A stretch of DNA of 64,000 bases, taken from NCBI GenBank assembly GCA_052426225.1, contig JBNJNM010000023.1, positions 434,001-498,000 on the forward strand, in the 5' to 3' direction. Positions 1 to 64,000 of the stretch are shown one piece after another (the first letter of the stretch is position 1; each line of letters opens with the position of its first letter). The notes beneath the pieces were generated by a model. It saw nothing but the letters and a program-made list of their open reading frames with translations. It was not told the DNA's origin and did no database searches. Origin of the DNA: Zancudomyces culisetae HAW-14-8 (Eukaryota > Fungi > Kickxellomycota). Position numbers and translations under genes: made by a program.

Positions 1-193
1 CCTGTAAAATCCGAGTTACATAAACCCGCAGAATATTAATGAGATGTAGTACACTTCACATATTTTTGAACACTTTTTTTGTAAAGAAAGAAGCTAAACT
101 AGCTTTCATGTCCCCGTCATTTAGTTATTATTTACATATTCTTATTATAATATCCTTTTCTTATGTAAAACTCTAAAATTATCAATTAATTCA

Positions 194-2770
194 ATGGATT
201 ACTGTAAAATAACAGACGAGAAAGTATGCAAACTTAACCTCCCAAAAACCAATAAGCGAAATACTCAAAAGTAAATAGGTTGAAATAAAATAATATTATA
301 TAAGCCTAGAATTGGACTCATGGTTGATTGTAATGGCTTTGCATAAACTAATTTATTACAAGAATTACCTTCAGTTAGTTATTTAATGATTAATACAAAC
401 TCTAAAAGTGAAAATTCTTCCAGTAGTGGAGGCAAACGGAAGAGATCAAAACTACACACAGATGATGCCCACAGAAAACACACAATAAAGATCAAGTATA
501 CTGTAAATGGGGAGGCAAAGAAGATGCAAACAAAACAAATCGTGTGTGAAAAGTTTGTGAGCATAAAAGAAAGGATCAATATATTGCGCAAGCAAGTCAA
601 AAAAAGGATTATCGTTCTCAAGGAAAACATTAACGAGGGCTTTAAAAGTGAAACAACCAACTTGATGACAAAAGTTTGTACTATTGATATGAACATTCAA
701 AATAGCATTGATAGAGACTCAGAATATATAGTGTTATCAAAACTTTTGCGAGATGTGATAGACGAGCTAATCGATAGGCTTATATACCGCTATCCATTGC
801 TTGTGAATGTTGTAAGGATTCCTCAATTTATACAGAATATAAAGAATTTTCAAGTCCCAAAACATGTGGTTTACATGCTTTTGCTGGTGGGGTCAACCTT
901 ATTAAAAAATGATAAGTTTTTTGAAGCATTTACTGAGGAGAAGCGTAAAAGAGCATTAAAAAATGTTACTGAGTATATGGGAACGGTAATCAGTAATCCA
1001 GATTGCTTGAGTATATGGACAATGCTGGTTTTAGCCAAACACTATGCTGCACTTGGAATCCTGTCACAATACACAAAATATGTACACCTAGCAGCCAGCT
1101 TGGCAATTTTAATGAAATTACATAGGGTTGATGAGTATTGTATTAGAACACCCGCTAATCAGAGCGAGGATTTGATAGTGGAAAAAGAACTTAAAAGGCG
1201 TCTTTGGTGGTGCTCATATATTTTTTCCGTATTATTATCTGAAGCAACAGCGGTTCAACCGGCTATACAGCATAAGGACATATTTGTAAACATACCCAGC
1301 AATGATCGTTTATGGCATAATAATTCGGAATTTATACTTCCAACAAACTCGACGAAAAGAGGTGACATGATTCTAAGCAGCCAAGGTGAATTCAAATTTG
1401 ATACATTTGCTTCATATGTGATGCTGTTCAGGGTAAGACATGTAAATGTAACTTTTATAAACCGGAGAGAGATTACAATAGCAAAGGACATGGATAAAGA
1501 CTATCAGCGCTATTTGATAATGTTCACAAACTCTATGCAGTTTCAGGAGAGTGTCGTGGTGAAATTTCACAACGAGTTGAAAAAAATATTGGTATTTGGA
1601 GTACGCAATCCAAATATAGTGAATGTGATGAATATTGAATACTTTATACTACGCTACTGTACATTAATTCTAAACTCCTGTGTAGCCAATCTATACATTA
1701 CCACATCAGAGGTAGCTTACTATAAGAGCGTGGATATCCCCCCAGAGAGGATAAAACTGGCTAAAATAATGCTAATTGAGAACACTATCCGCTTTACAGA
1801 GATATTTTATTGGCTAATGTCAAACTTTTCACTTGATAAGTTTGATGTGGAGCTAAATAGCATGATTTTTTATGTTTTTAAACATCTCATAAACATGGAA
1901 TATGTAAAAGATCTAAGTAGGCTCAACGCAATCATAAATGGAAAAAATGCATTATCTGAATACTTTGAAAGGCTCAAGTTAACCTCATCGTCAGCAAAGA
2001 TCTACTATTATTTGCTTAGTAACTTTTCCGATGTTAAAAAAAGTTATGACAAGGCCAACGCCAAATTTAGAAGCATTCCTCCAGATTTTGCAATGAAAAT
2101 GCTTTCACCATATGACTATAATCCGTGGGTGGTTCCAAATGGAAGCAGCTACCTCAAAAATACATGCTGTCATGATTCATCAAGTACAGAAGTCCATGAC
2201 CCGTTCCTGTTAAGTAAAATCTCTGCAAAAAAGAATTCGAATAAAGATAAGGGGTTTCTATCTCCATTTGTCAACGAAGCCAGTAAAAAGAGATATATAA
2301 TGGCGATTGACTTGAAGCCAGTAGTTGAAAAATCAGAAAATCTCTACTTGTCATTGGAATGCCTGAGTACCTCAAAAAAACCATCTGAAAAGTACAATGC
2401 TAACAGTATAAGTCATCCAACCTTGGATGATGATCCTCAAGACTTTTATGTAAAATTTGTCAACTTTGATACACGACCTCAGAGTATCACGTTGCTTAGT
2501 CAATGCAAAAAAATGATTGAGCGCGTATTTTACCCAATTGTGAGTGCAAACGCTAAATCTATGTATAAAAACCAGTCCCCAACATTTGAGCAAAATCTCA
2601 TTATTTCCAGCTATAGGGAAGCTTTTTTGAGCTTTGATTTTACTGAATTGTTGTACAACCCCATCGAGCAAGCACAGAGAGGTGATAAAACTCGTGGGTG
2701 TGAATTCCTATACAAAAGCAAAAAATGCGCTAGGTTTGGTTCGGCTATTAACTCTATGATTGATGATTAA
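194..2770 (+). CDS. Fungal-specific transcription factor (middle homology region, Fungal_trans-like) protein with no recognisable Zn2Cys6 cluster; probable exons 194-270 and 379-2770
   Basis: The 794-aa ORF 386-2770 contains 'A..LA..MKLH....EKELKRRLWWCSYIF...LS..T', typical of the fungal TF middle homology region. An upstream ATG at 194, donor GTAAAT at 271, branch-like ACTAAT near 348 and acceptor TAG ending 378 join in frame. Confidence 0.7.
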
Positions 2771-3459
2771 TCTCATAGACTTATGGTAGAAGATGAATTT
2801 AGTATTGAAGTCCACTCACTGATTTTCTAGATAAGTTTTGATAATCTTTTAGTATAGAACCATACTTATGTTTATTAAATAAATATATCATGATACATCT
2901 AAATTATTTTATTATCTTTTAGTTTTCTGATGTTACTTTAATATCCAAGATCAATTATAAGCTATAAACCAAAACATTACATTTACAAAAAGAAAGTACA
3001 AACAGTAAATAAAAAGGTAATTACGGCAAACTGTATTTTTAGTTGAAATAACGCATTAAAACTTCCACTATTTTCACTGATCTACAAGGTGGTAATCAAG
3101 TCAACTCGGCTCCCCGTAGCATTATATATTCTGTGTGCTTGTTAAAAAAACGTATTTTTATTTCATTTCAAGGGTCATTGAAATGTGGAAGTGTGTCTGT
3201 ATAACAAGGTGGACTAAATTGTAGCTAATACATACTTGAGAATTCTGTATCTGTACTTATTTTGTACTCTGAAATAGATAATTTCAGTAAAAAACTTCCG
3301 ATAACATAAACCATTTAATCATTAAGTGTACAATTCCTGCAAATAGAAAATTAAAATTAAAATCAGATTTTGTACCTATTTTCCCTAATTTTATCTTTGA
3401 AGTTCGAATTAAATTCTGAGTGAAGTGGTGATACCAAGGTGTATTATACAAGGTTCATC

Positions 3460-4682
3460 ATGGGAGACAGAAACGATCTAAGCGAGAAAGAAATAACAAC
3501 ATACCTACGAGAATTGCATATCGATGATCTCACCAAAATAATTTTGAATGATTTCACACAAACTTCATATAGTGTATATATTGATATGCACTTGCTGATT
3601 GAATTCTCACCCATAATGGGCTACAAAATACTAAAAAAACCAATGGTGAACATCAAAAAAATTGAGTCAGTGTTGTTGGGGCTGCAAGAGGAGCTTTGTA
3701 AGGAAATCGATGGACTGAGGGAGGGGAAAGTAAAAGAAAATGTGCTTGTAAGAATAGAAAAGTTACCAAAAGTTGACGGGTTGAATAAATTCAAAGTACC
3801 CACGAGTGTTGATATTGGGAAACTATTGATTTTTAATGGTATTGTTATTAGGATGGGTGCAAACAAAATTCTTGAAACCTTTAGATTCTACAAATGCACC
3901 AAATGTAAACGGTATACGCAAAGTGAGGCAGATATCGAGTCGTACAATTATATAGCCAAACCAATGAAATGTGTGGACTGTGGTAATGGGAATTTGGCTG
4001 AAGTTACCAACAATTCAGGCAAGTTCTAATGTTTAATGTATTTAATAGCAAGATATTCATTCCAATCTCAAGACTTGTAAATGTAACTGCTAGGTGCGCT
4101 TCTATGAAAAATAAACAAATAGAGTATGGAAACATCAATACGTGTATTGACTATCAAGAAATTAAGGTACAGGAGATGGCAGATAGAAAAGTGTTTGGCT
4201 CTATTCCTCGAAATATAGCTGTAATTTTGCAAAATGATCTTGTTGATAAAGCTAGGTCAGGGGATCAAGTAACCATAGTAGGAATAGTGCTAAGAAGGTG
4301 GAAGACAGTAATACCCGGACAGCGGCATGATATAAGTATATGTATGTTGGCAAGCAGCATCTTTGTACACAACAATAACGATCATTTAAACATCTACTCT
4401 ATTTCACGAGAAATGAAACTGTTTTTTGAGATTTATTGGAGCAAGTATGTGGACAAGCCTATTAGAGGGAGAGATGGAATTTTGGCTGCGATATGCCCCC
4501 AGGTATATGGATTGTATATTGTCAAACTGGGGTTGCTTTTGGTCATGATTGGGGGTACGGGTAAAAAGAGTACCGATGGACTCAATATTCATTATGGAAT
4601 GCACTTGTTGCTAGTTGGAGATCCTGGCACTGCAAAATCACAGTTCTTGAAGTATGCGGCAAGGTTTTATCACGATTGGTAG
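3460..4682 (+). pseudogene. MCM9: MCM9-like helicase, 3'-truncated; exons 3460-4018 and 4123-4682, GC-AG intron
   Basis: Shows the MCM N-domain with Zn finger (CTKC...CVDC), 'DYQEIKVQE', 'GSIPR..AVILQNDLVDKARSGD.V...G', 'GRDGILAAICPQVYGLYIVKLGLLLVMIGG' and Walker A 'HLLLVGDPGTAKSQFLKYAA', then TAG. No Walker B or Arg finger is visible downstream. CAG|GCAAGT at 4019 and TAG ending 4122 join the two ORFs in frame. Confidence 0.75.
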
Positions 4683-5344
4683 TTTGATGTAATTTGATGT
4701 GGTTTTATTTAATTATTCTTCTAACAGAGAGCTTTTTAAGTGACTCATAAACTGGGTGATACTTTTCATTATCGTTTTTTTGTTACATTAACCTTTTACC
4801 GCGAATTATTCGTAATAGAAATATAAACTAAATAGAAAAACCGAAATAAATTGAAAAACTATCTTTTTACTTGCCTCAATTTATATTTTACTTTACGCTG
4901 TGGATGGGGATTAGTGGGACATTATCACTCTTGGGTTACTATAAAAAAAGTTATAAAATTGATTAATTGTGTTATAGGTTGATTTATTAATCCATAAAAA
5001 AATCAAACTCAAGTTCTGACTACCTTTAAGATAACATATTTTCTTAACTATCGATTCTTTCTAGTTAACCATGGTTTACCCAGATATTATTAATTTTCTG
5101 CCATGTTGATATACTATGTTTGTATGTGCCAAAATGAAATAAATATTTTTATGGAATTTTTTTGGTTTATAATTTTTTTGGTTTTTAAAAGCTTTAGATA
5201 TGTGATAACTATATCTTAAGTTTAGGAATAACAACTATAAATATGTGGGTAAACGTGTTTTTTTACGCTTCATCTTTTCAAAAACACAGTCTTCTTATTT
5301 GCCATCGCAAATGATTGTTTTCGAATTAACCAGTATACTTTAAA

Positions 5345-7251
5345 ATGAGAGCGTTTCAACTTACCTTGATAAGTACTATATTAGTGTTACCAACAAGTTT
5401 TCAATATGAATATACTACAGGTACATCAAATGACTTGTATAAACGAAAAGAGTGAGCCCAGAATGTAACAAAACTGGTAAAATATCCAACCTTTGTATAT
5501 AGGCTTGAGGATCTCTACAATTTTACAGAACTGAGCTTGCAAACACAGTCTGCAAGTGAAAGAATAGATTTATCAACTGATTCATCAGACTATGGATTCG
5601 AGCTTGATGATCTCGGTATAGAACCTACGTTTTTTCTCCCCACCTATTCAAGACAAAACAGCTGGTACTCCTAAAAAAAAGTGAGAGTAAAGACTCCAAA
5701 AGAAAAAAGTCAACATCCCGCTCACCAGCTGCAAGTAAAAGTAAAGCTAAGATAAAACAATCACAACCACATAACCCTACCAATACCCATCCTACTGCAT
5801 TTGGAAAAGATGAAAAAATCTAAGAGATATGCCAGTCATATAACTCTGTGCAGTACATAAGAAATCCCTGTAAAGACTCTAACGGATCATTTATAATCAC
5901 AGGATTCCTATCATCAGCTGGCATTAGTGGTGCTTCGACAGACACTAGTCTTGAAGATAGAGATTTATCAAAACTGCTGGCTGTATATCTATCCTCGTAT
6001 CTAAGTATAACCTCACGAAAAGTAAAAATTATATTGTCTAACCGCTTTAGTGGAATTTACAAGCCAGAAAGTAAAACATTCAACCCAGAAATATTCGATA
6101 TTCAGACTTGTACAGAATATATTAGCAACCAGATAAAGACCAGGGCGCTGTATACAAATTTTGACGATCTCAACACAGATACTTATGCCGCAATTGAACA
6201 ACCACTTATGACTTCGATGGACTACAAAAGTTATGTTCCCAACATCAGTTTTAATGGCGACTCGTCAAACTACAAGCCAGATAAGTCGGTAGCGGATATA
6301 GGAATTACCCAAGTAGACTACTCATCAAACAAAAAAAGTGCTACAGATAACTTATATAGCCTTTGTAATTCGATTACACCTGGGAATGCGCTAGAAAGGA
6401 GAAATAGCGATGAGTCCATTGGTGCATCAGCTGATAAAGCAGAGGTAGTAAAAGACAACAAAAGTATAGCGGGTGAAGCCGAGAATATAGATAGTAATGC
6501 AAGCACAACAAGAACACAACTTGAACAAGTGCATTCGGGATCAAAATATGGCAATGGCCAACTGGATTTAAATTTTATAAACTCAAACAAGAAGTCGCAG
6601 GTTATCACAATATCTGAAATGATCACCTTGGCCAAAGAAAATGAGGAAAAGTCAGAGGCTGATAAAAAGACAACAACGACATATGCCTTTGAGGTCAAAA
6701 CACCTAGCTCCAAAGCAAAGAGCACCACTGATACAGCTGTTAAAATAAACCCGTCTATGAACTCCACACTATTAACAGTTTTACCTGAGAATTTTTCTTA
6801 TTTTTTGTTTGAAGAAAACAAAAACATAGAAATAATATCAGATCCTTTGCCTGTATTTAAAAAAACCACTACTGTGGATAACAACCAAGATGACAGTGCC
6901 AAATAATCAACTCCAGAGCAGGAAAACGTAATTCCATTTTACATCTACAAGTCAAAACACTCCATAAAGATAGGATCCGGGTTGGTACTGCAAAATCACT
7001 TAAAAAACCACATTAGTTTGGATTTTAAAACGTTTGACGATTTTGAAACTCTTTCAAACTTATTTTTTAGTTCATTTGAGAACATTTTTACAGCCGAAAA
7101 TAAAACGGTTGATCTTGCTCATTTGAAAAGTCTGGCACTAAACAACGTTTCTCCAGTAAACTACATAGGAATGAGCACATTTGGCGCTGGTAGTACGATT
7201 CCCGGCAATGATGTTGTTTATTCTAATGTTCGGGATGTTTTATTCACCTGA
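5345..7251 (+). pseudogene. Disrupted gene for a putative secreted Ser/Thr-rich protein
   Basis: ATG 5345 starts a signal-peptide-like MRAFQLTLISTILVLPTSF, with a possible 51-nt intron at 5452-5502 and frameshift(s) near homopolymers at about 5630-5710. ORFs 5848-6906 and 6982-7251 share one frame, interrupted by single TAA codons at 5821 and 6904. Confidence 0.5.
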
Positions 7252-7877
7252 AAGTTTGTATATTTATTATAGTCCTTCACAACAAGTAGTCAGCAATTTA
7301 ATAAAGGCTGAAATTAATTAAAGATAAGCTGTGATAGTATAATAACATGTATTATGTACTGACACACACCTGTACCTTTTTCTGGTTATTTTTATTTTCG
7401 GTTTGGAAATGAATAGCATCCATAAACTAGGTACAAATAGGATATAAAGCCGGGGTTAAAGGTGAATCACCTATCTGCTTATCTACCACATATTCTATTC
7501 TTTACCCTACAGTCCCTGTTACATGATTACAAAAACAGATAATAATTTTAGTTCGTTAATCCAAATGTACTGGAATACACCGACAACTCTAGTCAAGATT
7601 AAACGATGAAGAATATGCTTTTTTTACCACATATGTTATATATTGACCACTTTGTAACAACAGTGTAATAAGGTGGATTACTAAGGGAATGAATATGCTT
7701 TTCGAATAAGTTTTGTATTTTTTAAAGTCCACTAACAAATATATTACATTTTCATAAAATCCCTATGTAACGAATCTACGTATACTTATTTAATGCAACA
7801 AGACACCATTTTAGTTGCGAAGTTGATTGTGTCATTTTGAGATATAGTTAGACCCTATCTTCCATTTATTCTAATAG

Positions 7878-8862
7878 TTATCTAACTAGCTTGACTAGAG
7901 TGGGTTTATTTTTCCCTTTTTGAAGTATTGTTTTATCCGTTCCAGTAACTTGTACAATTTTTGTTAATAAATAGAGTAAGAATCTTGCTTGCGTTCGCAA
8001 ATTGTAACTAGCAGTATACTGTCGGACGAGACCGGGCGGGTCACGTTCCTTGGTCGGGTTTTTCATGCTAAGGAACTGTTGGATGAAGGCTGCACGTAGT
8101 TGCTGCATGAGACCTGACATGGGATTTTAGTAATTTTAAACTTTTACTATTTACTATTTTAAACTTTTAGCCGAAGCACCATTAATATTATTATATGACT
8201 TTTAAATAAACTTGTACTAAACAAAATTCTTCTTGTTCAATGTCTTTATTTCCTGATGTTTCTAATACGTTTTAAAATACTAAAAGAGCTAAAGAAACTC
8301 CAATATAGTTATCTTAAACTATATATATAATATTTATTAATTTCAAATTATGCCTATTTGTTTATCCATCTTAATTTGGTTAATATCTTATTTTATTTCT
8401 TTATTCATATTTGGTCGCATTTTCCATACTCGTTTTTTTACTCTTATGATAATTGATATACTAATAATATTAAATTCATTTTATGGTATTATTACATTTT
8501 ATGATTTTTCTCTTGATTTTTTGATCATAATGTTTATGACATTTTGTGATCAGAAATTTAGTTCATATTTTTGATAGTTGAAATAATAACTAAAGGAATT
8601 TCATTATTAGTCATTTTTATAATTTTCATTAAATACTCTATCTTTCCCAAGTAATTGGATTTACTAGGTCATATACCCAGAACACGCGACACAGCCATAG
8701 ACAGATATCCCTTGGCATTCATTTTGGTCAGCATTTATGTATCTGTAAGCGATAGAGTCCAGTCTATCGCAATTCAGGTAGTTCTTCATTTAAAGTATAT
8801 AAAAAACTTTTACATTGTGCGCGCTAGCCACATATAAGCAGTTCTCCCCCATCCTTTCCCCT
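7878..8862 (-). mobile_element. Possible LTR-retrotransposon relic: polypurine tract (8842-8862), about 660-bp LTR-like segment (8182-8840), PBS (8170-8181) and short gag-like start (ATG 8120)
   Basis: On the minus strand, AGGGGAAAGGATGGGGGAGAA is followed by C-TG. Then comes an AT-rich segment with TATATATA (about 8320) and AATAAA (8245-8250), then TGGTGCTTCGGC (complementary to a tRNA 3' end ...GCCGAAGCA-CCA), then an ORF start whose first ~100 nt are GC-richer than the surroundings. There is no second LTR or pol, and the segment ends TTAA rather than CA. Confidence 0.35.
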
Positions 8863-10423
8863 AGCAGTTAACATTCACAATATTCAAGAATATTCATTGA
8901 TCCATAAGTAGTTCATCATTAATTTTAAAACAAAGGTAAGCTTTACTGAGTATTTTGTACCAGTTTTAAAAATTCCAGTATAATTTAGACCTTGCCTGTC
9001 TCCCAATACCTTTTGAAAGAGCAATAGGAGCTATACTACGAATTATAATCCTATGAGATGCACGTTTTAAATATGATTTTTGACAATGTGGCGTGTTTTT
9101 TTAATTATGTTCTGATACGATACTAATTATGCGATTTGTAGTATTGAGTATGAAAAAACGAGAATTTTTTTTTGAGTATTTATAGTTTATTTTGTACTTG
9201 TATATGGCTTACTATAAAGTGTTAAAATAAAAGATAAATTCGTTACTTTATACTCATTTATGTTGAGAATAGATAACTTCTGTTATATACCTTGTGCAAA
9301 CCGAATCGCTTGGAAATGAAAATCTTGAATTTGTTGAGATGCAAATAGGATAAGCATGATGTGTTTATAGAAATGGAAAAAGTTTAATTTATGGGACTAG
9401 CCATGCATAATGATGCATTCATAACACTGTGTTATGAGCATCACGTGCTAAAATATTGAATTAGTATCGCAACAATAAATATTCAAATTTTTTGTTTAAA
9501 TGGCACCTTTAGCTTGGTATACATTTTAATTGAGCAATATAACTAATTTAAAATAATATTTATAATTATGTAACAATTATTATACACATCTTCAAGTTAT
9601 AAGTGATAATATATGTTTATTAGTTAATAATTGCAAGTTATATAAAAGCAACTTTTTTTCGCTATGGAATCCTTGGAACTAAAATATATCATTACCTAAA
9701 TATAAAACCATCTATTCAATAGCAAATGTACCTTAGTGTCAATATGACTTCAATATATAAAAAATTAAAATAATATCTCATATATTCTACCATAACCATA
9801 ATTTGACTACATATTATAGCCTTTTAAAAACTTTGTTTTGGTAATAGGAAAAAATATATTAATAGTCTACATGGGACCAATAAAACAATAGTAGTTATAT
9901 TGTAGTTTAATGGCTACATCCTTTTAGTTAGCGAATAAATCTAGAATCCTTAGCCGATTGTAATCACCAATAAGAACAAACGAGATCAATAATAGGTACG
10001 ATACAAGTCAGCAAAGTTGAACAGCAGAACAAGCACAAAATATAGACGAGATCGAGCATCATATAGACAAAAATTAGCCTTTCTTAACAGAATACACATT
10101 ACATATACGTTTCTAGCTACATATTGATTCCATTCAGTACTTAACAATCAGTATACTTACTTTGTGCATATTATTAAAAAACAATAATAAAAGTAGTTGA
10201 CACAATCAAAACGGCAATCAGAACTAGTAAAGTGATCCCAGGTCAGTGCTATTCGAAACTCGACTATCACATTAGCCGAAAAATTACATAATAGAAAACC
10301 AATAAAATCTACTGTATATTACAATTCCAAATCTGCGATAATAAAACAAACGCAATCAATCAAAGCAAGAAAAGTATAGTGCGAGGAATATATATCCACA
10401 AGAGTAAATAAAAACAAAAATCA

Positions 10424-10496
10424 TAGAGCTATTGGGGATCGAACCCAAGACCTTCTGCGTGTAAAGCAGACGTGATAGCCACTAAACCATAGCTCT
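10424..10496 (-). tRNA. tRNA-Val(UAC), intronless
   Basis: The minus strand folds as AGAGCTA TG GTTT AGTGGCTA TCAC G TCTGC TT-TAC-AC GCAGA AGGTC TTGGG TTCGATC CCCAA TAGCTCT A. It has a 7-bp acceptor stem, perfect anticodon and T stems, A and B boxes, and T-runs (Pol III terminator) just downstream. Confidence 0.95.
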
Positions 10497-12302
10497 TATT
10501 TGTTATCTTCAAATATACATATATATAATTATTAAGCTTAAATTATAATATTGATGACTGATTTTTTGAGAGAAAATAAAGTGAGATGTATTCTTTTAAA
10601 GAGTAATGTCTGGATTTACAACAGAAAATAAATACAGATATATAATATAATAACACTTTACAACTACAAGTATAAAAATACCAAAAAACATAAATCAGTA
10701 GTAATTATTTGTTGTGTTATTGTTGTTGTTGATATACAAATATATATATATCGTTATCCTTTTTTTCAAAAACTTAGCAATATATAAATGTGGTTTCAAT
10801 GTAAAAAAAAATTTACTAACCATTCCCTTTCACCCTCTCCCACCCTTCCATAAGCTGAGATTATGAATAAAATCAAAATAAATTGAAAAAGAAGGAATAA
10901 AGAATAGTTAAAAAGGATGCATGAATTTTCAAAATTGTATTTATGATATCAACTTGTTGCGTATATTTGGTATATGTATAAACTTTTAACTTGAAAGTTT
11001 GGTGCATTTCATAGATGGTGGTGGAGCGAGGTATTTGATGTTTTTATATTTATATTTATTGATTATACAAGTTTTGACAATAGCCAGATATTTACTTATT
11101 AAGGGACCAAAATAAAAACTCGTGCATAAAGACTACAACCAGAATTATAAATATATTTATTTTTAAAAGTAAAATATATAGACATTTGCTAAAATAAAAA
11201 AAAGGTGAAAAGAGGGGTGAAAAAAGGGGGGGAGTGAAGGGAGGAGTGTTGGTGTAAAGAAAAAGAAAACACGTTAGTTTGGAATTCATAGAATGTATTA
11301 TAAATGCATAAACAAGAAAAAACTATAAGGTGTAGATATTAAGAAGATTATAAGACCGATTGATTCACGAAAATAAAGAGGAGAATTGGTAAAACAAACA
11401 AAATATTAGGGGAAGGGGAAATGATATGAAATAAAGGGTGTAAATGTACCCATGTTGTTTTTTTGATACTATTTTTTTTTTGTAAAGCAATATAAAAGGT
11501 TGAAAAAAGTAAATAAATATGGTTGTATGAATTATATTTACATTGGTGATACAAATAGTGTGGGAGGGGAGGGAATAATTCAAACATGTATATAAAGAAT
11601 GAAAAAAAAAGAAAAAAAAGTAGGGTTTGTAAGAGTTTTTCAAAATGCTATTAAATATACATTTAAACAAAGAAAGTAAAAAGGTAGATGGGTAAATGGG
11701 TAAATGGGTAAATAGTTAGAGGTAAGAGATTAATGGTGAAATTGGTAAAAATGACAAAAATGATGAAAATGGTAAAAATGGAATGAAAAAAAAACATTAA
11801 AAAAATTGAGTATAGGCACGAAATGGGGTGTAGCGAATGAAAAGATAGGCATGGGTAAACAAATTCGTGATTTTATAAAATTGAATTGAATTCAAGTTTC
11901 GTGTTCAAAGTGGGGGGAGAGAGAGAAGGGAAAAGAGTGAGAAGAGTAATGATGAGGTGGGAGAAAGGGCGAGGGGTTGAAAAATAAAAATAAAAATATA
12001 AATATAAACAATAGCAATAATAAAAGTAAAAGAAAAAGTTGAATTGAATTGAATTAAACTGAATCGAGTTGGGTCAAGTAAAAATGTAATGAATGAAAAG
12101 CAATGAAAGTAATAGAAATAGAAATAAAAACACGAAAATTAAAAATTAAAAATAAAAAAAAGCGAAAATGCGTTTACAATGCTTAAACTAAAACCTAAAA
12201 CCTAAAACCAAAACCTAAACTAAAAGTAAAACTAGGATTAAAAGTAAAACACAAAGTAAAACTAAAAGAAGAAGGGTTTGGCAAAACATTGGACATTGAA
12301 TA

Positions 12303-12307
<5 letters not shown>

Positions 12308-12337
<30 letters not shown>
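12308..12337 (+). repeat. (GATT)n microsatellite
   Basis: ttgattgattgattgattgattgattgatt. Confidence 0.9.
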
Positions 12338-12340
<3 letters not shown>

Positions 12341-12775
12341 GTGGATATAAAAGGAAATAAACGTTTGAAAAAAGAAAAAGAGAGAGAGAGAGAAGGGTTT
12401 GGTGTTGGTGTTTGGAAGGATGGATTTAAAAATTATAAAGTTTGATTTTTTGATTATTTGATTTTTTTTTTTTGCTTTGAAATGTATTAAATCTAATATA
12501 ATTTAATATAGTTTATTAATGTTCATTATTTAAAAAAAGTATGAATATAATTTGGAATTCATAATAATAATAATAAAAAAATAAAAATAACAATTAAAAT
12601 AAAAGTGTAAAAAATAAAAGGAGAGGAGAGAGGGGAGGGGGGGGAAAGGGGGGAAGGGATAAAAAAGAGAAATCGTATAAATAAAACCGTGTTTGGAATT
12701 GAAACAAACGGATGTCAAATAAAATAAAATAAAAATAAAATAAAATAAAAAATACACATATACATATATACGCAT

Positions 12776-12813
12776 TATAGTATAGTATAGTATAATATAG
12801 TATAGTATAGTAT
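12776..12813 (+). repeat. (TATAG)n pentanucleotide repeat upstream of ORF 12843
   Basis: tatagtatagtatagtataatatagtatagtatagtat. Confidence 0.85.
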
Positions 12814-12842
12814 AACAGTAGATATAAGGATAAAAATCAAAA

Positions 12843-13355
12843 ATGGCAGCATCAGCAACAGCGACAGCAACAGGGGCAAAAGAATCATCAGATGTACGTA
12901 GGTCAGGGCGAGTCCGGGCAGCGCCAGGACCTGGATACGTGCCAGATATGATAAAACGCACACAGACACACAAGCGGCGGTCCAGAGTGACCAAAAAGGA
13001 GGCGCCCAAGTCTAAAGTGGCCAAGAAGGTTCAATCAACCAAGACAACCGACAAGAAGAAGAAGAAGAAGAGCAAGAAGGTTGCGGGAACAAAATCGCCA
13101 TCCTCAGGAGCAGTAGCAGCAAAGTCATCCTCGGGAGCAGAAGCAGAAGCAACAGGAACAGGAGCAGCAGCAAAGTTGAAAAGTTCTGGAAGAACAAGAG
13201 CAAGAGGAAAAGGAGACAAGAAGGCCAAAGTTGATACCAAGACAAAAGGTGGTGCAAAAGCAAAAGGAAAAGGTATGGTAGTGTCAAAGGGAAAAGTAAC
13301 AAAGAAAAAGGCAGTAGCACCAAAAACCACCAAAAAAGTTACCAAGACCAAATAA
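12843..13355 (+). CDS. Small, very basic Lys/Ala/Thr/Gly-rich protein with histone H1-tail-like composition; function unknown
   Basis: 170-aa ORF with AAAATGG start context, clearly GC-richer than the flanks, containing poly-Lys and K/A/P/T-rich segments. No globular H15 domain is seen. Confidence 0.65.
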   Translation: MAASATATATGAKESSDVRRSGRVRAAPGPGYVPDMIKRTQTHKRRSRVTKKEAPKSKVAKKVQSTKTTDKKKKKKSKKVAGTKSPSSGAVAAKSSSGAEAEATGTGAAAKLKSSGRTRARGKGDKKAKVDTKTKGGAKAKGKGMVVSKGKVTKKKAVAPKTTKKVTKTK

Positions 13356-13667
13356 ACAAACTAATAGGGTGCGTTTTTTGTCTTGTGTTGTGTTGTGTTG
13401 GCAGTTTAATAATGTAGTGATAATATAGAGTTATATATATTTCTTACTCTAGTGTAATTTTCTAAAAATAGTATTATTTTGGATATTTCAAGTCTTTTTT
13501 CATTCTTTTTTCATTCTTTCTTGTTTTTTTTTTAAAAAAAAAAAAACTTCCCCCTTTATTATATATATAAATTTATAATTAATAAATATATTTATTTAAT
13601 TAATTAATTAACTAACTAATCAGTCAATTAATTAATTAATTGATTCAAAAAAAAAAAAAAAAAAACT

Positions 13668-16600
13668 TCAAGAACCAACAACAAGACGAGGTGCAATATT
13701 CATCGCCATAAGTTCTTGGAAAAGTAGTTTGCAGGCATAAGGCATATGAACTTGAGAAATATCAGTATGGTTGCGACAACCACGACATTCAAAAAAGTTC
13801 TTTTTAAGCGAGGCAATGGCAATCAGGCCACAACGGTCACAGACGTGGATGCGGTAGGCATCAGAGACAGCAAACAGGCGTTCTTTTAGGAAATTGGAGG
13901 CGCCGTGAGAAATCATACAATCACGCTCCATTTCACCGAAACGCAGACCGCCATCACGCGAACGGCCCTCGACGGGCTGGCGGGTCAGGATCTGCAGGGG
14001 CCCACGAGCTCTGGAATGGATTTTGTCGTCGACCATGTGTTTGAGGCGCTGGTAGTAGGTGGGGCCAAAGAAGACTTGGGAATAGAGTTTGCGGCCGGAA
14101 TGGCCATTGTACATAACCTCGAGGCCGCGGGAATGGTAGCCCAGAGAGAACAGTTCGGCGGATATGGCATCGACAGTGACGTCGGTAAAGGGAGAGGCAT
14201 CGGCAGCAGTTCCAACAAGAGTGGCGAGCTTGGACAAGAGACATTCGATAAGATGGCCAATAGTCATACGCGAGGGAATGGCGTGGGGGTTGATGATGAG
14301 GTCGGGGACGATTCCGTCGGCAGTGAAGGGCATATCTTCGGAAGTATAGACAATACCAATGGTACCTTTCTGGCCGTGACGACTGGCAAACTTGTCGCCG
14401 ATTTGGGGAACTCTGGTGGAGCGGACACGGACCTTGACGAATTTAAAGCCGTCGCCGTTGGTGGTCAGCAGGACCTGGTCGACAATGCCAGATTCGGTGG
14501 CACGCAGCGGCTTGGACGCATCGAGTTTGGTATGGGCAAGAGTGCGCTGGCCAAGCTCAAGCGAAGCAATGGGAATGGGAGTGGTTTTGCCAATGATAAT
14601 GTCGTCGCCAGTGACACGAGTGCCGGGAGCAATGAGGCCGTCGTCATCGAGTTTTTCATAGGTTCCGATTTTGAGGCGCAGAGTCGAGGCGCGCGACGGC
14701 TTTTCAAAGCGGCCCATGGTTCGCATGCCGAGTTTGTCTTCTTCATCCATGTAGGAGCGGAAGAAAATGGAGCGGAACAGGCCACGGTCAATAGAGGACT
14801 GGTTCATGATAAGCGAGTCTTCCTGGTTGTAGCCAGTGTAGCACAGGATAGCGACAATAGCGTTTTGGCCAGCCGGCAACTCGCTAAACTTGATGTACTC
14901 CATAGCATGAGTGGTTGCAAGAGGTTTCTGCGGATAGTAGAGAAGATTGGCAAGAGTATCCATTCGCACTTGATAGTTTGTCAGCAGAATTCCCATGGCT
15001 TGTTTTCCCATAGCAGATTGATACGTGTTACGAGGAGACTGGTTGTGGTCAGGGAACGGAACGATGGACGCACAAATACCCAGAATCATTGAAGGATGGA
15101 TTTCACAATGCGTCCAAGTTGTTATGCCAATGTTGCGGCGCGACCTGATACGCCCGTCGTCCTTGGGAGGCAGTTGGCCGGTATGCACAAAGCGGCGAGA
15201 CTCGTCTAACTCGTGCGGACTCATAACGATCATGGCTGTTTCTTCTTCCTCAGCATCCAGATACTCCACAATCCCTTCCGACAGCAAATCGTGCCATCGC
15301 ACCGCATCGCGCTCGCCCAACCGCCGCGCCTCAATCGCCGCCACCACGGGCTTGGTAAGAGCCAGCCGCATGTGGTTGACTACAAACAGCGGACGACACA
15401 CCCGGCCGGCATCCGTCAGAATCCGAATCTCGCGTTCTCGTACATCGTGCACAATACTCAGCTCATACGAAAACTCCAGTCGGCGTCGCAGTTGCTTGAG
15501 TGTCGCAGCTAGCCGCACCGCCTCCTTGTGGATGCCAACCCATACTCCGTTGACAAAGATTTTGGTGCTGTCGGCCAAACTGTCGCCTACCAGCTCTTCC
15601 AGATTCTCCATCGCCCACTCCTCCAAAAACATCAGAATCGACCCCGAATCCGACCCAACTGTGATATGCGCCATCAACGCCAGATTCTTCACCAGCCCAC
15701 ACGCCTGGCCCTCCGGTGTCTCCGCCGGACACACCAGCCCCCAATGTGTATTGTGCAGCTGCCGTGGCTTTGCGATCTTGCCGTCTCGTCCTATCGGCGT
15801 GTTACATCGCCGCAAATGCGACAGTGTCGATGCAAACGTATACCGATTCAACACCTGCGCCACCCCCGTTCGGCTCTGCATCGCCTTTTTCTGGTCGCCC
15901 CAGTTTCCTGTTGCCAGCGAATACTTGAGTCCCGCTGTAATCGTGTTGGATTTAAGCGCCATGCTCAGGTTGAACTCTCGTCGGCTCTCTATACATTTCT
16001 GCAAATACCGTGTCATGTCCCGCGTCATCTTTTTAAACAAATTGCGGAACAGCATCGCCAGCAACGGCCCTGCCAAATCCAACCGCTTCCGTCCATAGTG
16101 GTCTCGATCATCCTGGTCTCGTCGCTCCAACACACACTGCAACAACCGGTGGACCATATATCCCAAAAAGTATGTCTTGCGCGTCTCATTGTGTGGCTGC
16201 GTCCCTACATGTGGCAAAAACTCCTTTTGCAATATCTCTCGTGCATATTTAATTCGCTTCTCTCGGTTCACTCCCACCGTTGTTCCTCGCTTTCCAATAA
16301 AATCCAAACTGACCTCGCGGTCTTGAATTACAAACGCCTCCTCAATCGACGCCTTGAACTCTTCTACCATCTCGCTATCATTGCTATCATAACATATATG
16401 CTCCAAAATATCCTTGGCCGCTACTGTCCCCAGCGCCCGGAATACCACCACTACTGGAACTTCGCTGCGAATATACGGAATCGTCGCTTGGATCCCTTTT
16501 CCTCCGCCCCCTCCACTACGCCCAAACTTCTTTAACATTAATGTACTCGCCTGCCTGCTTGCCCCTTCCATTGCACTGCGGATCTCCGCTGTATAGTGTA

Positions 16601-17366
16601 GATTTGGAATCTTCTTTTTGAACACCAACACCGTGTTGGTTGCTATTCGTTCCTGCGCAATCAGGACTTTTTCCGACCCGCTAATTATAAAATATCCTCC
16701 TTGGTCATATGGACACTCCCCGACTCCATACATTTCCGCCTCGTTCAATCGATCTAGTAAACAGTAGTTGCTTCGTAACATAATCGGTATCTTTCCAATA
16801 AACACCTTGCGGAAATCTCGCTCGCTATCTTCTACTTCCTCCATATACATATCCGCCACTGACGTCAGCCCAGCATTCCGTTCATCTTGTGGATCCGCCA
16901 CCAACACCCGCTTGCGTACCGATACCAGCAATGGTGCCGAATACGTCAGGTTGCGCAACCGCGCCTCTTGTGGATATAATTGTTGCGAACTACCATCCGC
17001 CTCCGTCACAGCTGTCGGGGAAAGGTACACCTGTTCAAATTGAATGTGGTACCGTTTTAGCACTTCTCCGCTGTTACTACTTACGCCCGGTACACTTGCA
17101 GCTGGCACTTGTGTTTGTAGTACGAGATGTGTATTTTCATCAACAATCTCTTGTAATGTATTTTCTATAAACTCATTAAAACTTGCTATCTGCTGCCTCA
17201 CCAACCCATTCTCTTCAAAATACCTTGTAATCACCGCCCAACAATCCTCCTGTGTTATTTCTTCCTCTTCTTCTTCCTCCCCTCCTTCACCTCCTAACAC
17301 TCCTTCCCCTCCGACCCCTCCTAGTTCTTGAAATACAGTTTCTTCGTCTCCATATTCTTCCTTCAT
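13668..17366 (-). CDS. RPB2: RNA polymerase II second-largest subunit, intronless
   Basis: 1232 aa with '[16 protein letters not shown]', '[12 protein letters not shown]', '[13 protein letters not shown]', '[12 protein letters not shown]', C-terminal Zn cysteines and '[21 protein letters not shown]'. Confidence 0.99.
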
Positions 17367-17758
17367 TTTTATATATGGTTACGAATCTTTATTTTTTTAT
17401 TTTATTTTGTTTACTAATACTACTACTCTTTTAATTTTCTTGTTTTATTTATTTAGTTTTTTTTTAATTTTTTTTTAAATATTTTATTCACGTCATTCTC
17501 TCCCAACTCTTCTCACCAATTTTAACCATTTTTCTCCACTCCCTCCCCCCCTCCCTCACTTTCTCTCCACTCCCACAAATTATTGAAATTCCTCTTCTCC
17601 CAACTGTTGGTAACTTTGAAAATAATATTATTTATAAAAAAAAATTTTTTTTATTATATTTTATAATCCCCAAATAATTTCAAACCAATAAATCAACAAA
17701 ACAGACAAATAAATAGCTTTATAAAAAATAACTAAACATATTAAATCCGACTTTAACT

Positions 17759-20700
17759 TCAACTCAAACCGCGATATTTCGCTACAAATTCATCTACTGT
17801 AGCTCGAAATCGCGCCAAACTCCTACTATGCTTATACAACTCGTCTACAAACTTACCAATCGCCCCTAAATCCACCCCATACGAATTTACAGTTGCTACA
17901 CCCAGTAACGCCCCAATAATCCGCCGACTCTCCATCGTATAATGCTTCACCACCATATAAAACAGCGGCACTATATGGCCAAATGCCGATCGTGGTGCCG
18001 CCCACACCACTGCATCCAACAACCGTCCCACCATACGCTCAAGATGAGTTGTAGTTGTAGTTGTAGTTATAGTTGTAGTTGTAGTTATATTTATAGTTGT
18101 AGCAACCACACTTTCATGTGTCTGTCCTTGCTGTCCAATCCCCAAGACCAAGGCCTCATACTGTTCCCGCCGCACCACCAAGTCGCTATTAAGCTTTACA
18201 GCACTTGCAGTTGCGGCGCGGTCGTCAGTTCCCCCAAAATACTCGGTACTCCACTCCAGCACACTGTCCAGTCGGTTCAGCTGGCCCACAATATGTTCGC
18301 TAGGCAGCAAGGTCTCAACCAACCGAAACAGTGCATCTGGAACCTCTGCCATCTGCCGCACCACATCAACTCCACCACTCTGCTCTACGCCAACCTCGCG
18401 GCTCTGTACTGCCATGTTGACCATCGCATTGGCCACCCGGACAATATACCCAACCGCCTCCCCCGTTTCTCGAACAGTCCCGCCTTGCCACGCCGCCCGC
18501 CCGTTTTTGTGCGTTCGGTATAGCTGTGCAGCGGATCGCATGGCCCTCGCCAGCAACGTCATATCGTCTATCCGGCGACATCCATACGCACCAGCCAACT
18601 CCACTAGATTTACGGCACCTGGCAGCCCAAAATAAAACACGTGTGGGCCAATCCGGCTGCTCTCATCAACAAACTGCAGCACAGACTCAACAACTTGCTC
18701 ACATTCCAACGCCAATGCTGGCTGACACCCAACAACCAACGCAACTACTGCTGTTTCCAACCGCGTCCGGAACGCACTCATATACTCATCATACATTTGT
18801 GCATCGCTTGTCAGCCGCTCTATAGCCTCGCTGTCTCCTACTTGTGCACTATCCTCATCCCGCTCAGCCGGTTGTAGCCCAATACTTATTGCTACAAACA
18901 ACTCCATAGTCGCCCCAACCATCACGCCTGCCTCAAGCCGTTGCAAAAGCGGCTCTGCCAACGCCAGTGCACCCGCCACCCGCTGCATCCCTTCCAGCTG
19001 TCCAACAACTGTCGCTACTGACATCGCTATACGCCCTACCTCTCGCGTCGTAATTCCTCCACTGTTTTGGTACATTCCAACTACCATCTGTACAAGTTCA
19101 TTACTAACAGGTCCTAGCAACTCTTTGCAACTGTCACATAGACTCTTAAATGCCTTGGATGCACAAAATGATAGTTTTTGCTCGCGCAAACACATTCCAA
19201 CCGCTCGCACCGCATTCATCATCACCTCGCTGTCTCCCGTCTTGGATATCCACTCGGAATACGTTCCTATCAAATTCACCACTCCCATCTTTACATATAT
19301 TGCACTCTCTCTGTTCTCTATAATCCTCAAAAATTTACACTCTCCTTTTAACCCTATCCCAAACATTCGTGCCAATGCATAATCACTATTTGCTCTTTTT
19401 TTCTTTCCTCCTTCTTCTATTTCCCCATTTCCCACATTTTCTGCCTCTAATTCAAACCCTCCTCCTTCACCTCCTCCTTCACCTTCTCCTATTTCTTCAC
19501 TTAATGCCCTAATCGCATACATCAAACTCTCCAATTCTTGCCACCGACCTACTCCCTCTACAATCAATCTATCCCCAATCCCTCCAACTAATCCGATCAC
19601 CATTTCCTCTCGCAACATATGATAGCTGCTCAGTATTACCTCGACTGCTTCCCGTCTAAACCCATAAAACTTCTCTTTGCTTTCTTTATCATATTCCGCC
19701 CACTTTTCTTGTTCGGGATATTCTATCTTTGTTACTAGTCCCTTTAACAACTTGCGATATTTCTCTTTTAACACAAATTCTATCATTGCCATACTTTCAT
19801 TTTCTCCTTCTTCTCCTCCTTCTCCTTCTTCTCCTCCTCCTCCCCTTTCAAGTTTATAATCTTCATATTCTTCATAAAAATTACTCCAAAACCCTAAAAA
19901 TTGATAACTAATCTCCTCGTCCTCGCCATACTGCCCCCCAATCACTGTCAGTCGTATCATTATATCTATCAGCCGCCCAGTCCTCTCTCGATACTCTTCA
20001 CTCTCTCCCATCTTTTTGATATTCCGTGTTGTATACATTTCTAAATACTCTCCTACCAACTCGCCTACTTTCTTTCCAAACTCCATAAACTCCTCCACTC
20101 GCCCAATTATTTCATATATCCAATCACGACTTAACTCCTCTAATCCTACCACCTCCATTGTCTGTCCATAATACTTGTACATTTCCATCGATCCAAACAA
20201 CTCTTCCTGAAACTCAAATATTCCTCTTACTTGCTCCGACTCCAATACCATCTCAATATCCCCACGCTGTCGACCTGCAATCACTAGCTCCTCCATTTGT
20301 CTACTCCCCAGCCGTATTGTCTCTTCAACCACCTGTTTCTCTGGTCGACCCGCAACCACCCATTGCCTCAACCCTTGCCACGCCCTCAAACCATCCTCGC
20401 CAACTCCTCCCCATTCTCGTATGCTCTTTTCGTGTCTTTTGACTATTACTTCAACCAGCTGTCTAATTACTCGCCCACTACTCTCTATTACTTGTTGATC
20501 TATTGCAACCCTACAATTATCCACAACCACACAAGTTTTTTTTTTTTTAATAAAAAACAAATCATAAAATATCCTTGGAAAGCGTTAAAACACACGAGTC
20601 AAAACCAAATAATAATATATTAACCCTTACTGCTTGTTTTCTGATATCCTCTCCGCCTCTTCTATATACACACTAACAAACTCCACAACCATATTTTCCT

Positions 20701-21456
20701 GTATTACTTCCACTTCTCTTCCAACGTTTGCCTCTTTTATCCCTGTCACAATATCATTCATTACTTGGAATAGGTCAAACTTTTTTTCACTTGCTGATTG
20801 TAACATGTACCATGTCAACTATTTTCGTTTTCCACAGCCACCCAAAATTAGGCATTTTTTTGGTTAACATTATTTAGTTTTCTCTTTCTTTTCTGTATAG
20901 TTTTGTTCATTAGATATAATTGTTTCTTACCGCAAGTACCAGTTTTGTAATAATATTACTTTGCCCGCCCGCCAATACGCTTAACCATCGCAATATTATT
21001 CCGTATAATTCTTCTCGTTGCTGATCGCCCAATGTATTCCTAATCAACGCAAAGCAAACGTAAACTCATAAAAAGAAAAGGCATTAAACATTTCTATTAA
21101 CTTGCTCAACAATTAATAAAAGGTTATTTCTACAAAATGCTCTATCACTTACCAGTCTCTTACAATCTTGATATGCAAAGTATGTGCCCCAAAAAACATG
21201 CAATTAGCATCCTATTATTATATATTCCAAAACATGAATATACAACACCCTTTCTCTATCACCTTCACTTACACACCTTCCTCCCTTCCTCCCTTCCTTC
21301 CATTTATTTGTACACACTGCATTTACGACTTACTCCTGTACTAATCAGTTTGTTCGCCAATTCCCACCCCTCAAAGGTCTTTTGTACTTGTCCTAGGATT
21401 TCCAGCGACTTTGGGGTTGCCCCACTTAGTTCTACAGCAAAAGCCTCGAAATCCAT
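17759..21456 (-). CDS. Importin-beta family karyopherin (importin-13/transportin-3-like); exons 21456-21334, 21211-21153, 21039-20931, 20818-20631, 20510-17759
   Basis: The spliced N-terminus reads MDFEAF...QVQKTFEGWELANKLIST-G-DANCMFFGAHTLHIKIVRDW...ITKLVLA (IBN-type motif). Later motifs include 'FLGFW', 'KIEYP...W...KEKFYGFRRE', 'WQELESLMYAIRALSE' and 'GTYSEWI'. All four GT-AG introns keep frame. Confidence 0.85.
18047..18102 (+). repeat. (TAGTTG)n-type repeat encoding a poly-Thr tract in the karyopherin
   Basis: agttgtagttgtagttgtagttatagttgtagttgtag..., read on the minus strand as TTINITTTTTITTTTTTT. Confidence 0.85.
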
Positions 21457-22602
21457 TATCCCACTCTTTTTCTTTATTATGTTGTTTTATTGTTTTATTT
21501 TGTCTTTAATATCTACATATATATTCTCGATCATTTCATACAAGTTTTCGTCTAGTAACTTCAATTTCCAAACATAATGTTCCAATTTTTTGCGTTGTTT
21601 TATTTATTTTTAATGCTTTTCTCTGTTTTTCATTAATTTAACCTCAATAATATTAAAAAATAAACAAATTAATGACAATATATGGGTAAAGTCTAATGAT
21701 CTTGAAAATTACTCTAAATTCTGTTCCAAAACTAAACGAGACTCTGTTTTCCCCTTATTTTTCTACTTTAGTCTATATCTTGCTTAGGTTTATACTGTTC
21801 TTGTTGGTTGTTGATATATATTAAAACACCATAAATATCGATCAGGCTCAAACCAAAATCATATATGTATATGTATATGTATATGTATATATATATACTT
21901 GTCAATGTATAAATCACTAGAGTAAAGCTACGTGATGTTGTGATATTCTCTCACTATCGTTTTTTGCCATACACACACTTTTGTGTTATTGTTATTTTTC
22001 CTTTTAACTCCTTAAAATAGGGTCAAACGTCCAAAAGAGAAAATATGCATTGGGGTGTTATAAATAACACCAATTGTCCGACCATGCTATATTTTAACAT
22101 TTATCCTACATTTAACACTTTTTTTTTATACATCACTTGACTTTTTGTTCCTCCTCTCCACCTATTTTTATTTTATCAAGAAGTGATACTTCTCGATATT
22201 CTCGCATCTTGTTTTAAGCCACTCGTTTATTTTTTTTTTCTGTTTGTCAGTGTTGTGAATTAGCAGCATATAGTGAGATGGTCCAATTTATACACTCGTC
22301 TTTCACCATCACGACAATGGGCCTAGCATATATTCATTAATATTTTCCCGTATTACGCTGCTAAAACCATACTATTGTAGCTCATTACTATTACTTTTAA
22401 CTCCTTTTTTTTATATATATATGAAATATATTTCAGTTACTAATAACTCAGCTTTTCGATCAATAATATTCCTTAGACACGTCCTTTATACTACATTTTA
22501 CTTTTTTATCTCGCTCCCTCGCTTCTCCCTCATCTGCTATATTCATATTATTCATGTAAAGATATACCTCTCAATATTTTACCAGTAAAAATATAAAGGA
22601 TA

Positions 22603-23698
22603 ATGACTATTAAAGCCAAGAGAACGAGAACGAGAACGAAAACAGGAGCAACGGTAAAATCTGTCACAAGTACAGGACAGATTGATGTAGACCGTACTAT
22701 TTCCAACAAACTAGTTATGAAAAAGTAGGTTTGATGTTTAACTTTGGTACATTTACATAAACATCACTCTGTTTATATCTATAATAACAATATTAATATA
22801 ATAAACTAGGTGGAAAAATATTGTCCCACAGTATCCACAGCGAATATATACCAACAGAAAAAAACTCCGGAATGATGCTAGTATCGCAGGCAAGGAAAAT
22901 ATAAAAATACCCATAGTCGCTAGCAAGACCCGTATCGAGACTACATCACCGGAAAAGCAGCTGCTCAAAAAGGTATTATTTATCCTAATGTTACGAGTTG
23001 TCTCATTTCCAACTCTTCTACCTCTCCTCCCCTTCCCCCTCCCCCTTTCAATTTAAAGACGAGTTTACAATATTCTTTTTTGTTATATTTTGTATTTTTA
23101 GTGTGCCGTATCTGTGGTGATTGACAGCAAAGTTTCAGAAAATGACAAACAAACTACACCGACTACGGACTCTAAACGTCGCGGATGTTTGACAATATCT
23201 CATCCAGGTCAAACCAAAATGGATATTAACAGAGTTACAAAAAAATGTGTTGCTGCTACTACTACTACTACTAGTAAGAGTGGTTGTGGTGTTTTGACCA
23301 TTAAAAAAACAAAGCAAAGAGACCAGCCCAAAACCTTCAAAAACAACACTGGGAAAAGATCACCAAAAAAACAAAGTAAGGATGACATAAAAGTCAGAAC
23401 TTTTAGTTTTAAAAACTGGGTAGGTGTCTCCAATGTCTTGAAACGATCTCAGCGGATACTAAAAACTCAAATGACCAAAGATGACGAGGCGTGTAAAATT
23501 CCGTACTCAAAAATATGCGCACAACTGCCTAGTAACAGTAACACTCGTGATATTCGTGCTTGTCAAAATATAGGAGTGGATATGACAGCAAATATCAAAG
23601 GTAAACGTAATAAGGGGTTTAAGTTCGATAATAAAAATACTGTTCGTATCAACAATGGGTTTTTCAGTGGGAAATTGTATATTACTGCAAAAAAATAA
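22603..23698 (+). CDS. Basic Lys/Thr-rich hypothetical protein; exons 22603-22724, 22810-22972, 23102-23698
   Basis: ATG 22603 (MTIKAKRTRTRTKTG...). Two GT-AG introns join open frames exactly into ORF 23114-23698. No domain is recognised. Confidence 0.55.
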
Positions 23699-25125
23699 AC
23701 AAAAATGTATTTCTAGTTGTTTCTTTGGTCCCTGTTTTTGTTTTTGTACTAGTTACTGCATTGTTTGTATTGCATAATATGGTACTAACATGCCGTGTGG
23801 TTGATGGTGTACAAGTGTACTAGATGTAGTATATATGTGCACACTTTTGAAATCAAATGCAGAGTGTTATCAGCGTAAACTAGGATTAGTTTCTGAGGCA
23901 TGTTTGAGGTAAAACATGGCCTGTGGATTTTGCTTTCAGAAAATTCGACCACTATCTTTTTTTTTGTTTTTGCAAATACTGGTGTTGGTATTTTCAATTT
24001 TAATAAACGAAATAAAGAGGAAAACAAAACTAATTGGAAAATCCTTGAGTCGGATAATTATTGGCAAATTACAGGATTTGTAATAAATGAGAAAACACTT
24101 TGTGTACATTACTGAAAAATTAGCAGATGGTTTAAAGAAAAATTGAAGTGATGAGGGGAAAAAGGAGAAAAAAAAAACAGGGACGGAAATTGGCTTGTTT
24201 TTTTTCTTCCAAGGTTTGGTGATTAAAACAACAAGAAACGAAATAAAAAGAAAAAAAAAGTTTTGTAAGTGGGGGCGGAATGGGGGGGGGAGGGAATCGT
24301 GTATAAGCTTGGCCTAAAGAGCTTGAATTTTTACGTGAATTTTCTTTTCTGCAACTTACCTCTTCAGAAATAAACAGAAAAAGGAATAAAAATAAAAGTA
24401 TAAATGTAAAAGGCAAGTTATACCAAAATATGGAGGGGGAGAGAAAGTGAGCAGTTTGCAGCAGGTAGGAATGTTTCTAGAAAAATACAAATTTTTATGT
24501 GTATTGATAAAAAAAAAAGCACAAGCTAAATGCAGTGTGGGAGTAGTTTGGCATGTTTTGTGTGGATAAAATGTGGTATTTTTTATTCCACGAATATTGA
24601 AAACATGAAAAATCTCTGTTTTTGTTTTATATTGTTACGAGTGCCCTATTCTTTTTGTTTGTTTAATTTTTTAATAGATAAATGTTGGAGATGAAACTTA
24701 TTTGCTGTAAATACTTGCCAATATTGATATTCGTGATTATATAATACAAGGTTGGACAATAACATTTGGAATTGAGTTAAAAGTCTTTGTTTTTGTTCTA
24801 TATAGCCCACTGAGCTTTATCAAAGGCGAAATAAAAATAAAAATAAAAATAAAAAAAATTTCAATCTGGCAACGAACACAAAAAAAAAATAATTTCGTTT
24901 TTCATTTTTGGTTTTTTCCCGGTTATTCCTTGGTAATTAATAACGTTAGCAGTTACAGCCATTTATTTTTGTTTTGAGAAAAGATAGTTTTACAATAAAA
25001 TAACCAAAGGTAAACATACAAGAATTTGGATTACTTTGAAAATTGAAATTCAAATTTAGAATACTATTTTCATCTTGATATAGGTATTAATATTTTACTA
25101 AAGCATCGGAGTAATAGATCATAAA

Positions 25126-26674
25126 ATGGGACAAACACTATCAGATCCAATCGTAGAAAAAAACACCAGTTCTGGAGGAGATGCAGACACTATATATGGA
25201 GCCTCTTCGATGCAGGGTTGGAGAAATAGTATGGAAATAACCTCTTTATTAATGTATTTACGATAATCTAAAAGTTTTTTTTAAAGCTCAGATTAATATA
25301 AAGTAAGGTTAGGAGAGTGAAAAAAAAACACAATTAAAATGATGATAAATGAAAATAGCAATGGAGGATGCTCACACAACTTTATTAAAGATTGATGAAA
25401 AGACAAACATAGCCTTCTATGCAGTATTTGATGGACATGGTGGTAAGTTGATATTTGGGGTTTTATTTTTTGGATTGAAATTGCAAAACGAGAAATAACA
25501 TTTTTGCAAGGAAGCAAAATAATAAAAGCGAAAATGAATAAATGAAATAGGAGTGACAGCAGCCAAAACGGCACAGGAAATTCTACATAAACGAGTACTA
25601 GAAAGTGAAAAGTTTAAGAGTGGCGAATATGAAGAGGCACTCAAGGAAGGGTTTATGAAGGCAGATGCCGAAATCATCCAGACTACAGAGCGTGTTTTTG
25701 ACCCTTCGGGATGCGCAGCTGTGTGTGTGATGATTTTACCAGATGGAACTGTATATTGCGTAAGTAAGCAAACTAAAATATTGAACGAACAAGTGGACTA
25801 ATCAAGAGATAATAAATAGGCAAATGCGGGAGATTCAAGAGCAGTGTTGAGCACAGCTGGTGGAGTAGTGGATCTTTCACATGACCACAAGCCAACCAAC
25901 GCTGAGGAGTACCAGCGAATCAATGCAGGAGGAGGATTCGTCGAGTATGGACGTGTCAATGGCAACCTGGCGCTTTCACGGGCGTTGGGAGACTTTGAGT
26001 TCAAGGGAAATCCCAAGCTGGAGGCCAAAGATCAAGTTGTTACAGCATATCCCGAAGTAATTGTCCACAATGAAGACAGCAGCAAGCCTTCTGAGTTTAT
26101 TGTGTTGGCGTGTGACGGTATTTGGGACTGTATGACCAACGGCCAAGTTGTTGAGTTTGTTCGCAGACATATTGCTCTTGGTTTGAAGCTTGAAAGCATT
26201 TGTGAGTCTCTGATGATGAGCTGTTTGGCTACCGAAAACGAGCTCACTGGCATTGGCTGCGACAACATGAGTGTTGTTTTGATTGGTATTTTGCACGGAA
26301 AAACTGTTGAACAGTGGTACGACCACATCAAGGCTGATTACATTGCTGCTCACGGCGTCCCTGAGCCTCTTGGTTCTGACCAAAAACTCGAACACGCTGA
26401 ATACGTTGAGCAGATTGAAGAAGTATCGTCATCTATCTCTGCCTCTGGTGAAGCAACCATCTCTACTACCTCCACTACAACTGCTATGTCAGTTGACACG
26501 GAATCTGATCCTGAGTCTGCTTCCGATGCGAAGAAAGCTGATTTGCCAGCTACCCAGAATATTGCCGCTGATTCAGAAGCCGAGGCAGCCAATAGTGCTC
26601 CACCAAAACTATCGCAATCTGGTGAATCTGATTCTAATAGCAGTAATCCTGACAGCAAAACTGAAAATCAATAA
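25126..26674 (+). CDS. PTC2: Protein phosphatase 2C, Ptc2/Ptc3 type; exons 25126-25228, 25359-25442, 25551-25759, 25820-26674
   Basis: MGQTLSDP (N-myristoylation-type start), 'SMQGWR.TMEDAH', 'VFDGHGG', 'ANAGDSR', 'DHKP', 'RVNGNLALSRALGDFEFK', 'LACDGIWD', 'GIGCDNM', and an acidic/Ser-rich tail. Confidence 0.95.
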
Positions 26675-27406
26675 ACGGCTGTTGGTTTTAGATGGTCAAT
26701 AATATCTGGATGGGATGATATTCAGGTTTGAAGCAATGTACTGGTTGGGACGAGGATTTTTAACAGTAAATTGAAGTGTGAGATTTGGATGTGATGGGGG
26801 AAGTGGGAGGCGATGGTTTCCTTTTTGTTTTCATTTTTATATAATCAATACAATACAATTCAGTATAATACAATTAATTCTTTTCTTTTTATCAAAACCC
26901 TGAATTAGCTAAGGATATAATATGCTTTTATTTCATTTTTATAATATAATCTTGTGCTATAAATCATACATAAAAGACAGGGTCAAAAACCAAGGTACAC
27001 AATTACATTATAGCATCCATAATATTTATTGGAAAGATGACTTTCCAAGTTTACAGCGATAGTGAGATACAAAATATCCCTTGGTTTAAAAAACACAAGA
27101 AAAATCAAAAAAAATTTTTTTTTAATCTGCTGTTGGTTTGATTTTGGTGGGCAATTTTGCAAATGACCAGGAAAAAAGATTGGAAAATAGAAGGGTGAAA
27201 TAGCAGGGGAGGAGGGGGAAGTTGGGGGGGGGGTATTGGTGAAGGATAGTAAAAACCAATAGATACTAAAAGCAAACAAGCTTAGTTTGAATTAACAAAT
27301 TAGAGTGAATATATACACACTGTTGGATTCAACAATTGTAAAAACACTACTATTCTTACAAATTCACACAACTTGCAAACGCAAAAAGAAGAAGAAAGAA
27401 ATAATA

Positions 27407-27682
27407 ATGGCAGATAGTGGTAGTGAGATTGCAGGGCAGGAATCGGTAATGGATATCCGGGTACCGAAGGGAAGAATCTCGCGGTTGTGTTGGCAGACAT
27501 ATTTGGAGTACAATCGGTGTAAAACATACCACCTCCGAGAACAGGCACAAAAGAGAAACAACAGCAGTGATGAAGTTGATATGAGTGCCTGTGAACAATT
27601 CAACAAGATGTTTCGTGCGTATTGTCCCAAGAACTGGGTTGCCGAGTATGACGAATATTTATCGGTTAATCAACAAGATTAA
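27407..27682 (+). CDS. Cytochrome c oxidase subunit 6B (Cox12)/Coa6-family twin-Cys protein, divergent
   Basis: CWQTYLEYNRC (Cx9C) ... CEQFNKMFRAYCPKNWVAEYDE (Cx10C, W-V) matches the COX6B pattern. ATG at 27407. Confidence 0.75.
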   Translation: MADSGSEIAGQESVMDIRVPKGRISRLCWQTYLEYNRCKTYHLREQAQKRNNSSDEVDMSACEQFNKMFRAYCPKNWVAEYDEYLSVNQQD

Positions 27683-27985
27683 AAGAATGAAAAACTAGAT
27701 ATAAATATATTATTATATATTATTATATAAAGAGAGAGAGGTGAAGGGAGGGTAATATCGAGAGGGACATGTTGTTTATAGAATAGGATAGAATAGAATA
27801 GAATGGATATAATTATAGAAATAATAATACTGGTTAATAAAAAAAAAAGTCATAAAGGAAGAGAGAGAAAGAAAAAAAGAGTGAGAAGGAAACAGAGAGG
27901 AGAGATATATACTAAAAGGTACAAAGATACACGTAAAAACTGAAATAATAAAAAAAGAAAAAAGAAAAAAAAAGAGGGGAAGGAA

Positions 27986-30900
27986 TCAAGGTAGAATAAA
28001 TTCCAAGATACAATATGACGATTGGGTTTGTTGCAATTGTAATATCTGTTGGAATTGTTGATCAATATCAGAATTTCTAACCTGTCGATTTTCATGCAAA
28101 AGATGTTGTTGTTGGTGTTGGTATTGATATGGATATTGATATTGTAATTGTTGTTGATATTGGTATGGAAGTTGGTAAGGGCTTTGAGGTTGAGGTTGAG
28201 ATTGATACTGGTACTGGCATGGGTGTTGTAAGTGGGCTTGTGAACCAGGTGATAGTTGTACAAGTCCTCTAGAACCACAAAGCAATGTACCAAGGTGTTG
28301 TACGGGTACACCGATATACAATGTCTGGTCATTATTGGCTGTCCCATTTGAATTTCCAGCTCCAGTTCCACTTCTATTTCTATTTCCAGCTCCATTTTCA
28401 CCACCGCCGGGACTACTGGCGAAATAATCATTGTTGACTCGATCTGTAAATGCATGTGGATTGGTAGAACTGCTGATAATACTGTTGCAGCTGCTGCTAT
28501 TCGCTGACAAATCCACAATCCCTGGAATTTTTATTACCTGGATCAATTTCCCGCTATTTACATTGAAAATCTCGAGGTATTTGGGTCCAAAACTGACAAT
28601 AAACGGATACACAAACGCAAACGAAGTTGGAGAATTTGTAAACCGCAGAATCGGATAGTACGAATGGTGATAGCTACTATCCTCCCTTTCTCCCTCCTTA
28701 TTTTTCCCCTTTTCCCCGTTCTTGCTACTTTTACCACCACTGCTACTGTTACCACTAATATTTCCATATCCATTTTGTTTTGAAGATTGTAAAGGATACA
28801 TAGTGTTTTTATGCACCGTACTTTTGTTCAATAAATTTCCCATTCGATCAATATAAAATGCAATCGAATCATAACACAATAAAAACACTTTTTTTACTTT
28901 GAATATTGCAATGGGTGTCTTTAGAGGCAAATCACGCGATAGATCAAGAACCCAGCGATGGCCATTTCGGTTAGTTACAATGCCGCCATAACCAGTATCG
29001 ATATTACCAGGGTTGTGGATTTTTCCATGACTAAGAGGGCTGGTAATGTTATTGTTGATATTGGAGTTGGAGTTGGAGTTTGAGTTGGAGGAAGACTGAG
29101 TAGAGGATGACAGGTTTGGTAGAGACATTGTGATTACGCGATTATTCAGGTCAACGACATCAAAGGAAGAGGCATTGGCAATACACAATTTTTTGCTGAA
29201 AAAGTAGATGTTTGAAGATCTACCAGGAATACAGAAATCGTAGAGTACATTGAGGGCAAAAGGATAGTTTTGATAGACAAAGTTAGGAGAGTTGCGGTAA
29301 TTGTAGTGCCGTTCGACAGACAAATCAACAGGCAAGAGGCATTTGTAGTAGCTGTGTTGGGATTTGTATTTGACAAGAACGATTAGAGGAACAGGATTTG
29401 AAGAACTGTAGGAACCTATGGCAAAGTAAGAGATTGAACTAGCAAGTTTTGTTCCTCGCATAGTCATAGGGCTGTTATTGTTATTGTTGTTGTTGTTGTT
29501 GTTGTTTGAAGATGATTTTGAAAGTGAAAGAGAAAATGAAGAGGTTTGTTGAATGTAATAAGATTCCAATTCGTTTAATGGACAAATAACTAAATTTCCG
29601 CCTTCAAACAACACAAAAACCATATTGTAACTCTCGAGTACCTTGATGTTACTTGTATTATTAAATGAATAGACCTTTTTAAATGTTGTTGGTTTGTTTT
29701 GTTGACCCATATAAACACCATGTTCTTTGGTCCCCAGCAGAATTATCTTTGTTTTGTCCATATAATAAGTAGCCATACATGTTGGAATCATTCCTCCTCC
29801 AACACCACTTCCGGACATTAACTTGTTTCCCAAATTACTATTTACAGTTGTTCCTGTTGCAGAACTGAAAATACTACTTGCAAATGTCGTCGGTGTCGTC
29901 GGTGTTGTTGATAGTGTTGTTGATAGTGAAGTTGATAGTGATGTTGTTGTTGTTGTTGTTGTTGACTCTGGCGAGATACCAAGAGCTATTTGTAACTTGT
30001 AGTTGATGGGTAGTGAATATGATAATGCTGAAACTTGCTTATTTATCGCATCAATCCATTCATCTCTCAGCTTAAGTTTGCCCTTGATATATAACGTGAT
30101 GGTCCAATTGGTACTGATATCTGTAAATGTAATTGGATAGTCACCACTGACATCCAAATCCTTATCATTGCTGTTGGTATTATTATCGGAATTGAACATA
30201 GACACAGATTCGGAATATCCATTATCATTTCCAAAGATAGCGTTATTACTAGTAGTCGTGGTTGGCGTGTTGTTATTGATGTTTTCATTGCTATTAGTTG
30301 CCGAACTCTTGTTTCCACTAACCAATAAATACAATAAATTGATTGGTCCCTTTTGTACATGATATTCATACACTCCTCTTACATTAGTCACCCGTTTTTT
30401 GTTGGTAAAAATCAAGCCATTGTCAAACAAGAAAACCTGCATGTTGCTAACTCCATCTGCTCGGTACATTGTTTCTTCCTTCAAAATCCGCCGGCTTCGA
30501 TTATCTATATCCAGTGACTCTGCCTCTTCATTAGTCATTCGGATTTGTGACTTGAGCCGCATCATTCGTAGACTATCCGCTTGTAATCCGTTCAGTTCAT
30601 TGATTTTTCCTAGTGCTTCTTTAACGCGTTCTTTGGCTGTAACTAATTTTGCTTTTTCATCTTCAAATATTTCCTTTTCATTTTCCCGCTCCTTTTCATC
30701 TTCCATTTCATCTATTTCTTTGTAATTGTTTTTATCTTCAAAAGCTAACGTTTCGGGCACTCGTTTAATAATTGCCTCGAGTAACAATGGATATCTCGCA
30801 AACCGTGCTGTAATCCGTCCCAAAAATGATTGAATTGGCAATTTTCGTGACAATTCATCGTTTTCTGCTTCGTTTATCAACTGAACAAACTTTTTGTTGT

Positions 30901-32992
30901 TGATTAACTCCATTTCCAATATCACTTGTGCTCGTTGTACATTAATTGAATAGTCAATAAATGGCTGTAGCTTTTCGCTCCACTCTAAAAATATATCTCC
31001 AATATTCTTGACCAATGGTAAATCTGCTCCCTTGCTTTTTTGCGTTTCCTCTTGTAGGCCAATATCTAGATCTCCAATATCCAGCAGCATTTGTCTTTTG
31101 CCGGTCGACATTTCTTTTTCCATTCGGGTATTTACTCTTACATACGCTTCTTGTTGTCGTTTAACTAGCTTGTCTGCTAATTGTTCGCTTACTTCAAGCA
31201 CTTGTCTGTAGTTAAAAAACAACTCGTATATAAACCTTCTAATCCGATCTCGTCCTACAATTTCTACATTTTCTGGCTTGTACATTCGTTTTTCATATAT
31301 ATCTTCTATCAGTTTGACATCCCGAATGTAGTCCAGCTCCGTATTGATGATTTCAAAAATACTCTCCTGCCACCCAATGTATTCCTTTGGACATTTCTGT
31401 CTCTGCTGCTCTGTTAATGTGTATATCCAAAGTCGTGCTTGTCCTCCTATCACTCTTCCCACTTTACTTATACCTAACACATGTTCTCGACTTGGACTAG
31501 GTGTATCACTTTCATACTCTCGTCTTATTCCCCCAAACCCTAAATCTTCTGTATTTCCAGCAATGCTGTTAATGCCTATTCCCGAACCTCCCATAAATCC
31601 TGCTGATTTAACACTAGCGCTTGATGACTTGGTTCCATCATCTCCTCTGTTACCACTACCCAAAAACATTCTTATCGCTGATCCTGCTGGTGATCTACCT
31701 TCTCCTACACTATTCGAGTGTTTTTTCGTTCCCCTTTTGCCCCCTTTCCCATACATACTTGCATCTGGGCTTTCACTTTCGCTCATACTCATACCGCCAT
31801 TTTTACTATGTCTTTCGCCTACTGCCCATTTGCTTGTAGCTTTTCCTTTTCCTCTTTCTTTTTCTCTCTTTGTATCTGCAACCCCAGCTAGTCCAGAATC
31901 TGTCAATACGTATATTTCTTGTTCATTATCAATTATTCCCGTTTCCATTTCTGTTTTTCCACTTCCACTACCACTACTATTGCTAATGTTATTATTAATT
32001 TTGTTGTTGCTATCGCTTTTGAGCAATACACGCTTGTAGATTCCTGCTTCATCCAGTTTTTTGACTACTTGTTGCCCCATAATTCTTCCTGGAAACTTGA
32101 ACTGTTCCATAATCACATCCACTGCATGTTTACCGCTAAAACTATTTGTATATTTTTGCCCCTTATATTCATGTTCGCCAAGAACCAACTTGCTAAGAAA
32201 TGCCTGTTTGATGCCCTCTATAGGTGACTCCAATTTATTAGCACCCACCTCTTGCTGTTTCTTTGTTCTCCATATACCTTTAGAAACTCCTTTCTGACTA
32301 TTAGAATTACCACCACCATTGTTACTGTTACTGTTACTATTGCTGCTGCCGTTGCTCCCTCCACTACTATTACCGAGTCTAATACTAGCATCATCATTAC
32401 TGTCACCAAAACTAACGCTAGAAATACGATATCCTTTTAACTTTGCTGATTCAGACAACCCTCTACCTGTCACTACCGACGATGTTCCACCAGCTTTCAC
32501 AATGCTTCCGCTAATACTATTTCTGCCACTACTGCTAACGCTACAATTACCTCCGTCATCTCTTATCTCCCGGCTATTCTGGTTTTTCTCTTTTTCCTTT
32601 CCATATCCAAATAGTGCATAGTCTCCATATTTTTTCATCAGCCTACCGCTTTTGAAGCTCCCAAATAGATCCTTTCGTCTACCTTCGTCTAAACTTATTC
32701 GTGGTGCATATTTTGGCGAATCGCTTGTACCCCCTTCTACATTTACCGTGCTGTTGCTGCCCCTTGTATGATTATCATCACCACAGTTATTATTTTTGCT
32801 GTTGCTGTTGCTGTTGCTATTATTAGAAATATCACTACCTCCAGAAGGTACACTACACTCCCCCTTAACGCGGTTGTTGTCATGCTCGTTTCCTCCTCCA
32901 GACATATTGCTATAAGTACTATTTAGGGTGATTGATGATTTACGTGAAAGGTCAGCCATTTTATCTTGTAGCATTTCAAATCTTATAACCAT
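27986..32992 (-). CDS. ROM2: Rho1 guanine-nucleotide exchange factor, Rom1/Rom2 (Rgf) type: DEP-DH-PH-CNH
   Basis: DEP 'YTNSFSGKHAVD', DH 'QESIFEIINTELDYIRD...IGDIFL...SRKLPIQSFLGRITARFARYPLLLEAI', PH 'QVFLFDNGLIF', CNH 'FLLCYD..AFYID..G' and 'P.SFAFVYPFIVSF...YLEI'. Many Asn/Ser/Gly/Thr low-complexity inserts. Confidence 0.9.
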   Translation of the reverse strand: MVIRFEMLQDKMADLSRKSSITLNSTYSNMSGGGNEHDNNRVKGECSVPSGGSDISNNSNSNSNSKNNNCGDDNHTRGSNSTVNVEGGTSDSPKYAPRISLDEGRRKDLFGSFKSGRLMKKYGDYALFGYGKEKEKNQNSREIRDDGGNCSVSSSGRNSISGSIVKAGGTSSVVTGRGLSESAKLKGYRISSVSFGDSNDDASIRLGNSSGGSNGSSNSNSNSNNGGGNSNSQKGVSKGIWRTKKQQEVGANKLESPIEGIKQAFLSKLVLGEHEYKGQKYTNSFSGKHAVDVIMEQFKFPGRIMGQQVVKKLDEAGIYKRVLLKSDSNNKINNNISNSSGSGSGKTEMETGIIDNEQEIYVLTDSGLAGVADTKREKERGKGKATSKWAVGERHSKNGGMSMSESESPDASMYGKGGKRGTKKHSNSVGEGRSPAGSAIRMFLGSGNRGDDGTKSSSASVKSAGFMGGSGIGINSIAGNTEDLGFGGIRREYESDTPSPSREHVLGISKVGRVIGGQARLWIYTLTEQQRQKCPKEYIGWQESIFEIINTELDYIRDVKLIEDIYEKRMYKPENVEIVGRDRIRRFIYELFFNYRQVLEVSEQLADKLVKRQQEAYVRVNTRMEKEMSTGKRQMLLDIGDLDIGLQEETQKSKGADLPLVKNIGDIFLEWSEKLQPFIDYSINVQRAQVILEMELINNKKFVQLINEAENDELSRKLPIQSFLGRITARFARYPLLLEAIIKRVPETLAFEDKNNYKEIDEMEDEKERENEKEIFEDEKAKLVTAKERVKEALGKINELNGLQADSLRMMRLKSQIRMTNEEAESLDIDNRSRRILKEETMYRADGVSNMQVFLFDNGLIFTNKKRVTNVRGVYEYHVQKGPINLLYLLVSGNKSSATNSNENINNNTPTTTTSNNAIFGNDNGYSESVSMFNSDNNTNSNDKDLDVSGDYPITFTDISTNWTITLYIKGKLKLRDEWIDAINKQVSALSYSLPINYKLQIALGISPESTTTTTTTSLSTSLSTTLSTTPTTPTTFASSIFSSATGTTVNSNLGNKLMSGSGVGGGMIPTCMATYYMDKTKIILLGTKEHGVYMGQQNKPTTFKKVYSFNNTSNIKVLESYNMVFVLFEGGNLVICPLNELESYYIQQTSSFSLSLSKSSSNNNNNNNNNNNSPMTMRGTKLASSISYFAIGSYSSSNPVPLIVLVKYKSQHSYYKCLLPVDLSVERHYNYRNSPNFVYQNYPFALNVLYDFCIPGRSSNIYFFSKKLCIANASSFDVVDLNNRVITMSLPNLSSSTQSSSNSNSNSNSNINNNITSPLSHGKIHNPGNIDTGYGGIVTNRNGHRWVLDLSRDLPLKTPIAIFKVKKVFLLCYDSIAFYIDRMGNLLNKSTVHKNTMYPLQSSKQNGYGNISGNSSSGGKSSKNGEKGKNKEGEREDSSYHHSYYPILRFTNSPTSFAFVYPFIVSFGPKYLEIFNVNSGKLIQVIKIPGIVDLSANSSSCNSIISSSTNPHAFTDRVNNDYFASSPGGGENGAGNRNRSGTGAGNSNGTANNDQTLYIGVPVQHLGTLLCGSRGLVQLSPGSQAHLQHPCQYQYQSQPQPQSPYQLPYQYQQQLQYQYPYQYQHQQQHLLHENRQVRNSDIDQQFQQILQLQQTQSSYCILEFILP

Positions 32993-35900
32993 TTTATATG
33001 AACCAGGCCCGTCCTCTGTTTGTACTTTATACCTTTTACAATTTTTTTAAACCCTAATTCACTCCTTGGTATCTCGTATATAAATATATATTTCCTATTC
33101 GTTTTTAAACTGGTCTATATCCCTGTACTTTTACTTTGCAATTTTTAAGACCGTCCCATTTCAGGAATTCCTATTCTATTACTATTACTATTACTGTTAC
33201 TATTTTCTCCTTTATCCTGTTTTATTTTCCCTCCTTGACCTATACTTTTTATCTTTTACTTTGCAATTGGTTGTACCCTGTTATTTGTAAATGACCTTAG
33301 AGCCTCGCCTTTTTTTTCTCTAAACTTAAGTTCAAGCTTTGCTAAATAGCCGATTAAAAAAAAATCATACAAAACACCAACGCTTGTTAGTATCTTGCCC
33401 TCTTACTTTTATAAGATAATAGTGTGTTTATATGCACTTTAATGTATAAGCATGTAAAGCTAAGAATACAAACTAAATTCATGTGTAGCCAACATCCACG
33501 TATCAAAGTCAAGTGTTGTATGTAAATGTGCAATATTAATGCTAGTGCTTCTTTTTCTTTTTTTTCGCTATTTCTTTAAATAGTAATACACAGATAGGGA
33601 AAGGAAGTTGAGAGGAAAGGGATGGGGACACCAATATAAATTCGCACTTGTAATTGGGTTTTGTAATGGATATTATTGCTGCCAAAACTTTATTTTTCTT
33701 TCGCAGATAGCATCAATACCTGAAAATAACCAAACCTTGCGCATTTGTTTATAATTATGTAACTATTGAACTTACATTTTAAATTGCAATTGATTTCAGT
33801 CAATTATTTTCATTGGCAACAACAATTCATCAGATTTTACATTAAACTTTAGTAATTTGTAGTGTGATTAATAATAGCGCCATTCCGCAATTTAATTTCT
33901 TTCATTGCTCGTTGCACAAAACTCAATTCGCATCAAAACCCATTTTTCATGCCCACCCACCTTTCCACTCCTCTGCTTTTACTTTCTGCCAACCGTTCAT
34001 TGTTTAGGTTGGGTATATTTCTTTTTTTTTTCTTGGTTTTCTTCATAGATATCACTTTGGAACATCTTATTGAGTGTTTCATTGTAAACTGATTATAAAT
34101 TGATGGTTGCAAAAACAACGTTACCAAATGGTATATTCAATTAATAAAATCAGAGCATTTTTTTTTTTGGGAAATTTATTGCACTTTCTGTGTTGCTATT
34201 TCGATATAATTCTATAATGCAATTTGAACCGCTATACACCTGTACTTTTTTGGCTTTATTAATATTTTCGATAGTTTCCAAAAATCCTTGCAAATTTTTT
34301 GCTTTTTCAATTCGTTTTTCTTTCCTTTTTTTTGTTCCTAGTTGATTGCATTGATTTTATTTATTCGTACTTGATTTTGAAGCGCTTATGATCCGGTTTC
34401 TGGTTTGCTAATTAAATGGGAAACTGCAAATTAAGTCTCTCTGTTACTTTATAAATTATTACAATCCAATAGACATGATTCTTGGAAATCGAACTTCTTA
34501 CAAATTATCGCTAATGGATTCGTTTAATTTCATACTCTTTCCTTCTTTATCTTTCTTTTATTGCAAACTAATCGGAGTTTAAATATATCACTTCCTCTTT
34601 GCTTCAAAGGCATTAATCAATATATTAAACCTGCTTATATCACCTTTTTCCTTTTTGGTATGCTCATCCACTTTAAACAACGCTAATACAATTGCGCTCA
34701 TGAATACATTTACCCCTATTTTATTTTATTTTTTCAATAATTATTTAATTAGCCCATAAAAGGCAAAGTTAGTAAAAAAATTTCCCCTTTTCTTTTCGCT
34801 CCTTCAGCCTCCTCCTCCTCCCCTCTCTACTCCTCCTTCATAAACCTTCCTCTATTTTTTTTTCTAATTTATATCGCGCTTTCAAGCCATCGCTTCCAAC
34901 GAAGCATTTTGTTACTTGTCTTTTCAAAGTTACACTTTGTAACACTCCAAACCCATCCTTTTTCATAAAAAAAAGCTCTACTCAAATAGTCTATTCTGAT
35001 ATCAGCCTATATTTTCTGTGATGTTCTATAGACTTTTCAATAATTTCTAAAAACAATTGTGCCAGCTTTATCAATTTTTTTTTCATTCTATCTTTTAGTT
35101 CCTTGTGTCACAATAAACTATCTAAAAATCGTAGTTTATGCTTTTAACCAAGCAAAGTGGTTGGCAAAAAGGCCTGATTTTGTTACCTTGCCTTTATCTT
35201 TTTTGTACCATTAACATAAAATATAGTACACGAGTCTAAAAAATAAACATGCAAATAGAAAACGCTATACTTTCTAGGTTCACACCAATGATTATAATGT
35301 GTTGAGCATGATCTCGCCTCTAGGCTTTTTACCTTTATCCTCTCTTTTTTTCATCTCTTTCTTTGCGCTGGTTTTAGTTCATTGTTTACACATGGCCATC
35401 TACACCAATTGACACGCGCGAATAACCTTGCTTTTGCTGCTAGATTTTATTTACTTTTTGCGTTTCCACTTGCCTCTAGCTGCGCAAATAACAAACACCC
35501 CGTTTTTGGTTACTTTTGATCGAGGCACTTTTTTATCTTTATACATTTAATATGCTCTATGCTGAAACTCCGAGCTCACACAAACTCCACTACTTTATTA
35601 GCTTGTTGGCCGCAGCCACTCTACACCAGAAAAGTTATTTTAGAACCACTATTTCAGTCTAATAAACATCAGCAAAAAAAACAAAATCTGTCACCCCCAT
35701 CTTTATCTCCCTTCTGCTGTGCCATCATCTCATGTTATAAAATCCACAATTACATGCTATTTCTGTGTGCGTAAACACTTTTTAATTGCTCATTAAGAAC
35801 GCGCGCAGTACATACAGTCAAGTTTCATAAAAACCACCCGTGAAACGTCTTTCTAATCGCCAATGCTTCACACATCGTTTAGGTCAACTATTTCCATCTT

Positions 35901-38300
35901 TTGTACTTTGTGAAAAAAACGTACAAAGTCGCAACCAATCTAATCAGCGACAAATCCCCAGGCTTCGGTGTTACAGCTGAACGCATGACAAATGTACCAA
36001 AAACAGAAATATATTGACTTTTAGTTTGTCAACGCGCACTTCATGTTGGTTTCCTTAATGCGGAAGTTTACAAGGGTGGCGGATAAAACAAATACATAAC
36101 CTTTACCATTTTTGCCAGCTTAGTACGGTTGAAAAGGTGTAGTTGTTGTGCTTTGTTATTCAAAATAATTAGCTAAAATAAACCTTTAAAGTACAAAACC
36201 TGTACTTTCTTTGAAATAATTGTCACGCTTTTCCCTTACATCGTTTCCAGAATAAATCACAAATTATTCACATAGTAGATGATATCTATTTTTAGAACAG
36301 TTGAGACTTTTTAGAGTATATATTTATACTATATTTTATATTTTATACTTTATACTTCACTATTTTGTACACCCATAAAAGGTATGAACATTGGGATAAA
36401 GCTAGTCAAAGTGTATTTTAAAATGCAAGAATTGCTTATGATAACATAGAAAAAGCAAAAAAAACAACAATAATAGAAATCATGACCACTATCCATTACT
36501 GATCATCTGTATACTGTTTAACCCAGTTTATTGCAGCATTTGCACTACCACATCCGCCTGTCATATTTCTGAATACTACGGTAACCTGTTCTTACAAGCA
36601 GCTTTTATCAGCAGAATTTTTTTACTGCTAGCCATAGTTACTAAACCATTTTGAATGCCTAAATATATGCTACGAGTAATGAAAAGTAAATATACGTATG
36701 GGAATCATGTATCAAACTGCACAGAAATAACGATATATCAATATTCCCATATATCACCTTTCTTGTGGGACAAATCCACCCACTTAGATTATCCTGAGAG
36801 CTTTTTTTTTATGAATTGTAAGCCTAGTTATGCAGCTCCAACAAATTTACAACAATAAATTATTATTGTCGAGTATTTCGTTTGGTTGGTTTTGTGGATT
36901 AATTTTACATTTGCTAATTTCGATTACTACATTATATTATGAATAACTCGATCAAACCAGTATTTCTATTTATATTTCGCCACTTGGTGAAATTCATTTT
37001 TGTAATTCTAACTTTTATTAGTCATTCACCTTGGATGTGCATTAATAAACTGACTGGAGCAATAAGATAGGTACACATGATCAAAATTTAGGCGTTCAAC
37101 CCATGAATAGTACAAATTATCAAGAGAAAACAAAAAGTACAGATTCTTGTTAGGAATAGCACAAGAAAATCACTATTTGCAAATGGAGAAATTTCATGCT
37201 AGTGTGGAGTGGTGGATATTAACCATAGAATGTTAACTGGGAGTGCAGATGGTTTTGCTAGCATTTTATCGTATAGATTGCTTTTCATCAATACTTTTAA
37301 TACGCACTGTATGGTGTCACAAGCTTGTTGAGAGTTTACAATACATACCAGATTTTTAGCTCTTTTTCGAAAAAATACACATATCCACAAAAACATGCCA
37401 GAAAACGTTCAAATGGCCTAGCAGTTACTACCAATCATAGCTTTGGGTAATTATAACTACTGTGAACTTACAGTTCTATTTTTATCTCAATCCTTTTGGA
37501 TTAATTTAGCCTCTTGAGACTAAATTAAAAATAAGAAATTCACGTTACTCCAATTTATTAACATATGAGGCAATGTTGTTAAAAGCAGCGATTGTATACA
37601 AACTTTACCCTTACTACCTAAATAGTTAAAAATTAAAATTATATTTAATTAATATACTGCCAAAAAGCCGTCATTGGGTTCAACCAATACTAGCTTTAAT
37701 TTGGGGACTCTATTGTCTTACCATTTTCTTATGAAACGAATTGCCAATACACAAAAGAAAAGTTGGTAATTCAAGTTTATAATGCTCTTAATTCCGCAAT
37801 ACTGATAGTCAGAGTCTTTTTCAAATGACAAATATGTCTTTTTCTGGAACTATACGCTTGGTTAATTACAGATTGTATTGGAATCCACAATAAAAAGTGG
37901 ATTTTAAAATAGCTAAATGTAAAATAAGCTAGAAAAGAATATTAAGGAGAATTTGGATCAAAGCTACTGTTTACTCTAAAGTAAATTTTGAAAACTTATT
38001 CTGGGTCCGAAAAGAGGTTGGTCATAGAATAAACACAAACTGATTTACATTTTCAAATGCTGACTTTTGAGAGAAAAATAGTCATAGTTAGTTAGCATGA
38101 TGGGCCGCCTGGCGATAACCATGTGTTAAAACTGCCAACTAGAATAGGGAATTCCAGTCCATTGACAATAATGTACAAATTTTAAGTGCTTAAGGATTTC
38201 TAGCCACTATAAAACTATTGTAGCTCTGAAAACATTAAGTTCTAAAGATATCCGGTTTGCCTTTTTCAATTTTCCCAATAAAACGGTGTTAAGTTATGAG

Positions 38301-38720
38301 CTAGGGTGGAGGGACCATGAGACCTTTTTTAGAGCCGGTAATACCAGCTCCTGGTGGTTGTGGAAGCTCAACGGGCTGTTTAAAACCAACACCAGGAAGT
38401 TCGGGCAGATCCGAAACATCCAAATCTGAATCATCTATAATCTGCTTTAAATTGTGACGATTAGCGCCTTGAAACTTATTCTTTAGTCGCTTTGTATCAG
38501 GCTGGTTGTTGCCGCTGGTATGTAACTCATGATTAGGTATATGTTTGTTTAACTTCTTTTCAATGTAAGAATACGTAGTTTTGTGGGTTTTCTGGTTTGA
38601 TATATCTGGATTTATTTCGCTGTTGCCGTTTTTGTTATTGTTGCTTAATGGAAGAGAAGCTGAAAACGCAAAAACCGAAAAGAGAGCAACAACTGTAATA
38701 GTTAAGGTTTTTACAATCAT
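38301..38720 (-). CDS. Small putative secreted protein with Pro/Gly-rich C-terminus
   Basis: 139 aa. The N-terminal MIVKTLTITVVALFSVFAFSASLP is a typical signal peptide, and the protein ends ...ELPQPPGAGITGSKKGLMVPPP. Confidence 0.65.
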   Translation of the reverse strand: MIVKTLTITVVALFSVFAFSASLPLSNNNKNGNSEINPDISNQKTHKTTYSYIEKKLNKHIPNHELHTSGNNQPDTKRLKNKFQGANRHNLKQIIDDSDLDVSDLPELPGVGFKQPVELPQPPGAGITGSKKGLMVPPP

Positions 38721-41700
38721 GATTCTTTTTAATACTGTCTCTTTTATGGTTTCGTTATCACATCAATTTTTGTCTCAAAAATCGTATTTCAGCTATAGGT
38801 CGGTTCGCTAGGGTTTATCTCTTGCTATTTCGGTATCGGTGTACATAGATATAGAAACATAAAAGTTGATAATATTATATATATCATAAACTACTACTGA
38901 AATAAAATTTTCAACTCGCTATTATTCAATTTAGACTATTCAAATAGTAAAAGAATAGCGAGAAGCTTATTAAAACTTGTTTAAGAATAACACAATTTAG
39001 AAAAAAGATAATTAATTAAAGAAGCTGGAGTCTGGACTTGGCTCTAAATTAAAAATAATAAAATTGAATTGATCGCTATACCACATAGCGACTATAAACG
39101 GCGCAAATGAACAAAATGAAGCAAAGTCGAGGGATTCGAGTTCTTCCTCCCCATTCTCTTTACCAAAGTTGTTAATACTATTTTATATTTCATTTGGTGC
39201 ATTGAGCAAATCATTTATGCTTTGATCATACTTTTGTGGGTTATTACGGAAAACTCGGACTATTTATTACACGATGAACCTGACAAGTAAATGCAGTGAA
39301 GATACTAATAAACATACACTACAAGATATTTTGTTAACCAGCTCCTCTTTGTATCTATCAGTTTTTGGTTTGAGGAGGTTTTTTCTGTCCTGAGTCAATG
39401 TAGAATAATCACGCTGGTTTACTAGAGCCTAGGCGTGTTGCTGTGTCCACATTCATCTGGAGTAGAGTACACCAGTCTTTGCAACTTCCTTCAAAAACCG
39501 AGTTCATCACTACACCCACATACCTATAGTAAAATATGTTACTAAAACTATAAAATACTTTTTTGGCTCCAATAACGTATTTTTTTTCGATATCTTTCAA
39601 TTTGCAGTTTTTCGTAAATCTAGACCAGGAATAATATATTCCTTGACGATTAAAATCTAGTTATTTGTGTTGTTTTTTCAACTGGTTTATTTATTATTAA
39701 AAGCTAAAACCAAAGAGCCCAAAAATAAATACCAGCTATTGGAGACAAAATATATAAGCTCAGTGATTATTTCTGTTGTTTATGAGGTTTCCATTGTCTT
39801 TTTAAAAACGGCTTAGTTCAGCTTCTGAGTTTGTCTACCACTAATTCTCTTAAAAGACTTTTCTTGTGAGAGGTAACTTAAACACCCATTTTTGTTGCCT
39901 TAATTATTTTTGAAGCCGTTGTGGTTGATATTAGACATATGCAGGGCTCTTTGTATCATGGTCATCACCAATTCTTGTATCTCTCCCTCCTGAAGGTTTT
40001 TGGAAGAACAGATGCAAATTACCCCGCTTTCCAATATTATTACGTTTATTATTTTGTCTCCAGTGTTGTTGCTGCACTTTATAATCTAGTATATACACAG
40101 ATTTTGCCTAAAATTTAGACTCATTAATGTACCAAGTTCGTGTGTGACCAATTTCACACAAATGTCAAAAGAATAAACTACTATTGCTTCAATTAGCAAT
40201 GTATAAAAAAAATACTGCTCAACTGCGACCCTAGTACTCAGTACACATGATGCAGTAGCATTAGCGAGCGTCATCTTACCTTTCCGAATAGGGCCACTTT
40301 TCTCGTCACAACAACAGCCTTCCCACCTGTCCCTTTCTCAATATACTTACTCACACACTTTCTCATACTCAAAAAAATAATTTTGTCTCTGGATATATAC
40401 ACCAATTCTTCATTAGGAGCCCATGACCCAATAATTCTGACTAAGTTGGCTCTGCAAACGTCGCAATACTTGAAATACAAACATATCATATTGTTGATAT
40501 ATAAACGTATGGAGATTGAAAGATTGCAAAGATATTTATGTTTTTTGCCTCTATATTAAAAGAGGTACTTACAAAATGATCCTGTTCTTTAAGCTTTTAA
40601 ATTGAAATATAAGAGGAAAAACGCTTTTTCTGTGTATAAACTTGGCTATCCCTGTTTTGGAGCGGTATTTATACCAGTCTCGAGTGGTTTTTATTAGTAT
40701 CATGTTGCAAGAAAGTATGGCAGTTTCTATTCTGAGCAAATAGTGTGTTGATTCTTTGGTCAACATCCATGACTTTGGGTCTTGCAGTGACCTTCTAAAT
40801 ATTCAAACAGCCATAAGTGGAACCAGTGAAATAGGAAAATTCTTCAGTATTTTTTTTTAGGTTTGCAGCATACTATTTTATATTTTAATATGCTGTTACG
40901 CTATCCTACCACGTTGATTTAGCTCATCACGAGCCGAAAAGTCTTTTTCTGCAATGATGGCAGTGGGTTAGTTTATACATTCAATTATATTTAAAATAGT
41001 TTACTACTATTTTTCAGTGGAAAGGTTCCTCGAAGCTGTTAAATGCAAAATGAACTTTAAAATTATAAAAAATACGTGAGTCCGAATGCACAGTACAAGA
41101 TAATCAAGTTTATTCTTAATCAATACATAATTCTAACCAAATTGGACATTTTCAGGTTATTCTTTTTAGTCTAGCATTTGTATATCTTCTTTTTTTCTAC
41201 TCTTCTTCGCATTACCACATCTTTGGGGACTCAGTTTGTCGCAGCTATATTGTCATTTGCTACAATACAAAAAGAAAAAAGCTGCTTTAACTACGATTTA
41301 TAATTTTGCAGCATCAGACTATTTTACAAGTTAATAATAATAGTGAAGGGATGATGGGAGGGTGGCGAAGCAAAATGCGAATTGGCTACAGTTGTGGAGA
41401 ACGAGATGACATATTAACTGCTGAAATTATAATTTGATCATTGTGCATCATGATGTGTGCTTCTTCAAGTTATTTGGGTAGTTTTTCCTTTTTTTGATTA
41501 ATACTGAATTAAAAACGAGAAGCAGTGAAACAAAAATATTTATTCATAAATGCATTTAAAGTGTTGGGGGATGTTCATAAGACTCAAATCCTGCTAGGGT
41601 ACAAAAAAGTAAACCTTAAGAAGGAATAGTTCATCATTTGTGGCTTTCCAAGATACGATTGGTGTAAATACCCAAAGAAATACGATGCTTGTAGCTTTCA

Positions 41701-43358
41701 CTCTTTTATCTCCCACTCATGTACTTTTTTGTGGGCTAGAGGGCAATAAATAAAAGTTAGATCATGAAAAAAAATAAAACAGGATCCATTCAGTGAATAT
41801 GTGTAGGTTTTTGCTTAGTTTTTGACTTGTTTTATTTTTGTCCTACAAGTCTATATGTGTATAAACTTTTAAAGAACGAGAATACCAAGAAAACACATGA
41901 AAAAAATACCAAATTATAATAAAGAGAAGGTAATACTAACAATAATATAATAAGTGCGTAAGGGTCCTCAAGTACACCGCCCTATACAAACCTTCACACA
42001 ACTTCTATAATCTAGCAATATGGTACATCAATACCTGGTATCAATAAAACGAAACCGGTGAAAACTGATCTGTGTCCATATTATTATTTCTACTTGCCCA
42101 CTACAAGCTATTTTTATAGTTTCATTACAAGAACGTATAGCTTTACAGGAAGGATCTAAAACCCTCCTGAATTCCTGCTTACTGCTGCTTTTCTTTTCCG
42201 TATAGCCGGTATTTATCAAACGCTTTATGTATAAATTTGGTAAAATGAGTCTATCAAAGCAGCTATCAAAAACAGGCGCTATAAATACCAAACGCACAAC
42301 GTTAAAATTTAATACTAGACGACCAATTTAAATCAGCAGAGAAATAGAGCTTGACCCAAGGAATGGCCCAGTAGACGAGGAGTTTTCATTAAAAGCGGAT
42401 TGCATGGATGTTTTTATTATTGGTGGTTTGCCCAGCACGTATGGATCTTTGCTGCTAACCACTCGGAACATTTTAAAATACATCATCCATTGATACCTCA
42501 ATAAATATTACTTTCGATTTTTCTTGTAATTCGAGATATGAAAAATGCGCATTCTTAGCAAATACACATAAATAGTGAACTATTTACTGAACTTTGCAAC
42601 AACCAGATTAATTAACTTGTATAGGATATTACTATAGTTTAAAAATACATAAAACGTAATCGTTTAGTTAAATCGCTACCCGTACGTCAGTACAACCACG
42701 GCAAAAAATAAGAAAAATTTTGGGATTGGTGGACTGCTTATTGGAAAATGGAGGTTTAAAAGTAAAAACGTAGATTCATATAGCTACAACGACTACAAGA
42801 ACAAAAGATGCGGAAAAAATGGATGTCAACTATACTGGATAGATAACCCACCCTTCGACCGCAATGATTTCGTTTGAAGGGGTTTGAAAAAATTGATCAT
42901 AGTATCACACGATTCGTAATGTTTGAGAGAACTGTCCCCATACGATCAAGTCGCTCATCAGGAGAAAAAAATGAAAAAAACCTTTATCTTTGAAACCCAC
43001 CAAGATGACATACCCTGTAGCACCAGCTCAGAAATTTTTATGTTTGTTTCAGAATAGAGAGTTGTCTAATGGCATTATTTTTAGGCTTAGTCTCTTTGTT
43101 TTGTACTTATTATAATAAATATGTGCTATACAATACAGTAGCTACAAATTTCCAGTTTGTATAAATATTGTACATTTTACCTGGGCAATTCACCAGTACA
43201 CAAATATTGTAATAGGAAGGAGACTTTATTAACACTGGTCCATCGAAAAAAAATAAAGGAACATAATAATATCATTGTAAAGAGTACGAAATGGAAATGT
43301 AAGGATAAATAAAGTAACGGATAAAACACTACGCAATTGAAAAGACTAAATAGAGAAA

Positions 43359-45087
43359 TTATGATAGGTTGAAGAGACCTTTCTTTTGTTTTTTATCTAA
43401 GGGAGTAATTGGGCGGGTTTGAGAGTCCAGTCTCTTCTTCTTCTCCTCGAGTTCTTGGCGTTGTTTTTCGAGAACTTGCTTCATTTCCTTGTGACGAGCA
43501 TAGAGCTCTTCCTCACTCTGTTTGAGCTTGCTTTCTTTTTCTTGAACCTTTTGTTGGAATACTGCAGTCATCTCGGATTCCATCTTGGACATTCTGGCTT
43601 CATGCACGCTTCGCTCTTCTTCCATCTGGGCAGTTGGGTTGTATTCACGGAAAACAGTGTTGTCTTGTTCGTGACCCATTGTGACGAGTTTCTGGGATCG
43701 GTGGTTTTCATAGAGAATTGAGTCAGTAACATCCTTGAGCTCCTCCATATGGGTGCAGACCAACATCTTGCGAAGCTTGATAAAGTCGTTGTGTTTTTCA
43801 TTTTCAACTTCAATGATACCCCAAGGATACAAGCGTCCTCGGACTCTGTTACCGTCTGGTTTTTCAATGATCTTGTCGCTGCCAATAACAGCAAATGGAA
43901 TCTTGCTGAGCATGTCCTTGTTTTCGTTGATGACTTCAGGATCCTCAAAGCTTTCCCACTGTGGCTTGAATATTTGGATTCCGTGATAGTTGATGTCAGC
44001 AATGATTCTGGACTTGAAACCAACAAGCTCATCCTGTGTCAATGTATCTGACTTGGTGATTACTGGAATGAGGTTGACTTTGGTGTGCATTCTCTTCATA
44101 AACTCAATATCAATGGCTCTCAATGCATGTCCTGTGGGCTTGATCAAGTAAATCAACGCGTGGATTCGGTTGTCACTGATCTTGGAACGGTTGACTCTGT
44201 TTTCTTGGGTCAAATACGCGTCAAAGCGGGACTCAATGTTTTCAAGGATTGGTTGCCAACAGTCATCGTTGTTTATTGAGTCACCAAATCCTGGTGTGTC
44301 AACGACAGTCAATCGGAGTCTGACTCCATTTTCCTGGATTTCTATTGATGTTTTTGCGTTTAGTATCTTGTCTAGTTGTACACATTTATATTAAACTGTA
44401 TCTTGTTTTACCTGCGCTCATTGAACTGATCTCAACACCTCTTCGGGTTTCTCCAATGGTGCTTTCATCCTTGTCTGGGAATACTCTGGTGTTAAACAAT
44501 GTGTTGATCAGTGTTGACTTTCCTATTCCAGCCTCACCTAATTTGCAAAAAATAGTAAACTTTAATACCACACTTATTCATACACGGTAAAGGAAAGATA
44601 AGTGTATACGACTCTGAGCCCACTGGTGGGTTAGCCACTTACCTACTACCATGAGTGTAAAGTTGAACCCCTTCTTTACTGATCTGCGGTGAACTTGGTT
44701 TGGGTAATTGGCAAAACCAACGTACCCTTGAAGCTTCTTTTTTGCGACCTTTGGTGCTTGCTAAGTAAGTAAATAAATAATATACAACAAATACTGTTAG
44801 TAGTGTGCAACACACAGAAATAAAAGCAAAAACCTTTCACAACACATCCATGCGTATTAAGAAAATCAATAAAGCTCAGTGATGCTGGTTTAATCAAACC
44901 GTGTCGTACCCAACGCTTCCACTGCGTTTTGGTTACACACATATATACGTAACTCGCAATACAAACACACATGTACACCATGCTTTGATGGTTTGAATTC
45001 GCTTTCTTTTATTATTATCTTTTTTCTTTTAGGTATTTCTCATTGCACACAAGCAAAGTTGCTTACCCTAGTAGCTGCTTCTGTCAT
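43359..45087 (-). CDS. CDC3: Septin, Cdc3/AspB group; exons 45087-45067, 44760-44643, 44537-44412, 44341-43359
   Basis: '[42 protein letters not shown]', 'DTPGFGD', '[26 protein letters not shown]', 'GRLYPWG', and the Cdc3-type coiled coil '[33 protein letters not shown]'. Confidence 0.93.
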
Positions 45088-47260
45088 TTTTGAATATTAT
45101 TGTACTGATATTAGCTGTGTTTGAATAGTTTGTCACTATATATATTAATGAAGAAACCTGAATACTATAGTGTATGTCTTATTTCTCTTATCAAAGTATG
45201 ATTAAAAAAGGGGGTAAGAAAGAGAAAAGAGAAAGTAGAAAAGAAAAGAGGATATTAATAGCGGTTTATACCAGAGTTGTACTAGTTTGAAAAAAAAGAA
45301 AAAGTATTGTTATTGCTATAATTGCCTTTACAGAATTGGTGATGTGGATTTAAAATTGTTTTTATAGGTGTAGGTTGGCGAACAAGCAAAATTAAACAAA
45401 ACAAAAAAAAAGAAGAGCAAAATGAGAATAACGAAATTCGAAAAAATGTTGGTATTGTAATTGCTCAAATAAGAGGAATAATAGGGGGAGAGGGAGGTGA
45501 AGAGGAGTGTGACGGGAGAGAAAAAAAAGAGCGTGTTTATTGTTTATATTAATTAGCAAGAAAAACTGCATTGTTCTAGAAGTTTTTGAGTGTTTACCCG
45601 ATTATTATAAGGTTAATGCCCATATTTACAAAACCAAAGAAAGCGAACAACAATAATGATGGCACTAGTGTCAATAAAAGCAAAATGAGTGGTAGTTTCG
45701 ATAGACAGTCTTTTCTTTTTTTATTGTGTAGGCCCATAATCTAAAAAAATATAAGCTAGCATAGCTTGTATTGTGCTGCCTTGTAGAACTTTATTCCTTG
45801 TTTAATACCATGAGTGTTGTTATTTGGCAAGGGTTTATAAAGTAGTATTCAAGTTGGGATAGAAAAGATAAGGCAACTTCATGTACAATTATCCTGGTAA
45901 CATTAGAAAACGCAAGCGAAAAAGAAAGCACGAGAAAAAAAAACGCAAAGTTAATAAAAACTGGTTTCCAGCATTAGTCTGTTTGTTCTCTGGTTTTTTA
46001 TTTTCTACACTCCCACCTCACACCTCCCACCTTTCTGCTCCTCCTACTCGTACATCTTTCCCTCCTCACATTCGTTTAATTTTTTATAAATACAAGGTGA
46101 TAATAGATGAAAGCACGACTTTTCCCCATTCACATGTTTGAAATATTTTGGGGAATCCAGGGATATAGTGGAATGAGTTGATAAACTGGTGGTGATAATA
46201 TATATTGTAAGGCGTGTATAGTGTAACGGAAAAAAAACTAGCGGAGGTATGTGTACATGTGTGGTGAAAACAAGACAAAAAGACAATTATTAAGCGGATA
46301 ATTGAGGAGTGGGGGAGGAGGATAGAGTGTAGAGTGTAGAGGGGGTATATTGAAAAGTTGGTATGAGTCATTCAAGAAACAAGCTAGTGAAAACAAAATT
46401 TGGGAAGAAGGGGGACGGAAGGCTGGGAGGTTGGGGGGTTGGAAAGTCAAAGAGTTGAAGGGTGGCAGGTAGTAGAGCGCTTTCTAATTTATTTATTTAT
46501 CATTTTTCATTTTTCATTTTTCATTTCATGCTTTTCGTTTTTTGTGAAATGGAAGTAGGGAATTGTTTAGGTGGTGATTGTCAATGGGGGTGTTGATTGT
46601 TTAGATATGTTTGGATTTTTTTATTTCGCTTGTTTGTAATCAGGGACAAGCAATTGTTATAATAAGGAGCAACATTTTTGAAACGGTTTGGAATGATTGT
46701 CAAGTTTGAAAAGATGGAAACAAAAAACAAAGAACAAAGTACATTCAAAAAGATAATATTAGTACATAAAGTGTATCTGTAGCGAGAATGCAAGTGCAAT
46801 GTTGAGCAATGGAAATAAATGAACGTAAAATGAAAAAGAAGGATAAAGAAAAGAAGAGAGTAAAGAAGTGGGCTGAACAATGAAACAGTTTGATTTATAC
46901 TTATACACATTTGCGTTATATATAAACATACACATGTGTTTTTATTTTGTTCCCTTGTTGCTCTTTCCTTCTCTTTTAATATTATACCTTTTCTTTACTG
47001 CTTTTGGTACGAGCAAAATATGGCGGGCATGTAAATAAAATGTTTTTTTTATTTGTTGCTTTTTTTTTGTACATGACAATGGGGGGTTAGGAACAATATG
47101 AATTGAATAAAACGAATGCTGGTAAAGCAAGCAAACACTAAAATAAATAGGAATACTGTTTTACAAGTGTGAGGTGTTGAAGTAGGGGGGAGGGAGGAGG
47201 GATTGAGTTTGTGTAGTGGGCCAAGTCGTTCCCTTGGCTAGTACTGTGGTTTTTTTTGTA

Positions 47261-47285
47261 GTGTGTGTGTGTGTGTGTGTGTGTG
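47261..47285 (+). repeat. (GT)n microsatellite
   Basis: gtgtgtgtgtgtgtgtgtgtgtgtg. Confidence 0.95.
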
Positions 47286-47550
47286 AGGGAGTGAGAGGGA
47301 AAGGTGTGAGTTGTCATATTTTCCAGTTTGGTTAGTGTATGTAAAAGTAGTGGAATGGCTATAAGAAAAGTGTATAGTAAGAAAAGAAAAATAAACGCAT
47401 GATGACTTTTCTAGTAAGATTTGATGTAAAACTGGAGTAAAAAGCGATAAAAATGGTCCATTCATGTTACGTTCTAGATTATACTCTACAAAAGTAAAAG
47501 ATATATTTTGAAAGAGAACAAAGAAATAAACAAAGAAATAAATAAAAAAA

Positions 47551-50500
47551 CTATTTTTTCAAGGTACGTTGCTTCTCAGCAGAAGAGACGATTTTTCGGT
47601 CAGAAACAAAGAGACCTTTTTTGGTGCGGACAAGATCCATGTAATATTTGGCCAAGTTGGCTTTATCAGCAACAGTTCCCAAATCCTCAAGCTCATCAAT
47701 GGTGGTAGGAACCCAGAAAGGATCAAGATCAAGAGGGTCAAACCCAGAAAAGAAGAGTTGAGGCAAGGCGTCACCACTGGTTTTGGAGCGAATTTCATCG
47801 ACAAGCCCAAAAGATTCAATGACAGGAAGAGAGGCAGAAATACAAAAGATATCAGGAGAATAGTCGAGAATATCTTCAGAAAGAATACGGCCCTTTCTAC
47901 GCAGAATGACGGGGTAGACTTTTCCAACAGAAGCAAGAGGAGCCTGGATATTGACGCGGTAAGTGGCAAGCATTAGGCGAGGCGAGTAGGTAAGGAATGA
48001 AGACTTGATAGCGTCACGGAAAAGAGTGATGAGTTGGCCAGACAAAGCAGAGGTAGAAAACGAAGAATCGGTAGAAAAAGTTATAGATGAAATGGATACG
48101 CAAATACCAACCATGGGTTCAGCACAGAGAGGACCAGCACTGGTGGCCAGCTGGAAAGCAGTAGCCAAAGCCTGCAGCAGTAGATCAGAGCCCGTAGAAA
48201 GACCGGCAAGAGAGTCGAGGGCGGAGGGGGAAGCCAAAAGCACGTTTGTTGGTGGAGGAGCAGAATTGGGACCAAAAGCAAGAAGGCGGGATGAGTGGTT
48301 GGACGAAGCAAGCATGGACTGGACGGTTTGAGCCTTATGTTTAAACGACAACGATGCTTGTGACTGAGGCTGCGACGAAGAGACAGCTGAGGTGGTTAGA
48401 TAATCAACGACTGTTTCTGGTAGAGGTTCGAGAGTAAAAGAAAGAGTCACGTGATTGTTTGGAGTCGAAACAGTGGCTGTTCCCAAGCCAAATTGTTTTG
48501 AGCCGGCATCAGAGTCGGCAGATAAATGTTGCTGGGAAACGATTGCAGGCAGTGACGTGATTGTTTCGCGGAAAGGTACGCTTGGTTCACCAACGTGGAT
48601 TTGGCATTTGGCAAACCGTTCGGTTAAATCCTTCACACAGCGCTGGAGATGCAGTTCGCCAGTTGCGGAGAGCAAGTACTCGCCACTACTGTGGTGGTGT
48701 TCGACTCGCACGCTTTTGTCAGCCATTTCCAACCGTTCCAAACCGACTCGCAGCTGGTCATATTGAGAAATGTCAATTGGTTCGAGAGATACGGTGACAA
48801 TTGGTGGCGCAACAACAGCAACAGATGACTGGGCTGATTTGGAGCCGGCCAGAGTTGATTGTAAATAGTTTGCTACTTTATTTGCTGTTTCTTTTTCTTT
48901 TTCTTTTTCTTCTTCCTTGTCCTCCAAATTGTCGTTGGCAGGCAACTTGACCATCACATATTCTTGTCGATTAATTTCCTGTTCAACATCAATGTATGTT
49001 TCAACACCACCAATCCCAAAGATATTTCCAGCACTTACTTTTTCAACTGCGATGTATTCGTTGCCCATTACCAAATACAAACTCTTGATTTCCATCTTTC
49101 TGCTTTCTTGTGCTGTCACCAACCACACCTCCTCGCCCGATACAACTGTCCCACTAATCACTCGTCCTATTCCCATCATAATCTCCTCATTCTCATCCTC
49201 TTTTTCCTCTTCTTGTTCTTTTTCTTCACCCTTCTCCTCAACATCTTGACGTTCAGCTTTATTCTCCACTCGTTGACGTCGTCCCATTGCTCTCATCTGC
49301 TCGGCCGTCATCTGAATTCGTTCTTTAACTATACTTTTCCGCTGCGTACTAATCATTTTGCTTATTATTGCGACCTTGTTTTCACTGTCTTTAGAGCTTT
49401 CTTGCAGCATTTTCCCAATTTCAATTTCTTTATTGTCACTGTTGATGCTGGGTCTGTACTTTTCATATTGTGCCTCCATTGGCCCTGGTACTTTCTCTAT
49501 TACTGTAATTAAACAGCTCTGTGCAAGTGGCAACCACCTCTGCATAATATCCTTCATCAATTCCTTCTTGATGTTGTTGCTGCCTCCTCCTTCTTTTACT
49601 CGATTTAGATTCCGCATAAAGTATACATCCCTCTTGGTTATTCCCACTCGCTCCATTATCTTTTCCACCTTTTCAATGTCAAATTTGACCATTGTGTCTT
49701 CATATACTTTCCAAATACTCTTTAGACATATCTCTACAAACAACGGTCGACCTTCCTGTTTTGCACTTCCAAAATTCTTTCCTCCTGTCGCCGATTTTGA
49801 CTGAGTCGCCATTGCCCGGTTTTTTCTCTCTACTATTCTTTTCTGCTTATTCTTCACTTCCAAGTAAAAATCTCCCCACAGTCCCTTTTCCAACTCTTCT
49901 TCACTAGCTACTCCTAGCTTTTCCCAACTCATGCGTGCAAAATCCCGCACCCTAAAACCCCACCCCTCTGCTGCTGATCCAAATATCACATTCCCCTCTG
50001 TTGGATTAAAGTACACCTTCCTATCGTCTTCCTCCTCCTCTTCCTTACTCTTACTCTTCTTTTTTTGCGACTTTTTACCAACCTGGTTACCTTCTCCATC
50101 CCCTGCCTCCTCTGCCTCCTCTGCCTCCTTTAACTCCTCCAACTCCATCTCTTCCATTTTATCAGCTGTCCAAAACCCTCCCAATACCGCATTGGCTTGT
50201 TCAATTACCTTTTGCAGTCGCAAGTATCCCTCGGCTTCTGTTAGTTTCAGCTCAGCAATCAGTCGATCTACTTTGTTGATAAATAGTATCATTTTGACCT
50301 TCTCACCCCATGCCTGCCGCATTACTGTTATCGTTTGTGGACACACTCCCTCAACTGCATCCACTACTACTAGCGCTCCATCGCTCAGCCGGGTAGCTGT
50401 ACTTACCTCCCCGCCGAAATCAACATGTCCTGGTGAATCTATCAGGTTTATCATGTATTCCTGTCCCTCTACTCCCGCCTCTATGTTTTTGTTTTTCTGG

Positions 50501-50811
50501 TCATCAGCACTACCGTCATTTTTTTTACTATCATTACTATTACTATTGTTGCTTTTGCGCTGCCTAATAATCTTGTAGTACAAACTTATGGCACTATTTT
50601 CCATTGTGATTCCACGTTGTTGCTCGTCCTCCCGGAAATCAAGGTACCGTGCCTGCCCCGCAATCCTAGTTGAAATAATCCCATTTGTTGCCACTAGGGT
50701 ATCTCCAAGTGTTGTCTTGCCGTGATCCACGTGTGCTATGATACAAATATTGCGAATATTTTTTGTGTTTTCTTGCAGACGCCTCAAAATTTCTGGTCGA
50801 ATTGGCCCCAT
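47551..50811 (-). CDS. EFL1: Elongation factor-like GTPase 1 (60S maturation), intronless
   Basis: 'NIRNICIIAHVDHGKTT', 'DEQQRGIT', 'INLIDSPGHVDF', 'NKVD', 'GELHLQRC..DL..RFA', and the Efl1/Ria1-specific C-terminus 'DPFWVPTT..ELEDLG..AD..N.AK.YM..VR..KGL...KIV..AEKQRTLKK'. Confidence 0.97.
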   Translation of the reverse strand: MGPIRPEILRRLQENTKNIRNICIIAHVDHGKTTLGDTLVATNGIISTRIAGQARYLDFREDEQQRGITMENSAISLYYKIIRQRKSNNSNSNDSKKNDGSADDQKNKNIEAGVEGQEYMINLIDSPGHVDFGGEVSTATRLSDGALVVVDAVEGVCPQTITVMRQAWGEKVKMILFINKVDRLIAELKLTEAEGYLRLQKVIEQANAVLGGFWTADKMEEMELEELKEAEEAEEAGDGEGNQVGKKSQKKKSKSKEEEEEDDRKVYFNPTEGNVIFGSAAEGWGFRVRDFARMSWEKLGVASEEELEKGLWGDFYLEVKNKQKRIVERKNRAMATQSKSATGGKNFGSAKQEGRPLFVEICLKSIWKVYEDTMVKFDIEKVEKIMERVGITKRDVYFMRNLNRVKEGGGSNNIKKELMKDIMQRWLPLAQSCLITVIEKVPGPMEAQYEKYRPSINSDNKEIEIGKMLQESSKDSENKVAIISKMISTQRKSIVKERIQMTAEQMRAMGRRQRVENKAERQDVEEKGEEKEQEEEKEDENEEIMMGIGRVISGTVVSGEEVWLVTAQESRKMEIKSLYLVMGNEYIAVEKVSAGNIFGIGGVETYIDVEQEINRQEYVMVKLPANDNLEDKEEEKEKEKETANKVANYLQSTLAGSKSAQSSVAVVAPPIVTVSLEPIDISQYDQLRVGLERLEMADKSVRVEHHHSSGEYLLSATGELHLQRCVKDLTERFAKCQIHVGEPSVPFRETITSLPAIVSQQHLSADSDAGSKQFGLGTATVSTPNNHVTLSFTLEPLPETVVDYLTTSAVSSSQPQSQASLSFKHKAQTVQSMLASSNHSSRLLAFGPNSAPPPTNVLLASPSALDSLAGLSTGSDLLLQALATAFQLATSAGPLCAEPMVGICVSISSITFSTDSSFSTSALSGQLITLFRDAIKSSFLTYSPRLMLATYRVNIQAPLASVGKVYPVILRRKGRILSEDILDYSPDIFCISASLPVIESFGLVDEIRSKTSGDALPQLFFSGFDPLDLDPFWVPTTIDELEDLGTVADKANLAKYYMDLVRTKKGLFVSDRKIVSSAEKQRTLKK

Positions 50812-51094
50812 GTTTGCAAATGTATTGTTGTCTATGTATATTCTTCTAGAGTGTGTCTGTGTAGTTGTTTGAATGTTAATTATACGGTTGGGATCAAATT
50901 CCGGTTCAAGTTTATTAGTTTGACCTTGGTGGTGGAGGAATAAGAGAGCTTAAATAGGAAAATCAAACTATAATTTATGCATTAATTCAAAAAAATTTTT
51001 TTGGCTATTTAATATTTGCAAGTTGAACCAACAGTTTTCATGGATAAAAGCTGCGGAGTTATTTATCACCCTTTACAACCAAATATAAACCATA
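50812..51094. promoter_or_regulatory. Probable bidirectional promoter between head-to-head EFL1 and NSRP1-like genes
   Basis: Only 283 bp separate the divergent ATGs, with a central A-tract/T-tract palindrome-like sequence (caaaaaaattttttttgg, about 50988-51004). Confidence 0.5.
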
Positions 51095-52279
51095 ATGAAG
51101 AAACATCACAAAGATAATCCCCAAAAGCTAAAATATGGCTTAAACATTACGAAAGCGAAACCTGCGCAGCAACTCCAACAAAAATCCTCGGTGTTTCAGG
51201 ATGAGACCTTTTCTTCTGGACCCAATCCAATATCCAAAAATACAAGCACTTCAAAACTCCAGACTACAAACTCAGGTGCTGCGAATAAGAAACCAAGACT
51301 AGAAAACGAAAATAATGTAGATCCAAGCATCTATGCTTACGATGAAGTCTACGATGCAATTAAAGACGCTCAGGCACAATCGGCAACACCCTCCTCCTTC
51401 TCACACTCTAATGATTCAAGTAACAAAGATGGCCACAACGGTGAAAAACCTAAACCTCGATACATTCAAAATCTAATCAACAGTGCAAGTGTTCGCAAAA
51501 TCGACTTGTTAAAAGCCAAAGAACGAAAAGTCCAAAAGGAGCGGGAGGCAGAGGGCGATCAATTTGCGCACCTGGAGAAATTTGTTACTAGTGCGTACAA
51601 AGAGCATTTGGATTCACTCAACCTGTTTGACGAGGAGGGCAATGCTGCAGCCTCTGCACCCGGATCTGAGCTTGATAATTCCAAAAAGAGTTTTGTCGAC
51701 TTTTTCAGTAACGAGTCGAATGCACTTGTCGACACTGCCAAAGATGCTGTGCGATCGGAGAATATTCGACTTGATTATAGGGAACCCAAGCCACATCTGG
51801 ATCTTGATAGTAAACATGGGTATCAAGATGACACTAGTGCTACCAAAACAGCCAGAGACACAGATTCTCCAGGTGCACAAACAAAGGTTCTTTCCACCAC
51901 CACCGATCCTTCTCTGCTATTAAATGATGACAACCAAGTAGTAGACAAACGGCAGCTTTTGAAAGCTGGTCTAAACATTACAGCCAAGCCCTCATCCAAA
52001 TCTAGAGCTCCACATTCTCGCTCACACCCATCATCGTACTCTTCTTCTTCCGCTTCTTCCTATTCATCTTCGTACAGGAGGTCCACTCACCACGATCGAA
52101 ATTCTGACGTCAGGAACGAACGGCCTACTTCACCTGGTGTTTCTTCAGGATCTGCGCACGATAAAAAGGACCAGTCCAAGGAACACTTGTTGACTCAAGG
52201 TCTTACTTCAACATCTTTGACTACTGATAAAGTAGAGAGTGCCCGGCTGCGATATTTACAGCGCAAAAAGAAGGCTTGA
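51095..52279 (+). CDS. Nuclear speckle splicing regulatory protein 1 (NSRP1/CCDC55, DUF2040)-like
   Basis: 'LKYGL', 'DPSIYAYDEVYD', 'KPRYIQNL...A..RK', 'ERKVQKEREAEGDQF...EKFVTSAYKE', 'VDKRQLLKAGLN' and C-terminal 'SARLRYLQRK'. Confidence 0.85.
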   Translation: MKKHHKDNPQKLKYGLNITKAKPAQQLQQKSSVFQDETFSSGPNPISKNTSTSKLQTTNSGAANKKPRLENENNVDPSIYAYDEVYDAIKDAQAQSATPSSFSHSNDSSNKDGHNGEKPKPRYIQNLINSASVRKIDLLKAKERKVQKEREAEGDQFAHLEKFVTSAYKEHLDSLNLFDEEGNAAASAPGSELDNSKKSFVDFFSNESNALVDTAKDAVRSENIRLDYREPKPHLDLDSKHGYQDDTSATKTARDTDSPGAQTKVLSTTTDPSLLLNDDNQVVDKRQLLKAGLNITAKPSSKSRAPHSRSHPSSYSSSSASSYSSSYRRSTHHDRNSDVRNERPTSPGVSSGSAHDKKDQSKEHLLTQGLTSTSLTTDKVESARLRYLQRKKKA

Positions 52280-52740
52280 TATACAATTATGTCTTTTAAT
52301 ATGTTTTTCTCCTCTTTTGGTTTGCAAAATAGATTTTCCTTCTTTACTCTTTGTATTTTATTGTTTATTTAAAATTTTCAGCTTGTAACATTTATTTAAG
52401 CCTGACTAGTACTCGTTTGCTACTTTGTTTTTATTACTTGGGGGGGATACATACGTATAGAATATAATCTACACATTCGATCCAAGAAATAACAATATAA
52501 ACAAAAAAGCATGAATGCTCGAAAGCTAGGTGATTTATTTAATACAAGTTTTAGTCAACATATATACAAATTTTAACAGCAATAAATCGGTTGTATGTTG
52601 TAGCTGGTAAAATCTAAACCAACAAACAAAATATATCTAGATACTATCCTGAAACGCTTGGTAGTTTTGTTTGCAAACGCTACTCAACTCACCATCACTC
52701 ACAAATATTCACACCCCTTCCTCCTTTCCCGCTTCCATCA

Positions 52741-54096
52741 CTAATTCTGCAAAATATCCAAGTGCTTTTCCATTTTTTCAATTTCTTTTCTGACAAATTC
52801 ATTTAGTCTACCTACAATAACAGGGTCATATGCTTTCATATGATTGTTTATTGGGAGCTCCATTATTGGGACTGGTAATCGCCGTCTTGGAAATGAGGTA
52901 TTGTAGCCTCTTGTGTTATTTCTTCCAGGAATTGATGCACCTACCCCTGTCTGAGAAAGACCCGATCTAGTAGGTGATGTAGAACTGCCCAGAAATTTGG
53001 AATATGTATAACAGCTTCCTAACGATGTTATATCTATTACACTTCGTATCGGATCATTGTAGTATGGCAATAGAGAGTCCAGTGTTATACTTTCCCTGGT
53101 TATCGACAAGCTGTTGATATCGTACATGTTTTTGGGATCAAGTCGCTGCCACGATGCCCAAACAAGATCAATCATCGAGTGATGCATAAAAAACAGGACA
53201 CTACGTGATTTAGTTTTCATTATCACATCTTTTCTTGTATTCCAGAAACTTTTTATTGTGTGTAAATATACATAACATTGTTAAACTTACTCTGTAGGAG
53301 CCCACATTTCCATCATATCGCCACCAACTCCCAAGTGTACCACTCCATGACATCCATTTTCAATATTTGGTGAAAAATCACTAAATGTGTTGGATGCCTT
53401 GGATATGTTTATTACTGCCTCTTCGGGCCAGAACGAGCCTGGTGAATTCCCCTGTTTATAATTTCTAGTTATACAGCTGTAATTTGGAAAAGATTTCATC
53501 CAGCTGGCCTGGAACCCGTCCAACAGGCATTTATCGGGACCAATTCCATTGCCACCAAACATATAATTACTTAATGCTCTTGTGTTTTCAGGTGCATCCC
53601 AACCAATTGACCAATCCTATTTATTATTTGTTTGTGAGTATACTTTATTTTCCCACTCTTAGTTTCAACAATTATTATGTACTTCCCACTCTAAACCCAA
53701 AATAATAAAATGAAATATGTTCATTAAATATATAGACAGTAAAATAAAACTTACCCAGTATGGAATAGTTACATTTGGATTTACCATTTGAAGTAGCGAT
53801 TGGAAATGCATAACAAACCTTCTATGCCATGGTAAAAAAAACCCATTTCCATGGATTTCTACAGCATATCCTGTATGTATCTTACTCAGTTCTTCAAGCC
53901 AGCCCCGTTTTTTTACCTCATAACAAGCCCTCACAAAGTTGCTCCATTCAAGAGGCGTCATTTCGTTAATCTCTTTTCTCATCACCGGACTCGCCGTACA
54001 CTGCGTACTTGTTAGTGGTGGTGTGGGTACATTCTGTGCAATACTAGGGTTCAATACCCAAAATATTAGAATTAGTAGTATCGAAATACCAACCAT
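52741..54096 (-). CDS. Secreted tyrosinase (type-3 di-copper); exons 54096-53755, 53616-53291, 53200-52741
   Basis: Signal peptide; 'RKEINEM'; CuA 'IH.....IHGNGFFLPWHRRF'; spliced 'IPYW|DW'; CuB 'ENGCHGVVHLGVGGDM...WAPTD|VLFFMHHSMIDLVW'; 'CYTY'. Introns keep frame. Confidence 0.9.
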
Positions 54097-55811
54097 TTCC
54101 TTTTATTCGTTATGTGTTTAGCAATTATTATCATATAGTGTACTGTAAAAAGTACAATTGGATCATTGAAAGAGTTATTTATTAAAACATCAATGTTTCT
54201 TTTAAACTTTGAATTATACATTTATCGAGCAACATCTTTATAAGCTATATATAAATAATATGTATATCGTTTGTATTTTGAAAACGGAGCCTTTGCTGGA
54301 TTCTCCAGAGGTACAATGTATTGATCTAGAGCTGGTGAGAGTATTTTAACTAGCTAGATAATATCCTAGCTATCGCCATTTCTAGATCAAATGCATCTTT
54401 ACAACTATTCGTATTTCGGTAGCTTTTGGTGCTGGAAACGTACACTCCAGATCTTAAACCTTTGTATCGGGCACGAAAAATAATAAGGACAGGGTATGAG
54501 CCTCAATTCTTTTTTTTCAATGGCTTGTACTTTCCAACCACCATTTTACCATTTTATCACTTTGCCACATCAACCATTTACACCGCTTCCCCTACTCCTC
54601 ACCCAACTTTTTCTCCTCAATTCCTTCCCTTTACCTCGCTCCTCACCCCCGCATTATGATTTTTTGTGAGTTTAGTTGGCTGATTCTCTATTTTTTTCTT
54701 TCACCTCTGCAAACCACCCACCAACTCCCGTAGTTATATAACTCGTCTTCTTTTTTGAGAAGCCCATTTCCCAAAAAATCAAGAAAATGGGGGAGGGGAG
54801 GGGGAAAGGAAAGTGGGTTATACCGAACATTCTATTGCTAAACCGATAATCCGCACATTGATTGAGGATATTTAGTGGTTGCCAAATTATCATTCTATGG
54901 CCCGGAGTCTTGTCTAAACTAAAAATATCTTTTGTGATTGATCAAAGACACTACTATTTCCCGCCCCATTTTTATCTTCCACTTTTCCGTTTTACTAGAG
55001 TTTAAAATTGTACTTCTTTTTTTTTGTTTCTCAGGCTAGAATACTTAACAGTGAAGAGTATACTCGAACGTTACGACTAGCCAACTTGGCCCATCTTTAG
55101 CAATAAAAAGACATACCAGGTAAAGTTGCCTCCGGGTTGGGTCTCAAAAATAATACTTTATTCAAAAAGCAAAAAAATGCTGTTTTTTATGCCTATATCC
55201 CCAATATTAGACACGTTTTGGTATAACTAGAGCGAGTAAACTTTATTATTTCTGACTTTTCGGGAACAAGTGCTCAAGAATAGCAAAAATGTAGATGGTT
55301 TTTATTGTTTTCCAAGCAACCACTTTGGTAGGTATCCCCACCCAGAACTATCCAAGCTGTTAAGTAGAATATTGTAGCACAATCTACACTAGTTAAATAG
55401 CGTACCACGATTTTGTATGAGTAAAGCAAGTACATGGACTATAACCTAACTCAAATTTTTGCTATAGGGCAAGGACTTAGAGTTGTGGAGGAACCAAAGG
55501 TTTAGGGTATCAATCTGTGGTTATAAAGAAACCACGTTCTTCTAAAAATGGTCTGGAGCTCAGAAGTCGACAAGGAGTTACCAGTTGTTTTTGCAGCTTT
55601 CCCGATAACGCAACCCTTGATCGCGGATTTGAAACAAGCAAGGTCATTCGAATAACAAGTGGATTTGTTCCACCAACAGAATCACAGCATTGAGATAGTG
55701 GTGGATTGGGTTGGTTGAAAATCAATCAGATTCCAGAATAAAAAGCAATAGCAACATCTTTGCTGCAAGTTCGTCCTTTGCAGAACAGAACCACGAAAAT
55801 ATATAAAATAA

Positions 55812-57348
55812 ATGGAATTTTGGGGTGCAAGAATTCTGAGCAAACACACAAGAGGTCGATTAGCAAGAAATGTAGTCACTAAAGCGGAAGGCCTGGTTGA
55901 AAAAATACAGGTAGATCACTTGGTAATAGGTGCGGGAGTGGTTGGGCTGGCAATAGCTAGAGAACTTAGCCAAAGGAGCAAAACTGAGTCTGTATTGTTG
56001 GTCGAGAAGAATCGAAGGTTTGGAATGGAGACGAGGTAAGGGATGTTCTAGCAGAGCGATTTGATAGCAGAAAATTTGATTCTAGATTCGAAATGCTTTG
56101 AATTATTTTATTATATTTATTGTCGAATGTAAATAGTTCAAGAAACAGCGAGGTCATACATGCAGGTATATACTATCCAGAGAACTCGTTGAAAACGCAA
56201 CTATGTATCGAAGGAAATAGAATGCTATATGAGTACTGTCGAAAAATGGAAATTCCACACAGAAAGATAGGAAAATGGATAGTAGCAGCAAGCGGTTCTA
56301 ACAGCGAAAGAGCGTATTTGGAGAAAATTCACAAAAAATCACAGAGAATTGGAGTAGAAACAGAACTGATCAACATAAAAAGTCTCAGGAATAATAAAGC
56401 AAAAGGGGTAGGCGAGGGATTGTTGGGTGGGTGTTTAAAGGCTGATAGTATCTTGAATAGCCCTACGACTGGGATACTAGATTCCCATAGATACATGGAG
56501 GCACTGAAGTATGACTTTGAGGAGAGAAATGGGGGGGTTGTATAGTCCAAATACAAAGGTGGTTGATATTGAGCGAATGCCTGGAGGTATGGGAAAGGGT
56601 GGTGGTTCAGGATACAGAGCATTGGTAAAAACCAATGACCAGGAAAACCCGTACCTAGAGATTGAGACTGGGACAGTAATAAATAGCGCAGGCCTGTGGG
56701 CAGATACGGTGCATAACTTGTGTCTGGAAAGGTTGGGGCTGTATAAGTCATCGAATGTCATTAAATACAGATTTGCAAAGGGAAAATATTATTTATATCA
56801 ACCCTCGCATTCCAGCCATAAATACGACAAAAAAAATAGTTACAAGTCCAAGATATTAGCAATAAACAAGCTTATATACCCGGTTCCTGATGAAAACTTG
56901 AGCGGATTGGGGGTTCACCTGACTCTTGATTTGGGTAATCAGATAAAGTTCGGACCAGATGTCGAGTATGTTGAAAGTAACACAGACTATTCTGTGAAAC
57001 AGGGACAAGACATTGACCAAGTTGTATGTCAGATACAAAAGTATCTGCCTGGTGTCAACAAGGAAGATCTGGTTATCGGGTACAGTGGTATTAGGTAAGT
57101 GAGAATTGTTTTTTTTATTTGTGCCTATTAGCATTGTATAAAGAATTTGAGTATAGAAACATGTAATAAATAAATAAAATTACACTAGGCCTAAGCTAAG
57201 CGGGAAGGGCGAACCTGCTAGAGATTTTTTGATTGTTGATGGAAAAGAGAAGGGGATGAGCGGAGTCATCAGTTTGCTTGGGATAGAAAGTCCAGGGTTG
57301 ACATCATCATTGGCGATTGCAAAACGGGTTCTCAAGTCGATATTTTAG
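55812..57348 (+). CDS. L2HGDH: Mitochondrial L-2-hydroxyglutarate dehydrogenase; exons 55812-56035, 56137-57094 (one-base frameshift at G7 56531-56537), 57189-57348
   Basis: FAD motif 'VIGAGVVGLAIA', 'GMETSSRNSEVIHAGIYYP..SLK', 'SPTTGILDSH', 'INSAGLWAD', 'LIYPVP....GLGVHLTLD', 'FGPDVE', 'YSGIRPKL', 'GIESPGLTSSLAIA'. Confidence 0.92.
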
Positions 57349-57967
57349 ATAGTATACTGGTTTAGGCCTGACGCAGGAGTTTCACTCTGTTGTGCTTATG
57401 GATGTCATTTACTTGTGAGTTTATTTAACCTGACACTGATAAAACTATAACAAATTATGACACAATCTCGAATTTATTGGGAACCAGTATTCAGTTGGTC
57501 AAGGAGGTAATGACTCTGTCGAAAAAAATAGTTTTAATTTTGTGATTGCCTGAAATAACAAAACTGAACACACGTTCCTTATTGTGCAGATTTCTATGAG
57601 CCCTCTGATAATTTTAATTTGTTTTACATTGGTATAGTTCAATAACACCAAGTCGAGAAACATGCATTTTAGTAGCACTGTACTTCAGTATTAATTCATA
57701 ATGGGTTTTTTTTTGCAACTTTATGCAACACATAAACTAACAACGCTCCTTGTGAGTTGAATAGAAGTGTTATTATTATCTTTAGAATGATGAAGGAAAG
57801 CTTAGATTTTGTATAAATGTCCAACGCAACCCATTCTTTGTACTAGCGAAAAACAGACAATCAAGACATCTCCACATTTTATAAACAGCAATTTAGAACT
57901 TTTAAATAGTATTCTAATAAAACTCGAGTTTGTTTTCTATTTAGCAATACAAGAAGGGGATATCGAA

Positions 57968-58309
57968 ATGTTGACAAAACTGTTATTGGTAAAGCTGTTG
58001 ACTGATCCAGTCTTTGTAGGACTTGTTTGTAACTTAGCTGCATTCGCAATAGGATATAGTTCTTTGGGGTTTTTTTGCTTTATACTTATCCTAATTTTCA
58101 TCTATTCTATGTTTCGGTTGGCAAAAGAGTGGAGTGTGTGTTGTCGGGATTATGAGATCAAAAGGATCAAAAAAACTATAAAGGAAAGTACTCAGGGCGG
58201 AGTTAGAGATAAAAAGGGAAACATAGTAAATGCATTAGAGCTTGAAAAGCAACGTATAAAGGAATGTATCAAAGGCATTCAAAAACCTATGGATAGTTCA
58301 GACAGCTAA
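57968..58309 (+). CDS. Small hypothetical membrane protein
   Basis: From ATG 57968, a hydrophobic segment (VFVGLVCNLAAFAIGYSSLGFFCFILILIFIYSMF) is followed by a charged tail. Confidence 0.45.
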   Translation: MLTKLLLVKLLTDPVFVGLVCNLAAFAIGYSSLGFFCFILILIFIYSMFRLAKEWSVCCRDYEIKRIKKTIKESTQGGVRDKKGNIVNALELEKQRIKECIKGIQKPMDSSDS

Positions 58310-59282
58310 AGACTCTATTTTAAAACTGTGGGAACTATGTACCGATTCCAATCACAACAACCACCTTTCAAGTTGCAGTTAAATTTAGTGGTTTGTGCTA
58401 CTTTGGTGAGAAAAATAATGTTATTAAAGTTTTTAACAGTTTTATCCATGACAAGTGGTCTGAAATGGAACTTTAATGTTTTATGCAATATATTTATTAC
58501 CAAAACTTGAACATTTAATAAAATTACTAGCTTTAGAAGTATGAATTATATGACGATGTAATACAGCTTTTTCAGCTAACTGTGTATTCAATGTTTAAAT
58601 AGCACAAACCAAAGAGGATATTAAAAACCCGTCTATCAAGAATCTGTGGTTTAGTCGCAAGAAATTATATTTGTAATTACAATAATGAATGTGAAATGAA
58701 CCATTTATCATTTATGTCTAAAGTTAAATAATAAATAATACAATCAAATGCTAATAAAATAACCGTCTAGATATATTGTGCTGTTCCCGCTTATCAAGGT
58801 TTACTTGCTTTTATATTTGGTGATTGTTCTGCGTTTCTTCATCTTAACTTTTGTAAGGTTTTCTGTATTCTCATCTATGATGGTGCTATCATTGACACTC
58901 GTATTCTGTCTTGAATCATTTGAAAATTGATAGATAATTGAAATGTCCTTATATTACAACGAAATCGCAAAATAAAACATTCAAGATGGAAAATTAACAC
59001 AATATGTGTAAACTATTGTCTGAAAATAATCGCGTTTTCCTTAATAGATGAAATCTCGAACAATATCTAATTATCCAAATTCCGCAGTGGCAGTGTATTT
59101 GCTGCGCAAATACAATGAAAAACTGGAATAAAAAATTTCGACTTAAGGATCAAAAGCCAGGAATTGAGAAATATAAAACCAAAACCTTATACCATCCTTG
59201 TTTTTCAAATCATCGCATTACCTTAATTCATTAACAACTTAATAATCTTAAAAGAAAGTCTAATAATTCAAATCACAATATA

Positions 59283-62200
59283 ATGGATACCAAAAGCAAC
59301 AACAACTGCCTTTTCAACTTGCTTTCAGAAAGTATTCTGTCAACCATATTTGCACTTGCTCAGAATACTCAACTATCTCTCCTGAATAAAAAAATGCACT
59401 GTACCTCGCAACAGGTGAGCACCATTAGCAACTATATTCTTCAGTATACTTTAACAGAAGCAGAAACTCATTCCCAGGGGAGATTGAGGGACATATTCGA
59501 AAATTATACCAGAATTAACATGAATGAAACTATTGGAATACTGGTTCTAAGAAAAATCAAGAACCTGGACTACGAGACCGCTCTGGAGCTGGCTTTTGAT
59601 TTTAGATGGAGAAAAATACTAAATAAATTGCTTAAAATGTATGTAATGATTGATAGGAACACTTCAAAGGTTGTGTACAAAGGTACTTTGTTTATGAACG
59701 AGGGCGAATATCTAGATATCAACAATTGGAATTTGTTTTCTGAGAGAAATGAATCACTAAAGGATCTTTCGGACATCAAGTTATCAGAATCTCTTTATAT
59801 TCGACCACTAACGACTACAGAAAGGGCGTTGGATTTAGCAACAGCAAAATTGGCCCACTCCTTTCAAAATGAGGATGTTGAACCGTTAATAGATTTTTGC
59901 AGTAGTAGAATTGAGATTCCTACAGAGTTAACAGGTTCAGCCTGGGTGGATATTGAATTTATTGATAGCAAGGGTATTATATGTTATATGTTGGGATGTG
60001 TTTATCCAATCTGCGAATTTAACAGCCTTGAATTGCTGAAACGGATTTTAAGTTTAAAGATCAACACAAACATTTCATTTCAGGATTTGAAATCACATGC
60101 ATGGTATTATGATAAGTAAGAATATAAGGTGCCAATTTATTTTATTGAGAAAAATGGATACGAAACTAAAATGGAATTTTTGGTATATTTGACAAGTTTA
60201 AACCATTCAATCAAATGCTATAGAAAAGAAATGGTAAAATTCCTGGAGGAAAACTATCCAGATGTCACATACCAACAAGTATTATTTGATGCAGCAATAC
60301 ACTATGGAAAAGAGGAAATAGTGAAAAAATATTTTTTCAAAGTGGAAACAAACGCTGAAAATATCAGAAAAGTGACAAGGTTGGCGTATTCATATGATAA
60401 TGTCGATCTCATAAGACTTCTTTTAAACAATTGTGATAAAATGAAAGGCAATTTAGACGACTATGCCCTAATAACGGCTATAAAAAAGGACGATCACAAA
60501 TTGGCACAAGAAATTATCAGCAAATATCCAAATATGATGAATCAATATTGTCTAGGGTTCGCAGTGAGTTTCAAAAAGGTCGGAATAGTTAAGTTATTTA
60601 TCGAGTCTGGAATGAATTTAAGATCACCTGAATTCAGAGAAATTGGTTTGCCTATAGAAAGAAAGGATGTAGATATGCTACAGCTGTTTTTGGAAAATGG
60701 TGTTTCTGTTGAACCAACTAATATAAATACTATTAAAAAGCTATGTAGTATAAAAAATTATGAAATAGTTGAATGCCTGATTGGGTTCTTTGATATTAAT
60801 AATGATAATGAGATTAAACCCATTACTTATGGAAGTATGGTAAATGTTGGAACGAGACTGAACTTTAGTAAAACGATGCTATGTCTTATCGAAGTTAGTA
60901 AAAATCATAATGAATATAATAGAGATAATAATATTGAGATTGATGAGTTCCATGAACATACGGATTTATTCGAAGAGGCAATGATAATGGTTAACTCAAA
61001 AAAAAGAGGTAATAGTGGTGTATGTGCATTGAGTTACAGAATTGATTACGACTATACTACAAATGGTCGTTATGTTGATTTTTTTGATAATATTGATTTT
61101 TTTATTGAAGAAAAACTGCAGAACCAATTTGACGAAACTGAATATGATGAAATTAACAAATTCGGATACGAGAACCGTGTTAAGGTGTTGAATGATAGAC
61201 ACTATGAGCTTGTAAAATCAGAACTGGTGAATCAAAACTTTGAAATGTTAAAACTATTGATAGAATATGGAGCAGATGTTAACTCTGGTAATGGTCTGAT
61301 ATTGCGAACAGCATACAAAGCGGGTGAAATTGAATGAATTGAATACTTTATCGGTAAAGGTGCAAAGTTTAATGGAGAATCAGATGGATTTGAAGAAGCC
61401 TGTAAATCGGATAAAGTTGAAGTTTTGGAACACTGGATAATGAAAGATGGTGTGGTACCCAAGAATCCAGAATATCCTTGTATTAACATGGCGTGTTTAT
61501 TGGATAAATTTGATATGGTTAAACTATTGGTAGAAAATGGAGTTGATTTGAGTGATCCAAAACAAAATGGCGTCAGAATTGCGTGTAGATTGGGTTTCAA
61601 GAGGACTCTGAAATATCTTTTGGAAAATAATGCTGTGATAGAAGGTTTTCGTCATCATCAATTAGAGTATGCATGTGTTATTCAGGATATTAGATTGGTA
61701 AAAATGATTCTAGAGTATTATGACGGTTTGGGAGTGTTGGAAAAAAAGGATAAAACAGATTCTAAGGAAGGAGAAGAATTTCAGCATGATTCATTCTTGG
61801 ATAATGTGAATCCTGGTCGTTTTGAAGAATACAAGATTACTAAAATCATACTTGAAAAAGGCAAACCTATCCAGAATAGTGATTTGTTGGATGGAGCAAT
61901 GGCCTCAATTATAGCAAATAGCATTGAAATACTGAAAATACTATTAAGCTACAACATTAACCTTAGCAATGGTTTTAAAATGCTGGAAAATTCGGTAAAG
62001 GCTGGAAACACTGATGTAGTAAAAGTGCTTTTAGAAAACGGACTAAGTGTTAAAGATGATGTTTATGTTGTAAATGCACCAATCAGAACTAATAATCTTG
62101 AATTAATCAAAGTATTATTACTACATGGCGCACAACTTCCTAAAAAGTCATACAGCTATCGTGAAGTTCCTAATTTGGACAGTATTGAAACATTGCAATT

Positions 62201-62669
62201 AATATTGAGTTATAACCCTGAAATTCATGTGGTTGAGAGCTTACTTGAACTTTATCTTTTGAAAAACAATCTAGAGGCGGTTAATTTGATAATGAAGGAT
62301 AGCACCTCATTAAATTATAGCTGCGACAATTATGTTCTTCATGCATGTAGCAACAATAATATGGATATCCTCAAACTGCTGTTTGAAAAGGGAGCAAAAA
62401 TTAAAAAAGGTAGTGATAGTGGGGTGATTCAGGCTTGCAAAAACAATAATCTGGAAATGTTGAAACTCTTGTTTGAAAGAAACCCAAACTTGGTGCTAAA
62501 AAAGAATTATGGGCTTAATGAGGCTATTGGGCATCAAAATGTGGATATAGTCAAGTTATTAATAAAACATGATGCTGATGTAAATGAGCATGTTGAGTCG
62601 ATTGTGGAACTTGCGAAAAACCTTAATGATCGTGATTTGATTAACTACTGCCGGGTTAAAGAGGTGTGA
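59283..62669 (+). pseudogene. Large ankyrin-repeat protein gene (about 1128 codons) with two in-frame stops (TAA 60117-60119, TGA 61335-61337)
   Basis: ORFs 59283, 60129 and 61425 share one frame with open linkers. There are many ankyrin repeats ('FEMLKLLIEYGADVN', 'DMVKLLVENGVD', 'GNTDVVKVLLENG', 'NVDIVKLLIKHDADVN'), and the N-terminus 'LLSESILSTIFALA' is F-box-like. Confidence 0.8.
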
Positions 62670-63789
62670 CTTTAGTGAACAATACAGCAATAATCGTGTA
62701 ACCATAGCTAGTTAGAGTATAAACGAGTTTAACTGGTTGTGCTTAATCTCCTAGATGTATTTTGTTTGGTAGATAATTTAAATGGGTATTTCTTATTTTA
62801 TATGTTACGTCTTTTCTAATTTTATAAATATATTTTAGAATGTTTTAGTACATTGCTAGATATTATTGATTAAAAAATATCGGTTTTGATATAGCTTTAC
62901 TAAAAAAATCCAAAATGACATGGTAAATGGTTTAGAATATTTCACCATCTTAAAATTCTAGGATCAATTTTCCTCAAGGCGTTGACTTTTTGGTTAGTTT
63001 ATTCGCAAATGCTAGATAACAACTACTCGCAAATATAGACCTATATCTACTTTGTTTAAGGATTATTAAAAATTTTTTTATGAATATTGACAATACTCAC
63101 TTGGCTTGCTGGACTGATATTTTCTGAGCTTAAATATAATATAATGGAATCTTAAAACAAAAATTGATGCAGAAAAAGAATTATAGTTACTCTTATAGTT
63201 AATATATCAAGTTTTCATATATTTGAATTTAAATAAGATTTACTAGTAATTTTGGGTATTTACTATTTTAAATAGGTATTTTTTTTTAATGAAGATTGAT
63301 ATTAGTTGGATTTCCTAAAAGATAAACCAGTAAATAACCCATATCATTTATTAATCAACACCATTACTATTTGACACATATATCATTTTCTAGAATGTGT
63401 GATTGTTTATAATAACGTGTTGAGTATAGATCATTTTAATCTAGTAACTTTGTGCTGACTAATCTGATATAGTTGATTTTTTTGTTAAGCTCAATAAAAG
63501 ATGAAAGATAGCATCAATTTAAACAGTTTGAGGAAAGCCAATTATTAATCAATTTTATCTTTTGTCATTATTGTAAATACCACACAATTTCAAAGCGAAT
63601 CAGATAATGATTACCTCGATAAATAAATTAAACCAACCAACTAGAACTATAAAATTTTGAAAACTCAAATTATATTTTTTGACACCATTTCGATTCCAAT
63701 TATTTAGCCTTTAGAATATTACCAACATAAAAATATTTCTAAATCAGATCTTACATTCGAGAATTCAAGGGTAAAAACAAATTGGAAAA

Positions 63790-64000
63790 ATGAGAGAAAA
63801 GGAACAGGTTGAGAAAATCATAATAGGAATCAAGAGGGAAGAAAATAGCGACGAGGTTTTGGATCAAGTCGTGCAGGATCTGGTTGCGCGGCGAACACAG
63901 CTTTATGGATATGTTGAGAATCTGGGCGATTATTTGGTCAGCGAAGAGGCCAGCCAGCGGGTGATTGGAATGCGAGTGCTCTCAAGGATATTGACACATC
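63790..64000 (+). CDS. MMS19: MMS19/Met18 (cytosolic Fe-S assembly targeting factor), 5' end only; runs off the window
   Basis: MREKEQVEKII...LYGYVENLGDYLVSEEASQRVIGMRVLSRILTH resembles the MMS19 N-terminal pattern 'L..LV..LG.YL..ED...R......LS.VL'. The frame is open to the window end. Confidence 0.65.
   Translation, partial: MREKEQVEKIIIGIKREENSDEVLDQVVQDLVARRTQLYGYVENLGDYLVSEEASQRVIGMRVLSRILTH

What the first reader, a model, noticed from the sequence alone, without database searches (positions are those of the whole stretch)
10800..57400. Saw-tooth G/A versus C/T strand-asymmetry domains that ignore gene boundaries: possible footprint of fixed, closely spaced replication origins
Seen by eye on the + strand: G/A-rich about 10.9-15.15 kb, C/T-rich about 15.25-23.1 kb, G/A-rich about 24.1-26.05 kb, C/T-rich about 26.05-26.65 kb, G/A-rich about 26.7-29.5 kb, mostly C/T-rich about 30.4-36 kb, G/A-rich about 46.3-48.7 kb, C/T-rich about 48.9-54.65 kb, and G/A-rich about 55.7-57.4 kb. 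G-to-C flips fall inside genes on either strand (RPB2, PTC2, ROM2, EFL1). C-to-G flips are intergenic. One domain can span intergenic DNA, a + gene and the 3' half of a - gene, so simple transcription bias does not explain it. Established: leading/lagging-strand mutation bias gives skew sign changes at origins and termini. Inference: this genome may have very efficient, positionally fixed origins every ~10-20 kb, with an unusually strong strand-specific mutation bias.
Basis: partly seen in the sequence, partly recalled or inferred. Interest (0 to 1): 0.8.

Follow-up and report, generated by a model that had tools for sequence, protein, structure and literature searches.

The report
Gene-anchored purine/pyrimidine strand skew
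In the mosquito-gut fungus Zancudomyces culisetae, nearly every conserved gene switches about 60% of the way along from purine-rich to pyrimidine-rich on its coding strand, strongly enough to change codon and amino-acid use; this is an extreme, reversed form of a skew already known in fungi, and closely spaced replication origins are not shown to cause it.

Summary
The window (Zancudomyces culisetae, contig C23) consists of purine-rich and pyrimidine-rich blocks of 0.6-8 kb. All-site GC skew reaches ±0.6-0.7. Purine skew at four-fold degenerate sites reaches ±0.7-0.9. Block edges are steps no wider than about 0.4-0.9 kb.

The unit is the gene, not a 10-20 kb replicon. In 20 of 22 conserved genes, including 8 of 8 HSP70 paralogues on four other contigs, the sense strand goes from purine-rich to pyrimidine-rich. 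The switch sits at about 60% of the ORF and scales with gene length. Transposon ORFs show no gradient and expanded gene families almost none. Such a switch is its own reverse complement, so it looks independent of gene orientation.

Orthologues in Smittium and Furculomyces run the opposite way, which is the direction McLean & Tirosh (2011) published for fungi.

Pol ε and Pol δ proofreading motifs are intact, OGG1 is present, and at least six MutS-family loci are present.

Best reading (about 0.45): a strand-biased transversion pressure tied to gene activity, sign-inverted here.

The scan noted the same skew in at least 35 other notes on this genome.

The parts
10851..15225 (.). Purine-rich block R1 on the + strand. 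It covers 2 kb of noncoding DNA, a Lys-rich small gene (+), and the 3' 42% of RPB2 (-).
   Evidence: GC skew +0.29, purine skew +0.24 (z +15.8) over all sites. The noncoding part reaches GC skew +0.6-0.7. The left edge is a step at about 10850.
15226..23450 (.). Pyrimidine-rich block Y1. It covers the 5' 58% of RPB2 (-), the whole importin-13/transportin-3-like gene (-) with its introns, and its 2-kb upstream region.
   Evidence: GC skew -0.37 (z -21.5). On the sense strand, four-fold purine skew is +0.6 to +0.8 in the RPB2 5' part and +0.36 to +0.67 across the importin-like gene. Its introns have GC skew +0.40.
15150..15300 (-). Purine-to-pyrimidine switch inside RPB2 (codons about 700-720 of 1232).
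   Evidence: Best step lies at codon 702-710, with a 2-unit support interval of 699-723. Skew goes from +0.65 to -0.61, dLL 125. Logistic width is 100-200 bp or less.
23451..26035 (.). Purine-rich block R2: the intergenic region plus the 5' part of the PP2C phosphatase gene (+).
   Evidence: Pfam PP2C hit.
26036..26600 (.). Pyrimidine-rich block Y2 (the 3' part of PP2C). It is visible only at silent sites.
   Evidence: Neutral-site skew goes from +0.17/+0.27 to -0.52/-0.57 with a step at 26025-26050. All-site skew is about 0.
26601..29650 (.). Purine-rich block R3: the convergent intergenic region plus the 3' third of the ROM2-like RhoGEF gene (-).
   Evidence: The switch lies at 29625-29675.
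29651..36000 (.). Pyrimidine-rich block Y3: the 5' two-thirds of ROM2 (-) plus 3 kb of upstream noncoding DNA.
   Evidence: GC skew -0.25, purine skew -0.22 (z -17.9).
45201..49010 (.). Purine-rich block R4: 2.4 kb of intergenic DNA plus the 3' 40% of EFL1 (-). Four-fold sites suggest it extends left over the septin exon from about 43360.
   Evidence: On the septin coding strand, four-fold GC skew is -0.56 to -1.0.
48950..49050 (-). Purine-to-pyrimidine switch inside EFL1. The protein composition changes here from E/K/G/M/V-rich to S/L/A/P/T/Q-rich.
   Evidence: Step at 48950-49025, codon support 582-654. Translation.
49011..55400 (.). Pyrimidine-rich block Y4: the 5' 60% of EFL1 (-), NSRP1 (+), and tyrosinase-like exons (-).
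   Evidence: NSRP1 sense-strand four-fold GC skew is -0.12 to -0.50. One tyrosinase-like exon has sense-strand third-position GC skew of +0.53 to +0.59.
55401..58400 (.). Purine-rich block R5: FAD-oxidoreductase (DAO) exons (+). It continues more weakly to 64000 over ankyrin-repeat genes (+).
10814..11260 (.). A C-tract followed by a G-tract at the left edge of R1, 320 bp from tRNA-Val (10424-10496, -).
   Evidence: Similar pairs occur at 23002-24307, 45999-46347 and 54571-54823, each near a pyrimidine-to-purine boundary.

Best explanation
The saw-tooth is real, but its unit is the gene.

Pattern. At silent sites of conserved Z. culisetae genes, the sense strand is purine-rich (G+A) from the upstream flank through roughly the first 60% of the ORF. 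It is pyrimidine-rich through the remaining 40% and the downstream flank. The return jump lies in intergenic DNA. A purine-to-pyrimidine switch reads the same on both strands, so it appears to ignore gene orientation. Strong genes impose their skew on weak neighbours.

Relation to known work. This is an extreme, sign-inverted, purine/pyrimidine version of the 'opposite GC skews at the 5' and 3' ends of genes' described for most fungi.

Most likely mechanism (inferred, not shown). A strand-biased transversion pressure is coupled to gene activity. It has opposite regimes in the promoter-proximal and distal parts of the transcription unit. It acts on DNA, because introns and flanks share it. It is strong enough to dictate synonymous codon choice, low-complexity inserts and amino-acid composition.

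What is shown: the anatomy, the anchoring on genes, the dependence on gene class, and the sign inversion relative to sister genera.

What is inferred: that the cause is mutational, and that RNA polymerase II-linked processes drive it rather than replication forks.
For: - 20 of 22 conserved genes lose purine skew from 5' to 3' at four-fold sites. The median change is -0.68, from a mean of +0.38 to -0.28 (sign test p = 1e-4). This includes 8 of 8 HSP70 paralogues on contigs C11, C13, C15 and C21.
- Transposon ORFs (n = 9) have a median change of 0.00 and expanded families (n = 13) -0.06. Conserved genes differ from both at Mann-Whitney p = 4e-6.
- A pooled profile of 14 genes peaks inside the ORF: +0.49 at deciles 3-4 and -0.54 at deciles 8-10. 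The flanks reach only about +0.19 and -0.21.
- Introns of the importin-like gene share the sign: GC skew +0.40.
- Third-position and four-fold skews flip while protein frames stay intact. Amino-acid composition follows the skew.
- Orthologous EFL1 and RPB2, and their neighbours, in four Smittium species and Furculomyces show the reverse direction (9 of 10 genes). A Coemansia locus is flat.
- A published precedent has the Smittium direction. It affects four-fold sites, amino-acid use, promoters and UTRs. It is also seen in C. albicans, where the reported replication-linked skew is small (PMC3315797; PMC3459929).
Against: - Skew continues for 2-3 kb through apparently noncoding flanks: 10.85-12.84, 21.5-23.45, 33-36 and 45.2-47.55 kb. 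No RNA data exist to show that these flanks are transcribed.
- Neighbouring genes carry the 'wrong' sign for their own orientation: NSRP1, septin, and the ABC transporter in S. culicis.
- The two plateaus have nearly equal and opposite amplitudes. The switch scales with gene length (slope 0.66, r = 0.92). Two fronts converging on the gene explain this more simply than two unrelated transcription regimes.
- No known transcription-coupled process produces a sign change in mid-gene.
- Expression was not measured. Gene class may stand in for sequence age rather than expression.
Confidence: 0.45

Rival explanations
1. Replication-fork asymmetry shaped by transcription. Replication starts in intergenic, nucleosome-free DNA flanking active genes. 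Forks converge inside genes, and the co-directional fork covers about 60% of the distance. One replicative strand accumulates pyrimidine-to-purine transversions. In Z. culisetae the nascent leading strand would be purine-rich. In the Smittium clade the bias would be reversed.
For: - Blocks contain genes of both orientations with one + strand skew.
- Noncoding flanks are skewed over several kb.
- The plateaus are equal and opposite.
- Flip position scales with gene length rather than lying a fixed distance from the start or stop.
- Flips lie at 63-68% of the interval between neighbouring jumps, measured from the co-directional side, for RPB2, EFL1 and ROM2 (coordinates).
- Whole genes inside blocks are mostly co-oriented with the purine-rich strand.
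- A C-tract followed by a G-tract sits at four of the five pyrimidine-to-purine boundaries in this window.
- In human cells, replication initiates mainly in non-transcribed zones and fork direction correlates with mutational asymmetry (PMC4729899 abstract; further details are from my own knowledge).
Against: - A four-fold purine skew of ±0.65-0.9 requires fork polarity and intrinsic asymmetry to both exceed about 0.7. That implies an efficient origin in nearly every intergenic region beside a conserved gene (my own calculation).
- The convergence points are sharp (0.4-0.9 kb or less), including a 0.57-kb block. Stochastic termination should give broad transitions.
- Replication skews reported in yeasts are about 9% in amplitude, with the leading strand enriched in A and C (PMC3459929).
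- Amplitude is highest inside ORFs and lower in the flanks.
- Proofreading motifs are intact, OGG1 is present, and at least six MutS-family loci are present.
- SNPs between isolates are mostly transitions. They are rarer in skew blocks than in one unskewed noncoding stretch.
- Gene-end skews are also strong in C. albicans, where the reported replication-linked skew is small.
Confidence: 0.25
2. Selection on nucleic-acid composition. One version is McLean & Tirosh's idea that scarce NTPs are concentrated at the 5' ends of transcripts to pace RNA polymerase II. Another is purine or pyrimidine loading of transcripts to control RNA structure or R-loops.
For: - Amplitude is largest in conserved, probably well-expressed genes.
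- Skewed noncoding DNA at 45.2-47.55 kb differs between two isolates at 8 SNPs per kb, against 24 per kb in an unskewed stretch. This fits constraint.
- The hypothesis is published (PMC3315797).
Against: - Flanks, introns and oppositely oriented neighbour genes share the skew.
- Marker genes for de novo purine and pyrimidine synthesis are all present, so there is no obvious nucleotide auxotrophy: SAICAR synthetase, AICARFT/IMPCH, CTP synthase and OMP decarboxylase.
- A sign reversal between sister genera living in the same niche is hard to explain as adaptation.
Confidence: 0.1
3. Recurrent double-strand breaks at the nucleosome-free regions at both ends of a gene, followed by 5'-to-3' resection and error-prone resynthesis. 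One strand is exposed and the other rewritten on each side of the break, and the two influences meet in mid-gene.
For: - The geometry is dyad-symmetric and centred on intergenic DNA, with equal amplitudes and a meeting point that scales with gene length.
- Silent-site GC is raised in several strongly skewed genes. RPB2 has GC4 of 0.5-0.72, against 0.1-0.3 in relatives. This could reflect biased gene conversion.
Against: - Blocks up to 8 kb long exceed typical resection or conversion tracts (my own knowledge).
- GC enrichment is not needed: the HSP70 genes have GC4 of 0.24-0.40 yet flip strongly.
- SNP density is not raised in skew blocks.
- As far as I know, sexual stages are rarely seen in these fungi.
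Confidence: 0.08

Closest known systems
[quoted passage not shown]
   Same: The skew is anchored on genes and changes sign between the 5' and 3' parts of the coding strand. It is seen at four-fold sites, biases amino-acid use, and extends into promoters and 3' UTRs. It is not explained by C-to-T deamination, because GC and AT skews correlate positively. The Smittium and Furculomyces loci examined here have the published direction (C-rich 5', G-rich 3').
   Different: In Z. culisetae the direction is inverted (G/A-rich 5', C/T-rich 3'). AT skew flips together with GC skew, whereas it is reported as flat in the paper. At four-fold sites the purine skew forms two plateaus of ±0.5-0.9 with a step at about 60% of the ORF, instead of short ramps at the two ends. 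The flanks are skewed for 1-3 kb, and neighbouring genes are overridden.
Replication-associated skews: jumps at S. cerevisiae and K. lactis origins, and human N-domains (PMC3459929 and the work cited there)
   Same: The sign changes are independent of gene orientation. The upward jumps lie in intergenic DNA. Domains span several genes.
   Different: Those skews have GC-skew jumps of about 9%, with the yeast leading strand enriched in A and C (PMC3459929). They show linear decay or broad termination zones and are not tied to individual genes. Here the skew is purine versus pyrimidine, about 10 times larger, block-like, and forms one tooth per conserved gene.
Candida albicans centromere skew jump (74% amplitude, returning to average within about 3 kb; PMC3459929 section 16)
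   Same: A fungal skew jump of very large amplitude over a few kb, which its analyst judged too large and too local to be replicative.
   Different: That jump is confined to centromeres. Here the pattern is genome-wide and centred on ordinary housekeeping genes.
Transcription-coupled strand asymmetry and purine loading of coding strands (Touchon et al. 2004; Szybalski's rule; from my own knowledge)
   Same: Sense strands are on average slightly purine-rich: about +0.1 to +0.25 at four-fold sites in weakly skewed genes.
   Different: Those biases keep one sign along the transcript. Here the sign reverses in mid-gene, and the 3' parts are strongly pyrimidine-rich.

Membership tests
Fungal gene-end opposite GC skews (McLean & Tirosh 2011) | Coding-strand skew changes sign between the 5' and 3' parts of genes, genome-wide | tested here: met
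   20 of 22 conserved genes, including 8 of 8 HSP70 paralogues on other contigs.
Fungal gene-end opposite GC skews (McLean & Tirosh 2011) | Direction: C-biased at the 5' end, G-biased at the 3' end | tested here: not met
   Z. culisetae is G/A-rich at the 5' end and C/T-rich at the 3' end. The direction is met in Smittium and Furculomyces orthologues.
Fungal gene-end opposite GC skews (McLean & Tirosh 2011) | Affects four-fold sites and amino-acid usage, and extends beyond the ORF | tested here: met
   Four-fold sites. Amino acids. Flanks.
Fungal gene-end opposite GC skews (McLean & Tirosh 2011) | AT skew roughly flat along genes | tested here: not met
   Four-fold AT skew in RPB2 runs from +0.6/+1.0 to -0.8, and in EFL1 from +0.5 to -0.8.
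Replication-associated compositional skew | Sign changes coincide with mapped origins and termini | not testable with these tools
   No origin or fork-direction data were available. No sequencing runs were listed.
Replication-associated compositional skew | Neutral-site skew independent of gene orientation within a domain | tested here: met
   NSRP1 (+), the tyrosinase-like gene (-) and the 5' part of EFL1 (-) share one + strand sign. So do septin (-) and the 3' part of EFL1.
Replication-associated compositional skew | Positions of sign changes unrelated to gene structure; broad termination zones | tested here: not met
   Flips sit at 0.39-0.82 (median 0.60) of ORFs in 13 of 13 complete genes. 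Transitions span 0.4-0.9 kb or less.
Replication-associated compositional skew | Type and size as in known eukaryotes (G+T versus A+C, about 0.1 or less) | tested here: not met
   The skew is purine versus pyrimidine, with amplitude 0.5-0.9 at four-fold sites, against 9% in yeast.
Classical transcription-coupled asymmetry | One constant sign relative to the coding strand along the transcript | tested here: not met
   The sign reverses in mid-ORF.
Classical transcription-coupled asymmetry | Amplitude scales with germline expression and is confined to transcribed DNA | tested here: inconclusive
   Only a proxy was available: conserved housekeeping genes far exceed expanded families and transposons. 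No RNA data exist. Skew extends for kb beyond ORFs.
Mutator genotype (loss of proofreading, mismatch repair or 8-oxoG repair) | Missing or inactivated Pol ε/δ exonuclease motifs, MutS homologues or OGG1 | tested here: not met
   Pol ε carries FDIET, NGDSFD and YSVSDA. Pol δ carries FDIEC and YCLKDA. OGG1 has its N-terminal and HhH-GPD domains. At least six MutS_V loci are present. MutL, MUTYH and the TC-NER genes were not examined.

The most novel reading that the evidence does not exclude
The sequence may hold a near-saturated record of a directional process that converges inside every active gene. The most exciting version is a replication programme shaped by transcription, in which almost every intergenic region beside an expressed gene fires and forks meet about 60% into the gene. 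It would be coupled to a leading/lagging transversion bias of six-fold or more, whose sign flipped between Zancudomyces and the Smittium clade. Origin and termination maps of these fungi could then be read from sequence alone. The switch in bias would point to a change in a replisome or repair component that could be identified.
Probability: 0.22. Interest if true: 0.9.

Novelty: new variant of a known kind. Interest (0 to 1): 0.7.

Why it matters
Strand asymmetries this large (purine skew of ±0.7 at silent sites) are, to my knowledge, otherwise typical of organelle genomes, not nuclear genes.

- **Effect on proteins.** The asymmetry rewrites synonymous codon choice within single genes. It also pushes conserved proteins such as EFL1 towards different amino-acid compositions in their two parts.
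- **Effect on annotation.** This may contribute to the poor gene models and the low BUSCO scores (68-77%) reported for Harpellales. It can also mislead ORF-based gene calling, as happened in my own script and possibly in the older annotation, which splits EFL1.
- **A natural experiment.** The sign is inverted between sister genera. That offers a rare test of the unexplained gene-end skews seen across fungi: whichever factor differs between Zancudomyces and Smittium is a candidate cause.
- **If forks drive it.** These genomes would then be sequence-readable maps of replication initiation and termination.

Tried and rejected
- **RNA evidence.** No RNA run was listed for the region, so antisense or read-through transcription could not be tested and read laying was not used.
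- **More genome sequence.** The genome-wide claims therefore rest on 264 kb of contig C23, eight HSP70 loci and a few small loci.
- **Mutator hypothesis.** Pol ε and Pol δ exonuclease motifs are intact, and OGG1 and at least six MutS-family loci are present. Rejected as a simple gene-loss story.
- **Nucleotide auxotrophy version of the NTP-ramp hypothesis.** Marker genes for purine and pyrimidine synthesis are present.
- **Fixed distance of the flip from the start or stop.** Rejected. Both distances grow with gene length.
- **Shared sequence motif at the four intragenic flips.** None was seen by eye.
- **Convergent sense/antisense transcription as the cause.** Rejected by reasoning. It needs antisense transcription to exceed sense transcription in the 3' halves of the most conserved, probably most expressed genes.
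- **Twin-domain supercoiling alone.** Rejected by reasoning. Torsion has no strand polarity in untranscribed flanks.
- **A single hypermutation event, or inversions.** Rejected. The flips lie inside intact, conserved ORFs and only silent sites are saturated.
- **Translational codon selection.** Rejected. The preferred third base reverses within a gene, and introns and flanks share the skew.
- **Polarising the 239 SNPs between isolates.** Impossible without a close outgroup. Unpolarised, they are mostly transitions and show no excess in skew blocks.
- **Automatic ORF picking by purine periodicity.** It mis-called an antisense ORF inside RPB2 because of the skew. It was replaced by the longest-first ORF list, with the genes used for the class comparison checked against Pfam.
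- **Conserved flip position across species.** Support intervals overlap only loosely.

Full report
**Identity and data**

The window is G000:C23:434001-498000. Part of its EFL1 protein is 100% identical to an NCBI Zancudomyces culisetae entry. Window positions 37545-59348 are 98.6% identical to a contig of assembly GCA_001969505.1. I fetched 200 kb upstream, which gave 264 kb of contiguous sequence. No RNA run was listed.

**The observation**

- Block-wise purine excess has |z| of 7-19. The dispersion of 500-bp bins is 13-16 times the strand-symmetric expectation, and lag-1 autocorrelation is 0.74.
- GC and AT skews share sign, so the asymmetry is purine versus pyrimidine.
- It is far stronger at four-fold degenerate sites. 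RPB2 sense-strand purine skew runs +0.62, +0.70, +0.79, +0.67, +0.20, -0.47, -0.76, -0.69 in eight bins. EFL1 runs +0.49, +0.65, +0.31, -0.29, -0.73 in five bins. The importin-like gene stays at +0.36 to +0.67.
- Protein composition follows. The first 650 or so residues of EFL1 are rich in E, K, G, M, V, I and R, and the rest is rich in S, L, A, P, T and Q. At conserved sites, the replacements are those expected from pyrimidine-to-purine changes in the N-terminal part (L to I/V/M, A to G, D to E) and from the reverse changes in the C-terminal part (E to D, E to Q).
- Boundaries are steps. Logistic widths of 200 bp or less are preferred over 400-800 bp by 4-29 log-likelihood units in the better-constrained fits. 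This holds at the intragenic flips (15.2, 26.03, 29.65 and 49.0 kb) and less tightly at the intergenic ones (10.85, 23.45, 26.6 and 55.4 kb).
- The profile is therefore block-like, not a linear N-shape.

**A point of logic**

A purine-to-pyrimidine switch is its own reverse complement. 'Flips occur in genes on either strand' therefore means only that, in every gene, the sense strand goes from purine-rich to pyrimidine-rich. It does not argue against a gene-linked cause.

**The unit is the gene**

- At four-fold sites, 20 of 22 conserved genes lose purine skew from 5' to 3'. The median change is -0.68, from a mean of +0.38 to -0.28 (sign test p = 1e-4).
- These genes include MTHFR, RPL3, a CCT subunit, an acyl-CoA dehydrogenase, RPB2, EFL1, ROM2, PP2C and septin. 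They also include all eight HSP70-family genes found on contigs C11, C13, C15 and C21.
- Nine LINE or gypsy ORFs have a median change of 0.00. Thirteen genes from expanded families (MFS, GH17, kinase, ankyrin and others) have -0.06. Conserved genes differ from both at Mann-Whitney p = 4e-6.
- In 13 complete ORFs the switch lies at 0.39-0.82 of the length (median 0.60). Distance from the start and distance to the stop both grow with gene length (slopes 0.66 and 0.34; r = 0.92 and 0.78). The switch is therefore not at a fixed distance from either end.
- A pooled profile of 14 genes rises to +0.49 at deciles 3-4 and falls to -0.54 at deciles 8-10. It is +0.19 just upstream and -0.21 just downstream, fading to about ±0.1-0.15 at 1.5 kb.
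- Introns of the importin-like gene share the sign (GC skew +0.40, n = 360).

**The sign is not set by each gene's own orientation**

- In the 49.0-55.4 kb block, NSRP1 (+) is pyrimidine-rich on its sense strand, while the tyrosinase-like gene (-) and the 5' part of EFL1 (-) are purine-rich on theirs.
- The septin exon (-) is C-rich on its sense strand, like the EFL1 3' part to its right.
- The importin-like gene never turns negative.
- Noncoding stretches of 2-3 kb carry full skew.
- Strong genes therefore seem to impose their skew on neighbours and flanks.

**Relatives**

- EFL1 in Smittium simulii, S. culicis, S. mucronatum and Furculomyces boomerangus, and RPB2 in S. simulii, S. megazygosporum and F. 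boomerangus, show the opposite direction. Four-fold purine skew runs from -0.2 to -0.5 in the 5' part up to 0 to +0.4 in the 3' part.
- Overall, 9 of 10 long genes in these loci rise from 5' to 3'.
- The S. culicis ABC transporter is C-rich on its sense strand throughout.
- A Coemansia reversa locus is flat.
- The order importin-like gene then RPB2 is conserved. EFL1 is inverted relative to NSRP1 in Z. culisetae. RPS21 lies downstream of RPB2 only in the relatives.
- Flip positions overlap only loosely between species.

**Literature**

- I found no paper on skew in Harpellales.
- McLean & Tirosh 2011 (PMC3315797) describe opposite GC skews at gene ends in almost all the fungi they examined: C-biased at the 5' end and G-biased at the 3' end. 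The skews are seen at four-fold sites, bias amino-acid use, and reach into promoters and UTRs. AT skew is flat and the correlation with expression is weak. They propose either mutation or repair specific to a phase of RNA polymerase II, or pacing by limited CTP.
- The Smittium clade therefore shows the standard fungal direction, and Z. culisetae shows the mirror image.
- Marsolier-Kergoat 2012 (PMC3459929) gives about 9% for replication skew jumps in S. cerevisiae, with the leading strand rich in A and C. She argues that the 74% jump at C. albicans centromeres is too large and too local to be replicative.

- Pol ε (FDIET, NGDSFD, YSVSDA) and Pol δ (FDIEC, YCLKDA) exonuclease motifs are intact.
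- OGG1, two further HhH-GPD genes and at least six MutS_V loci are present.
- Marker genes for purine and pyrimidine synthesis are present.
- Between two isolates there are 239 SNPs in 21.8 kb. The transition-to-transversion ratio is about 3:1 in the skew blocks. Density is 5-8 per kb there, including the skewed noncoding stretch at 45.2-47.55 kb, against 24 per kb at 37.5-43.3 kb. There is no sign of ongoing transversion hypermutation.

**Interpretation**

The asymmetry acts on DNA, is anchored on genes, depends on gene class, and has reversed sign between sister lineages.

I rank first (about 0.45) a strand-biased transversion pressure coupled to gene activity, belonging to the same class as the published fungal gene-end skews. 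My reasons:
- The Smittium pattern matches the published one in direction and form.
- The published pattern is also strong in C. albicans, where the reported replication-linked skew is small.
- Amplitude peaks inside ORFs.

- It best explains the neighbouring genes that share a block's skew, the multi-kb flanks, the equal and opposite plateaus, and the flip that scales with gene length.
- It needs near-deterministic fork polarity around almost every conserved gene, an intrinsic bias of six-fold or more, and sharp convergence points.

Selection (0.10) and break repair centred on nucleosome-free regions (0.08) are less likely.

Only fork-direction and nascent-RNA maps, together with polarised mutation spectra, can decide between these.

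**Limits**

- Expression was never measured, and gene class may reflect sequence age.
- Gene models are ORF-based.
- Genome-wide statements rest on about 300 kb.
- The relatives are sampled at two loci each at most.

At least 35 first-reader notes elsewhere in this genome describe the same skew. I treat them as agreement, not as evidence.

Noticed in passing
window 47551-52279; L023, L024, L025: EFL1 is head-to-head with NSRP1 in Z. culisetae. In S. simulii, S. culicis and F. boomerangus it lies tail-to-head, with both genes on the same strand. This implies a local inversion in the Zancudomyces lineage.
   Followed up: partly
window 10424-13668; L040-L042: In three relatives RPS21 lies convergent just downstream of RPB2. 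In Z. culisetae that place holds a Lys-rich 170-aa ORF (12843-13355) and 2 kb of G/A-rich noncoding DNA, bounded by tRNA-Val (10424-10496, -). This is a synteny break at the sharp left edge of the skew block.
   Followed up: partly
L026 (GCA_001969505.1) against window 47551-50811: The older annotation calls only the C-terminal 603 aa of EFL1, plus a 279-aa 'gene' on the opposite strand over the N-terminal part. The extreme skew may mislead gene predictors. It may also contribute to the low BUSCO scores (68-77%) reported for Harpellales (PMC12611240, PMC13373617).
   Followed up: partly
window 37545-59348: The two Z. culisetae assemblies differ by 1.4% (239 SNPs and 72 gap columns). SNP density is 24 per kb at 37.5-43.3 kb (geneless and unskewed) but 5-8 per kb elsewhere.
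   Followed up: partly
window 10814-11260, 23002-24307, 45999-46347, 54571-54823: A C-tract followed by a G-tract on the + strand sits near four of the five pyrimidine-to-purine boundaries in this window. The units resemble GGGGAGGGG, and several meet a G-quadruplex pattern. These could be oriented promoter elements or origin-like modules.
   Followed up: partly
window 13668-17366 against L040-L042: Silent-site GC content of Z. culisetae RPB2 is 0.5-0.72, against 0.1-0.3 in three relatives. Local GC reaches 55% in a genome that averages about 35%. MTHFR, RPL3 and the CCT subunit are also GC3-rich, but the HSP70 genes are not.
   Followed up: partly
G000 contig C24 (1922, 27954, 62978, 89010, 115042): Identical family-B DNA polymerase ORFs of 701 aa recur with a period of about 26 kb on C24. 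This could be a concatenated mitochondrial or plasmid-like element.
   Followed up: no
G000 contigs C6 against C10 and C12: Many kinase hits occur in pairs with identical scores on C6 and C12, or on C6 and C10. This suggests large segmental duplications or retained haplotigs.
   Followed up: no
window 12185-12225: A short run of a CCTAAAA-like heptamer repeat lies inside the G/A-rich noncoding block.
   Followed up: no
C23:284001-434000 (positions 50000-200000 of the 264-kb stretch): This 150-kb stretch is rich in LINE and gypsy copies and very AT-rich DNA (GC 0.22-0.30). It has almost no skew, in contrast to the gene-dense flanks.
   Followed up: partly
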